NCBI GenBank assembly: GCA_002633005.1
Contig: NMRA01000082.1
Span: 783,988-847,987 of the forward strand
From: Phoronis australis
Taxonomy: Eukaryota > Animalia > Phoronida
Length of the DNA stretch: 64,000 nucleotides
Direction: 5' to 3'
Positions within the stretch are counted from its first letter, which is position 1; each line of letters opens with the position of its first letter. The translations under genes and the position numbers were made by a program. Below, one piece after another: positions 1 to 64,000 of the stretch. The notes beneath the pieces are model-generated. The model made no database searches. It saw nothing but the letters and a program-made list of their open reading frames with translations, and was not told the DNA's origin.

Positions 1-3000
1 GGTACTCTCTATGTGTCCTTCCCTCACACACGTGACCAAGTACAACTCATAGAGCGGTCATCTCATTAACTGAAGCACTAATTTGGATATTTGACTGGCA
101 TTCGGGTCGCTGCTAATTGTTATACATAAAGGTCGTCATTAGGTTAAAATTGGAGCCTACAAGATGGCAGACGATTCTGTTTGTGTGTTTTAGATTGATG
201 TAAATGAAAAAGAGGCGAAATAAAACCGGCTAATAACGTTTACGGCTCCCTAAATATCCCGAGTGAGTTTGCCATATTAGCAAACCCATGAGATATTCCC
301 TTATTTTTCTGACTGATGTCCATTTAAAAAATCCGACTGACCTTCAACTCTGATTGAGCTAAGTATGGTTACGCGCTTATTTCTTCCGATCAACATGAAT
401 GTTACACACAGCTGGTAAAAAGCGTTTTTTACTGCAAACTCAGAAACAACGTGGCACTGTGACAGATCATTTCAAAGTTTCACTTCGTGTTCTGATGAGG
501 GATTCTTCCGAAATTTCATTGGTATTTTAACAGATCTTCTTAACAGCTTTATGAACTGTAGTAGATAATTCAACCCCTTACCAGTGTTTGTAGATGTAAA
601 TGTGTAACTCCAGCATTATTGTAGATATCGTACTCCAGTTGCACATCGAATATCAATCTAAACATTCCAAAATAAAAATCGCTTGAAAACATTTATCTTC
701 AGAAAAAAATACAGTGATTATAACTGTTCAGAAATCAAGCCCTTCAAAGAGGTTATTCACTCGAAGATTCGACATTTTACTTGCCACTATTACTTGTTTC
801 ATTGTCACCTAGCGGCGAATGTGAAACTAAAGCATTCACTTGTCTCATTGGCTGGTATTCGTGTCATTTATTATAACACGACGCCATTAGGTCAAAATCT
901 ACAAGATGGCTGACGCTTTGGTTCGTCTTTGGTGGAGAGAGATAAAGAGATTTGAAAAATAACTGAGTAAGACCATTTACAGGTTTATTGTTCCCTAAAT
1001 ATTGTAAGGGATTTCATATTGTTTAGTGCAAGCACACACAACAGATATTATCCAACATTCATAAATTTGTGAAATAATAACTTAACGAATCATCAAGTAT
1101 GTTTGACATGAGTTATTGGCTATATGATCTTTGGAATCTCTTTCTTTCGNCCCCTTCCCCATCTGTGCTAACAACACATTTAGACATAAAGATGATTGCG
1201 TTTGTAGTGACTATTTGCACAAGGGAAGCGCAGGGACGCTGATGGCATTGAGAAATTATACCATTATGCTTGGCTTGAAATATAATAAAATGTCTTGCAT
1301 GATCACACCAGGTATGGCGACAGTCAAAAAGAGAATTCAAGGACCCACCCCCACATTGCGCATGACACATCGCGAAGCGGTGGCAATACAGTTTATACAT
1401 CCGGCAATACGTTCCGACGAACTGACTCCGGATGTTTATGAGGTTGAATATCGAGAGGCAAGTTTGATTTCATTGTACAGAAGAGAAAATTAAACCACAC
1501 AAGACATCTGTGTAAAAGAGGTAGTGTCGCTTGAAACGATGGGTTCGTGCACTAAATTAGTGTCTCGAACATTGAAATATCAAATGGGGATTATTATACG
1601 TTTATTTTTGCGTTTATGTGGTCCTGTCGCGCTTAGCTCGTACTGCTTTCAAGCTGTCGTGGTTTACCATTGGTATATAACAAATTCCATGTCTATATGT
1701 TAAAAGCAGTGTTCTAATTAATAAGGATATGTTATCCTTAAGCACTCACAATTTGCACATACGTTACAGGTCCAGTGGACGTACTTACGTTGGCTGCTGG
1801 CCGGGGTCATCCGTTTCAGGCCCTTGCAAAATTAAGTTACGGGTCTGTGAACGAGACATTTCTTTGTGTCCGTTTCATGAATGCCAATTATTATTTTCTG
1901 CAGGGTGGAGGATCATAAGGGGTTGGGAAGCTATAGCCGCCTACATTTTGCAGTGCTGTACCGCCCATGTCTCAGACAGTACATGTAAATATATTTGCAC
2001 TGACTTAGGAATGCTGATTGGAATAGGAAGGTACTCTCTATGTTTCCTTCCCTCACACATGTGACCAAGTACAACTCATAGAGCGGTCATCTCATTAACT
2101 GAAGCACTAATTTGGATATTTGACTGGCATTCGGGTCTCTGCTAATTGTTATACATAAAGGTCGTCATTAGGTTAAAATTGGAGCCTACAAGATGGCAGA
2201 CGATTCTGTTTGTGTGTTTTAGATTCATGTAAATGAAAAAAGAGGCGAAATAAAACCGTCTAATAGCGTTTACGGCTCCCTAAATATCCCGAGTGAGTTT
2301 GCCATATTAGCAAACCCATGAGAAATTCTGACTCATGTCCATTTAAAAAAATCCGACTGACCTTCAACACTGATTGAGCTATGGTTACGCGCTTATTTCT
2401 TCCGATCAACATGAATGTTACACACAGCTGGTAAAAAGCGTTTTTTACTGCGAACTCAGAAACAACGTGGCACTGTGACAGATCATTTCAAAGTTTCACT
2501 TCGTGTTCTGATGAGGGATTCTTCCAAAATTTCATTGGTATTTTAACAGGTCTTCTTAACAGCTTTATGAACTGTAGTCAACCCCTTACCAGTGTTTGTA
2601 AAATGTAAATGTATAACTCCAGCATTATTGTAGATATCGTACTCCAGTTGCACATCAAATATCAATCTAAACATTCCAAAATAAAAATCGCGTGAAAACT
2701 TTTATCGTCAGAAAGATACAGGGATTATAACTGTTCAGAAATCAAGCCCTTCAAAGAGGTAATTCACTCGAAGATTCGACATTTTACTTGCCACTATTGC
2801 TTGTTTCATTGTCACCTAGCGGCAAACGTGTAAACTAAAGCATTCACTTGTCTCATTGGCTGGTATTCGTGTCATTTATTATAACACGACGCCATTAGGT
2901 CAAAATCTACAAGATGGCTGACGCTTTGGTTCGTCTTTGGTGGAGAGAGATAAAGAGATTTGAAAAATAACTGAGAAAGACCATTTACAGGTTTATTGTT

Positions 3001-3157
3001 CCCTAAATATTTTAAGGGATTTTATATTGTTTAGTGCAAGCACACACAACAGATATTATCCAACATTCATAAATTTGTGAAATAATAACTTAACGAATCA
3101 TCAAGTATGTTTGACATGAGTTATTGGCTATATGATCTTTGGAATCTCTTTCTTTCG
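1..3157. repeat. Near-identical ~1.13-kb direct duplication (1-1149 vs 2030-3157); probable uncollapsed haplotype overlap
   Basis: Copies differ by scattered SNPs and small indels; copy 1 ends exactly at the single N at 1150. Confidence 0.85.
1312..1457 (+). CDS. Exon: FN3 domain, N-terminal half (..GPTPTLRMTHREAVAIQFIHP..DVYEVEYRE)
   Basis: caccag|gt acceptor; gag|GCAAGT donor (GC type), phase 0; joins exon 7708 to give the FN3-like YEVEYRE|VG motif. Confidence 0.7.
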
Positions 3158-3473
3158 AGACTTTACGTTCTCAAGCCATTTCACATTTTCCAAAGGTTGT
3201 TCTCCCCGTGATTGGATCCTGGTACCGTATCTGCGACTTCCCTTTACAGACCATTCCTAATTTATGCTAGTCTCGGCAACTTGCAAAGACGCTCGCCTTG
3301 GGGGTCATTACCGGAACGGGAAACACGTAAAGATAACCACCACGCCGACACTTCTGATTTCCTGATTTTGGCATTTGAGAACTTGGATGTTTGTCGCATA
3401 AGCTAATTCCTGTATGTACGTGTGTGTACACGTATGAATGTAGGCTTGTGTACATCAGGAAATACATACCGAT

Positions 3474-3570
3474 ACACACACCCACACAAGCACACCCGCT
3501 GACGCATACACACAAACACGCACACACACACGCACACACGCGTGCGCGTGCACACATACACACACACACA
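3474..3570. repeat. Imperfect (CA)n microsatellite
   Basis: acacacacccacacaagcacac..cacacacacaca; explains the HT/CV-rich spurious ORFs. Confidence 0.9.
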
Positions 3571-4079
3571 TGAATGTGCATGCATCTATGCACAGCACAT
3601 TCCTACTGTATTTAGTCCACTGCCTTTTCAGCTTCATTTCAATACCCTGTACTAGGTTGCATATCCACCTAAGGTGGCGAGGATGCGGCAAAGAAGGATG
3701 TTAACATCCTTGTTGCTGCAAAGGCCGGTATCCTGCTCTAACAGAGGGAGAGGTTAGTCGCCTCAAAAACGAAATTAAGGCGGCTACAGTATGTCGAAAA
3801 GCCGACATACATGTTCTTGTGGTGTTGAGTCATCGCGTCTTAACAAAGGTATGCTGCGTATAAGCTGCGCCGATGCTGCTACATTTGAGTATCTCAAGCA
3901 GGAGTGTCAGAAATTGCTGAGGCAGACGCAAGGTATGCCTACCATGTAATCGGTCCAGGGACCTCCCCCCGGTGCATAAGGCCGTCTGTCATGTCTCGGT
4001 TGACATTGCAGTCAGCAAGATGGAATTTCCATCCTCCTTGATATCAGCAAGTAGCCAGTGTCACTTCAGTTTGTGAGAA

Positions 4080-7000
4080 CATACCAAGTGCACAGTACAA
4101 GGATCTAAGCTTCGAGATTGCCATTGAGGAATTTGACTGGCTAGTGCTTAAAGGAGCATGCCACCCACAAAACAACCTATTTTGTATCAATTTAGATCGA
4201 GTTGTTCTACTCGATAACGGCACGTTCGGTTGCGTTACCTGACACTTGACGGCTGACGGAAGTGTTCAAATTATCCAATGGCGTCATTGGTTTCAAACGC
4301 AGTCTGTTCTACAGTTCACAACACGGGTTAGTGGTGTCAGTTTATCCCTTGAATTCATAACACAAATAAATCATCAAACTTCGATGTCAAACCCTTAAAA
4401 ATACACCGAGTTCTTATCAAAACGTGTTGTTTTATTTCGCTGTTACGGATTTACATGTATTGGTATTTGGACACACCGTAGCCTACAAAGTTCGGCAGGC
4501 TAATTTACCAAGGTCCGTAGCAGGAGTTTGGGGTCTGTTCAGAGATAAATTCGAAGTATTTTTTCCGTGGAATTCAGACAGGAGAACCTAGACCTGTTTT
4601 GTGACTTGTGATTTTTTGAGTTCTAAACACAAAACGCTTGTTATCCCGGCCAAATGAGTGGCTCGGAACCCGATCAGGCCCGCCGCGGCCGGACTGACTC
4701 GTTATTAGCGGCCAGTAGCTCAGAACCCGATCAGGCCCGTCGCGGCCAGACTGAAGACATCACGAATATAAACCAGCCAAAGTTGGAAACTAAACTTCCA
4801 GTCAAGAAAATAATATACTAGTAAGCCAAAAAAATAATGTGCACGTGATTAGGTTGGTGAATTAGCCACGAAACTGCAAATGTACTTACTCGTCGGGGGC
4901 CGCGACTTCAGGTTCCCCTTTGGCCACAGAACCGTCAGGGCAGATGTTGTGCATTGGCAATCATTATTTGAATAATGTATAGGTAAATAAAGAAGATTCC
5001 CCTAACACCTGGCCGTGGGATATAAAAACGAGTTGATGTTTCACAACAGTTTCTGTCAGCAAACACTGCATTAGCATGCGCTCACACAGCCTCGGTGTCC
5101 AGTCAATTAGTTGTATCGCACCTAAAGCCGTTAACGCAGTGATTTATTCATTGCTAGATTCTTTTTTTTTGCTAGATTCTTAAATCATTGCACTCACTAT
5201 CATTCCCAAGGCATAACAAATTGTATCTAATGAGACAGGGTTTGTTTCAAATTTATTTAAGTATTGGTTATAGTGAGAATAATTTATTTTGAAATTTTGA
5301 AACAGAACGCTCAGTAATAAACGTCAACACGGCAACTCGCAATCCCGACTAAGACAAGAACTCATCCGACGAAGACTTTGCAGGGGGATTGTGAAGTTTC
5401 ACAGGCTATCATTTCGAACCGGAATACAGTGATGAAGAAATACTTGAGAGGCGCCGTGAAGAAGCTCAGGCAAAGGAACATATGGATAGTTATTTGGTAA
5501 GCCGGCATTCGTCAGACTGTCAGTCTCTCGACGACTACAGGCCAAAGACACGGAGATGTTTCACGGCCTCATACTTTCTATCTACGGCGTACTTTTCATT
5601 CTTCACTACCGCGAGAAACTGTCTAAGCATTTCGGACTCTCGAGGAAATCAAAAAAAAGAATATACCCGCTTTCCTTGCAGCTGCATAGTTCGGACAAAC
5701 AGGAACGATGTATTGCAACATAGCGGCATTCACTCTGCAAATGAACCACTGATGTCGCTCCGTCCTTTCTCACCTTCCTCACAGGTTAACGCAACACCTC
5801 TAGGCAAGGTAAGGTCGACCGTATCGGAGGCGATGTGGATATAGACCAAGTAAGACGGTAACAAGACTTATTACATCGGGTGACATTCTCCTTTAAGGCA
5901 CTGGAATGGAAGCCTTGCTCCGCTCTTTCCAGGGTTGTTTATAGGATGAAGACCAAGACGGCGAAGCCTGCAAGTGTTAGGGTTGATGTACCCGCCAAGG
6001 CCAATAGGCCTTCTGCGGTGGTCGAGTCAGCCCCGGAAACAGAAACACCAAGTTTATCGATGTGGAAGAAGGCGACAAGGCTGCCAAACATCGTGTGGTG
6101 GCCAAAGTAGTCATTCCTGGCCTCCGTCTAGTTGTGGTAACAGGTGATCAGTCGCTTGCTGATGTCACAACCATTGTCGACCACACTGCAATATTTGCAG
6201 TGTCGCGAGATTTTTAGTGAGTGAGCGTACTGATGGCATACTAGCACGCTTAAAGATGAAGAGCAGCTGGTATTTTCCTAGTATAATTATGCTGCATTTT
6301 CTGATGGGGGTGAACTTAAAATTTGGCTGATAAAGCTGCATCATGCCAACAATCGATATCTTCTTCTTCAGCAAACTCTGAATAAATATATTTGCTCTTT
6401 GTTTTTGATTCAAGAGGAATACTGCAAGGGAAACACCGTTTTTCATGTTCGTAGAAATGCCAAATCATACACAACACGACTTGACATCAGTTTGAGGCGA
6501 AGTCCAGCAGTTTTGGTATCCATAGCCATATCGTCAGTACCACTGCTAAACTTCTGTGACATGCCTGTAGCATGTCGCCTTACTGGTCAAATGGACTTGT
6601 CCGCACTGTTTGGTGTGTTTCGGCATCCATGCTGGGAGACTCAGTTGAGGAACATCCAAGTGAGATGGTACAGCACATTATACAACATTGCAGCAACAAA
6701 GGCATTCCATTGGTATTTGGCCTCTATGCTTACGCACATCATAACTTGTGGAACAGTACAGACACAAACTCGAGAGTTGAATCTCTGCTAGTGTTCATTG
6801 TCACCACCCAACTAAGTATTTGCAATACATTCCACGAATCTACTTTTGTTGTTCAGAATCGCCAAGAGATCCTAGATCTTTTTGGATGGTATACCTGCAG
6901 CAGATCTGGTGAAGAACGGCTCTCCCCTTCTACACAGTGACATCAGAAATGCTGATTAGCATATCTTCAATGAAGAATGTTCAAACTCACGTGATAACTT

Positions 7001-7620
7001 GAACCGTGGAACTTTCACTGATGTTGATTCGCTGCCAAATAATGTCACAGCTGTTCCAACTAATGTACAATGTTCCCTGTCCAATGAAGAATGCGAGGCT
7101 TACTGGTGAACATAATTACCAGTTATAGTGGACCAATGAGATCGCCTCTCTTCAGAAGAAGGCAAGGAAAGCCCATCGGGTTGCACAGCGTGCAGACACT
7201 GAAAAGTACCTGGACGGTAACTTTCAGACTAACAGAGTCTTCACGTCTGTTACAGGTAGGGCAAAAAGAAGCTCGTTGAGAATTTTTTGCCCGCATTCTT
7301 CAAATCTGTCACCAACAACAACAAGACTGGAGGGACAAAACTGCTCAGTTGGACACTGGCCAACGAAAAGACGGTTCACACATTAGTTAACCTGGAGAAA
7401 CTCTCAGGGCCATGTTGGATAAACACTATCCCGGTAGTGTGATTCCTGGTCATCAAACTACATTACCTGATGGGCAAACAGGACTTTCTTGATGAGATCG
7501 TTACTACTCAATCTTAAAGTGGCCCTCATGTCCTTTAAACCATGTAAGAGCCCTGGGAAAGACATGGTATTCCCTAAGATGCTACAGGAAGCAGGAACCT
7601 ACCTTTTCCAAATCCTGTCT
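4080..7620 (+). mobile_element. Degraded non-LTR retrotransposon (LOA/R1-like): ORF1 remnant plus APE endonuclease/pre-RT remnant; boundaries approximate
   Basis: AHHNLWNSTDTNSR..ICN..STFV..RQEILDL (APE motifs, 6720-6880) and SFKPCKSPGKDMVFPKMLQ (~7530-7590); frameshifted. Confidence 0.7.
4152..5892. mobile_element. Non-autonomous Kolobok-type DNA transposon
   Basis: TTAA on both sides (4148-4151, 5893-5896); termini AGGAGCATGCCACCC / GGGTGACATTCTCCT (13/15 inverted match); internal GYHFEPEYSDEE remnant; removal restores the flanking reading frame. Confidence 0.8.
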
Positions 7621-7707
7621 TTAAACCAACATACTTTATCGGCTTTATAGTAATGGTTTAGAAGCAATAATACATGTAAGTCATTATATAGATTCGTGAT
7701 TTTATAG

Positions 7708-7903
7708 GTTGGCCGCCAGCAACCACACCTTGTTGACAAAGGACAACTAGTTACCTTGAAGCATGAAAATACAGAGACTGTAGCCTACATTCCAGTTAAG
7801 CCGGGCAAAGTGTATGAAGTCACAGTCTTCGCTGCTTACCACTTTGGTGGTACCAAATTGCAGCGCATAGCTGGCAAAGCATCAGAAACATTGACAATAA
7901 AAG
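7708..7903 (+). CDS. Exon: FN3 domain, C-terminal half (VGRQQ..VKPGKVYEVTVFAAY..ASETLTIK)
   Basis: ttttatag acceptor, g|gtaaaa donor; PGxxYEVTVxA is the FN3 F-strand motif. Confidence 0.85.
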
Positions 7904-8502
7904 GTAAAAGTTTTCATTTAGCCTCTGACTACGAGATTTTTATACCCCCCCCCCCACGACTAGCGACACCACCTTGCACATACATGACACACACATATCT
8001 TTCCACTATCTATTGTTTCAACATATCTTAATTATTCAAAATATCGTTCACGACAACAGCGCTGTTTTAATAAGCGATGTGATTTTTGCATTTTCGACCG
8101 AACGATAAACAATGAAATTCGTTTACTGAGTTCAACGTTTTTGAAGAGAGGCACATATGGCAATCGCTCCTATATTGGACTTGACAAAAATGTTTGACAA
8201 TGCAGACAACACCACAACTGTGAATGCAACAATTCCGACGAGCTTAAGTAAACTGCCCAAGACCGCATCAATTTCAGCCAAGGTGGTTTATCTTTTTTAA
8301 AAGCAGCAAAATGATACATGTACGTTAACAAGGGTAACCCCGGTTTGAAATTCCATAATTTAATTGCCTGTAACGGCAATTGTCTTTCGAGCTTCTGTGA
8401 TTCGCAAGTAGCAATAGATTAAGTATTGTTTTATTGGCTTGAGTTAGGAATTAACTTAGCAAGAACAATTCGTGTCTGTCTATTCTGATTTCTTGTTTTG
8501 AG

Positions 8503-8655
8503 GTGGAAAGGGTTGCACTCCGGGATTTTTTGGAATGGGTTGTAGTTACAAATGTCACTGCAAAGGTGATGAGCCGTGCTCTGAAGTCAACGGAAAATGC
8601 CCTGGCGAGTGTGATACGTACTACACCATAGGCAATTACGGCGCATGTACATCTC
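8503..8655 (+). CDS. Exon: EGF-like repeat (CTPGFFGMGCSYKCHC..)
   Basis: CxxGxxGxxCxxxCxC pattern; c|gtaagt donor; acceptor is an unusual ttttgag, so the start is approximate. Confidence 0.85.
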
Positions 8656-9233
8656 GTAAGTATGTCGTTTCCATGACTAATGCCACGTCTTTAGCGAGCA
8701 GCTGGTTTATATCGTTATAGGTCTTTGACCAGTGCTATAAATCCGCCTTTTATAAATAAATAAGTTAGGATTAAGACCAATTTTGTAGGAGGTCAAAGTC
8801 AAGTAATAAAAGTATTCAAAATGGTTATAATACTCAGGTTAATTAACATACAATTCCTAGTTTTAAAAACTAAACGTTTCTTTTTGATACTTTCATTGCT
8901 CAGCAAGTTGATCTCACCTCGCACGTCATTTATGCGCATGGTATCCTTATGACGTCTAAACAGTGCCACAGAAAAAGCACTACCTGTTAACAACTCAGCT
9001 AGCCAATCAAAAACGACGGTGTATTTTTCCCCTGAGGAAAATTAATTGATACTTGCGTGTCTCCTTCACCCTAGCGGACATTTAGGGACCCAGCTAATTT
9101 TTGCAGGGTCTTTGCGTCTACGAATGACATGCTAGGGCATTGTTGACTACTGTGCTTTCTAACCTTGCATCGTGGTCATGTTTAGCCGTGGGTGTCGCTG
9201 CATTCTCCCTATCCTGTATCTGCGTTATTTCAG

Positions 9234-9374
9234 ACAAAGGCTGCCCTGTCGGATGGTGGGGAGAAAAGTGTCGGAACAAGTGTAATTGTGAAAATGACGC
9301 CAATTGCGACAATACAGAATTCGGCGATTGTGCCAAATGCAAAAAGCGGTTTATTGGGATTGGTTGTAGTACAA
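9234..9374 (+). CDS. Cassette 1 exon a: EGF-like (CPVGWWGEKCRNKCNCEN..CKKRFIGIGCST)
   Basis: tttcag acceptor, a|gtgagt donor, 141 nt, phase 1-1; paralogue of 22809-22949. Confidence 0.92.
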
Positions 9375-9720
9375 GTGAGTAATCGAAAATTCCGAGAAAA
9401 CGTGCTGATTTGAAGATACCCAAACACGGTATGTACAACATGTGCTCAGAGTCAACACAAGCTCATTGTGTTCCATAAAATCATTCTTTGTAATATAAGT
9501 TTAGAATTTTCCATGCGTGCATGTTTAAATACACCAGAAGGTACTTTGTATGTGACGCTGAGTCAGCTTAATTAAACCGTGTCCAATTCTCTTAAAAATT
9601 CGGTGATATGCTTGTGTAAGGAGTAGGCGGGCCCTGTTTGTAATTTAAATATATGGTATTCCATGGCCAAGGCGTTATCCCCCGTAATCATGAGCCTGGG
9701 TGGATTTCGGAGAATTATCA

Positions 9721-9790
9721 TCCGAGTGGCGCAGTAGTTAGGTTGGCGACTCAAAACCATTGGGAATCGGGTTCAAAACAGGCCACGGGT
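9721..9790 (+). mobile_element. tRNA-derived SINE head / tRNA-like remnant
   Basis: A-box-like TGGCGCAGTAGTT and B-box-like GGTTCAAAAC at tRNA-like spacing; no intact cloverleaf. Confidence 0.4.
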
Positions 9791-10660
9791 TTCCGCCAAC
9801 ATGTTATTTAACGCGTGTTGAATAACTAAATGTAGAATTCAAAACGTTCAGTCTTCAAAGTTTATTCAAAATCGTACGGTCATACGGTCGTACAGTCTTA
9901 CAAAAAGTACATTGGGTTTCCTAAAAGAAAATAAGAAACAAATGTAAGCGAAACAAACAAATAAATAATTTCCAAAACAAACCAACAAGTATCACTGTGA
10001 ATAATAGCACCAAAACTAAAAGACGAAATAACTAGTTTCTAACTGCAAACTCAAAATGAATTAGAGGTCAAACCGATGTCAAATGACCGCGTGGTCAAGT
10101 TCAGTGGAGAGAAACGCCAATATGCAAACATACAAAGCCTCGAAAACAAATAGAAAATAGCTCTGATATACTAAACATACTAAGCAAGTTTGAAGCAAAC
10201 AACAAGCTATCAACCACGAATGGAATGAGGTTGAAAATAATAACTTTCAAGGAGTAAGCAAAAATACGTGGTTCATGTATTCAACAAACAACAAGAAGTG
10301 ACAGGCAGCGTAACAAGCGGCGAACGTGAACACTATACAAAGCACTGACTCGCCGCGCCCTCTATAGATATCTCTGAACTAAAACGCATTTGACATCCTA
10401 CACTGAAGGTATTATTTAACTGCTGTATTGGCCAAGTTAGGCTGAAAATGTGGTATAACACATTTTAATTTTACTGGCAAGTGCTTGAATGTTATCTTAC
10501 ATGTAGTTTCGGAGTGAGTTTTGAAAGAACCTTGCATTCACTCATTAGTTATCAATTTGACAATTCCTACAAACATAACAGTAGCTTGCTCCACCTTCTC
10601 CGGATGATTGGTTGAGGAAGATTTATGCAAATTATGGGCAAACATTTGATTGTTTTACAG

Positions 10661-10801
10661 AGACTCCGTGCAAAGAGCCGAAGGTTTATGGACCAGATTG
10701 CAATACACCATGCAACTGTTTAAACGATGCACCGTGCGACGACTATACCGGGAAATGTGATCGGTGTCCTCCTGGATTCAGCGGAGAAAATTGTTCAATA
10801 A
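10661..10801 (+). CDS. Cassette 1 exon b: EGF-like (CKEPKVYGPDCNTPCNCLN..GFSGENCSI)
   Basis: ttttacag acceptor, a|gtaagc donor, 141 nt; paralogue of 23810-23950. Confidence 0.93.
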
Positions 10802-11499
10802 GTAAGCAATATAATGATACATGCATGGCAGGTAGACAAATATCATGGTGTCATACAGCCTTGCAGTCATCTCCTCGACGATATCGACTGTTCGAGGCTG
10901 TTCCGTGGCAGGGATTACATGTATGTACACACTGAAGAACAACATCAGGAAAGCAAGAGAAACAACAGGTGGTTGCAGTATCCACTGTTTCCCTATGGTA
11001 TTCTAGTTGGCCGTCAGAGGCCAGTAGTGTAGGAGGTCAAGGTCAGGTAATAAAAGTATTCAAACTGATTGCCCCTCAGTTCAGTAATATTTCCCGTAAT
11101 TTTCCTCAAATATTAACGTACATGTACAACGTTTGGCGACGATCAAATCCAAACCCTAAATGTCCTGAGCTGCAGGCTTGAAACATTATGCATACCTAAT
11201 TTTCAGTTGTCTAGTATGTAACTTCTCCCGTTTTTACCATCATTATAGAAAACAGCGATGAATTATGAACACTTTTAACTCTGCATTACGTGCATGACCA
11301 TGGGTGTTATGTCCTCAAAACCCGTCGTACATTTCCAGGAAGTTAGCCAATTGGAAGAATCCTTGTCATTTCAACACCCGTTGTTTCCGCTCTAAAATCT
11401 GTCCGAATTGTCAAAGGATTTCGTGCCAACAACATCCTTCGCAAGTCCGAGGCGAATATACTCCAAATTCGAATAAGTCAGAGCAATTTCATGAAAAGG

Positions 11500-11720
11500 T
11501 AAAACTACCCTTGACCTATTTTCGATCATCGTCAATGGAGATCTCCCGCAAGATCAGAGAAGCAATTTAAATTAAACACCAAATTAACACAATCAACCGT
11601 GACCAAGGGCTACTACTTCTCCCTATTTAGGACAATGTGATACTTCCGGTTCAACATCTGCGGGAAGTTCACATTTGTGGACAAGGGCCTGATGTACAGG
11701 CTCTAAACACTATGCATACC
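11500..11720 (+). mobile_element. Penelope-like element, 3' GIY-YIG remnant
   Basis: RKIREAI*IKHQINTINRDQG matches the RKIxEAIxI..NRDxG terminus. Confidence 0.6.
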
Positions 11721-11829
11721 TATTTTTTTGTCTTCTAGTAAGTAACATGACGACAAAAATCACCGTTAACCCTGCGGTGACTTTACCTATCGACACTGGA
11801 AACGGTGGATACGTAGATTCGGCTTATTG

Positions 11830-12200
11830 TATGTCGACGAAGCTGGCTGCCCAGACTCAAAGCAGCGTAGACATTATCGTTGGTTTTGGTCAGTTACATT
11901 TTGGAGCCAAAAAGAATGCTCTCTGTCTTACCGAGTTGTAGTGATAACCGATTTTTCGTTTAATCTGATGCGTAGTTTGAGAATCTCACTTGCTCTACGA
12001 TTTTCGATGTCAATGGGATCCTCAGCAGAGTAAAGTAATGCTGAATCATCAGGGTGGAGAAAACAATTTACACTCGACTGCTTTGTGCATGGCGTTAAAA
12101 TCAACATGGAAAAGCAAAGGTCGCAGAAGTGACGCCTGAGGAACACCACAGGTGGTAGTCCTGGCATCGGAAAGAGTTTTAGCAAGTTAAGCACGTTGTT
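11830..12200 (-). mobile_element. CR1/L2-like LINE RT remnant
   Basis: HPDDSALLYSAEDPIDIEN (degenerate YADD region), then frameshifted LGKTESILFGSK. Confidence 0.55.
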
Positions 12201-12609
12201 TGCGACAATGAAAATAACTTCAAAGCCAGTCCAGAGCAGTGTTCTAGAGATTGGGTGCTGTAAGCTTTTGGATTATAGTTTGATTGTCAACAGTATCGAA
12301 TGCATTTTACAAATCGAGTAGGAGCATTCCGGTTTAATTTAGTTTTTTTGGAAGCTTCCGCCGGATGTTGAACCCAAGTTTCGTGAAGATGAGGAGCACA
12401 ACACATTTGATGCCGACCAAGACGACACGACTGACCTTCACCAGGACACGAGTACGAACGGACGACTGACACGTGTGAGGAGAAATCGTACTAGATAGAT
12501 GGAGGAGATTTAGTGACATTATTAGATATGTGCGCTTAGTTTTTAGTGTTACCGCAATTTTCTTAACGTTGCTTTACCCAGTGGACACTACCAAGTGTTT
12601 ACATTTATC

Positions 12610-13015
12610 TCAGTTCTATCATTCTTAGTGTATTTACCTGTTTCTGAGTTATTTTCTTTTAGAAGGATATTGATGCAGTATTTACCGATTTACTATAGTA
12701 TTCTAGTTAACCGGTAGAGGCCAGTAGTGTAGGTATCAGGGGTCAACTAATAAAAATATTGAAATGCTTGCCACTTAGTTCTATAATATTTACAGTATTT
12801 GAACCCTAAAANTCAGTTCTATCATTCTTAGTGTATTTACCTGTTTCTGAGTTATTTTCTTTTTAGAAGGATATTGATGCAGTATTTACCGATTTACTAT
12901 AGTATTCTAGTTGACCGGTAGAGGCCAGTAGTGTAGGTATCAGGGGTCAACTAATAAAAATATTGAAATGCTTGCCACTTAGTTCTATAATATTTACCGT
13001 ATTTGAACCCTAAAA
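12610..13015. repeat. ~200-bp tandem duplication across single N at 12812; probable contig-overlap artefact
   Basis: 12610-12811 is nearly identical to 12813-13015. Confidence 0.85.
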
Positions 13016-13029
13016 GTTGAGATACATTA

Positions 13030-13485
13030 ATGGCTGACGACGACAGCGATGGCGTTGAATTAATTATGGTGATAATCGTGATGATGGTGACTAATGATGG
13101 GGTGGTGGCAACGGTAACGGTATTGCTTGTGATAGTAGGGGTGACTGTGGAGCTAACGACGATGACGGTAATGTTGAGAACGACGGTGATGATGGTGGTG
13201 GTGTTGAAGGTGGTGATACTGCTGGTGTTAGTTATGGTGGATGATCTGGTGGTGATGGAGACGTCGAAGATGACGATGATGATTTGGATCAGGAAGGTAA
13301 CTAAGCTGACCACTGTTACGACTACTTGAGAACGATATTGCTGACACTACGAAGGCAGTTATGATAACATTGATGATGGAGACCTTAATTTCGAATACAA
13401 TGAACGTTAACGTGATGGTGGTGTTGTGGTTGCGGTGATGTTGGTGCTGGTGACGGCGGTGATGCTGCTGGTGATGGTGCGAGTA
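13030..13485. repeat. (GAT/GGT)-rich low-complexity tract
   Basis: gatgatggtg-type triplets; source of V/M-rich and T/I-rich spurious ORFs. Confidence 0.85.
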
Positions 13486-13611
13486 CAGGGCACTTCATAG
13501 TCTCACTCAACTTCCAATGAATATTGATGTCGATTTTGATAAAGTTGCTTACATCCTGTGCACATTTCAGTGTGGTCAATCTTCACAGCGTACCCGGGTT
13601 TTTTATTGTAG

Positions 13612-13689
13612 AAACCAGGTGCATGGAAACATTCGAGTTTTACCCAACATCCCCGGCATATCCATACAAAACATTTTACTGTGAGGACG
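13612..13689 (+). CDS. Cassette 1 exon c: 2-Cys linker (TRCMETFEFYPTSPAYPYKTFYCED)
   Basis: ttgtag acceptor, g|gtaagt donor, 78 nt; same-length paralogue at 24707-24784. Confidence 0.88.
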
Positions 13690-14086
13690 GTAAGTGGAGT
13701 TTTTTGTTTTTTTGTTTGAAGCGGTTCCTTTGCAAAATATTCCGTTCTACCCTTTTGGAATACGCACACAAACAACATGAAATCCGTGTACATGTACATC
13801 GTAATCACTGTGTCAGGATGCGTTCTGTAGACTATAAGTGAGATGGTACTTTGTACTGTATTTCGTCGCTGATGGAATCGTAAATACTGGATTCAATTCC
13901 ACGTCCAACCTCGCCAACCAGTCACTCGAGAAGAGGTTTTGCTAAGGCAGGATAGTATTCAAGCACCCAAGGAGACTCGGTAAACGCGAGTTTCTTTTGC
14001 AAAGTCTCGGAAGGAACGATCTGCCGGCCCGTCATGAAATGCCTTGCAATCGTCAAAGAAAATGTCTGCTGACGTATTCGTTTCTC

Positions 14087-14241
14087 CAGTGGCGGATTTA
14101 AAGGGGGCCAATGGGACATGCTCCCCTTAAAATTCTGCTAGATGCCATTTGCCAGTACGGGGGTGCGAATGTCTGACTGACAAAATCCTGGTGAACAACT
14201 CTACCGTGCGCCCCTAACTCAAAATCCTGGATCTGACCCTG
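14087..14241. mobile_element. Small non-autonomous DNA element (CAGTGGCGGAT..GGATCTGACCCTG termini)
   Basis: Degenerate terminal inverted repeat; TTCTC on both flanks. Confidence 0.45.
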
Positions 14242-15168
14242 TTCTCTGTGTTCAAAAGTTATCGACGTGACTTTCCTGGTCCTTGGGCGGTCAGTATAGT
14301 TAAAGCAATGTTGCGTGACGCGAGCTTGGTATTGGTACAGCTGACTGGAATCAAGAATTTAGCAATGCGGTGTGACGGTGAGCAGCCGTATACGTCATTT
14401 GTGTCTGCGAAGAAATGCAGTGCAGGTTTCAAAAACATGGACACCGTTAAAATATGATAGAGGTTTAAATACACAAAATTTGGACAACGTATGAGTATCT
14501 ATTTCTTCTAGGCACGAACTTGCTTCTAACCTGAAGGATCAACCATTTTAGTGACCGTTATTTTGCCATGATGGCCTGTGAACCTTCGGGTCATGCTGGA
14601 ACATACGCCCTGCTGTGTAATTTTACGACCATGGTCTCGCAAAAACTCTACTTTCGAAAGGCTAAAGAAGCAAAATCTGTGTATTAAGATTGCGTGTTTT
14701 TTATCCAAAGTTAACTACCGCCTTCACAAACCAAACGGATGATCTGTGTACAAATAGAAGTTGAAGGTACGGCCGCCTTATCTACCCATCTTGATGAGGG
14801 TTCAGGATATGTTCAAATAAAGCACTTTTTAACTGCGTACAGTGGTAAAAAGTTCAGGTACTGATCAGCTAACTTAAGATGAAATGTTAGACCAGTAGGA
14901 AAATACGTTAGGATCAATGCACCATGTCAGCGTTTGTGTTATTCGATCGCGAGAAATTGGGTCAAAATTACATAAGATGTGTCAAACGCACCATTGATGA
15001 AAAGAAAGTTGTAGATTTCAGGATTGCAACTTATAAATCTATCTGGATCAAGCAGACCCTGAACACAGATTGGTTCTGGTCTCATAGATCTTCGAAATTT
15101 CCTCTAATGCCCTGACTGCGGATGAGTGACGCCCCGTAAACTTAACTTGTTCATTTACAACATTGCAG

Positions 15169-15285
15169 CTCCTACAGTGGAGGTCTCCTATAACCTACGA
15201 GGCCTCAGCCAAAATGTCATCCACGAATTGAGAAAATTTCTCGGAGTCGTTGAATCTCAAATCTCTTCATTCACAACTGGTCCAG
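15169..15285 (+). CDS. SEA-like domain 1, half A (PTVEVSYNL..LRKFLGVVESQISSF)
   Basis: ttgcag acceptor, cag|gtattg donor, 117 nt, phase 1-1. Confidence 0.85.
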
Positions 15286-15708
15286 GTATTGTACACTTGC
15301 TACCCCAGGTACTAAAAATTTCCATTTACAAGCCCAATATTCTGTGTTAATTTGATCCTACACGTTTGAGGAAAATTGCACTAGTCGTCCCGTGTTCCAA
15401 CGCTCTTACTTTCCTACATTTCTCTTATTAGTCAGAGTGGACGGTTTGCTCCTTGACACACTCTGCTTAATTGTGAGCAAAGCTGTGGGGTTGTTTGAGA
15501 ACCTCGGAGGAACGAAGAATTCTTCCCTAACGTCCGTTAATTTCCTTATCAGCGTTAAGCCTGGACCAAGGTACAGGCTTTCAATAGCTATATCATACGG
15601 GTTGGGTATTACATGTGGACTGGGCATCCGGTTCATGTATGTAAAATGTTAATAGCTATCAGGAACTTCGTAATTGGCGTGTAACTCTTTTGAACTACCA
15701 CATTGCAG

Positions 15709-15903
15709 GCAAGGAACAACGTTTCACGCTAGTATTAAAACCTCCCGAAAAAGATTCGGGAAAGTTAACATCAAGTATCTTTGCCAAATTAAAGGATTTG
15801 ATTGAAAACGGAAATACTACATTTGAGCACTCGCCTGGAGACGAAGTTAAGGCAAAGCCGGGAGAAATGCTTTTAAAACCAGCCCTCGAAGAAATGGACA
15901 AAG
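15709..15903 (+). CDS. SEA-like domain 1, half B (FTLVLKPP..LKDLIENG..FEHSPG..KPALEEMDK)
   Basis: ttgcag acceptor, aag|gttgct donor, 195 nt; paralogue of 28218-28415. Confidence 0.87.
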
Positions 15904-16648
15904 GTTGCTAACGGTTTTCAGATTGCTCAAATGCTGGTCTCAGTCAGAATTGTTACCAAATTTAAATAATCAGTATAATTTGGCAGTGGCCCTTCGTTTA
16001 CACGTGTAATTCACTGTTTATTTCGCTTTGTTTATGTTCATTTCACTCATTGTCAGATGATGTAGCATGAAGTCATGAAATATAGCTACGATTTTTATTT
16101 TATTTGTTTATTATTTTACTCGGTGTTTTACTTCGTACCTGCACACCAGAACAAAGGGGATTATTCCGAAATTACGAACGTACCAGTATCAAGCTTCCTA
16201 ACAAAAAGTCTAGTCGTGTCTTTAACGAAATCTTTAAATATTTTGAAAATAATTATAACATTTAGCAACGCTTTCTGTAAAGATTTTCGGATGGGTGCCC
16301 TAATATATAAGACTGGAAACCCTTGTGTTTTGAACCGTCCAAATTTCGGACGCCAACGTGTTTAGGCTCAGTGCATTTTACGACCCAGTGCCTTTTCAAG
16401 ACTCTACCAAGTGATTCAGCTGGACCCGGTGGCTGTATGAGGGGGATTTATAACATGCCATGCCCCTTAGCTTTATGGATAGCTTGGAACTGGTAACACG
16501 TTTATTCACTGCAGCACCAAGATAAGTCTCACAAAAAATTAATTCTCGCCTCAGCCTATCTATTCTGTGTTCGACTGCCTGATGCAACTGATTCTTGTCA
16601 CAGCTTGTCAGTCAGTCACATTTTAATAGGTTTGCCATTGCCCCGCAG

Positions 16649-16795
16649 CAAAAATGATCAGAATACTTGCAAAGATCGACAAGCAGACGCTTACAGAGGA
16701 CGAAGTTACAGCTGCAGTGCATGACTTCTTTGAGCGTATAAAGCCGACATTTAGCCAAGATAGGACGAGATACAAAAACCCCTTCATATCACCAA
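16649..16795 (+). CDS. SEA-like domain 2, half A (MIRILAKID..TAAVHDFF..PTFSQDRTRYKNPFISP)
   Basis: ccgcag acceptor, a|gtaagt donor, 147 nt; not in the ORF track; paralogue of 28982-29128. Confidence 0.88.
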
Positions 16796-17415
16796 GTAAG
16801 TGAGTGACCATCCTGCAACCTAACGCGAGCTGACACTGTCAACACACTGACGTAGCCCAACTTCGAATATGTAGGTGGAGTTTGCGTTTCAACTTGTCAC
16901 ATACACTTCACTTTGTTCTGAACCCCGTTCTACGCTTTGTTGTTTTGATCTGCGTAGGAGTGCTGTATTCCCGGAATATTTCGGAATCAGTCGAGTAATT
17001 TCGCGAATATATTGAGATCTTGCTTTACATCCATGAGTGATCCACGCATCGCTGTTGGCTTACAGCTCAGTTTCGGCAGTAATTCGAACTGAACGCGCTA
17101 GCTTCGGACCTATTCAAAAGATTTATGAAATGGTCAGGGACCAAGCTGCCCCTCAGTTCAGATAATGTGTTTAAATATGTAATAGCTTCATACCTTTTAT
17201 GTTATGTCAGACATTAGTTTGATGAAAGAATATGAGCACAAGCTCAGATCAGGTGATGCAAGAGAACCAGATTCCAGCAATCTAAAATGGCATATTTTTA
17301 GACAATGTAACCTAGCTAATTCCTTTCAAGCACGCTGGAGAACTGTTTTGAAAAGGCGACCGTGTAATTGCTAAGACAGAAGACTCATTTCTTCCAACTA
17401 ATTTCTCGCCAACAG

Positions 17416-17610
17416 AGGGTTATTTAGTTGTTGACCTGTTACCACCGGTAACAAAAGTAACCACATTCAGTAGCACCATCTTGCGGCGACTACAGAAAAG
17501 TTTCAACACAGACACTGGCCTCAAGGATAGAAAATCAGAGACAATCTGTACCATACTAGGTGGAACGGTAACGTATGACCTGGGACCTGAGGTGATCCCT
17601 GATGGTAACA
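17416..17610 (+). CDS. SEA-like domain 2, half B (GYLVVDLLPP..STILRRLQ..GGTVTYDLGP)
   Basis: caacag acceptor, a|gtaagt donor (alternative in-frame donor at 17604); paralogue of 30150-30350. Confidence 0.85.
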
Positions 17611-18126
17611 GTAAGTTACTCCGTTACCGTAAGGCGTGCTTACTTCAACTGTTTAAAAAACGTTTGTTTTACTTTTCTACAAAAGCGATATGTGATGCAG
17701 CCGAGAAGTTGTAGGCAGAAATTGTTTTCGCTTAGTCTCTGAATTGATGCAAACGAAGTGGAATCTTGTTTGTTCGAAAAAGTTAGGGTGTTGTCATAAT
17801 GCAATCAGCGCCCATTTGCTGTCAGGGCTATTCGTGCGACTGTGTTCGCCTAGTACCCCTCCAGTTCTACCTTTCTTTTGGAATGTCGTCTGATTGTTAA
17901 ACCCATTAAACGTAAAATACATTGTCTGGTTTACATGTACCTAGCCGCAACAAAATGTTCTTTGAGGAGTTATGTATTTGTTGAGTACGATGAAAACTAC
18001 TTCTTTCATAAGACATGTATACACATAGCAAGTTTTGGAGCGAAGATAGAAATGAGAATTGGTGTGCATGGTGTTGAATTAATCGTTTTTATTATTAGTA
18101 ATTGAGATGATCTTTTCACCCAATAG

Positions 18127-18279
18127 TTCCCAATGTAAAGGTGTACTTCTTCGTAAAGAGTAAGAAAGACTTCTCTGTTCAGACAAAGGCTTACGAGTAT
18201 ATCCACAACACCTTGACGGGTGTAATGGGCGTGTCCAAAGAGAGAATCGTTAATCCAAAAGCGACTATCGTCGGAAAAC
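18127..18279 (+). CDS. SEA-like domain 3, half A (VKVYFFV..YIHNTLTGVMGVSKERIVN)
   Basis: caatag acceptor, c|gtacgc donor, 153 nt; paralogue of 31893-32033. Confidence 0.85.
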
Positions 18280-19298
18280 GTACGCCACTAGTGTTCTCAA
18301 TATGTTGGACTGCGGCGATATTTGACAACGTTTCAAAGTAAAAACTACTTAAATAGGCCCGTCTTTTGGAATAGGACACTCATAAATTGCTAGCGTATTC
18401 GAAACCACAATAGCTTGACTTGTAAACCCCTTTACAAAAACAATAGGCGCTATAAAGTCACCATATTCTCTGACTAAAGTTTGAAAAGCGTTACTTTAGA
18501 TCGACAAATCTAATGGCCAACTAAATGTAGTTCATTTAAATGTGACATAGTCTGACACAATTTTGTCGAAGTCTCCCCAATCTATTTTGAAAACTATAAA
18601 ACTGTACTTCGTTGTATTCCTTCCTGAAGTGCATTTGCGTTCTGTCCAGCTAAGGTTTACTACGAAACAACTACCGGTACATGAATGTCTGGATTCTTGG
18701 ATTGCAAGTGACGATAGGGATTTGGAACTTGCAAGAATTCGGCTTAAATAACGTGGTTTTGCACTTAATTTTTCACTTGTCTCTACATCGTTCTATTAGA
18801 TGCAAAGAATGGGTAGTTTCCTTTTCCCAGACATTAATTCAAATACCGTATACCGTATAAACCTTTTTCGGGTCCTGTCATTGTTTGCGGATCGTCTCTT
18901 GCACTATTATTTTGAAACCTATTTAGACCTGATTCGCCAACGCTTGTCGTGACGTCACACTCCCCAGCCAACGCATTGTAAGTTTTTGATAATGAATTCT
19001 AGGGGCCTTAGTTTGCGTCTCTGTATGACGGTCCTTTTTGCGAGGCAGTTGTTAGTCAAAGCAGCAAAACTTATCCACATAATTATAATTACAAAAGTTG
19101 TCTTGTTACGATATTAAACAAAACTGTTATATCCTACTGTAGCATTTAAAGTACACAAAGCAATACTACTATATCGTAATTTCATACTTGGGAAGTCGTC
19201 GTGATACTTTTCATCAATTGAACTGGAGATGACTTGGAAAGTTGCACTGTCCTTTAGCTAAACTCTTAGCCCAAGGTGAAACAACTTCTTTTTTACAG

Positions 19299-19342
19299 TT
19301 ACCTTGATTGAATTCGTCCTTCTAAAGCCGACTACTTCGTCT
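19299..19342 (+). CDS. SEA-like domain 3, half B, truncated by an assembly N (LTLIEFVLLKPTTSS..)
   Basis: ttttttacag acceptor; matches paralogue 32817 (VLVTFSLLKPTELS); similarity stops at N 19343. Confidence 0.75.
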
Positions 19343-20127
19343 NTTCCAAAACAATTCTCTGAACAAGGTCGCTGGTTCCAAACCAATTCTGTGAATCAAT
19401 CTGCTGGACTCCAGCAATGAACCCAAGTCATTACCAATTATGGTGCAGGACAATCAAGAGTTGTGTAATTCCGATAGACAAATAACAGATTATTGTTGTT
19501 GTCGGAAATGCCTCATCCCAAAGTTGACAGGTTTTCAAAGACTTTGAGTTACACAACTTGCAAAACAAGGCACAATTGTTATTATAAACATCCCACAACT
19601 GGTAACAGACATGTGGTGAATCACTTCCCATGAACTCCTAGGAGGTTATAAATTTTGGTAAACAACCAATATGTTTGATTAATTATACACTAGTCACTAA
19701 AATTGCATAACATTGCTTTTAATTAGACTAATTATCTACAGCATCAAAAAATGTCACCACCACGTACCTTATAAAGAAAAGTCGAAGTTAAGGAAAAACT
19801 GGGGTTTTGTTGATACCTGTAAACTACATCAAAAATGTTCTGATATTAGTATGGATGTTCTGCTCTGCCGATAAATTTATGTTTCAAGAGGGCCCAGTAT
19901 GAATTATTCCAGGGAATTGAATTTAAAAGCGAGATATAAAATTGAACAAGAAATAAGAAGAAAATTTGCCAACAAAGCACTTTGCTAATTGACCTACAGT
20001 TTGAGCGCTCGTTGGTCTGAAGAAACATCGGGGCTAGCATGAAGAACTGTTAAACTGAAGATTAGATTGAAAGTTGGGGCTTAAAGTTAGGTTGTGATGT
20101 TCTTTTTGTCTCAATTGCTTGTTTCAG

Positions 20128-20265
20128 CTAAAGTTGAGGTGTCGTTCACTGCGAACTGCACGCTTCACAAGAGCGGGTCCGATGCCGCCATTGAATCTCT
20201 GTCTCGTATTCTCGGCGTTGCCCAATCGAGGCTGGATGTGGTCCCAGTGATATTCAAAGCTGGAG
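20128..20265 (+). CDS. SEA-like domain 4, half A (KVEVSFTANC..ESLSRILGVAQSRL)
   Basis: gtttcag acceptor, g|gtaata donor, 138 nt; paralogue of 35122-35268. Confidence 0.87.
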
Positions 20266-20424
20266 GTAATATAAGAATTTTTACATTGTAAGCTTTTTTC
20301 ATTTTTATTTCGCATACCATTTCTTTGTTTTAAGTGCACCAATAAATACCTTGGCCTGATTCTGTAATCAATCCCCACGCGGGTAGTGTTAACAGTGATT
20401 TAAAATTGGTATTTTATCACCTAG

Positions 20425-20625
20425 CACTGAAAATCTCAATAACCGTTTCACCGCCAACAATGACATCCACAAGGAAGTCCAGTGAAGCCTTGAGAGATTT
20501 GAAAAGCTTGTTATTCTATGGTGATTTGACAATAAAGGACGGTGACGCGAAAATCTGTACCACAACGCCACTTCAAAAAACAAGTTTGAACCCCGTTGGA
20601 CCAGACCCATCAGGGGTGAAGGAAG
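20425..20625 (+). CDS. SEA-like domain 4, half B (ISITVSPP..LKSLLFYGDLTIKDGDAKICT)
   Basis: cctag acceptor, g|gttagt donor, 201 nt; paralogue of 35425-35628. Confidence 0.87.
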
Positions 20626-21292
20626 GTTAGTTGTGCAAGCGCTTGGGTTGACTTGCAGTCAGTGCAAATAGTCCGTAACTGCTTGAAAATGTAGCAATGA
20701 TCTTTCCTGAAAATGTACTAGAAAATCGGCATTTTAATGTAGACGTTGTCTTAGGCTAGAGTAATGAGAGCGCCAAAAGACTATCCTCTCGATCTCGACT
20801 CAAATTCAGTCAAAGAAATTCAACTACACATCTCTTCATTAATGTAAAGACAGGGGAATAAATCCTACTGATCTCTCAATGTTTGACAAGGTTAAGTTCA
20901 CTAAGTGATTTCACTTACGCTTTTTGAAATCGACTGGATTCATCATTCGCCCGCTTTATCAATGGCAGTTACTGACTATAGTGGGAGACGTTTATAACAT
21001 GAGGCCCCTCACCATGGATGTATTTCAAGAGATTTGCCGTTTTCTGAAAGCATCCTGTTGCCCAACACTGCCAGCAATATAACTACCGGAAAAATTCGTG
21101 CATACAACTGCACTAGTAGATTGATATATCGTGTCGGCATTGAATGGATCTCTAAGTGGCGCTCATCGACTGTCCACTCAAGACCTGATTGCCGTCTGCC
21201 GGGATAGTGAATTTCAGTACAGCGCGGTTGTTTCTAAAATCAACTATTTTAATAAAGTTAAACTTTCACCTTGACACAGTACCGCATTTCAG

Positions 21293-21439
21293 GTAATGAT
21301 AATAAGGTGGTAGTTACCACTGACTGTGACTCTACGACGTTTGACAACAAAGAACAGCTTGCAACCGATGCTCTTGCAGAAGTTTTGCATGTCCAGACGG
21401 GGAGGATAGTGAGTTTGAAGGTCCAGCAAAGTGGCTCTA
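21293..21439 (+). CDS. SEA-like domain 5, half A (KVVVTTDC..KEQLATDALAEVLHVQTGRI)
   Basis: tttcag acceptor, a|gtaagt donor, 147 nt; paralogue of 36612-36758. Confidence 0.88.
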
Positions 21440-21522
21440 GTAAGTTAGTGTCCTGTCGTGTTGTTGCCTTATGTAGTGGAGCAAGATATCATTACTTCGG
21501 ATAAGTAACTTGTTAAGTGAAA

Positions 21523-21698
21523 CAGTCCCAAGCAGGGTCTCACCTAAGTTCCCTAAGTCTAATGCCTGTTTGCGTGCATGTGAAAACACGGATTGTCCCT
21601 TCTCACGCTGCTTGAGTCCCATTTCCAAGTCTTGCGAGAGTAAATAACGAAACAAATACGCAGACTTAGGAATTTAGTTGAGTCCCTATTGAGGACTG
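21523..21698. mobile_element. MITE with ~38-bp imperfect TIRs
   Basis: cagtccca..agggtctcacctaagttccctaagtct versus agacttaggaatttagttgagtccct..gaggactg. Confidence 0.7.
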
Positions 21699-22156
21699 GT
21701 TCATTGACCCGGGCAATTGTACCTAAGGCGTTTCGAAGTACCCGCTACCTACAAAGTAGAAACAGTCGTCACCAGTCTAGAGCACATTGTAGGTTAGAAT
21801 ACTTTTATGACACAGAAATATATCATGGTTGTTGAAGACAAAATTTTCGAACGAGAATGCAGTCCGAAATTATCCACCGTCAGGTGGCGTAAATATAGCC
21901 AATAGTAACACCTGTCATCTGGCTTTATATAAATAGGAATGTAAGCTTTTTTGTACAAACCGATGTACATAACCAAATATCTACAAATTACTGAACAGGA
22001 CTTTCTGAAGTACCGAAAAGCGGATAGCCTTTAGGCGTTTATTTTGACCTTACTATATACTCATCGTTCCCCGTCCCCCTGCCCTAACATCCCCACCCAT
22101 TCCCCGCTCGTGCTTTTTATCCGCTTTTGCCTATATTTGCCTGTGTCTTTCCAAAG

Positions 22157-22324
22157 AATGTATGCTGAAATTCACACTCCGTCCACCGACAACGAGCTCA
22201 CCAACCCCTAGCGTGGAAGCGTTGAAGTGGCTCCAAGAGGTAGTTAAGGCTAGAGGGCTTACAATCAAAAAGAAGAATGGAGACACTGCTATCATCGCAA
22301 CTAACTTAACCATCAATGCTCCTG
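22157..22324 (+). CDS. SEA-like domain 5, half B (MLKFTLRPPT..PSVEALKWLQ)
   Basis: ttccaaag acceptor, g|gtatga donor, 168 nt; paralogue of 37849-38013. Confidence 0.85.
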
Positions 22325-22808
22325 GTATGAATACACCCTATATACTTCGCAACATGCTCTGAAACGCTCTTGTATTTTTTAAATCGGTGATGCAGGAAAG
22401 TAAGCGAAATGCGTGATGTGCGGACAAGTGTCGATAATTACACATAAACTATCAACCAATTACCGTCCGCTGTCTCCTCCATTTGACGTTTATCGTGATA
22501 AATGGACGTGAGCCCGACGCTAAGTGTTTTATTAAAATACCAATCACCAATAATCTATAGATAGATGAGTGAGTGAAAGTAAATGTACCGTCCGATCACA
22601 GAAACGTCACTTGTATAAGTTTCACTCCGACGAACCCTGTAACATACTCGGGCGGTGCACATCAAATTTCGAAACTACACGAACACCAATACAAGTCTTG
22701 TACGAATGTCGAATCGACAGTCAAAAGCTTATAAACATGTTTATGGAGTGGTATCATTGATTTTTGGAACCATCTGCTAACATGGTTTTCCATTTATACA
22801 ACCTGAAG

Positions 22809-22949
22809 AGTGTCGCTCTGGATTTTGGGGAGAGAACTGTGAACACCATTGTAATTGTGAAAACGGCGCGCCGTGCGAAAACTCCAGAACGGGTGATTGT
22901 CCGAGAGGCAAGTGCAAGAAGCGTTTCACTGGTCCCGGATGTGCTACTG
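22809..22949 (+). CDS. Cassette 2 exon a: EGF-like (CRSGFWGENCEHHCNCEN..CKKRFTGPGCAT)
   Basis: cctgaag acceptor, g|gtaagt donor, 141 nt; frame not shown in the ORF track. Confidence 0.88.
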
Positions 22950-23809
22950 GTAAGTGATCAAATAAAACCCAGGATATTTGAAAGTGGGAAAATACACCTA
23001 TGACCGGGTGCTTAGACAATCAGGCCATCCATTCCCATAAAAATCTCGAGCGGTTGGTAGTAACGAGGGGTTTGACACCTCATATGTAACTATACATGTA
23101 CGTAATACGTAGGCGAAGGTGAATAAACATTTATTGATCCCCCAAGTTGTTCCAGGTGTGCTACTGTATCGTAGCGTTGAAGGTGTAGTCGTACTGATTG
23201 CGAGTACCAGCCTTAAACCTTAGCTACAACAGAGTCTGCATATGAGAACAGACTTTGAAGACTTCCTTCATCATAAAACCAATCGTAGACGGTACATCAT
23301 GCCGGAGATGATGGAAATGTCATAAAAGCCAAATATTACAGTTCTCTCGTTCTGCACACAAGGCTAATAATCTGAACAGGGCAAAGATGCACTCGCCTTC
23401 TTATACATCCCACAATAAGTTGACTACTGCTAAGCTTTTCTCAGTTTATATCTTGAGATAATTTGCTGCTGGTGAGATGCAAGTAGGGAAGAAATGATAT
23501 ACTTGTATGTTAGCCATAGCTCTCGCCGTTGGTGGTAATTCATCTCAAATGTGATTTCAATCAATTTCTTTCTAAAATTCTTTGAAGCTTATCACAGGAT
23601 TCAACATCTTAAGCCCGTCTAAACTCGGTCTTAAACAGAAAATTTTGTCATGTTCGTCGCTTCAAAACTTTAGCGATAGTGACTTCCCCACCTGCGTGTA
23701 GCAGGGATACATGTACAAATATCATTTCCGTGTTTCAGTGTTCACACTGTCTTAATAAAATTAAATTTTAATCATGTCTTAAGCAAGCTGAACCTGGTTT
23801 TCCTGGCAG

Positions 23810-23950
23810 TGGTCAAGTGCAGCAAGCCTATGGTTTATGGACCAGACTGCAACAAACCATGCAATTGTTTAAACAATATCCAGTGCGACGACTACAGTGG
23901 AAAGTGTGATAAATGTCCTTCTGGGTTCAGCGGAGAAGACTGTTCGATAA
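23810..23950 (+). CDS. Cassette 2 exon b: EGF-like (CSKPMVYGPDCNKPCNCLN..GFSGEDCSI)
   Basis: ggcag acceptor, a|gtaagc donor, 141 nt. Confidence 0.93.
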
Positions 23951-24009
23951 GTAAGCATTCTAAAGGAATGTCGATTGTGGTTGAGACAAGGGTAAGGAAT
24001 GCGTGAAGA

Positions 24010-24560
24010 CGAGGGTTTTGACGATGACAATGATATTGACATCAAGGTGGCAAATTACTACGGTGACGATGGTGCTGGTGGTGGTGGTGTGAAGAGGTTT
24101 GTAACGGTGATAAGGATGAAGACGGCGTTATATTGGGGGATTATTATGTAAGTGATGATGATGGTGATAATGTTGGTGACGGCGTTTTATTGGGAATTAT
24201 TATGTCAGTGATGATGATGGTGACAATTTTGATGACGGCATTTTATTGGGGGATTATTATGTTAGTGATGATCATGGTGATAATGTTGGTGACGGCGTTT
24301 GATTGGAAAATTATTATGTCAGTGATGACGATGGTGATAATGTTGGTGACGACGTTTGATTGGGAGGTTATTATGTCTGTGATGATGATGGTGATAATGT
24401 TGGTGAGGGCGTTTGATTGGTTATTATGTCTGTAGTGATGTTGGTGATATTAATGATGACGATACTGTTGTTTAATTTTGGTGAAGATAACATTTTGTGG
24501 TCTGATGATATTTGAAGTGATAAGCATGGAGACAGGTGATTGTGATATCACTAAATAAGC
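24010..24560. repeat. (GAT/GGT)-rich tract containing a ~56-57-bp minisatellite (5-6 copies, 24121-24440)
   Basis: Unit approximately gacggcgttttattgggaattattatgtcagtgatgatgatggtgataatgttggt. Confidence 0.85.
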
Positions 24561-24706
24561 TGTTATGGTCGTGTTGCTGATGAGGTTAGACAGTAACAAT
24601 GACTCAAAGGACATGTGATGCATATGTGTGTCAATTTGGTGATGTCGCTGCAGATTCTTTCATGAATTGATGTTGTCTTTTTCGAAAACTGTTTGATTGA
24701 TTGCAG

Positions 24707-24784
24707 ACACTACGTGCAAAGAAACTTTCGATTTTTATCCACCATCGACAGCATATCGATTTTCAACGTTTTTCTGTGTAGACG
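24707..24784 (+). CDS. Cassette 2 exon c: 2-Cys linker (TTCKETFDFYPPSTAYRFSTFFCVD)
   Basis: ttgcag acceptor, g|gtaagt donor, 78 nt. Confidence 0.88.
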
Positions 24785-25949
24785 GTAAGTAATTCTCGCT
24801 TTTTGGTTTAAAATTAACCCTTATTGTTTGAAGTTAAAGATGTCTGTGGTTGTGGTGTGACGTGTGTGTTCAGCCGTCGAACCAAAGTCAACGGAAGTCA
24901 CATGTCATCTTGTTCACAGATAGAATAAGAAATTTCATCACATTTTATATTGGCAAACAATGTTATTACTTTATGCCATCCTTGCCTACTGAACCATAAC
25001 ATCCCCATCGCCGATCTTACAGTACATTCACATTGGCAGTTGTCATGTTGCTGGCATTTTGATTCCTGTTAAAACTGATTTGTGTAGTAATGGAGGTCAT
25101 GTTATGATTCGAATCCGGGACCATCCAACATGGAAGCCACCACCTAGGACCTGGTTCACTACTGCGACACCTGCGCGTCATCGAGTTCGTCATTATTTTG
25201 AGCTCATGCTCTCCCCCCGATTTCTGACGTCACGTTTGTATTGTTAAATAGTAAAATACAAACCACTCGCTGACTGTAAACCTCAAACAAGGAGTCCCGG
25301 TTACTCCGTAACTTTAAATTTTGCACAAGACATGTTATCGTTAAAATATATGTAACCGTTCTAGGACCATAAAATATGGTATTTTCTTAAAAATACATTC
25401 GATTTTTTCTCCTTCCCTTCCAAATATTTCAATATACCTTCAACGTTTTGGTTACACCTTGGAGCTGACTGTTCCCCATGCGATCCAAAGCTCAAATAAA
25501 GTCTATAGTTTACATACATAATCCTTGGTCACTCATTTTGGGGGCATAAGAGCCACCATCATGAGCTCCGTTAAAGGCAATGTTTATGCAATACTTTCAC
25601 GAGCTGTTAAAATGGTACTTATAAAAGGTTGGGTGGCTGAAGCTGTATCAGTTTATTTGTAAACTTTGTCTTAGACTTGCAATGTCTCCCGACTATATAA
25701 ATAGCCTCTAAGCTAAATTTAATCTCAAAACTTGGTGACTTCCAGTCATAAACTAATTAATACGAAGAAAAAACGTAACTTAATCCTGCGCATGTGTGCG
25801 CTTTTAAGAAGTCCAGTCATGACTCTGTGTCTCAAAAAGAATTTTATTTTACATGTACATCTTAAGAGGTTAAACTTTAATATCAGTCAGTATACCTGTT
25901 GCTAAGAAACAAGCCAAATGTTTATATTTTTCTGTTATCGAGATTGTAC

Positions 25950-26811
25950 GTAATGGGTGGAGGAAGACCGTCTGCACCGTTATCGTTTTTACCAGTTGGA
26001 CAATGAGGAGTGGTGAGGAAAGTCAGCTGAGAGCCGCCTTTTTCAGACATGAAAATGTGCATTTGTGGAGACTGTGGTAACAGCAACTTGAGTGAGAACC
26101 TGTCTGTGTTCCAATTTCCTTAATACGTGAAAGTTGCACAAAAATGACACTGGTTTGTTTGCTGCACGTACGAGAGTTTGAAATGTCACTGGGCCTGTGT
26201 GGAACATGCGATTCTGAAAGCTGTCACTCATTGTTCGGAACATTTCAAGGAGTCGTGTTTCGGCCAAACCTCAAATCTACGTTACGATGAAGGACGCACC
26301 TCCTTGTAATTATATTTGCAATTTTTATAAGTAGCTAACAGCCTGTATTTCTATTCTAGGGCGGGTGATGCCAGGCCTTTGATCCCTGCCCATATCGAGT
26401 GCTACTACAAATAGGCTTATGCATTGTGTTTAGACCGTGATCATTTCATCACGGAAATTGTGAATACGAGTGGACCAGGTTTTCTTTGGGCTTTGTCAGT
26501 GATTATTAAGAGTCTGTTTTGTGAATCTTGACCACACCTTGGTTCAGTTGGTTGTGGCTGTATATCTGCAGCATTTCTCGTGCAATTGGGTCGAGTTCAT
26601 ACGCACTCAATGTCGACAAAGCTGGCTTAGCTGGAAATTGAATTCCTTGTCTAATTGTTCAAGTACTCGAGTGTGACGCCCGTTTCCACTCATTTCTATG
26701 TCTGCATAATAGTTTGTCTAGTTCTCTCTCAAAATCGTCATCGTCTTCTGATCTGTTGTGTTCCGCCATTTCATTTGGTTGCCACATGACCAAACATCTT
26801 CCACCCATTAC
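25950..26811. mobile_element. Decayed THAP-encoding (probably Kolobok) transposon remnant
   Basis: Plus-strand pseudo-THAP at 26049-26261: MKMCICGDCGNS..SVFQFP*..K*HWFV..HCSEHFKESCF; converging acidic ORF remnant starting at 26769 (-); inverted repeat gtaatgggtgg..aaga / tcttccacccattac. Confidence 0.65.
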
Positions 26812-27402
26812 ATCTTTCGTCGGAAAACTTGGAAACAACTATTTTTTCTCAAAAATAATCGAAATTATTCGGCCAAAAATGATTATTTAGTAAGATTTAT
26901 TGTACTCATTTCATATTAGCTAACAGAACCTCAAGAACTGCAAAGTGTCACTTGTAAAAGTTCTCTTTCATAGCCTTTTTTACAAGTTCAACTGGAACAA
27001 AAGAAAACACTTTGGTTTAAGCAAAGTTGTTTACGTGTCACTATGTTACGTTATCTAAAAATTGGTTTGTTATATTATTTTAATTGCATTGTAAATGTAT
27101 GTATGGGTTGTGGTCAAGTACAATGTATATTGTTTGGCCCCTATCAAATTATGTTAGATCTTAAGGACTCACAGACATCAGTGCTCATTCACTGGCTAGG
27201 TCAACTTGACATTCAACAAATATTACTAGTAACTGCAGTCACGCTGTAGCAAAATAATCCTTAACGCACACGCTTTGCTCTATGCCGGCCAACGACCAGA
27301 GCACATCGTGTGGGCTAAACAGCCTTGTGTTCTTATGTAACTACAATTCCGTCCATGCACGTTTAAATTGTGCATGTAACTAGAACAATGATAACCTTAT
27401 AG

Positions 27403-27540
27403 TTCCATTCCTGGAGGTTTCCTTTGAACTGGCTGACAGAGTTGATGACGACGTGGACGTTAACACAAAGGTACTCCGCCAACTAGACAAAACACTGCAC
27501 GTGGCCAACTCACGAATCAGCTCGTTGGTAATTGTACGAG
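27403..27540 (+). CDS. SEA-like domain 6, half A (PFLEVSFEL..LDKTLHVANSRISSL)
   Basis: ttatag acceptor, g|gtaata donor, 138 nt. Confidence 0.83.
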
Positions 27541-28217
27541 GTAATAAGTATCCCTTGTGCATATTGTACAGTTAATGGTTACGTAATGTCACTGTGTCCT
27601 GTGAATTGAGCACTAAGTACAAAATCGATTGCCTGCCGTGTTCCTAAGACGCCATATTCACTCGAATTAAGGTATTGTAATTTCGTTCTTATCGCGATGT
27701 GCTGGGTGGTGTTTCGTATTCGCGTGGTTCTATCGTCTGCAGAACGCTTAAGAACCAATCATTCAGTTTGTAAAGGAGTGACCCAGTCTCCTGTCAACTC
27801 TCGGCGTCTCTGATATTGAAATAAAGTGGTCTCACTTTCAAGGCCCAAAACTGATCATCGCTTCATATAAAAAACTATTTTAAATATGAAATTGTTATGC
27901 GTCATCTTTACTATTGCTGTTTTGTCCATTTAGAGCGACGATATTTCGGTTTGTTATTATTTCTTTGTATGTTCTGTGTATTCTTCAATAGGTATATATC
28001 TCTTTAATATTTGACAAAACGTGCTACTTGAACGACTGAGATGAGATTGCCGCATTATATAGCGAGTTCTTAATCAAGGGCATTGTCCTAACTTACGCGT
28101 CATATGGTTACTTCTCACCCTCTCTGGAAATGAGTGAATCTGTTTTACATTGTTAAGTATTCAGCAACATCTGCCGACCGAAATTCTTTAACATTTTTTA
28201 AACGCACTGGATTGTAG

Positions 28218-28415
28218 ATGAAGGCGGGCATCGTGTAAAGTTTCAGCTACGACCGCCCGCACAAATTTTGGAGAGAACAAATTCCGAAGTGATCGCCACA
28301 CTAAATGACATTGTTAAAGGAGGGAAAGTTGCGTTTGAACATCCGGTTGGCAACCAAATAAGGGCCAAGACCAACCGCTTACACGTAAAACCAGTGCTCG
28401 AGGAGTTGGACAAAG
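28218..28415 (+). CDS. SEA-like domain 6, half B (VKFQLRPP..FEHPVG..KPVLEELDK)
   Basis: ttgtag acceptor, g|gttggg donor, 198 nt. Confidence 0.87.
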
Positions 28416-28981
28416 GTTGGGAAACCTTTTCAGTTTTTTATACATATATGAAGCATAACAGTTCATTTTTAAAATATCTTGGTTTATTTACACACACCTC
28501 TACAGTAACAAAACTGACACGACATCTCATTTGGTCATTCCTCCCGACATCTTCAGTTCTTTGAAGAACGACCTCGTGTTCCTGGTACACGCACTGTGGG
28601 GGGCAATTATATCATATGTTCCATGGTACATGTATAGGCCTACTTTGGAGTTCGAGGCTGCAATATTCGGTTTTCTGTTCAGTATTGAGACTCCGAATCA
28701 GCTACTGAATCCGAGGGGAATTCTGTAGACGTGTATATATTTAGATCGCTATCGACCTTTAAGAAGCGGGAACAGTGTCACATGGCTGCTTGCTAAGGTA
28801 GACGTTCCGGTGAAGTTTGTTGTACTTAGTTTCACTTATTTTTCTTTTTGTCAATCCTGTTTCACTGCCGAGTACATGCATTTGGATATCACTCAAGCGG
28901 ATGTTTTATTGCTTTAAGCACTTGATCCATGGTACCTTCAATAGTATTAATGGATATAATTTTATTTATATCGCATCACAG

Positions 28982-29128
28982 TGAATATGGTCAGAATTCT
29001 TGTCGATATTAACAAGAAGACAGTGCTTGAGAAAGACCTAACAGCTGCGGTAGAAGATTTCTTTCTTCACATCAATCCAACGTTTAGCCAGGACAGCACG
29101 AGGTATAAGAACGCCTTTGTATCACCAA
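28982..29128 (+). CDS. SEA-like domain 7, half A (MVRILVDI..TAAVEDFF..PTFSQDSTRYKNAFVSP)
   Basis: tcacag acceptor, a|gtaagt donor, 147 nt. Confidence 0.88.
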
Positions 29129-30149
29129 GTAAGTGGGCATCGTTTTAGTCAATCTTTATAACAATGGCCCATAGCAGCTTCCCAAATGCATTCCAGAGCA
29201 AGGACAGTACATGTAATATGATTTGTTCAACATATCACTAAAATATGGTTGCTCCCCAGACGTTTGTATTTAGTACTCAAGTAGCAATAGAAAAATGTCG
29301 TGAACGTCCCCGTAAAATAGCGACTTCTTGGCTGTGCATTCACTACCATGTAGCATACAAAGATTCCTGGTTGCCGTTGAACACACGGTGTTGTCGTGGT
29401 CTTCTATGTTTTCTCAATCGAAGTGTATGTAGAATCGAGATGCGGGCCGTTTATGTAATTTTCATTTGTTCCATGAGAAACAAATACACGCAACAAATCA
29501 TTACCGGACGCTATCGCTACGAAAGAGCAAAGAACCTGTTTTACTACTGTAGATCACACAAAAAACGGTTGCTTTACCACGTAAACACACGTCAACTATA
29601 TTGGCAAAATAAGTAATTTTCAAGTATATTTCTTGACTCTCATCGACCACTAGTTTTAATTTTTGCATCATTTGCCCAAACGTGATCGACGAATTTGAAA
29701 GACTTCAAAACTGCAATTGCCCCACTGCAGATGGAAGTGGTACATTGCCGATAGAAGTCCGCAAGTTCGGGGTTTTGCCACGCTCTTGGTGAACCAATTT
29801 TGGCGCAAACCTAGGATTAATACATGTATATTCTGTTTCTGCAGACTTATTTCAATTGACTTTGTGTAAAAATTCATCTAGATGTGCCAACTGCATTCGA
29901 TCTGATGTTCAATAAAATTCAATAACTTAGGAAGTTTTTTAAGGAAATATGAGGACACCGTGTGGATCTTTTTGGCTGTTCAAATTTGCAACGCTCCTCA
30001 ATAAACGTGATTGAGAAAATTTCCCAATAGAGCCAAAACAAAGTAGAAGTCTTTTTAAATCAATACCTGTGTAAATTTCAACAGGCTTAGTATCGGCCAA
30101 TATTTCGGAATGCTTAATTGATATCGAAACCCGTTCTTGACGCCAATAG

Positions 30150-30350
30150 GGGGCAGGATGGTCATTGAGCTTGGGCCACCGGCACAAAATTCCACGGCAT
30201 TAATTAGCACCATCATGAAACGACTACAGCAGGCATTCCACGAAGACAGTGATATTAAGGACGGCAAAGGGAATAGTGTGTTTGTTATAAAGGGTGGGAC
30301 TGTAAGGTACGATCTTGGACCGAAGGATGTACCTCCTGCAATTGACTTAG
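30150..30350 (+). CDS. SEA-like domain 7, half B (MVIELGPP..STIMKRLQ..GGTVRYDLGP)
   Basis: caatag acceptor, g|gtaagg donor, 201 nt. Confidence 0.87.
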
Positions 30351-30978
30351 GTAAGGCTTCTCTGGTCACGTAGGTAGTTTTTAAACAATTCAATAGTTAT
30401 CTGTTACCAAGTGGTATTGTATTGAAATTGATCTGTCATCATCTGACCTGCATCATCCGTATACATTCTTATCCGCTGATGAAGACTTCAATCATTTGAA
30501 AATTTCAGTTTCAGAAATGATGTTGTATCTTTGAATTGAGACGTCAAAACACATATACATGTAGAACATTAACACAAATGAAATACAGTGATAGACATGT
30601 TATTTTAGCAGTTGAACTTTGGTGATTAGAGGTGCATGTATTGAACTGTGCACTATTTGGAGACTTGCATGCGTAGACTCATACGTGCAAGCTGTGGCTA
30701 GCTCATTTGCTGTGACTGATTTCGCTAAAATTTCAACAACGTCGAAAATGTGAACGCTAAAGCCCGCCACCAAATTTTCGACACTTGTTTTACTCAAAAG
30801 CTTCTACTAATGACATACAAACAGACCTCGACTCGTGTGAGTGTCACCCATTTATGGACAAATGGATGACAAAAACGCTGTTTGTTTTTGTCGCGTCGCG
30901 AGCAGTGGTTGGCCATTCTTCTCTCAAACTTTGATGACACAAGTCAGTGACCTTCCTCAACTTTCTCCTGTAGACAAG

Positions 30979-31227
30979 GGTCCTGTTCCAAGAAACTGAC
31001 TTAAGTTCATTTTTGACTTAAGTTTTAAGATTTGTCTTAACTTCCAAACTTTGAAACTTCCACATTCGGCAAGTTAGTAAAAATTACGACAAAACTTATG
31101 TCAAACACTTAAGTCAAACTTAAGATCTCTTTCTTGAATTGGTTTTGAGACAAATTTAACTTTTATTTTGAAATTTACTAAACTCTAAGATTTGTCTTAG
31201 CTAAGTCAGTTTTGTTGGAACGGGACC
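30979..31227. mobile_element. PIF/Harbinger-like MITE, copy 1
   Basis: TIR ggtcctgttccaagaaactgactta / taagtcagttttgttggaacgggacc; 3-bp flank AAG on both sides; second copy at 60236. Confidence 0.8.
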
Positions 31228-31892
31228 AAGAGCTCTTTGTTGTCTTCAAGACAAATGCAATGGTAACTGATTCTGGAAAAATGTGTGGTGACCTACGTCT
31301 GTCACCTCTTCCAGACCAGAGCAATGCTTACTTGATTGTTGGCCTAAACATATTTCAACTTCCGCACGAGGGCAGCTGTACTTTCATTCTGGAGACGAAT
31401 TTGTTGATCTACATGTACCTCTAGCTTTTCCTCCAGTGCCATCAAAATGTACCTACCGGTACGGCAGTTTAAAATCCCATCCCTATAAAGCTCACATACT
31501 TGCACCACACTCATAAATTTTCGTTCTCAACGAGGCTGTTATGAACCTTTAATTCTGCTTGGTGCTCTAGGTCTGCTCAGCAGCCTGTAAGCCATGCAGT
31601 TGAATCTGCATTCGAAGTTTCAAGTTCTAATGGAAACTCTAGTTTTCACTCCAGTTGCTACCCTGAACCCAAGAGTCACCGTGTGTAATATCAGAAAGTG
31701 GCCCACGTAAGCCGTGGTGTACTCAAGCACATGCTATTAGATACGATTTCGAGTACAGTAGACCTCTTGTTTTGATACCATATAAGCGAGAGTACACAAA
31801 CGACCACATTTTTTCTAATTAAAATGCCAAACATTTGCTCTTGTTCTCTCCTTTCCGGTACTATTTGAACATTCTGTTATTTCTTTTTCCAG

Positions 31893-32033
31893 CCGATAAA
31901 GTCAGTGTGTCCTTCTTTGTCAATGTTTCCTCTGAACCGAATGTGTCAAACTATATCGCCAAAACCGTGCATCGCGTACTCGAGGTGTCCAAGCAAAGAA
32001 TTGTTGATGTGACGTCAACTGTACAAGGAGAGC
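31893..32033 (+). CDS. SEA-like domain 8, half A (VSVSFFV..YIAKTVHRVLEVSKQRIVD)
   Basis: tttttccag acceptor, c|gtatgt donor, 141 nt. Confidence 0.88.
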
Positions 32034-32369
32034 GTATGTCAGTTTTATATACCTTCTCTAGACACACAGAGGTCTACACATATCCCAATTCACAGAGATC
32101 TCATTTAAAGGTAAAAGGCTAGAACCGCCGTAGGTCATAATCTGTGATAGTGCGATATGCAGCCCGTGTGAGAGCTGTGCTACCAAAACTATTGTCACTG
32201 TCAACAATATTTAAAGTCTTCCAGTTAATTTCATGGTGAGCAAGCACAGATATGGCAGCCTTTCGGCCCTTAAACACTCTCCACACACAGTTGTTCGCGT
32301 CCCAAGGATAATAATCCTCAAGGGTGTAAGTTTGGGGTAGTGTATCAAAACTTGACTTTGTATCTTTCG

Positions 32370-32750
32370 ACGCATCCTATATTGGGGAGTCTGGACGACA
32401 GGTGAGGACTCGCATTGACCAACACAAAACATCTGTAAGAACTGGCTCTCTACGATGTGACATATGCTCACAGTTTTTTACCATGAGAATGACTGGCAGT
32501 CTGTGAATATTTTTGACAGTGACAATACAGATATTCCCAGAAAAATTATGGAAGCTATCAAGATCAAGCGTGGTAACTCTACTATGTACAAGGACGTTGT
32601 CGTTGAATTGCCTCATATCTGCGATCAGGCGTTGTCTGCGCATTTGCCATCTGCGCAGGAAGTCCGTGACATTATGACAAAGTCCTCAGCCCATGGTGGA
32701 CGAAAGCTACATGGGGAAAGAAATACTTTTGCTTGTGTCTGAGAATCTTT
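32370..32750 (+). mobile_element. Penelope-like GIY-YIG endonuclease remnant
   Basis: YIGESGRQVRTRIDQHK, then frameshifted HENDWQSVNIFD..RKIMEAIKIK. Confidence 0.75.
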
Positions 32751-32816
32751 AGTAACATTTTTTCATACGGTCTTCAGTTGCACGGCTTGTTTAGAATCAC
32801 TTTCTAATTGTTGCAG

Positions 32817-33017
32817 ATGTCTTAGTGACGTTCAGTCTCCTTAAGCCTACGGAGCTGTCCACCAAGTTAACGAGTCAAGCTCTTCGCGACTGGAACAAAA
32901 AGGTCTACGAGGGATCAGTCGCAATAATCGACGATCAGGGAAAAACCGTTTGCACTGTTCTTAAGCAAGAATCCACTGCTGAACCGACAACGACTGTTCC
33001 AGAATTTATAGATAAAC
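32817..33017 (+). CDS. SEA-like domain 8, half B (VTFSLLKPT..ALRDWNKKVYEGSVAIID)
   Basis: ttgcag acceptor, c|gtgagc donor, 201 nt. Confidence 0.86.
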
Positions 33018-35121
33018 GTGAGCCAAATGTGCATAGATCCGACAGAGTGAGGTTGGGCACACTGTAGTTTCCGGTACTCGACGTGGGTAATCACACTCGT
33101 TAGTTTATATGCCGTGGGGGGTCCACGGATATAGCATTGACTATTAGTAAACAAGATTAGCGTGATATCAAACATTTTATCTGACTCATGAATACAGGCT
33201 ACTGAGTTGGTTGGACTGGTCAGTGCCGCCTCTGGATTTAAAAATACGTAACATGTTAGTGTTTTGGTCCAATTCTATAGTTTTCAATCACTAATACATG
33301 TATTTCGAATTACTTTGCATAATCAGGGTCTTGGTCTGACGTTGCCTAGCTTAGACAGTTGTTTTTTCGAGAGTATGAGATCGTTGTTCGCATACTACAG
33401 TGTACGGTAATAGAAATGCGCTATGTTCACAACAACGAGAGTCCAACACTCCTATCTCTACACGCCAACAGACATTGATGCGAATTATAACATTTGAGTA
33501 AAAAATACAAAGCTAAACTGTCCCGTGATGGCAAAATTCGTAGCACGTGCTATGGCTCTGAAAACAAACAGCCAATGTGATGATAAACCGTGGATTAGGT
33601 TCAACTTTCTTTGACGATGACAACAATAAGCATACACATTCACAATCCGAGAAATTACTCATCTCTACGCCCATTGCTGTGTTTCATAATGCAGCTTATA
33701 TTTTCACCACGCCATTAAACTTTGATGTTCCAACCTGTCATAAAATCGTCACCTTTGAGAAATCTACTACCCTCGAACCATACGCCCGTGGAGAGAATTG
33801 AAAAAAATGGCGCATAAAAACGGGCAATCGTATGAAAAGATGTACACCTAATGCAACTCGAAAATTGTTTCAACTCATCTTTCTCTGTTATATCGCACTG
33901 TTACATGTAGCATAAACAGATAATGGCTCCCAAATAGACTTTCAGTAAAATCTGTCTATTGGTTAAATATCAGTGAACAAAGCAGGCAAAGACGTAGCAA
34001 TGATATTTTACTTGGAAACAAGCTGATAATCCCCGAAAACAGCCTCTCAATTCCTTTCGAAGTTTACATGTATACAGAATATTCAGTACCAGCACAGGCA
34101 CCTTTGATCAGCCCTCAACTATACATTGAATAAAGAGAAAGGTACACAACTGACATTCAATATGGCCGTCTAACGGGAACTTCCGGAATAACCGCAAACA
34201 TGTCAAATCTGAAAGTAATTTGACTCAAACGTTTTATCTGCTACGGCAACACGTTCATTGCCTCCATTTGGTGACATCGAAACCAATAAAAACAATACAT
34301 ACCTCAAGATTTTCCAACTTCAATCGCCAACATTCACGGCAAAGCGAAGAGCTCGAATAAGCCATTTATGTCATCCAGAAAAATTTCGACAGGTGTTACT
34401 TGTATCGCCAAAATTTTACAAAATGGTGATAACTAACGGCTCGGCCCCAAGTCGTCACCTTTATCTCATGTGAAGAATAATACACTGAAACTTGGCTTAT
34501 CTCAGAATTCATCTGCTGCCTGGTAGTTTGTGAACTAGCCCAATTATTTTGCACACCCAGTAGAAGTAATGAGAAACATATTATTGCAATATTAAACAAA
34601 CATTTTAGGTTATAAAAACACATGTCTTATCAAATGTTTAAAATTCGAAACCCTAATCACGTGTGCTTTTCACGAGTTATTCTTCAAATACGCTTTTACA
34701 AACTTTCAGAACTAAAATTCCAAAATGCTATTGTCGGCCCCGATGTGTTTATCATGGGAATCATGGTCTAAAGAGCAATAACATCAACAGTCTGAGGCGA
34801 TTTAATTCATCTAAACAGCATAGTGCCTTTGATCTAAACGGGCAGATTCTGAAGAGCGCAAACCGGTCGAGTTGCCAATCTCCACCGATTAGGGCGTCAT
34901 CGTAGAATTCTCTCCATAGGTGGAGCTAAAGCAACTATTTATTGTTACAAAAAATCAGATGCAGTATAATTTTGATGGACGTTTATCTTACGACGCAAAT
35001 TTGAGAAGTCTGACCAAGTTTTGTCGAAATTTGTCTAGTTTATTTTTAAAAATACTGCACTTTGACATGTGAATAGCCACATTTTTTTTCCAATCTATCT
35101 TGTGCTTTGTTACACATCTAG

Positions 35122-35268
35122 TTTCCAAAGTAAAGGCGTCGTTCAGATTGAAATGTACAGAAATTGGGACACAAATTCTGGAAGATCGCGTCAAGGAATC
35201 CCTATCACGAGTTCTCGATGTTGCTAAAACCAGGCTGGAAAAGGTCGAAATACTGAACAAAACAAATG
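35122..35268 (+). CDS. SEA-like domain 9, half A (KVKASFRLKC..ESLSRVLDVAKTRL)
   Basis: atctag acceptor, g|gtaggt donor, 147 nt. Confidence 0.86.
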
Positions 35269-35424
35269 GTAGGTTTGAAACTCAGTGAAATAATTCCTCC
35301 ATATATTCTGGCATCCCTGGATATCTGTCTAAAAATGCCTTTAGAAGAACCGTAACAGTTTGTCTTTCTTTGTGGTTATAGGCTATAGATGTCGGTAAAT
35401 ACTGTAGTTTTCTTTCATGTGCAG

Positions 35425-35628
35425 GCTACCACGTCTCAGTCGTAATTCTACCACCGGCTAAATTGCCTGCAAAGAGATCGAGCATAATCTTGAAGTCATT
35501 ATACAAAATGCTGTTCAAAGGAGAACTGAAAATCAGCGACAATGACGCTGAAGTCTGTACTAAACATCCACAGAACCCGACATACAGCCTGGAACCAGTT
35601 GTACCTGAACCACCAGGCTTAAATGAAG
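35425..35628 (+). CDS. SEA-like domain 9, half B (VSVVILPP..LYKMLFKGELKISDNDAEVCT)
   Basis: gtgcag acceptor, g|gtcagt donor, 204 nt. Confidence 0.87.
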
Positions 35629-35899
35629 GTCAGTTTCATACAGTTTGGGTCTCTACTACATTCAAACATTCCTGAGGTGGCATTGACATGAAAAAATACA
35701 CCTGAACTAGTGCCATCTGCTGGACACGGATGAAGAAATAAAGTGTACTGCATTCACAGCACCGTCTTCTAAAGAATCGACAGGTCACTATGGAGACAGC
35801 TCGCTTTCAGGAAATTCAAATAAAACGGCCAACGTTTGGAAGTACATTGGATTCTGTGAGCCAACTAGGTCACCTACGTGAACGATGCTTTGTGAAATA

Positions 35900-36420
35900 G
35901 ATAATATGTTTTGTAGTTCAACTGATGAAGGTGAAATTAGTCATTTGCTGGATCATACTTGAAAATGACGCGGCCTTGAGGCCATATCTTGCTAACTGAC
36001 TTAAGGACTGGGTTGATCTCCTGAGAAGTCAGGCGACTCTGGAGACACCTGAAAGACTGGTCCCTCACGCGTGATAGATTGTAATGGAATTCACCGTGTC
36101 CTTTGAGTGAACACCGCCAAATCAAACGTAATATTCCACAATTAGGGTGTCGTTAATTCTGTTTCTCGATATCTATGTGATCTCACGAAAGTATTTGTCT
36201 TTACATCATTTTGGCTACACTTAAATCCCGTGCACAAGTGAGTATTTGTGCTCCTTAAGAGCCGGGTCATTCACATCATGTAGCTGCTGACGTAGGTTAT
36301 TGAGAGGCTTATAGATCACAGATACCTCCAAATGCTTAAAATCCCTCTGAAGGAAGTTTGAAAAATTCTTGGCGAAGAAGATTAAGATACAAAACCCCCT
36401 GTTTTCAAGCATAATGGTTA
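35900..36420 (-). mobile_element. Penelope-like remnant (RT-GIY-YIG linker)
   Basis: LQRDFKHLEVSVIYKPLNNLRQQLHDVNDP..EHKYSLVHGI resembles the Penelope linker preceding GIY. Confidence 0.55.
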
Positions 36421-36611
36421 ACTCATGACAGTTGTGAATAGTGGTAATTGAACTTACCCAAATGACTCGTCAACTTTCAGCGAAACAGATAAACTACCTG
36501 CACGCTGAACCGTGTTTAGACAACCGTGATGACAATATAGCCGATGACATCTGTGGCAATTTTACCAACTGTCGTCGGATACTTGTCATGAATAACGTTA
36601 GTTTATTACAG

Positions 36612-36758
36612 GTAAAGATAAGAAAGTGGTACTCACCCTGGACTGTGCGTCTACGGAGCTTGAGAGTAAAGAACAACTTGCTACTGATGCCCTTGTAGAA
36701 ACGATGCAAGTACATAGAGAGAGGATAACAAACTTGAGGATCAACAGAAGCGTTTCCA
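36612..36758 (+). CDS. SEA-like domain 10, half A (KVVLTLDC..KEQLATDALVETMQVHRERI)
   Basis: ttacag acceptor, a|gtaaga donor, 147 nt. Confidence 0.88.
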
Positions 36759-37848
36759 GTAAGAAAGTGCAGTCTTTTGAGATCTTAAAAAATTCTGTTT
36801 TGCCTTTACGTGTTTGGCTACTGATTCTTGATGGAAATCTATTTTACATGTTTTATCTTTGTGTCATTTTTAAAAGTCACTTGGTGCTTCCTTGAAGTCA
36901 AAAGCTCGTCAACTTCAATAAATTTGCGAAGAAGTCATTAGTAACAAACCTAAAGATGCTGAAATAGTTCCTCTTCGCTACATGCCGTTGTTAAAATAAC
37001 AATCACTACAGTGTCTTCACCGATGATTCCTGGACTTTGAAACAAAGAAAAATGTAAATTAGTAAACAAATATCTGAGTTACCAGTGCTCTCAAAAAAGC
37101 GCCAGACTTTCAGAAGTTTTTATGGTACAAGGTGTAAAAATCTGCATCATCAATGTACTTTTGTCTAAATTTAACCGAATTGCTGGTGCAAATACACAAT
37201 TTACATTGTACTCTTAGATACAATTTTCTCACGTCATCGTTTGAATCAGTAGGCTATTTTACGCCTAATACTTGGCACTGGACCACCAGTGTAACCATAA
37301 AAGTCAAGAATAGCATGCTATCCACATATGGACTAATGAGTCTGATACTTAAATATTCATAAAACAACATATGTGGCTTTCTTGTGTTAAATAATATTCT
37401 CGTCAAAACAGGGAGATGGATTGCAAGGTGTTATTTAGAGCATTTAAGCTGCCATTCGCCCTGTTTATCTGGCTGCCCCCTTAAAGTTACTCTCATAATG
37501 GTCCTTAGCCTGATAGGGTTTCTCTTACAACAAAAACACCAAAAGCGCCGGCAAGTCTAGAAAACGAATTGACCAAACCTCAAGGTGCGAGGTCGAAAAT
37601 AGCGATCGTACGCATTGCGTGTGACCATAGTTGCTACGAACGTAGATTCCTACATTGTATGTTACAAGAATGTTCTAAGACCATTTTTACTAGAATAAAA
37701 TACCCAATTCGAGACTCGTTCTTTAGCCAGCACACAGTGTTAATGGTTGGGTTGTGTTTTAAACATTAAAATTTCCCCGACTATAACTTTATGTCGTCGT
37801 CTACAAAGCCCTGTAACGCCAATTGTAGCTGAACCTTCTGTTACATAG

Positions 37849-38013
37849 AACCTGTAATGGAATTCATTCTCCGTCCACCAACGAACACGTCATTGGTGCC
37901 TAGCAGGGTAGCACTGAAGTGGCTGCAAGCAGCAAGCAATGATGAAGCTTTTATCATCAAGACAAAAGAAGGAAAGATTATGTACAAAGGAACTAAGTTT
38001 GAAGTCAACCCAA
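37849..38013 (+). CDS. SEA-like domain 10, half B (MEFILRPPT..PSRVALKWLQ)
   Basis: acatag acceptor, a|gtaaga donor, 165 nt. Confidence 0.86.
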
Positions 38014-38217
38014 GTAAGACGGCTTTCCGGTTATTCATACATGTACGCCCACCTCGTTAAAATGCTAGGATGCCTGCAAAATGATATGTAATGCATCCCA
38101 CGATGGCTTAAAAGTTAAATTTAGTAAACATACATGTAACTTGTTAGAAGTTGTCTTAAGCAGTTTACAAAAATTGTGGTAAGATTATTAACACACTTGA
38201 TGACCAGGGCCAGGAAA

Positions 38218-38588
38218 CTAATTTTTGTACTCGAAACGAACTCGAAGTTATTTTCGACATATTCTCTGCTACTTTTGTGCAAAATCAAGATTACTGGTTA
38301 TTATTAGACTGTGCTCGAATACATTAGAGTTTAAGCATATGAGTTTCTAGTCCAAGTTTGTACTTGATAAACCTTATATTCGTGCAACAACCTCGAACAA
38401 AACTCGAAGTTTCCAGTTAAAACTCGAAGTTTGATCCTTACTGTTAGATCCGTCAAATGCAAATAGGACTAAAAATGCCCACGTAAGTCATTATGCACTC
38501 GAGCATAGACACTATTCGTGAGTTTGCACAAAAGTAGAGTAGAAAATGCCAAACATATTTTCGAGTTCTATGTCGAGTAAAAGATTAG
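38218..38588. mobile_element. Foldback/MITE with ~70-bp imperfect inverted arms and internal actcgaa repeats
   Basis: ctaatttttgtactcga..ctacttttgtgcaaa versus tttgcacaaaagtag..tcgagtaaaagattag. Confidence 0.65.
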
Positions 38589-38981
38589 AACATGCGCCAA
38601 GAAAATTACCTGATTAGACTTTTAGAACTTTTTAACGAGGTGGTTAGTCTGCAACACGTAGAAAGAGAATATCTATATTATATCTTCGGACTATATCTCG
38701 GTCTGCTGTAGCATACTTGGCACCCCCAACACATATTGTCACTCGTGCAACAATATATGTTACAATGTGGTACTGATCGCAGCACCAAGTGAGGTCGTTT
38801 TGTTTACAGCTGAGTAAAGCCAGTGCGACAAGCTGTATGTTTTCAAAGCTACTTTATTGGACCGCGGCGTGTTCCTCGGCAATGTTCCATTTAGTTGCAA
38901 AACATTTCAACTACATCTTCTCCCAATTCGAATCTCTGAACAATTATGCAAGAAGCCTGCAGTGTAAATCCCTTATTCCAG

Positions 38982-39074
38982 AAACAAAATGCGGATGGTA
39001 TGGTCCTGGATGCGGCAACACGTGTGACTGTGATCCCGGACAAACCTGCAACCAACTTGGACAGTGTGAACCGA
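38982..39074 (+). CDS. Exon: short EGF-like repeat (KCGWYGPGCGNTCDC..CNQLGQCEP)
   Basis: ttccag acceptor, a|gtaaga donor, 93 nt. Confidence 0.87.
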
Positions 39075-39111
39075 GTAAGATTGCAATCAATCTGTGCGCA
39101 ATCCGCGTTAA

Positions 39112-40573
39112 AGGCGAAGACAACCTTTTTCCATGTCATTTTGAGCTAAAATAAGGTTGGTTGGTTATCCTAGACATATTTTTCACTTAATTACAGCTTT
39201 TCGTAATTTTATTAATTATTCGTCCGCTTTTCCGGAAGTGACGTTTTAGGAGGCAAGCGCATCCCGCCAATTTCTTTTCACATTGTCTGACTGTGAGAGC
39301 TGCCGAGTCAGTCATTGTTCTACCTCGGTTGTGTTAAGTTCCGTCGTCGTTCGCTTTCATTTACTAGTCAGTCAACATGCCACACTGTTGCTGCGTACCT
39401 GGATGTAGTAATTATCGGCTCACGCGCGCTTTGGGAGTGCCTTTGCATCGCTTTCCGATGGATGACACACTTCGCCGTACTTGGCTCGTTCGTGTGAAGA
39501 ACTCAGCGTTACCCGTCCACGCAACGTACAAAGCAGTGGAGAATTACCGTGTGTGTGGCAAGCACTTTCTGCCGTCCGATTACGAAAGGGATTTGTACGC
39601 TGAACTGATGAAGGTCCCCGCGAAACAACGCTTGAAGAAGGATGCCATTCCGTCTGTGTTNNNNNNNNNNNNNNNNNNNNNNNNNNNNNNNNNNNNNNNN
39701 NNNNNNNNNNNNNNNNNNNNNNNNNNNNNNNNNNNNNNNNNNNNNNNNNNNNNNNNNNNNNNNNNNNNNNNNNNNNNNNNNNNNNNNNNNNNNNNNNNNN
39801 NNNNNNNNNNNNNNNNNNNNNNNNNNNNNNNNNNNNNNNNNNNNNNNNNNNNNNNNNNNNNNNNNNNNNNNNNNNNNNNNNNNNNNNNNNNNNNNNNNNN
39901 NNNNNNNNNNNNNNNNNNNNNNNNNNNNNNNNNNNNNNNNNNNNNNNNNNNNNNNNNNNNNNNNNNNNNNNNNNNNNNNNNNNNNNNNNNNNNNNNNNNN
40001 NNNNNNNNNNNNNNNNNNNNNNNNNNNNNNNNNNNNNNNNNNNNNNNNNNNNNNNNNNNNNNNNNNNNNNNNNNNNNNNNNNNNNNNNNNNNNNNNNNNN
40101 NNNNNNNNNNNNNNNNNNNNNNNNNNNNNNNNNNNNNNNNNNNNNNNNNNNNNNNNNNNNNNNNNNNNNNNNNNNNNNNNNNNNNNNNNNNNNNNNNNNN
40201 NNNNNNNNNNNNNNNNNNNNNNNNNNNNACTCCAGCCATTTTCAGCTTACAACACACTAAACAATCCCTAAATCCAACGCAGTTGAGTTCTCTACTAACC
40301 TATCTTGCCGCAGAATACTCGCCGATGGAAAGTGGTGGCGACAATTGGTGAAAAACAGCACAAAACAAAAGTAGAATAGAACAGATTCGCACTGTAAGCT
40401 CAACGCAAAACCAAGTGGCGGGAAGCGCTTGCCTCCTAAAACGTCACTTCCGGAAAAGCGGACGAGTAATTAATAAAACTACGAAAAGCTGTAATTAAGT
40501 GAAAAATATGTCTAGGATAACCAACCAACCTTATTTTAGCTCAAAATGACATGGGAAAAGGTTGCCTTCGCCT
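39112..40573 (+). mobile_element. Kolobok-type DNA transposon with 158-bp TIRs, TTAA TSD and THAP ORF; interior partly an assembly gap
   Basis: TTAA 39108-39111 and 40574-40577; AGGCGAAG..CTTCGCCT termini; TIRs 39112-39269 / 40416-40573 nearly identical. Confidence 0.9.
39377..39660 (+). CDS. THAP zinc-finger domain (transposase N-terminus), runs into gap 39661-40228
   Basis: MPHCCCVPGC..LHRFP..W..VCGKHF..LKKDAIPSVF: C2CH, invariant P/W/F and AVP-like motif. Confidence 0.9.
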
Positions 40574-41455
40574 TTAAGAAGTCAAGTCAATATTCATTTG
40601 ACGTCGCAGACTATTGTTTTAATTAGTCACATAAATTTTGCTTTTGCGAAGGTCTAATGATCGCTTTCGATGTAGGCCTGCCTGATTGGCCAATGTTTTG
40701 TGAGTCCTAGTCGCCCACGTGGTGACGAATGTGACGAGCTTGCGACGCCGAAGTCCACGAGTGGTTACACTAGCTTATCCATAGCTGTCCAGAGGTGTCG
40801 CTATATGTTACGACAGCAGGTTCTTTCCCCGTCGGAATCGAATAAGCAAAGACATGGCACAAGTTTGAACTGAAATTCGCATTTCTGTCGACATGATACT
40901 CTGGCGCTGGGTACGGTGATACATGTGTACGTCACACTCGTGTCCATGAATCTAAGAAACTTCCCGTTAAAATCGCTTTAATCCTTCTCAAGTGCTCAGT
41001 TTCACCAAACATCCAAGTATCGGAAATCAGCGACAACGCTGTCGAACATTTCTGGATTCATAAGTCCCCTTCTTTACTTGCAAAATATCTCTTCGTCACA
41101 CTACTTTGAGCGAATCTTTGAAATGTTTGATAAGTAGAGGAATTTACTTGTCTATTTTTCATGTATTTTTAACTTTTGAATTATAAAATGTACCTCTAGG
41201 CACCCTTTGGTTGCGATCAAGCCGACGGCGTTCACGTGCTTGCTTCAGTAACCATCTCCGTACTCGTATTTTTCTGTCACCCGGGGTGATTAATTAGCGA
41301 GCTGAAAAGGGCATGAGATACAAACTTTTCTAAACGTGACCATTTTTACGACAGTAAGCAGTCTTAAACGAATCTTTTTTAGCCAAAAAGCGTCACATCA
41401 CGGCTTTTAGAAATTAACGTTGTTTTCTAGCAACGAGTTCTGTTTTCTTTTGTAG

Positions 41456-41686
41456 AAATAACATGCCCCAACAAAACTTTCGGCGAACAATGCAAATACC
41501 AATGCGATTGCGGCGACCCAACGACTGTATGTCCGCCTGAAATACTGAGTTGTGAATCGAACTGCACGTCGGCAATAAAGAAGCCTTGCAAAGTCGTGTG
41601 CGCCGCTGGACGTTACGGCGAGGACTGTTCAGAGTGGTGCAACTGTAGCATGACAATTGACTGTGTCGACGGACATTGTAAAACAG
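41456..41686 (+). CDS. Exon: two EGF-like repeats (CPNKTFGEQCKYQCDC..CAAGRYGEDCSEWCNC..)
   Basis: ttttgtag acceptor, cag|gtgaat donor, 231 nt open Cys-patterned frame; not in the ORF track. Confidence 0.88.
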
Positions 41687-41953
41687 GTGAATCGTGATAT
41701 ATCTAGGTTTACACGCAATGACACTGTTTAATATCTCTACGATTTGGTCTAACGTTAGTCTGAAGCAATGCCGTTCGTGAGGCACATGTGTAGTTTAATA
41801 TCAGAAGATCGATTGACACAAACAGATTTAATTATATTAATCTCAATTGTTAGTGCGCGCATAAAATGTGTCATGAAATATGTGTGTAGTTTTATAAATC
41901 AAGCGGTCTAAATGTACATGTAAGGTGGTGTATATTTCATGAAAGTGACTTTA

Positions 41954-42682
41954 AGAAGCATGCAGCGTCAAAAATATATTTTAAACAATTTTTGACTGAA
42001 GTAACATCTCGCAGCGTCTTCTATTGAGTTATTCATTTTCTCCCATGATGGAATTTCCATGAAACATAACAGAATTCATTGATTTTTAAATGCGAAGTAA
42101 TTGAAAACCGTAGTCGCCACAGAGTTTCAAATTTCCCTTACTATTATGATAATTGCGCAGGTGCGCTCAGTCATAACTAGCTGGCAGGATGGATATTAAC
42201 GGCAGATTACTTTGCGCGATCGCACGCCTAGTCTGAGGTCGAAAGCATAGTGTGAGGCAAACCAGTGAAGCAAATACTGTAATAAAAATGATTCTCTAGG
42301 TGCAGTTTAGAATATTTCGAATACTACACGCATGATACCTATATAACTAATCCTAAGCAGTTGAGACTTATATCAATTGTCTGCAGTTTGAAGTAGTCCT
42401 TGCTTTGTTTGCGACAAAGATCACATTTTCGATATGAGAGAAATGCGATACATGTACGTATTTGTCTTGCCAAACCAACTAAGGGGAAGCACTTTGCCTT
42501 GTGGCACAAAAATCAGGGAAGTTACCAGCAATTGAAGTTTTAAAATAAACAAGTGTTTTGACGTCAAAAGAAGCTCGGCATTTTACGAAGTGTACCCTTG
42601 CCGAAGGAACAGCTTGACCTGTGTTTAGGTGGTGGAGAATCACTTTTAATAATGCAATTCATTTTTGGGGTTGCATACCTCT
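41954..42682. mobile_element. Degenerate non-autonomous Kolobok-like element
   Basis: Termini agaagcatgcagcgtcaaaaa / tttttggggttgcatacctct (16/21 inverted match); TTAA on the right, TTTA on the left. Confidence 0.5.
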
Positions 42683-43095
42683 TTAAAACCCAAGATAGAA
42701 ATTTAGCCTTACGGCTTTACCTTATGACACCACTTATTTGTAGTACTCATGGCACAACAATTTAGAAACCACTGAAATGAATTGTACATTGCTCTGTAAC
42801 AAGCAGTTGTGTGTATCAGAGAGTTTCGCACATTTCTTCAAGACAGATTTAGGTAATTTTCTAAAACAGTGGAACAAGAACAACTTTCTGACTTAAATCG
42901 TTCTTCTTGAATTATACCCCTGATTACGTTTTCAGTTATTTAGCTCAGGGCTCTCAACGTCCGTAAGTCATCTGTTGAATAGGCGGTGCAAACTTGTCTG
43001 TACATTCAGAAAGCATTTTGTTTTGTGATAAGCTGCATCTGAGAAATACCTCATCATTATAATGTAATGACTTGCGAACGGGAATCTCGTTTCAG

Positions 43096-44349
43096 ACAAT
43101 ATATGCGAAAATCCGAAGAAATATGGTAAAAACTGCGAATTAGACTGTCAGTGCGCCGAAGGTGACACCTGTAGTCGCGCTGAAGGTTTATGCAAAACTT
43201 GTGAGCCACTAAGATACGGAGAGAAGTGCGAACACGAATGCGGCTGTCTTAACTCCAGTCTATGCACTACATCTAGCGGTAGCTGCCAGGGAACCTGCTT
43301 AAAAGGCCGATGGGGACTCAACTGTGAGAACGAGTGTGTCTGCGAGGATTGTAATTCCATTACGGGGAAGTGCAACAGCATATGTCCAAGAGGACGCTTT
43401 GGTGTACGGTGCAGTAACGAGTGTTATTGCAAAGACAACAACCCGTGTACGCTTTCCACAGGTTGCCATGGATGTTCTGTTGGCCACAAGGGATACTATT
43501 GCAATCAAGTGTGCCTCTGTGGGGATTTGCGCACTTGTTCACAGTACGACAGATGTCCACGATGCGTGATTGGTTGGTATGGTATTACGTGTGAACACGA
43601 CTGTCAGGGCTGTGTGTTCAATGACTGCAATAGGTTCACTGGAGCATGTATGCGTGGCTGCAAGCCTGAATGGTGGGGGGCAGGCTGTAAAAACAAGTGC
43701 GCATGTCGACTTCCGGGCACGTGCAATCCAATCGACGGGCACTGCACAAGCGGTTGCGTCGAGGGTAGGACAGGACCAGCATGCAGCAACCTATGTCAGT
43801 GTGAAAAGAACGAGTATTGTGTTGATAATACGTGTGACTTCCGGTGCCCTAAGTATAACTTCGGACACGACTGTAGGAATATCAGCCACTGTTCACCAGG
43901 TGATACATACGACTTACACACCGGACGTTGTTCATCAGGTATCTGTGAAGATGGTTACTTTGGGATCGCGTGCAGTTTTAGGTGCCATTGCAAGGTAAAC
44001 CGTTGTAAGCCAACGGGAGAGTGCTTACAAGACGGTTGTGCTGAGGGTTGGTATGGGCCATCGTGTAGCCATCGGTGTAACTGCATCGACCTGACTAAGT
44101 GTGACTCTGGCACTGGCGCTTGTGAGAAGTGTCCGGTTGGCTGGTACGGCTTCGATTGTAGCAAACCATGCTTCTGTCGAAAAGGCGTGGCCTGTAACCG
44201 TCACACGGGATTTTGCCCGAGCGGTTGCCCCCCCTTCCGCTATGGCGTGGCATGTGACAGGTTATGCGATTGCTACGACGGTGACATATGTGAACGCTTC
44301 TCTGGTACCTGTTGTAAGCCGTCAGAATCGAGCGACGTATGTTTCAGAG
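43096..44349 (+). CDS. Large exon: ~10 tandem EGF/laminin-EGF-like repeats
   Basis: gtttcag acceptor; in frame with ORF 43509; donor ag|gttagt at 44349 (an earlier gtaagc donor would create TAA with the next exon); 1254 nt. Confidence 0.9.
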
Positions 44350-45010
44350 GTTAGTGAATCAGAGTTGCATCACGCTCGTTTTTTTGACAAATGAATCCAT
44401 GTAATCCTCAACCATACATGTAGGTGGCGTTACAGTCTCAGTCAGCAAATACTTAAAAGGATTCTCATCCCGATTTTGGGGAAATTTTGAAAACGTCAGA
44501 CAAGTTCTGCTAAACTGTCAACAAGAGTGACCTACGTTTCAGGCGATTTGCACAACTGTGGCAATATACCATGTGTCAAAAGAGGAACCACAATATTCTT
44601 TCTGTGTCTTAAAGAACTTTTAATGAGACGCTAGTTTCACATGAACTGGGATCAGAACAAGAATTGGTTGAGACTACCAGAACACTTAAAACATTGCTTC
44701 GTATCCATATTACGCGACAAAGTGTTGTGGTTGATTTTATGAAACTTTCCGCTGTTAAATCAGTCAGAAATCAAATTAATATTAGACCAAGTGGTGTTAA
44801 CTTTCAGATCAAAAGTAAGTATGGATCTTAGTCTGTGACAATACCCTTTAAACCCTTTACAATATGGTGATACGTTCTTCAATTCAGTTACCAACATACT
44901 TAGTGATTTTTAAATATTTCTTTTTCAATGTGTGCACTATTAGTGAAGACATAAAAGCTAACAATAAAATGTGTGTATGATGTCCATGGATCGTGTCTCC
45001 GCCTTTGTGT

Positions 45011-46157
45011 TGTTCTGCATCAGTTGCGAGCTACAGTGGCAGCAGAGGCAATTGTTCAGCCATTATTTCAGTTTTCAGTTTCCAAAATACCCTAAGATTG
45101 CCCCCGAATTGTCTTTGTGTTGGACACGGGTATAGCAGTACTCGGTGGGGCAAATGATCAATTCAGGGGAAACACACTGCTCAGTCTCATCTGAAGAATT
45201 GCAGCAGTAACGGAGATTCGATGAAGGTTTCTCCAACGTGTAAGTGTATTTGATGGATCGTAGCCTAAGTGTGTTGTGTTGTTGCCGGTAACGTTGTTGT
45301 CTTAGGCACACGTTGAGTATGAGCCTTGCATCAAATTGTGACTGAGATAATGAATGTGATTGCACTAAGTTTCTATAAGTCTATCCTTGTATGTTACTGC
45401 AGACGCAATCATTCATATTGCCTGTGTATATTAAGTATTGTTTCCTGTTGTACTCATTTTCAAGTACCCCCCTGATTGTGAACTTGTCACGTGGTACTGA
45501 CATTTAAAAGCGTTTTACCCGCCAGTTCCATTCATTCGTATTTCGTATTTCGTATCTGTGTGCAGTGTATGCATCTCATTGGTTTCATCGTCGAGATTGC
45601 AGGGTTTTCATGATGTAAGTAGTGTTCTTTTGCTTATCGTTATATTCTGGTTTGTGCAATGCATTCTCTCGTGTCCCGTGTAGTTTCAGTATTTTCGCTT
45701 TATTTACTTTGCCGTATTTCGTCCTTCGTGGTTCGTGTCGAGGGTTTGGGCGTTGTTCGCTGCGACCTTGAGATTGCAATTCACAAACCAGTCTGTTTCT
45801 AGCTCATATTATTGTAAAAGTTTAGCGTGACTTGATATCTAGTTTGCGTCACGGTCTCACGGCAGAATTGTGTATGAATTAGTTTAGTTTTTGTATATAG
45901 TATTTTCATATAAGATTCAGTTCATCTGATGTAGCCATTTCGTGACTTGTACATTTTCTTCGTTGATGTAAATAACGGTTTTTGTATATATTGTCACTGC
46001 CTGTGCTTGTATTATATTTCGTAGTAGTGACTCAGGGTTTTGTTTATTTCAGTTTACGGGTTTGTCTATGTACTGAAGGCACACGAATAAAAGAATTATG
46101 CTGTACGTAGAATCACCTGTGTTTCTCTCGATTGTTCGCTGACACTGCGCCAGAACA
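45011..46157 (+). mobile_element. Candidate solo LTR (BEL/Pao-like TGTT..AACA termini)
   Basis: TGTTCTG..CAGAACA 7-bp inverted termini; T/G-skewed body; AATAAA ~70 nt before the end; TSD not clean. Confidence 0.4.
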
Positions 46158-47172
46158 TTGTAGAATATTTCATGGGAATATATGCTATCCTTGTATACGC
46201 TAATAACCAGTAGTAGAAAATGGAATATACATGTACACTGTAGATGCCCCGTAAATTATTCGAGGTCACCAACGCAGCTGGCACAGAGCCCGAATCGAAC
46301 GCTGGACCGAAGTAGTCGACGAATCACAACGGCACAAATCTTCCATGATTTTAGAACAGACCAAACAGAAACGAATATCATTTGAAATATAAAATTCATA
46401 TAAAATTCAGTTAGCATCACTATTATAACATATAGATATGGTCGTTCCTGCCAAACACACTTGCCATTTGAAGAAGTGCAATCAGTGTCGACTACTCGCG
46501 ACTGGGCCTTGGCAGTGAGAGCTAAACATGAAGTTAGGCTTGCAGTTCGGGAGACTGAATTGGATAGAAATTTAAATCATGATTCAGTAAAAGGACTGTC
46601 CGCACACTGTGTAGGCACCAAGTTGGTCTCGTCGAAGACGTCAGTGCAGAAAGGTCAAGTTCGTACAGCCTGATACAAGACGAGTCTGCCAATATGGCAA
46701 GGTCCAAATCATCGCATGTGTCTCCTACGGCCCGAGTGTCATTTTCACGCCAATCTCCATACCTGTCTTTTTAATACCAGTCAAACTCTCTCACTCTAAG
46801 TCATGGTAACTTACAAAATCACTGCTATCCGCCATTGCATACATGTACATACTGTCAATTGATCAAAGTCTTCCAACGATGACATCACGCGGCGGGAAAC
46901 CAAAAAACCAATAATTATTCTTTAGAACTTAAACTTCCTGAATTATTTACCGAAATTGCTCGTTCAGTTGAACTTTGAGTAATATATTATACGGGGTTTA
47001 AAACCTCAAAAAGAGTAACTAGCTTACGTCTATCTAAAGCGATATTTTGCAAAATTTGTGTTACATTACAAAAAGCCCCTGATCTAATTGTATCAATAGA
47101 GTAGCTCAGTTTATAGTTGTTCCAACGTAAATTTAGATGATAGATGTGAAATAGGTATGTTTATTGTTTCAG

Positions 47173-48603
47173 AACCGACGTGTAATAACACTTTTGGGCC
47201 TAAGTGTGAGAAGCAGTCTAACTGTCAGGGTAACTTCAACCGTTTGAGTGGGGAATGCAGCACTTGCACGACTGGTTACTACGGGTTTGCGTGTGAGAAC
47301 AAGTGCCACTGTAAAGGTAATACTACGTGTTCGGGCGACGGAAATCGCTGCGCTTCCGGATGCGATGTTGGCTGGTTTGGCTTTTACTGTGAAAAACCGT
47401 GTCACTGCTATAAGAAGGCGCCTTGTCAAAAAGGCAAATGTAATATGGGGTGTGAGGCTGGATGGTGGGGCTATTCATGCGATCGACCATGTAACTGTGA
47501 ATCACCTACTTGCAGTCAATACACGGGTTATTGCGATGGTGAATGTATACCAGGTAAATACGGATACAGTTGTGAACAATCGTGTTTCTGCCCAGATGTC
47601 GGGCGATGCATGCGCAAAACAGGTAATTGCGCCGGCGGTGTTTGCCCTGCCAACAGGTTCGGTCATGGTTGTCAAAATCAATGTCACTGTCTGGCTGGAA
47701 GTGAATGCATAAAAGGTGTCTGCAAGAACGGTTGCGATAAAGGCTGGAGTGGTCCGTACTGTCAGAGCAAATGTAATTGTCTCAACGGCATGTGCAACAG
47801 CGATAAGTGTGAGAAATGTCTGCCCGGAACATTCGGGGCTCGATGCGAAAAGATATGTCACTGCGCGGGCAAGTGCAACGAAAAAACCAACGAATGCGAA
47901 GAGTGCCCTCCTGGCAGGTGGGGACATGACTGTCAACAAGAGTGTCATTGCAATTTGGCTACTTCTTGTGACAGGCTGAGCGGCAAATGCCCAAGCGACT
48001 GCCAGTACGGGTTCTACGGCTATGCGTGTAACCAGAAGTGCCGCTGCATGAACTGGGGCAAATGCGACCAATTTACTGGTGAATGCTTGAATGGAGTCTG
48101 TGAACTTGGTTATTACGGTCTTGGTTGCCAGAGTAAGTGTGCTTGCGGACGAGCGTGCGACCAGATAACTGGTCAGTGCAACGATGTCTGCCTCTTCACA
48201 CGATATGGTGACACCTGCAAGGAGGAGAGCAATTGCGCCGGTCCTTTTGACCCCCTCACCGGTAACTGCACCACCGTGTGCCGCCCCGGATGGTACGGAT
48301 ACAACTGCGCACAAAAGTGCAACTGCGATGAAGAGACTGTCGGGTACTGTCATCCTGTCACAGGGGAGTGCAGTAACGGCTGTCCACCAACGTATTACGG
48401 TCACAACTGCAAGAGCCGATGTTACTGTGTAGACAATAATGGCCGTTGTCCACGAGATACCGGACAGTGCACGAATTGTACAGCTGGATGGTTTGGGCCT
48501 CGCTGCGACAAACGTTGCCATTGCCAAAAACGCGAGTCCTGTCCAGGAAGAACATGTCCCGGTGCCTGTGAGCAAGGGTGGATGGGACAAGACTGTTCTG
48601 AAC
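47173..48603 (+). CDS. Large exon: ~11 tandem EGF/laminin-EGF-like repeats
   Basis: gtttcag acceptor, c|gtaagt donor, 1431 nt; CxxGxxGxxCxxxCxC repeats in ORF 47157. Confidence 0.93.
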
Positions 48604-49723
48604 GTAAGTGCGTGGTACATAACTACATTTGTCATGAAATTTAGTTGCTTATATAATTTCGACGCTATGATCGTTACATTCAGGAGGGAGAATCATTCTG
48701 ATCGTCATACCCCTGTATTTGGCATGAAAAAGGTTTGCTTGCCGCTTTTCTTAAACATTTCTGGTCGCTACGTTCATGGCAGTTCTAAAAAGCTGGTATC
48801 GCTATGTTGATAATAATTTTCGATACCAGAGGCATGGAAATGTTTGCGAACTACTTGTATTCTGAGTTAACGAAACGCAGTACTTGTTTTCCGCGCGCAA
48901 AGTACGAGAAGTAGCTTCAGAAAACGTCCTTTGAATAAACAAGCAAGTTTTAAACATACACCACTTATATAAAATTGGTGATGTACGGGAAAGCGGGGAA
49001 GCAAATGCATAAAAAGAGCGCAAGCGAAATAAAACGCACTTCAAGCTATGCTAAGATCGATATTATTGTGTCCGACAGCCTTCGAGACAATTTGTCGATG
49101 CGCAATCAAATTCTGTCTTTTTTGAGGAACGCGTTCCTGAGGCACTAGAGTTTTGAGAACGAAATTACTGCGTTTTAGCGATGTTTTCCGACCTATAAAA
49201 CGAAAGCCAAGTTTGATGTGGTGAACAACTCAGCGGAAACCCTTGTGATGCCGTAATTCGCCAAAAAACTTCTTCATGCAACCAAGCATGTTTTATTTCA
49301 CAGTAGTACCTAACATGCCGCCCAATTGCGCTCTTGTGTTATCCAGAGATTTGGAGGAACATTAGTACTATCTGTTGGTCATAACATTGTCTACCCTAAG
49401 AATATATAATGTGTAAAAAAGTACGCATAGACGTCTGTAGTCAAGCAACCATGAGGAATATGTGTTCATTTGTTACAGTTATGCAATAAACCACATTTTA
49501 TAGTTTTTGCTTTTCACAACTCTGTATAGGATCAACAGAGTGCAGGTATGTCGTAGGTGAAATGTTGTATGGTCACATTTTCAATCGTATTCGCTTCCAC
49601 GTATACGTATTACTCCTTTTTTGAAAATGATAATTTTCCACGCGGGTGTATTACATGCCTTCCTCCGCAATTTATGGATAAGACATTTTAACACACTAAG
49701 TGCAAGTACTACAATCTTTTCAG

Positions 49724-49864
49724 CAACCCCTTGCTCGCAACCCAACAGGTATGGAAAAGAATGCACAATGGTCTGTCACTGTCTGGAAAACAAACCGTGC
49801 CATCGCTTTACAGGAAAATGCAATAAGTGTAAGCCGAGATGGAAAGGAGACACATGTTCTCATT
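49724..49864 (+). CDS. Exon: EGF-like (CSQPNRYGKECTMVCHC..)
   Basis: ttttcag acceptor, t|gtaagt donor, 141 nt. Confidence 0.9.
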
Positions 49865-51448
49865 GTAAGTCAGTTTAAAACACAAACGGGCGTTCGGATC
49901 GACACATCCATATACGTGTACCTGTAGCGCGTCAGGGACGAACTTGTCAACTCTCACCGGCAGGAGCCTACCGATTTATCGATACCTTTTGCAATGCCCC
50001 CATTTACAGAAAACTGTCGCAATCTCCCTGAAACATTACTTTTACCGGATACAGGATCTTGGAATTCTCAGATTCTGATTTGTCTACGGACAAAATAGCT
50101 ACTTTATTAACTGTAAAAAGTTTAGCCGACTCGAGCAAGGCACTATGGATGACGTACATTTAACACTTTAAGCTTTAGTTCTTGGAAATTAGGCTCTTGA
50201 TTTTGTATAAGCTCACAACTATAAGGGTTTGGAACCTTGTACGAAAGCTTTGGATATGCTGACGTTTGGATAATGGTTATAGGGGTTACAGTCTTCTCCT
50301 TTTTTTAAGATCGTCAATGATTGCCAATCAAACAGAATACTGGCTGCCTTTGTCAGTCATCGCGTCAGGCCGTCGCAGGCATAGCTTTTTTACAGTTAAG
50401 AATACATTTTGCAACTCCGGAGACAAATGTCAACCTATTTAGGATAGGTTTTTACGTTAAAGGCCTACTTCTGAATCTGCGCTTTCTGCTGGTGTGCCCC
50501 TGATTTCCCAAGACACGGAACTAAACATTCGCCGTTTTCTTGAAATTGGCTTATTTAGTTGGGTAAGTTCAATGTACCACTCCCTCCGGCGCACTAAGTG
50601 GTTAGCAGTGTTTTACGTAACTCAGTACATCAAGCACTCTACTTTCATGTAAACAGCAGAAACATGTACGTAACAATGACATATCAAGAATTTTAAATTC
50701 CTCCTTAACTTGAATTGGAGAAAATCAAGGACTTCCTGACGACAAGGGGAATTTTTAGGCAGTCCTAAGGTTAAGTGCAAAGCATAAGAGGAAACTGAGA
50801 ATAGCATCCAATGGCTGCGTTGTGCAATAGATGATTATTGTGAGAAAAACGACATCACGCATTTGTTAAATGCCATATCAGGTCGTATGGATCTCACAAG
50901 GTATTATTTAAATGCGACAGGCGTAAGCAAGTTGCATTGTTATCACATATGGGAAGTAACCATTAATTTTCTTTGTTGCGTCTTTGTTGAATAGAGCAAT
51001 AGAGCTAACGTGGATATCGTACATCAAGCGGTCACCGATAAATGTTTTTAGTTGTCTTTGTTATAAGACAGAAAAAAGTGAAAAATGGATACGCCAATCC
51101 ACCGATTTGTAAGCGACCATCTTTCGATCGAGTTATCCCATGGAAGCTCCGGACCCTGAGCACTAACGATATGGCCACCGAGTAAATGATTGTTCGACGA
51201 GGCGGGAATAACGAATAATAAATAAGAACAGGATTTCCGTATCATGGGACGCGTTTCATCTACGCTGTGACTGGGAAGTGTCGTGCCCCAGATACATGCG
51301 CATTCCGGAGTAGAAATTATCGGGATCTCACATTTCTCATAATCGTTGACGCAAAGTGAAATTGTTTAACAGACTTTGACTTGTAATTGTACACACTTCC
51401 TAGAGTTTGCACGTGACCACATTGAATATGTGTTTCAACCGTTCTCAG

Positions 51449-51592
51449 TTGAGGATTGTGACAAACCAAACGTCTACGGCGAAAAATGCGAATCAGAGTG
51501 CCGGTGCCTTTCCCCGGATCATTGTGACAATGTCACGGGAAGCTGTGGCGGTATTTGTCCACCGCGGCGGCAAGGAGACAAGTGTGACCTGA
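51449..51592 (+). CDS. Exon: EGF-like (CDKPNVYGEKCESECRC..)
   Basis: ttctcag acceptor, a|gtaagt donor, 144 nt. Confidence 0.9.
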   Translation: MRIVTNQTSTAKNANQSAGAFPRIIVTMSREAVAVFVHRGGKETSVT

Positions 51593-52409
51593 GTAAGTTT
51601 TGTTACCTAATTTTGTTATTACTTTGCGCAGTGTTAAGTATAAAACTTTTTAATTTGGGGATTTCAAGACTCCTTATTGGGTCATTAGCAACCCGGAATA
51701 TTCCAGAAATTTTTGAAGACTGCCTCCTGGGGTGCTGGTAATTCTTGTTTACGTCCGTTATGAGAGGTTTTCTAGAGGCCACATTCGAAGTCATTCTCTT
51801 GCTCGTGTATTTTGCTGCTTTGATTAAACTTCTGTCAGGTGTTGATACGAGAAGCACTGGAAGATAATGTCCTGCAACTATACCTGTACCAGAGTCCATG
51901 GGCGGCGCACCGTAGTGGCGGGGGTTAGCCCCCCATTTTTTCAGTGCTGCCCCGCCCGTGCAGATGTGGTCTTTATAAGCATGAGCAGTAGCTGTAGTCT
52001 CGTCTAGGTATCGCTTTAACCTTACGCTTTGATACTTGAAATGTTACTACAATTCTTTGCAAACAAGCAGATTCCCTTGCGATCAAGCATTGTTTGATAA
52101 GAGGTGATGGCAACCTCATAAAATTGAAAAAATGCAGAGCTGTTTCTGTTTGGGTGAATGCTGAAGACGATTATGGCCAACAAAATGGAAGAACATAATG
52201 AGGATGATTACGAAATGATTGCAGGACTGCTTTAATCTCTAATTGCAGAACAATGTCACAGGGCAAATTATTTTACCAAGTATGCCTTGCAAACAATATC
52301 ACAGGCAATCAACAGCAGTTGAATTTCGAGGCAATATTGCAAAGCTCACGTCCTTAATCTTTATGTTGGACCTACGTGTAGAAAATGGTCGAGTCGTCTT
52401 TTGTTCCAG

Positions 52410-52556
52410 CAACGGGTTGTACCCTGCCAGGAACCTTCGGCGAGAAATGCGAGCACAAATGCCACTGCAAGGAGCCCACGTGCGATGATGAAACCGGAAG
52501 CTGTAAGGATCATGGCGGTTGTGCCGAATACTTCTCAGGCGACAACTGCTCTACGT
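52410..52556 (+). CDS. Exon: EGF-like (CTLPGTFGEKCEHKCHC..FSGDNCST)
   Basis: gttccag acceptor, t|gtgcgt donor, 147 nt. Confidence 0.87.
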
Positions 52557-54115
52557 GTGCGTAAACTTTGGTGACTTTTAGTAACGGATGTCAGCCTCCT
52601 CTGAGGTGAAAGTTTTACCTGTAACATATTCACTGTTTGTGATTCCATTCAATTAAATCTTTTAAAATGGCCATGGCCAACGAAGATATATGGCACAGAA
52701 CCCATGGTTGTAATGTTGGTATTTAAAAAATATATCTTACTTACGCTCCTTTGGCATTAAATAAACAAAACTTATCTCCCTGTGACTGCTTCGTTATCAA
52801 ACACGTCGTACAAACGGGATGGTATAGGTGCAACACTTGATACGCGCAATAGTTTTGTCACTTTCGTTGTTGGAGAATTCAAAAGGAGAAGAGCATCGAT
52901 TCAGTTGACGGCGTTCAGGGAAACCTACACGTATTTCCCCAAAACCATTCGACACATTGTCTTCTGGTGACGTAGCAAATTTAACTCCGTTTTGAAAAGT
53001 AAAAGTAGAATATTGACTACGATTCATTTTGGATATTTTACAAATTGAAATTTAATATTTTTTTACATTAAGCTTATATAGGTGACCCGGCGATTACATG
53101 TAGTAGTTTAAAGTTGGTGTACGGAATGATAGGAGTGTGTTATTCATCTGTTCGGGATAATATAATGTCGACGCGACTACTGGCAACGATGCATGTATAC
53201 CAAATTCAGGAGAATGTAATAGAGAGTAAAGGACACGTGAAAAAGCGAAATTTTCTTCCTGCTAAGCCTTGTTCTCTATGTGGACAACCAAGTGCTGATA
53301 ATTGTGACTTAGGTATTAATGATATGTCCACCCGTCTACGCTGACAGCATTACACGCAATATACCTGTACCGAGACTAGTGTTGCCAGTGAGGTGTTGTT
53401 TTCTTATATTTCAATGGACACATTTGTAGTCACGTCTTTGTGGTGTCAGCCCCTGAATAAAATACGAGGCATGTGTTGCGCATGTGTTCTCGCGTGGTGG
53501 GGAGCTGCGTTCATTATTAGAAAATTCGACTCAAGGTAAAACCCAGCCATTGAGTATAATGTTATACTTTGTAAAATTGCATGTTTGTTTACGTTTAATT
53601 AATCGTTATTTATCGACGAGTAGTCAAATATAGGTTCAGACTTTAGTTGTAACATTGGAATGATTGACCCAGAGCCTTGCCAAAACAGCTTACGTCCCAT
53701 TGCATTCTACACCACACCATGCCTGCTTATGGAAACGCCAGAAAGGAAAGAGCGAATTGCAGTGGTGGGAATGACATAATGATAACCTTTCTGCAATGTA
53801 ACTGGTAACTTTAAAAATATAATGTTGATGGCCCAGGATTACTCTGACGTCCAATTACAAGGGAAAGTTTATTTCCTCTACACAGCTAGAGTTCAAAATG
53901 GTGTCCGAAACAAATGGACGCGTGTATCCTAGTGCATCAAGCCAGAGTATGACGTATTTGTGATTATACTATTTGGCTGTTAAAATGCAAATAAATCAAC
54001 CTGGAAACGTGAAGGAAACGGGTAGCATTGGCCGTATTCGGGACGACACCGTATGCGTAGCATTGCGTGTTAAACGAACATCTTCAGTAATGTGTGTAAA
54101 AATGTTTTGTTTCAG

Positions 54116-54163
54116 TTAAAGTTCCCGAGTCAGTCGAGTCGGACATTGGACTTAATGGTCAAA
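54116..54163 (+). CDS. Small juxtamembrane exon (KVPESVESDIGLNGQ)
   Basis: ttttgtttcag acceptor, a|gtaagt donor, 48 nt, phase 1-1. Confidence 0.65.
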
Positions 54164-54513
54164 GTAAGTAGATTAACTTCACATCATCTTGAGTGTTAAC
54201 GACTTTTTCAAATTGATCACGCAGTAGCCTATTTATTGTAAAAAGAAATCATTTTATAGTCGCAACTAAAACGCTTCTCGAAGGTGAAAATGTCATTTTC
54301 AAACCTGGATGAAGCAAATTTCAGGTGGAACGTGTGATTTACAAACAATAATAAAGAAGCCTGCGTCCTATATGATTTATGTGACTGCTGATAGCGACGA
54401 CAAATGACCACGCAACCTTTTGCGATATATGCCATGCACTACAAGCGAGGCACTTGGTCTCACTAGGTCTCTCGTGGTCTCGAGTCCACCCAAGAAACAT
54501 TTGATTGTTACAG

Positions 54514-54866
54514 GCCTAGGTCTCAAATCTGAGGATGCGAAAAAGGAAAACGTAATTACGATAACTGTAGGCGGCGTCTGCGCCCTAGTCGTTATTTGCT
54601 GCATCGCTCTTGCCGTCTTTGTCTTTGTGGCGAAAACTCACAAAAGTCGGTTGAATCTAGAATTGGAAGACGATGATGATGAAATCGAACCAGAAGTTAA
54701 GTACATCGATAAACTGAAGAGGCCGCTGCAGAGCTTACATTCTTCTATGACAGGTTCAGACGTGGAAAACACCAGCTTGAGTAGCGTCGAGGAAACGACC
54801 GATACACATAGAGAGACATCTACTGAGAGCGCTTCAAAAGAATCCGATAAAGAAGAAGAATCATAA
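54514..54866 (+). CDS. Terminal coding exon: TM helix (VITITVGGVCALVVICCIALAVFVFVA) and ~77-aa acidic Ser/Thr-rich tail
   Basis: ttacag acceptor; hydrophobic stretch followed by basic KTHKSR; stop TAA. Confidence 0.9.
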
Positions 54867-55080
54867 CTTAATCTTATCTTCCGCCTCTTCCTTTATTTAG
54901 TATTCACCCATTCATCCTGTTATGTTGTCACCGTGGAAAATCTGTTCATTAAAAATCATCTGGCCGTGACAATCTTTCTCCAAAGCTCAGTGAGCGTATC
55001 AAGTGATAATCGCAATTTGTTTATTCATTTATTCATTTATTCATTTGCTCATGTATTCATTTTGACATTGCTAAATGGAT

Positions 55081-55086
55081 AATAAA
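55081..55086 (+). terminator. Candidate polyadenylation signal
   Basis: AATAAA ~215 nt after the stop codon, followed by T/GT-rich sequence. Confidence 0.5.
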
Positions 55087-56599
55087 TCGGTATGTTCTGT
55101 CGTAAACGAAATTTTGATTTTGGCATGCACTTTCTGATTGTGTCTCGTCTTGTATTTCATACTGATTTTTGAAATGATTCTTAGACTTGACAAAAACTAT
55201 AAAGTCCGTATTGCTTCATTCCTAATTGTAAAGTTGTTTGTCACGGCTGCTTTGTCTCAGTCGAACAGAAAGCTTGTCCGTCAGGGGGATCTCCAGGCGC
55301 TTTATAGTGAATAATTCTGATTGACGAATGGACAAGAGCTCGATGACATTGCATCAGGAAGGCAAAGACCAGGACTGTTTTCCCGATTAAACTAAAAAGG
55401 CTTCCACACAATTTTATCAGCCCGTGTAGAAATTGACCTATCGGAACGCAGAATTCTGGACACACCTTCGTTTCCAAGGGGTCCAGTTTACCCGACAAAC
55501 AACAAGTTGTCAGTTAAAACTTGTTTGTTTGTCGACTTTAGGCAAGTGGGAGAAGCTTGCAATAGGTCAATTTGGACAAATTTATTGCTATACTGTACTT
55601 AATATACAGTTCAATCAAACATTGTTGGTAATAAAATGGATACTTCGTCTAACTCTAGTCAGAGTTGACAAGTTGTCACGATTTCAGCAAAATTGCGTAG
55701 AAAGGCAGCTGACGAGAATTTATCGAGGACTTTGAAACGGGTTCTAGTCGAAAAGCGGTTTTGCGCCTTTACATGTATGGTATTTTGACGCTCTCAAATG
55801 TATCACGAAAACTTGTGGGGCTGCGTGTGAAGAAAGGTTTTTATAAGTTTTCGGTTTATTTTACTGAAAACTAAACAATTCAGGTACTAGAAACATGACA
55901 CAGCAAATGTCATCCACACACTCATTTAGTGTTCCACTAATCAATTAATAAACAGTTCAAAGACATATCAGGCTTATGCCGGAGATGTGTCCGTGCCTGT
56001 AGACTGTCTAGATACTGCCTGAGATCTGCACATGACTGACAACTTGAAGACAGACACTCGCAATAAGAAGGGAAACGTTACTTACCAGTACGATATGACC
56101 TACAGTGTACATGTACGCTACTACTGTACCTAGCTAAAATCTAGCCCAAGTCTCGTGTTCTCACTTAAATACGCGGCAGTATCTCACTTAATCTCGCGAA
56201 GTCTTGCTTTTTAGCGAGATCCTAGCGTTACTGTACGGTAGACAAGTTTTCGTTTTGACAGATACAACACAATTAGGCTAGAATAGCCGCATCCTTCTAA
56301 CTGCCCAATATCTGTCCTATTACAATGGCCCGAAACCTGATGCCACTCTTATAAACTGCCTTTTCGTATTTTTGACAGTTTGCATTATACAAATAGTAAA
56401 ACTTCTTGTCCTTTGCAAGTTGTCCTAAAAATGCAGTGGCGCAAAAACAGCATCGATGTGGTTGTGCGTACGCTTGCTTTGACTTGTCTTGAGCGACCCC
56501 GGTAGTCTTCGTGTCATCTGCCAGTTATACATAATGTGATTAGAGGGTTAAATTGACCGTCAAATTGAACGAATTTTGTTTTGTCTTTGATTACGTGCA

Positions 56600-57406
56600 A
56601 AGTTACGCCACAGTCTACAGGCCATCGTAGTGATTTGAGATTCTCCACCCCATATGCAATTCCTCCGTCGTTCAGTCAGGCATTCAGGTCTACAGTCATG
56701 ATGTGCATCAACAACTGGAATTCTCTTCCAGTCTCTGTTAAGGAAAGCAACTCTTTTACGAGTATAAAAAATAATTTTAGAACTGTTTTTCATAATTTTG
56801 ACAACTCAACACCCTTGACTCAATTCTCCCTTACCCGCGATAACGAAATAGCATTGTACAGATCAAGATGTGGCCTTTTCCTCAACTCTGACAAGTTCAG
56901 GCACAACTTTAGTAATGTATCTCCAAACTGTAAATGTGGTGACCATCAATCTTATCCTCATATTTTCTTCAAATGTCCCCTCATCGAATCCCTGAGAGAC
57001 TCACTCTTTCGTGCACTCAATGATAACCAATCAGTTGTTAACGCTCTCAATTCTTGTAATAATATCCCTACTAGAGTTACATTATTACTGAATGGTAGTC
57101 CTAACCTTGACTTTGTTCTTAACGAATTCCTCCTAAGCAACGTTAGCAAATTTTTATATACCGTTTATCAATATTGTTGCATCTGATTTCCCTACATGAA
57201 TCTGTAAATATTTTTGTTTTTATATATCTGTAATAGCATGTCTAAGTATTGGAATACTTATTTTAGATACTACTTAATTGTATATATCTCTATGTATATA
57301 AGTTTCATTTATGAATTGTTTACAACCCAGATATAATGCTTCGCGGTTTCTGGGTTTGTTATTATTTCTTTGTATGTTCTGTGTATCCTTCAATAAATAT
57401 ATATCA
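56600..57406 (+). mobile_element. 5'-truncated LINE 3' end (CR1/L2-group-like)
   Basis: WNSLP..F..LYRSRCG..LNSD..SPNCKCG..HIFFKCP (post-RT CCHC motif), followed by AT-rich 3' UTR ending aataaatatatatc; the same tail recurs at 27948-28000. Confidence 0.8.
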
Positions 57407-57968
57407 CAGTGAAAAAAAAGTCTACAGGTAAAGTTGCTGGTATTTGTTTCTCATGATTTTGTCTTCAAAGTACGCCATTTGGTTCATTAGCACAAAGGTC
57501 ATCTTTTATTTCTCCGTTCTCTGATTGAACCCACCAGAGGTTTGAAATCGACACCCAAAAAGTTGTCTCATGTGTCGACACCTCTAGCGAATTGCAGGCA
57601 TCACCCGCAAGCTTTCCAGATTCGATGTGCATCACTGTCATTTCGGATTCGACCTGGTCGCGCAATTTTCCGTGCCTTCGGTTTTTTTTTTAATTACACA
57701 AATGTACTTTGAATGAGGCAAACCCCGGTGCAGTGACAATGAAAAAGATTGATGTTCATCCGATTGTCCCTTCAAACTCGTTGTATTTAGAAAACTTTCA
57801 CAAAAAATTGCACTCGTATCACATAGTCCGTAACGGTCTCGTGTGTACCCTTTTCCAACAAAAACAGCTGAGAATAAGAAAGAAAGTTATTTTGGGTGTC
57901 CCACAACAACAGTAATAATCCCTCGGGATTTTTGGTTCTTTCCTGCCCTCGTCTTTGGCGTCGCGTGT

Positions 57969-58457
57969 CATCAAATAAATGGCCCGTTTGTCAAAACATT
58001 GCACCAGTTCAGCCCAGTGTCTTTCTCGTTCTCTTCTTCTTCATGTGCAATGCTCCGTGTCGCAATTGTAATTTTCAGTGTTTCCAAAAAAATTCATAAA
58101 ACTTCGTTTCCCCCAGCTCATACACTCTTTCGTCGCCATCGAGAAATATTTCCTCCCTACGCCCATACCTTGTTGACGCAGACAGGTTAAGATGACGGTG
58201 CTAGTGAATATAATTGAAAGAAAAATAGACACGTCCGCCATTAGCATGGCATTTACCGGAAGGAGCGCTCCAACAGATGGCAAGTTCATTGTTGAGCTGC
58301 AGTTGCCACCGCTAATCAGTGCAACTATATTTAGTACCACCATTCTTATACGCCCACACATGGTTTTCCATGAAGACCGCGTAGCTTCAAACATAACAAC
58401 GGGAATAATATATGTACTATAAAAAGTGAAACAGTGACGTATGACGTAGGAGATACT
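57969..58457 (-). pseudogene. Decayed fragment of a divergent Cys-loop ligand-gated ion channel (nAChR-like) subunit, TM1-TM3 to pre-TM4
   Basis: ISYVIRHCFTFYSTYIIPVVM..GRI..LPSVGALLP..TVIL..[TGA]..HWAELVQCFDKR follows the nAChR IRRxxFY-IIP / GEKI / LPxxxxxxP / EWxxVAxVLDR layout. Confidence 0.5.
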
Positions 58458-60235
58458 TGGTGGTGAAAAACGATTGTTTCATGTTACACTACTAGCTGAA
58501 CCAGAAGTTCACTTAGATTTTGTAAGGAAATACTTGTTTTACTTTACTGTAAACTTTTTGTAATGGCCTACTACAGGAGTTTTGGGGAAACTGTTTTGTT
58601 TACTGTCTAGGTTGTTGTTTACATAGTGGTCGTAACTGCGAACAATTTTTCGAAAATTCTCCAGAAGAATCAGTAATTTTGGTTGTGGGCAAATAGTTCA
58701 ATGTCGGGATATCAAATACCCGGAAAACTGTCTTTGGTAACCCCATCTTTACTGACGGTGATGAAATCTGTCGATTCCTTTGCAAAGCCAGGTCCCGGTT
58801 GCATAAATATAGATTACTACATAGTAGAGTGAGTGACCCCAGCAATCTAGAGCCCCAGTGGGTTTTGGAGAGTTATAATTCTGCAAAGGTCACGAGGGCT
58901 CACCATGAAGAAAATAACTACTGAGAACATGTATTTACATCTATTCACAGCAGCACATATTGTGCTTTAAACAGTGGAATGAATCGATTTACCTCTTCGG
59001 GTGGCATCGGCTTTCTTCAACAACAGTCTGTACACGTACTTTCCACATGTATGTCAGAGGTCAGAGGTCGGATATCCGTGACCTTTTAAGAAACACATAG
59101 TTATTCTTGTTAGGATAATGTTTTAACTCGAACCCTATTGAAAAAGTAAACAAAATAGGAATGAAGTGGATTGGTAGAATAAGTTTTAATCAGTTGGTTT
59201 ATAGCTTACTGCGTATAGCTCACTACGTGTTAATCTTCCACCGTGAAAATATCGTATGCTGCAATAGGTTACCCCTGGTTACTGAGTATAATGTCCAAGT
59301 CAAAGGATCCTTACCACATGTTACCCGCATTTAACCTGGAGATCGGTGGCTTATGAGTGAGAGGAAATGGCAGATAAATTTGACTGAATTAAAAATGGGC
59401 AATTATTCTCTAAAATCCACTCGGGCTCTAGATTACGGGTCGGAGATAACGACCATGTCAGGTAATAATCTACACGCATGCAGTCAGGTCCCAAAACTAA
59501 CATCCGATACAAAATTGTTAATTTTATAACTTCTCTTCCCGTTTCATTTACTAAACATGATATCGTCTGCATTTCGAACACCAAGTCCTCGGTAAATACA
59601 ATGTTCAATACTTTTGTTATTTAATTATTTTCAAAAAAGGTTCCAAGTTTTTGCAATCACCATGTTTTCATGTTTGTTACCTATTTGCAAGTAATAAATC
59701 TTTACATTCATTACTGATTTTTTACAAGAGTAATTTTTTAACATAACGTGCAATAACATACACAATAGGTTGTTATCGGACATGTGAACAATTTTGGTGA
59801 AGCACATGACTATTTTTTAAAAGATGCAGAAAAATATAAGAAACTAGGAGTTCAAAGGGTTTCGGATAAATACAAAACGTAGCTGAAGTTACGTAGACGA
59901 TGTGATACAATACTCGATTTTATTCCGCGTATCGTTCATGAACTTGAGTTACGTGACGCTGGCGCGTTCCTCATACGCGTGAAATGAATAACACTTCTTT
60001 GGAAAATGTTCGCCAGCGTTCCTTTTGATTTATTTGCAGGTACACGTGTTACATAAACTTTATATGATAACACTGAGCAGTTTTTCCCTGTGGGCAGTGG
60101 CGTGAAATACAAATTTCATTAGATTAATCTGAACAATAGGCTCTGGCATTTTCATTAGCTTTACAAATTAATATTTAGTTGGTTCACGCCAGCACCCGGA
60201 TGTACAAATATATAAATGCAGATCTCAGCAAACAG

Positions 60236-60481
60236 GGGCCCGTTCCAAAAACTGACTTAAGTTCAGTTTTGACATAAGTCTAATATTTCTCTGAACTTCC
60301 AATCTTGAAACTTCCATATCCGGTAAGTTCGTCAAAATTAAGACAAAACTTACATCAAACACTTAAATCAAACGTAAGATCTCTTTCTTGAAATGATTTT
60401 GAGACAAATTTAACTTTTATTTAAAAATTTTGTATAGTTTAAGAATTGTCTTAGCTAAGTAAGTTTTGTTGGAACATGCCC
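60236..60481. mobile_element. PIF/Harbinger-like MITE, copy 2
   Basis: Colinear with 30979-31227; CAG on both flanks. Confidence 0.8.
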
Positions 60482-60559
60482 CAGTACTTTTACAAACACA
60501 TGTGGAATGGTATTCATCTTCAATTAGGGAAACACAAGAGCATGTCCACCTCTCCCTAT

Positions 60560-61740
60560 CATCAAGTTTCGGTTGGAGCAACGTAATTTAGCCATAGCTG
60601 CTCAAAAGATATATGCAATATCACGCAACAAATAGGATTCCATTTCACAATCAATTTTAAATGAGGAATATGTACATGTATTAAGTTTGGACCTATTCTC
60701 CACAGAGTGCTCAAGTTTTGTAAAAAACAATCTGCTCAAATGCGACAAGTAAAGAAGCTTCGCTGCCAAATCCCTGATTGTGCCATACCAATCCAAAAAT
60801 CATATCTTTGTAGCAAATTCCTAACATATGAAGGGGACAATTTTTCCTACCATCCTCATCCAGTGTGACAAGCTTGTCATAGACTCATTTTGGATTTCGA
60901 TGTGCTGGTATTTTTAACAATTTAAACCAATACTTGATCAGTTTAACAAACAGCTTTACATAAATTAGATACCTCCCCAGTTCTCCCAGGACAGCATGAT
61001 TTGAACGCTTTTTTCAACTCCCAGCATTTGCTCACACGATTTCATTACTACGCTCGATACTAGAATATTCTTTGAATCCCCAAATCTCACTGCCATGGCT
61101 AATGATTGGGCACACCATTTTTTCAAAAATCTTGAGTGCAATTTTCAGTGAAAGTCGTCCACATTTTGACTGAAAGCGTTTAATTGAAAAACGTTGTTTT
61201 CTTTGCCCGGTGAGACAAACTTTCCGTAGCTTGCGTCCAGACTAACTTAGGAGTAAGACAAATACCCAGATACTTATAGGATGATACGATATCAATTTTG
61301 TCGTTTCCAAAATACCATTTATCGTACTTTCTCGATGGTCCGCCTTTTCTAAATACCACTATTTTTGTTTTTCCAAGGTTAACTTTCATACCACAATCTT
61401 GACAGTATTCGTGCAGAGCGTTAATTTGTTGCTGTAGTTTAAATGCTGTCTCTGCACAACCAACCATATCATCAGCGTATACAGTACATATAGCAACATG
61501 CCAATTGTAGGTGAATGCTCATTTAGGTACATTCTGCTATTTAAAGATTATTTAAAATGTAAGTAAACAACAAACTCGTCCAAATGCCTACTAAATGAGA
61601 AAGAACTAACCATCCACCCTTGGTGAGTACTGTACAAATATTATTACTGAAAAAGTCAGTTAACCCACGCTCAGTTCTTACACACGCTTTTAGCTTTTAA
61701 TACATAGTTTTCAATAATTTTAAAACATTACACGCATGCA
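60560..61740 (-). mobile_element. Degraded non-LTR retrotransposon RT
   Basis: YADDMV..LQQQIN.L..YC..MKVNLGKTKIVVFRKGG..YKYLG motifs with downstream frameshifts. Confidence 0.85.
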
Positions 61741-64000
61741 GTTAATTGTACGACACTTCTCTTTCCGTTTCATTTACTAAATGAGATATCGGCAGCAACA
61801 TTAACACCTAGTCCTCGGTAATTACAAGTTAAATATTTTTGTTAATTTATTATTTTTAGAAAAGTTACCAATTCAATGCACAGTTGCCTTGTTTTAATGT
61901 TGTTGTCTCTTCAAAAGTAATGCGCTTTATTTTCAATACTGATTTTTAACTACAGTTGTATACTAAACTTGTAACATATCCTGAAATTACATACACCATA
62001 GGTTGTGATCGGACACGTGAATAGTTTGAGTGAAGCACGTGTGTATTTTAAAAAACTGCAGAAGAACATAAGAAACTAAGAGTTTGAAGGCTTTCAGATA
62101 AATAAAAAACGTATCTCGAGTGACGTAGGCGCTGTGATATAACACTCAATCTTATTCCTCGTATCTTTCATGAACTTGTGTTACGTGAAGCTGGCACATG
62201 CGTTCCACATACGCGTGAAATAAATAACACTTCTTTGGAAAAAATCCGGCCGCGTTCCTTTTGATTTGCTGGCAGGCACAAATATACAAGCGTCGCTGTG
62301 TGTCTGAACTCGGATTGCAATTCGACATCTCGTGAAATCTACGTCGGTGATCTAGGTTAGTTCTTTTAATTCCTTTGTTTTGATTAATGTTTTCCATTGT
62401 GATTAATGTGTTGTACTATTATTTATCCCATACGCGTTGAATCAGTCGGGTGCAATACGGCCATGTGATGTTGTTTTGCGTATTCAATTCCCGCACTATT
62501 TCAACGGTGACTTCTGTCATGGAAAGTCCAAAAGGTAGGTCACTCGACTCGACGTCGTTAGCCGGTTCGATCATGACTTTCCGAAAATAATTTAAAATAA
62601 TACAATTGCAACAGTATAAATAACACTAAGCATGAAATCAGGTCCAAGTGTAACATCTGAAACAAGACTCTTCATTATACACTGTACTGTATGACAATTC
62701 TGACTCAGTTTTCAATTGCTAAATATTACAACTCAGTTGCCGATTCCTCGGTAACTACGGTATCAGATATTGTTGTTATTTAACTATTTCAGGAAATGTT
62801 ACTAGTTCAATGCACAGTTACCAACCATTGTTCCATCTTCGTTATCTCTTTTCAACTAACAAATCGTTACATTTAGAGGTAATTTTTTTTCTTTTTCTAG
62901 TAAAAAATTGAAGCCTTACGCGCAAGTACATAGATATAGGATTTGATCTGTCACGTGAACAGTCTGGGTGAAGTAGACACCGGTGACCTAAGGTCGTGAC
63001 TATAAGCATAAAAAGCAGTTGATTGTCATACTACCCAATGTCCGTTAGCAGCTGCTCATGGGAGGTCATGGACATACAGTGTATATTAGTCTTCACAAAT
63101 ATACGTGTTTTGCCAATCTTAAGCCTTGTTTGTCTCCGTAAGCAGAGTTTTGAAACGGTCGCTGATATCACCGGCCATTTTGAATGAGGCCCTAACGTCG
63201 TGACCGTTTCGTTTAGACGCAAATGCACGAAGCAGGACCACACAAATCAACTGCAGTGCTTACAGATACTGTAGACGACACAAAAAACATTGCATTGCTT
63301 ATTATTTCAATTTCAATTAAAACAAGTTGTTTTGTGTTTTGCAAACAACTTCGATGTGCACAGACGTTTTCAATGAGGTTGTTTACGTAAAACGCTAAGA
63401 ACCCAGCATAAATTATCCCTCAGTATTTTATTGCTTTGGCCTTACGAAACTTGATCGATCCTGGGACATTTTGATTAATTGTTCAAGCCACCCCTGGAAC
63501 GCGTGTTACAACAAATCTGAAACATGTTTAGTTTCAAAAATATAATCTGAAAATGCACAAAAATGTGAATTAGTGGAATAGGCTGTCTTAAGATGCATTT
63601 GTAAAAAGAAGCCACCCAATCACTGTTTATTTTCATATTGTGAATATCAGCAAGTCCGGGTATTCGTTTAACGTTCGTAAGCAGACGAACACTGGAAACT
63701 TCAACGCTAGATGTCGCGCGACTGTGCAGAAGCGGAAATAAGATCGGGCACTCACGACTTTAGGATCTCCGACGGTATTAAAAATTCTGCCGAAAAAATG
63801 AAAGAAATTTAGGAATTGAAGGACTATGGGATAAATTTAATTGTATCTTGATTGGCGTAGATGAAGTAATATCCCACTTGACATTATTTCGCGTATCGAA
63901 TGAGACCGAAGAACAAGTTTGTAATTTCCAACGTTCATAATCCACTGTAGATCCCGGACTGCCAGATGGAATCTAGGAGAATTTTAACTAGGCTCATGGC

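What the first reader, a model, noticed from the sequence alone, without database searches (positions are those of the whole stretch)
1312..54866. Unusual giant receptor: FN3 + MEGF-type EGF arrays interrupted by ten SEA-like domains
Seen: a ~2,800-aa spliced product of FN3, EGFx3, linker, 5 non-Cys domains, EGFx2, linker, 5 non-Cys domains, ~25 EGF, TM and acidic tail. Known: MEGF10/11, CED-1/Draper and SREC have uninterrupted EGF arrays. Inference: the ten ~105-115-aa inserts (beta-alpha-beta 'LGVxxxRI' half, then beta 'FxLxPP'-alpha-'GxLxI' half) are divergent SEA/ferredoxin-like folds. I do not recognise this domain combination; automated annotation would probably call it MEGF-like and miss about 1,100 aa. 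It could be a long rod-like adhesion, mechanosensory, immune or gamete-recognition receptor.
Basis: partly seen in the sequence, partly recalled or inferred. Interest (0 to 1): 0.85.

Follow-up and report, generated by a model that had tools for sequence, protein, structure and literature searches.

The report
Giant EGF receptor with unnamed repeats
An animal gene, transcribed in some samples, encodes a predicted ~2,800-residue cell-surface protein whose long EGF stalk carries ten copies of a domain unmatched in the databases searched; the domain is likely SEA-like and the protein likely serves as an adhesion tether.

Summary
The gene is real. A 38-exon model (1312-54866, +) gives about 2,800 aa: FN3-like, 3 EGF, linker, D1-D5, 2 EGF, linker, D6-D10, 35 short EGF units (not ~25), one TM helix and a 79-aa acidic tail. 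RNA reads show 13 of 13 predicted junctions from D6 into the EGF array, in 2 of 3 RNA runs; the third has no exon coverage. The ten two-exon units are one homologous family, doubled as a five-unit block. No relative was found in Pfam, PDB sequences, two protein libraries or metagenomes. Their hydrophobic pattern fits β-α-β-β-α-β-hairpin, as in ferredoxin-like SEA domains, but the whole domain could not be folded, so the fold is inferred. There is no GS[VI]VV cleavage site, and the tail has no NPxY or ITAM, so this is not a CED-1/Draper/MEGF10 member. Best reading: a lineage-specific mosaic adhesion or tether receptor with uncleaved, membrane-distal SEA-like arrays. It is a new variant of a known kind, of moderate interest.

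The parts
1312..1457 (+). first exon in window; first half of FN3-like unit (internal exon, phase-1 acceptor, GC donor)
   Evidence: not covered by any read lay
7708..7903 (+). second half of FN3-like unit
   Evidence: weak Pfam Fn3_Dep-1_4th E 0.088; monobody among weak PDB rows, E 0.95; sense RNA in its bin
8503..10801 (+). three 8-Cys EGF-like exons (8503-8655, 9234-9374, 10661-10801)
   Evidence: EGF_laminin E 2e-4 for 10661-10801, none for the other two
13612..13689 (+). 25-aa two-Cys linker exon 1
   Evidence: 60% identical to linker 2
15169..22324 (+). units D1-D5, two exons each: 15169-15285/15709-15903; 16649-16795/17416-17610; 18127-18279/19299-(19342, break); 20128-20265/20425-20625; 21293-21439/22157-22324
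   Evidence: sense RNA coverage, D4 junction in 8 reads
19343..19760 (.). misassembled stretch truncating the second exon of D3
   Evidence: DNA contig with 219 other letters; 20 RNA reads continue in frame
22809..24784 (+). two EGF-like exons (22809-22949, 23810-23950) and linker 2 (24707-24784)
   Evidence: 61-72% identical to EGF 2 and 3; junction in 6+2 reads
27403..38013 (+). units D6-D10: 27403-27540/28218-28415; 28982-29128/30150-30350; 31893-32033/32817-33017; 35122-35268/35425-35628; 36612-36758/37849-38013
   Evidence: all 9 internal junctions in RNA reads
38982..52556 (+). EGF-like array, 35 units, 210 Cys, 7 exons (38982-39074, 41456-41686, 43096-44349, 47173-48603, 49724-49864, 51449-51592, 52410-52556)
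   Evidence: junctions up to 47173 in reads; SCARF1 E 3e-6; mollusc MEGF6-like proteins 28-32%
54116..54866 (+). stalk exon (54116-54163) and last exon (54514-54866): TM helix, 79-aa acidic Ser/Thr-rich tail with one Tyr, stop
58277..58460 (+). lone frameshifted copy of the D2/D7 second exon, 3.4 kb past the stop
   Evidence: tblastn E 2e-5, blastn 72% over 74 nt, AG acceptor kept

Best explanation
The gene is spliced as one transcript from the repeat block into the EGF array and likely encodes a single-pass surface tether: a long disulfide-bonded EGF stalk is predicted to hold two five-unit arrays of likely SEA-like (ferredoxin-fold), uncleaved domains far from the membrane, where they would bind matrix or another cell and bear load. 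Shown: exon chain, expression in 2 of 3 RNA runs, block duplication, no GS[VI]VV, NPxY or ITAM. Inferred: link to the TM exon (splice phases only), signal peptide, SEA-like fold, reach of roughly 100 nm (my estimate from usual domain sizes) and adhesive role. The architecture likely arose by phase-1 exon shuffling and one tandem duplication of the block [EGF, EGF, linker, five units].
For: 13 of 13 junctions D6 to EGF array in reads. D1~D6, D2~D7, D3~D8, D4~D9, D5~D10, local z 17-60. With each pair left out, an HMM of the other 8 scores all 10 units above the best of 200 shuffles, D3 only narrowly as it is truncated. Between blocks pN 0.35 against pS 0.60, so the units are constrained as protein. 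Aligned pattern: alternating strand, amphipathic helix, short strand, alternating strand, helix, two short strands. Half models give helix 16-28 in the first half, and helix 18-30 plus strands 35-38 and 41-44 in the second (pLDDT 64-68). SEA domains are ferredoxin-fold with low sequence conservation (PMC6586460, passages). The tail has one Tyr and no NPxY or YxxL, unlike Draper (PMC6219719, passages). The closest architectural precedent, MUP-4, is a cuticle-attachment receptor (PMC2150763, passages).
Against: No Pfam, PDB-sequence or fold match ties the units to SEA. The half models did not assign β1-β3 as strands. D2/D7 lack the LGVxxxRI motif. The SEA-like switches described are juxtamembrane (PMC6586460), whereas these lie about 1,170 aa from the TM helix. 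The nearest solved relative of the array is a scavenger receptor. Of 17 listed read variants in the units, 10 change a residue (a selected subset), which also fits a fast-evolving recognition protein. The tissue of X5/X6 is unknown.
Confidence: 0.42

Rival explanations
1. It is a scavenger or pattern-recognition receptor of the SREC/MEGF-like kind, whose repeat arrays are a variable ligand-binding head for microbes or debris.
For: EGF array matches SCARF1 and MEGF6-like mollusc proteins. Residue-changing variants are frequent in the units, 4 of 6 listed in the D7 second exon. Expression is restricted to some samples.
Against: No ITAM or NPxY, one Tyr in the tail. The variant list is a subset, from other individuals than the assembly, with no genome-wide baseline.
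Confidence: 0.27
2. The gene is as modelled, but the ten units are not ferredoxin-like; they are a different or new α/β fold.
For: No sequence or fold link to SEA in any search.
Against: Length (103-116 aa), element order and extracellular setting fit SEA-like domains. The searches used half-domains only, so they were weak.
Confidence: 0.2
3. It is a gamete-recognition or gamete-coat protein.
For: Sample-restricted expression and frequent residue changes; an EGF-repeat sperm membrane protein of sea urchin is mentioned in PMC2150763 (passage).
Against: No tissue labels; nothing specific points to gonad.
Confidence: 0.08
4. Two or more genes or an assembly chimera were read as one.
For: Assembly breaks at 1150, 12812, 19343 and 39661-40228; 22 of 37 junctions not seen directly; no long read.
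Against: Reads join D10 to the EGF array and cross the gap. One DNA contig spans 16940-25847. Coverage is similar and absent from the same run on both sides.
Confidence: 0.03

Closest known systems
SREC/SCARF1, MEGF6/10/11, CED-1, Draper
   Same: Single TM helix and a long array of EGF-like units; SCARF1 is the only PDB hit, and two of four protein hits are named MEGF6-like.
   Different: About 1,100 aa of non-Cys repeats inside the array; mostly 6-Cys 31-aa units; no ITAM or NPxY; identity only 28-32%, so no orthology shown.
C. elegans MUP-4 / MUA-3
   Same: Large type I protein with EGF-like repeats interrupted by SEA modules (PMC2150763, passages).
   Different: They have two SEA modules, a vWA domain, Ca-binding EGFs and a filaggrin-like tail. 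No sequence relationship was tested or found.
MUC16 (CA125)
   Same: Tandem SEA domains in a giant membrane protein (19 repeats; PMC10829539, abstract and passages).
   Different: MUC16 units have Pro/Ser/Thr linkers; here the units are head to tail, divergent from each other and set among EGFs.
SEA-like/MAD domains of PCDH15, PKHD1L1, Notch, dystroglycan
   Same: Predicted element order and size; MAD12 unfolds under force in simulations (PMC11212938, passages).
   Different: Those are single juxtamembrane domains, often cleavage sites (PMC6586460, PMC11527881, passages); here ten distal units, fold not shown.

Membership tests
CED-1/Draper/MEGF10 | Extracellular EGF repeats and one TM helix | tested here: met
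   TM link inferred from splice phases
CED-1/Draper/MEGF10 | Tail with NPxY and ITAM/YxxL tyrosines | tested here: not met
   one Tyr in the 79-aa tail, no motif; feature from PMC6219719
CED-1/Draper/MEGF10 | N-terminal EMI domain (recalled) | not testable with these tools
   5' end lies outside the window and no genome is held
SEA / SEA-like domain | Ferredoxin-like α/β sandwich | tested here: inconclusive
   pattern fits; only halves could be folded, no fold match
SEA / SEA-like domain | Match to a Pfam SEA-type profile | tested here: inconclusive
   no SEA family at E up to 1 for 19 half-domain exons; halves of 38-67 aa are weak queries
Autoproteolytic SEA (MUC1 type) | G/S[VI]VV cleavage motif | tested here: not met
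   no GS[VI][VI][VI] or G[ST][VIL][VIL] in the 2,749-aa model (~52 aa of D3 missing); motif from PMC8011033
MUP-4/MUA-3 | vWA domain and filaggrin-like tail | tested here: not met
   no vWA hit among 32 exons scanned; tail 79 aa; an upstream vWA cannot be excluded
FN3 domain | Profile match over the whole domain | tested here: inconclusive
   second half only, E 0.088, below cut-off; motif pattern recalled as FN3-like

The most novel reading that the evidence does not exclude
The ten units are an undescribed family of SEA-like extracellular domains that a lineage has multiplied by exon shuffling into uncleaved, membrane-distal tandem arrays, working as serial force-absorbing or ligand-sampling modules on top of a ~100-nm EGF rod: a titin-like use of a fold so far described mainly as a single juxtamembrane switch.
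Probability: 0.25. Interest if true: 0.7.

Novelty: new variant of a known kind. Interest (0 to 1): 0.47.

Why it matters
Automated annotation would likely call this MEGF-like and leave about 1,100 residues unnamed. The ten divergent, RNA-supported copies give a ready seed alignment for a domain family missing from the Pfam copy searched. If the fold is SEA-like, the protein allows a test of what such domains do in tandem, far from the membrane and without a cleavage motif. Against this, lineage-specific mosaic receptors are common in invertebrate genomes (general knowledge), and no function is shown.

Full report
Observation. The window is animal DNA of about 40% GC with introns and repeats; the species was not determined. 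I read the whole + strand and fixed exon borders by script. The 38-exon model from 1312 to 54866 has AG acceptors throughout, GT donors except one GC donor at 1457 and one lost at an assembly break, and phase-1 junctions except within the FN3-like unit. It translates to 568 + 2181 aa without internal stops. Order: FN3-like, three 8-Cys EGF exons, a 25-aa two-Cys linker, D1-D5, two EGF exons, a second linker, D6-D10, 35 EGF-like units (210 Cys in 1,146 aa), a short stalk, one hydrophobic helix and a 79-aa tail with 22 Asp/Glu, 21 Ser/Thr and one Tyr. The first exon has a phase-1 acceptor and no hydrophobic leader, so the start lies outside the window.

Transcription. The run index listed DNA holders and three raw RNA runs of the same species label. 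On 27385-47380, all 13 predicted junctions appeared with GT..AG ends and 4-21 reads in each of X5 and X6, on the sense strand, including D10 to EGF, the jump over the THAP element and N gap, and 44349 to 47173. X7 had no depth in exon-only bins. On 7650-27600, exon-bearing bins had sense coverage in X5 and X6 but not X7. The joint table was filled by DNA contigs, so only 2 of 18 junctions were listed. So 15 of 37 are seen directly. The apparent truncation of D3 is an assembly fault: a DNA contig replaces 19343-19760 by 219 other letters, and 20 RNA reads continue past 19342 for the ten codons shown, in frame and without a stop (read by eye).

The repeats. The units pair across the blocks (D1~D6, D2~D7, D3~D8, D4~D9, D5~D10; z 17-60) at 34-62% identity per exon, with the flanking EGFs and linker at 60-72%: the block was duplicated once. 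All ten belong to one family, since an HMM built without each pair scored both held-out units above the best of 200 shuffles. pN 0.35 against pS 0.60 between blocks shows constraint (uncorrected proportions). The alignment has alternating hydrophobic positions, an amphipathic helix, a short strand ending the first exon, an alternating strand before a conserved proline, a second helix and two short strands. The simple periodicity score picked out the first strand, both helices and the third strand, but not the others. AlphaFold on single exons gave the two helices and a hairpin after the second, at pLDDT 64-68. This fits βαββαβ with an added hairpin, as I recall for divergent SEA domains, but it is not a fold determination. 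I put SEA/ferredoxin-like at about 70%.

Relatives. None was found for the units in Pfam, PDB sequences, the word-indexed protein set, 1.84 billion representatives or metagenome contigs. All queries were half-domains and two searches excluded proteins over 2,000 aa, so this shows distance from well-sampled families, not absence. The EGF array matches mollusc MEGF6-like and PTP-linked proteins at 28-32% and SCARF1. A lone frameshifted copy of the D2/D7 second exon at 58277-58460 shows that these exons have been copied again nearby.

Mechanism. Shown: one spliced transcript through the repeat-to-EGF region, sample-restricted expression, no GS[VI]VV motif and no NPxY/ITAM. Inferred: a type I protein with a rod of roughly 100 nm, presenting two arrays of uncleaved SEA-like domains, acting as an adhesion or matrix tether with little tyrosine signalling (0.42). 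A scavenger or recognition receptor is the main rival (0.27); 10 of 17 listed variants in the units change a residue, but the lists were truncated (154 and 123 rows not shown) and have no baseline.

Comparison. Papers seen as passages: PMC6586460 (SEA = ferredoxin fold, juxtamembrane switches), PMC8011033 (cleavage motif, breaking-point idea), PMC2150763 (MUP-4), PMC6219719 (Draper motifs), PMC10829539 (MUC16), PMC11527881 and PMC11212938 (MAD/SEA domains); PMC10327162 gave only reference-list hits. No supplements were read. The protein works like an EGF-stalk receptor but fails the tail test for CED-1/Draper/MEGF10, and fails the motif test for self-cleaving SEA. EGF plus SEA and tandem SEA each have precedents; this arrangement did not appear in my ten literature searches.

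Verdict. Real, expressed gene with an unusual mosaic architecture and an unnamed ten-copy domain; fold and function remain inferred. New variant of a known kind; interest 0.47.

Noticed in passing
window 39377-40580: THAP-domain element (Pfam E 2e-16) in the intron around the 568-N gap; reads on both strands in all three RNA runs, with many variants, so likely a multicopy transposon.
   Followed up: partly
window 1-1149 and 2030-3170; 12652-12811 and 12856-13015: 94-99% identical duplications next to single Ns (1150, 12812), likely contig overlaps or haplotype joins rather than real repeats.
   Followed up: partly
window 22949-23812: All listed RNA reads across this junction (6+2) differ from the window at 3 of 4 junction letters, making it resemble the paralogous EGF junction of block 1; an allele or a further block copy.
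   Followed up: no
window 30122-30149: The intron end just before the D7 second exon reads in frame like the end of the D7/D2 first exon (NPF.P-type motif), possibly a trace of intron sliding or local duplication.
   Followed up: no
window 35628 to about 36482: Two X5 reads use an alternative acceptor about 130 nt upstream of the D10 first exon.
   Followed up: no
window 58277-58460: Frameshifted orphan copy of the D2/D7 second exon, hinting at a paralogue or remnant downstream.
   Followed up: partly
window 56569-57183 (+), 61183-61518 (-), 32122-32685: Open frames that look like ends or fragments of retroelement proteins (by eye and recall; not scanned).
   Followed up: no
window 10974-11033, 12674-12733; 13020-13500 and 24000-24470: The introns after EGF3 and EGF5 both hold GAT/GGT-rich microsatellite tracts, suggesting that intron sequence was carried along in the block duplication; a 60-nt motif also recurs within the first.
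   Followed up: no
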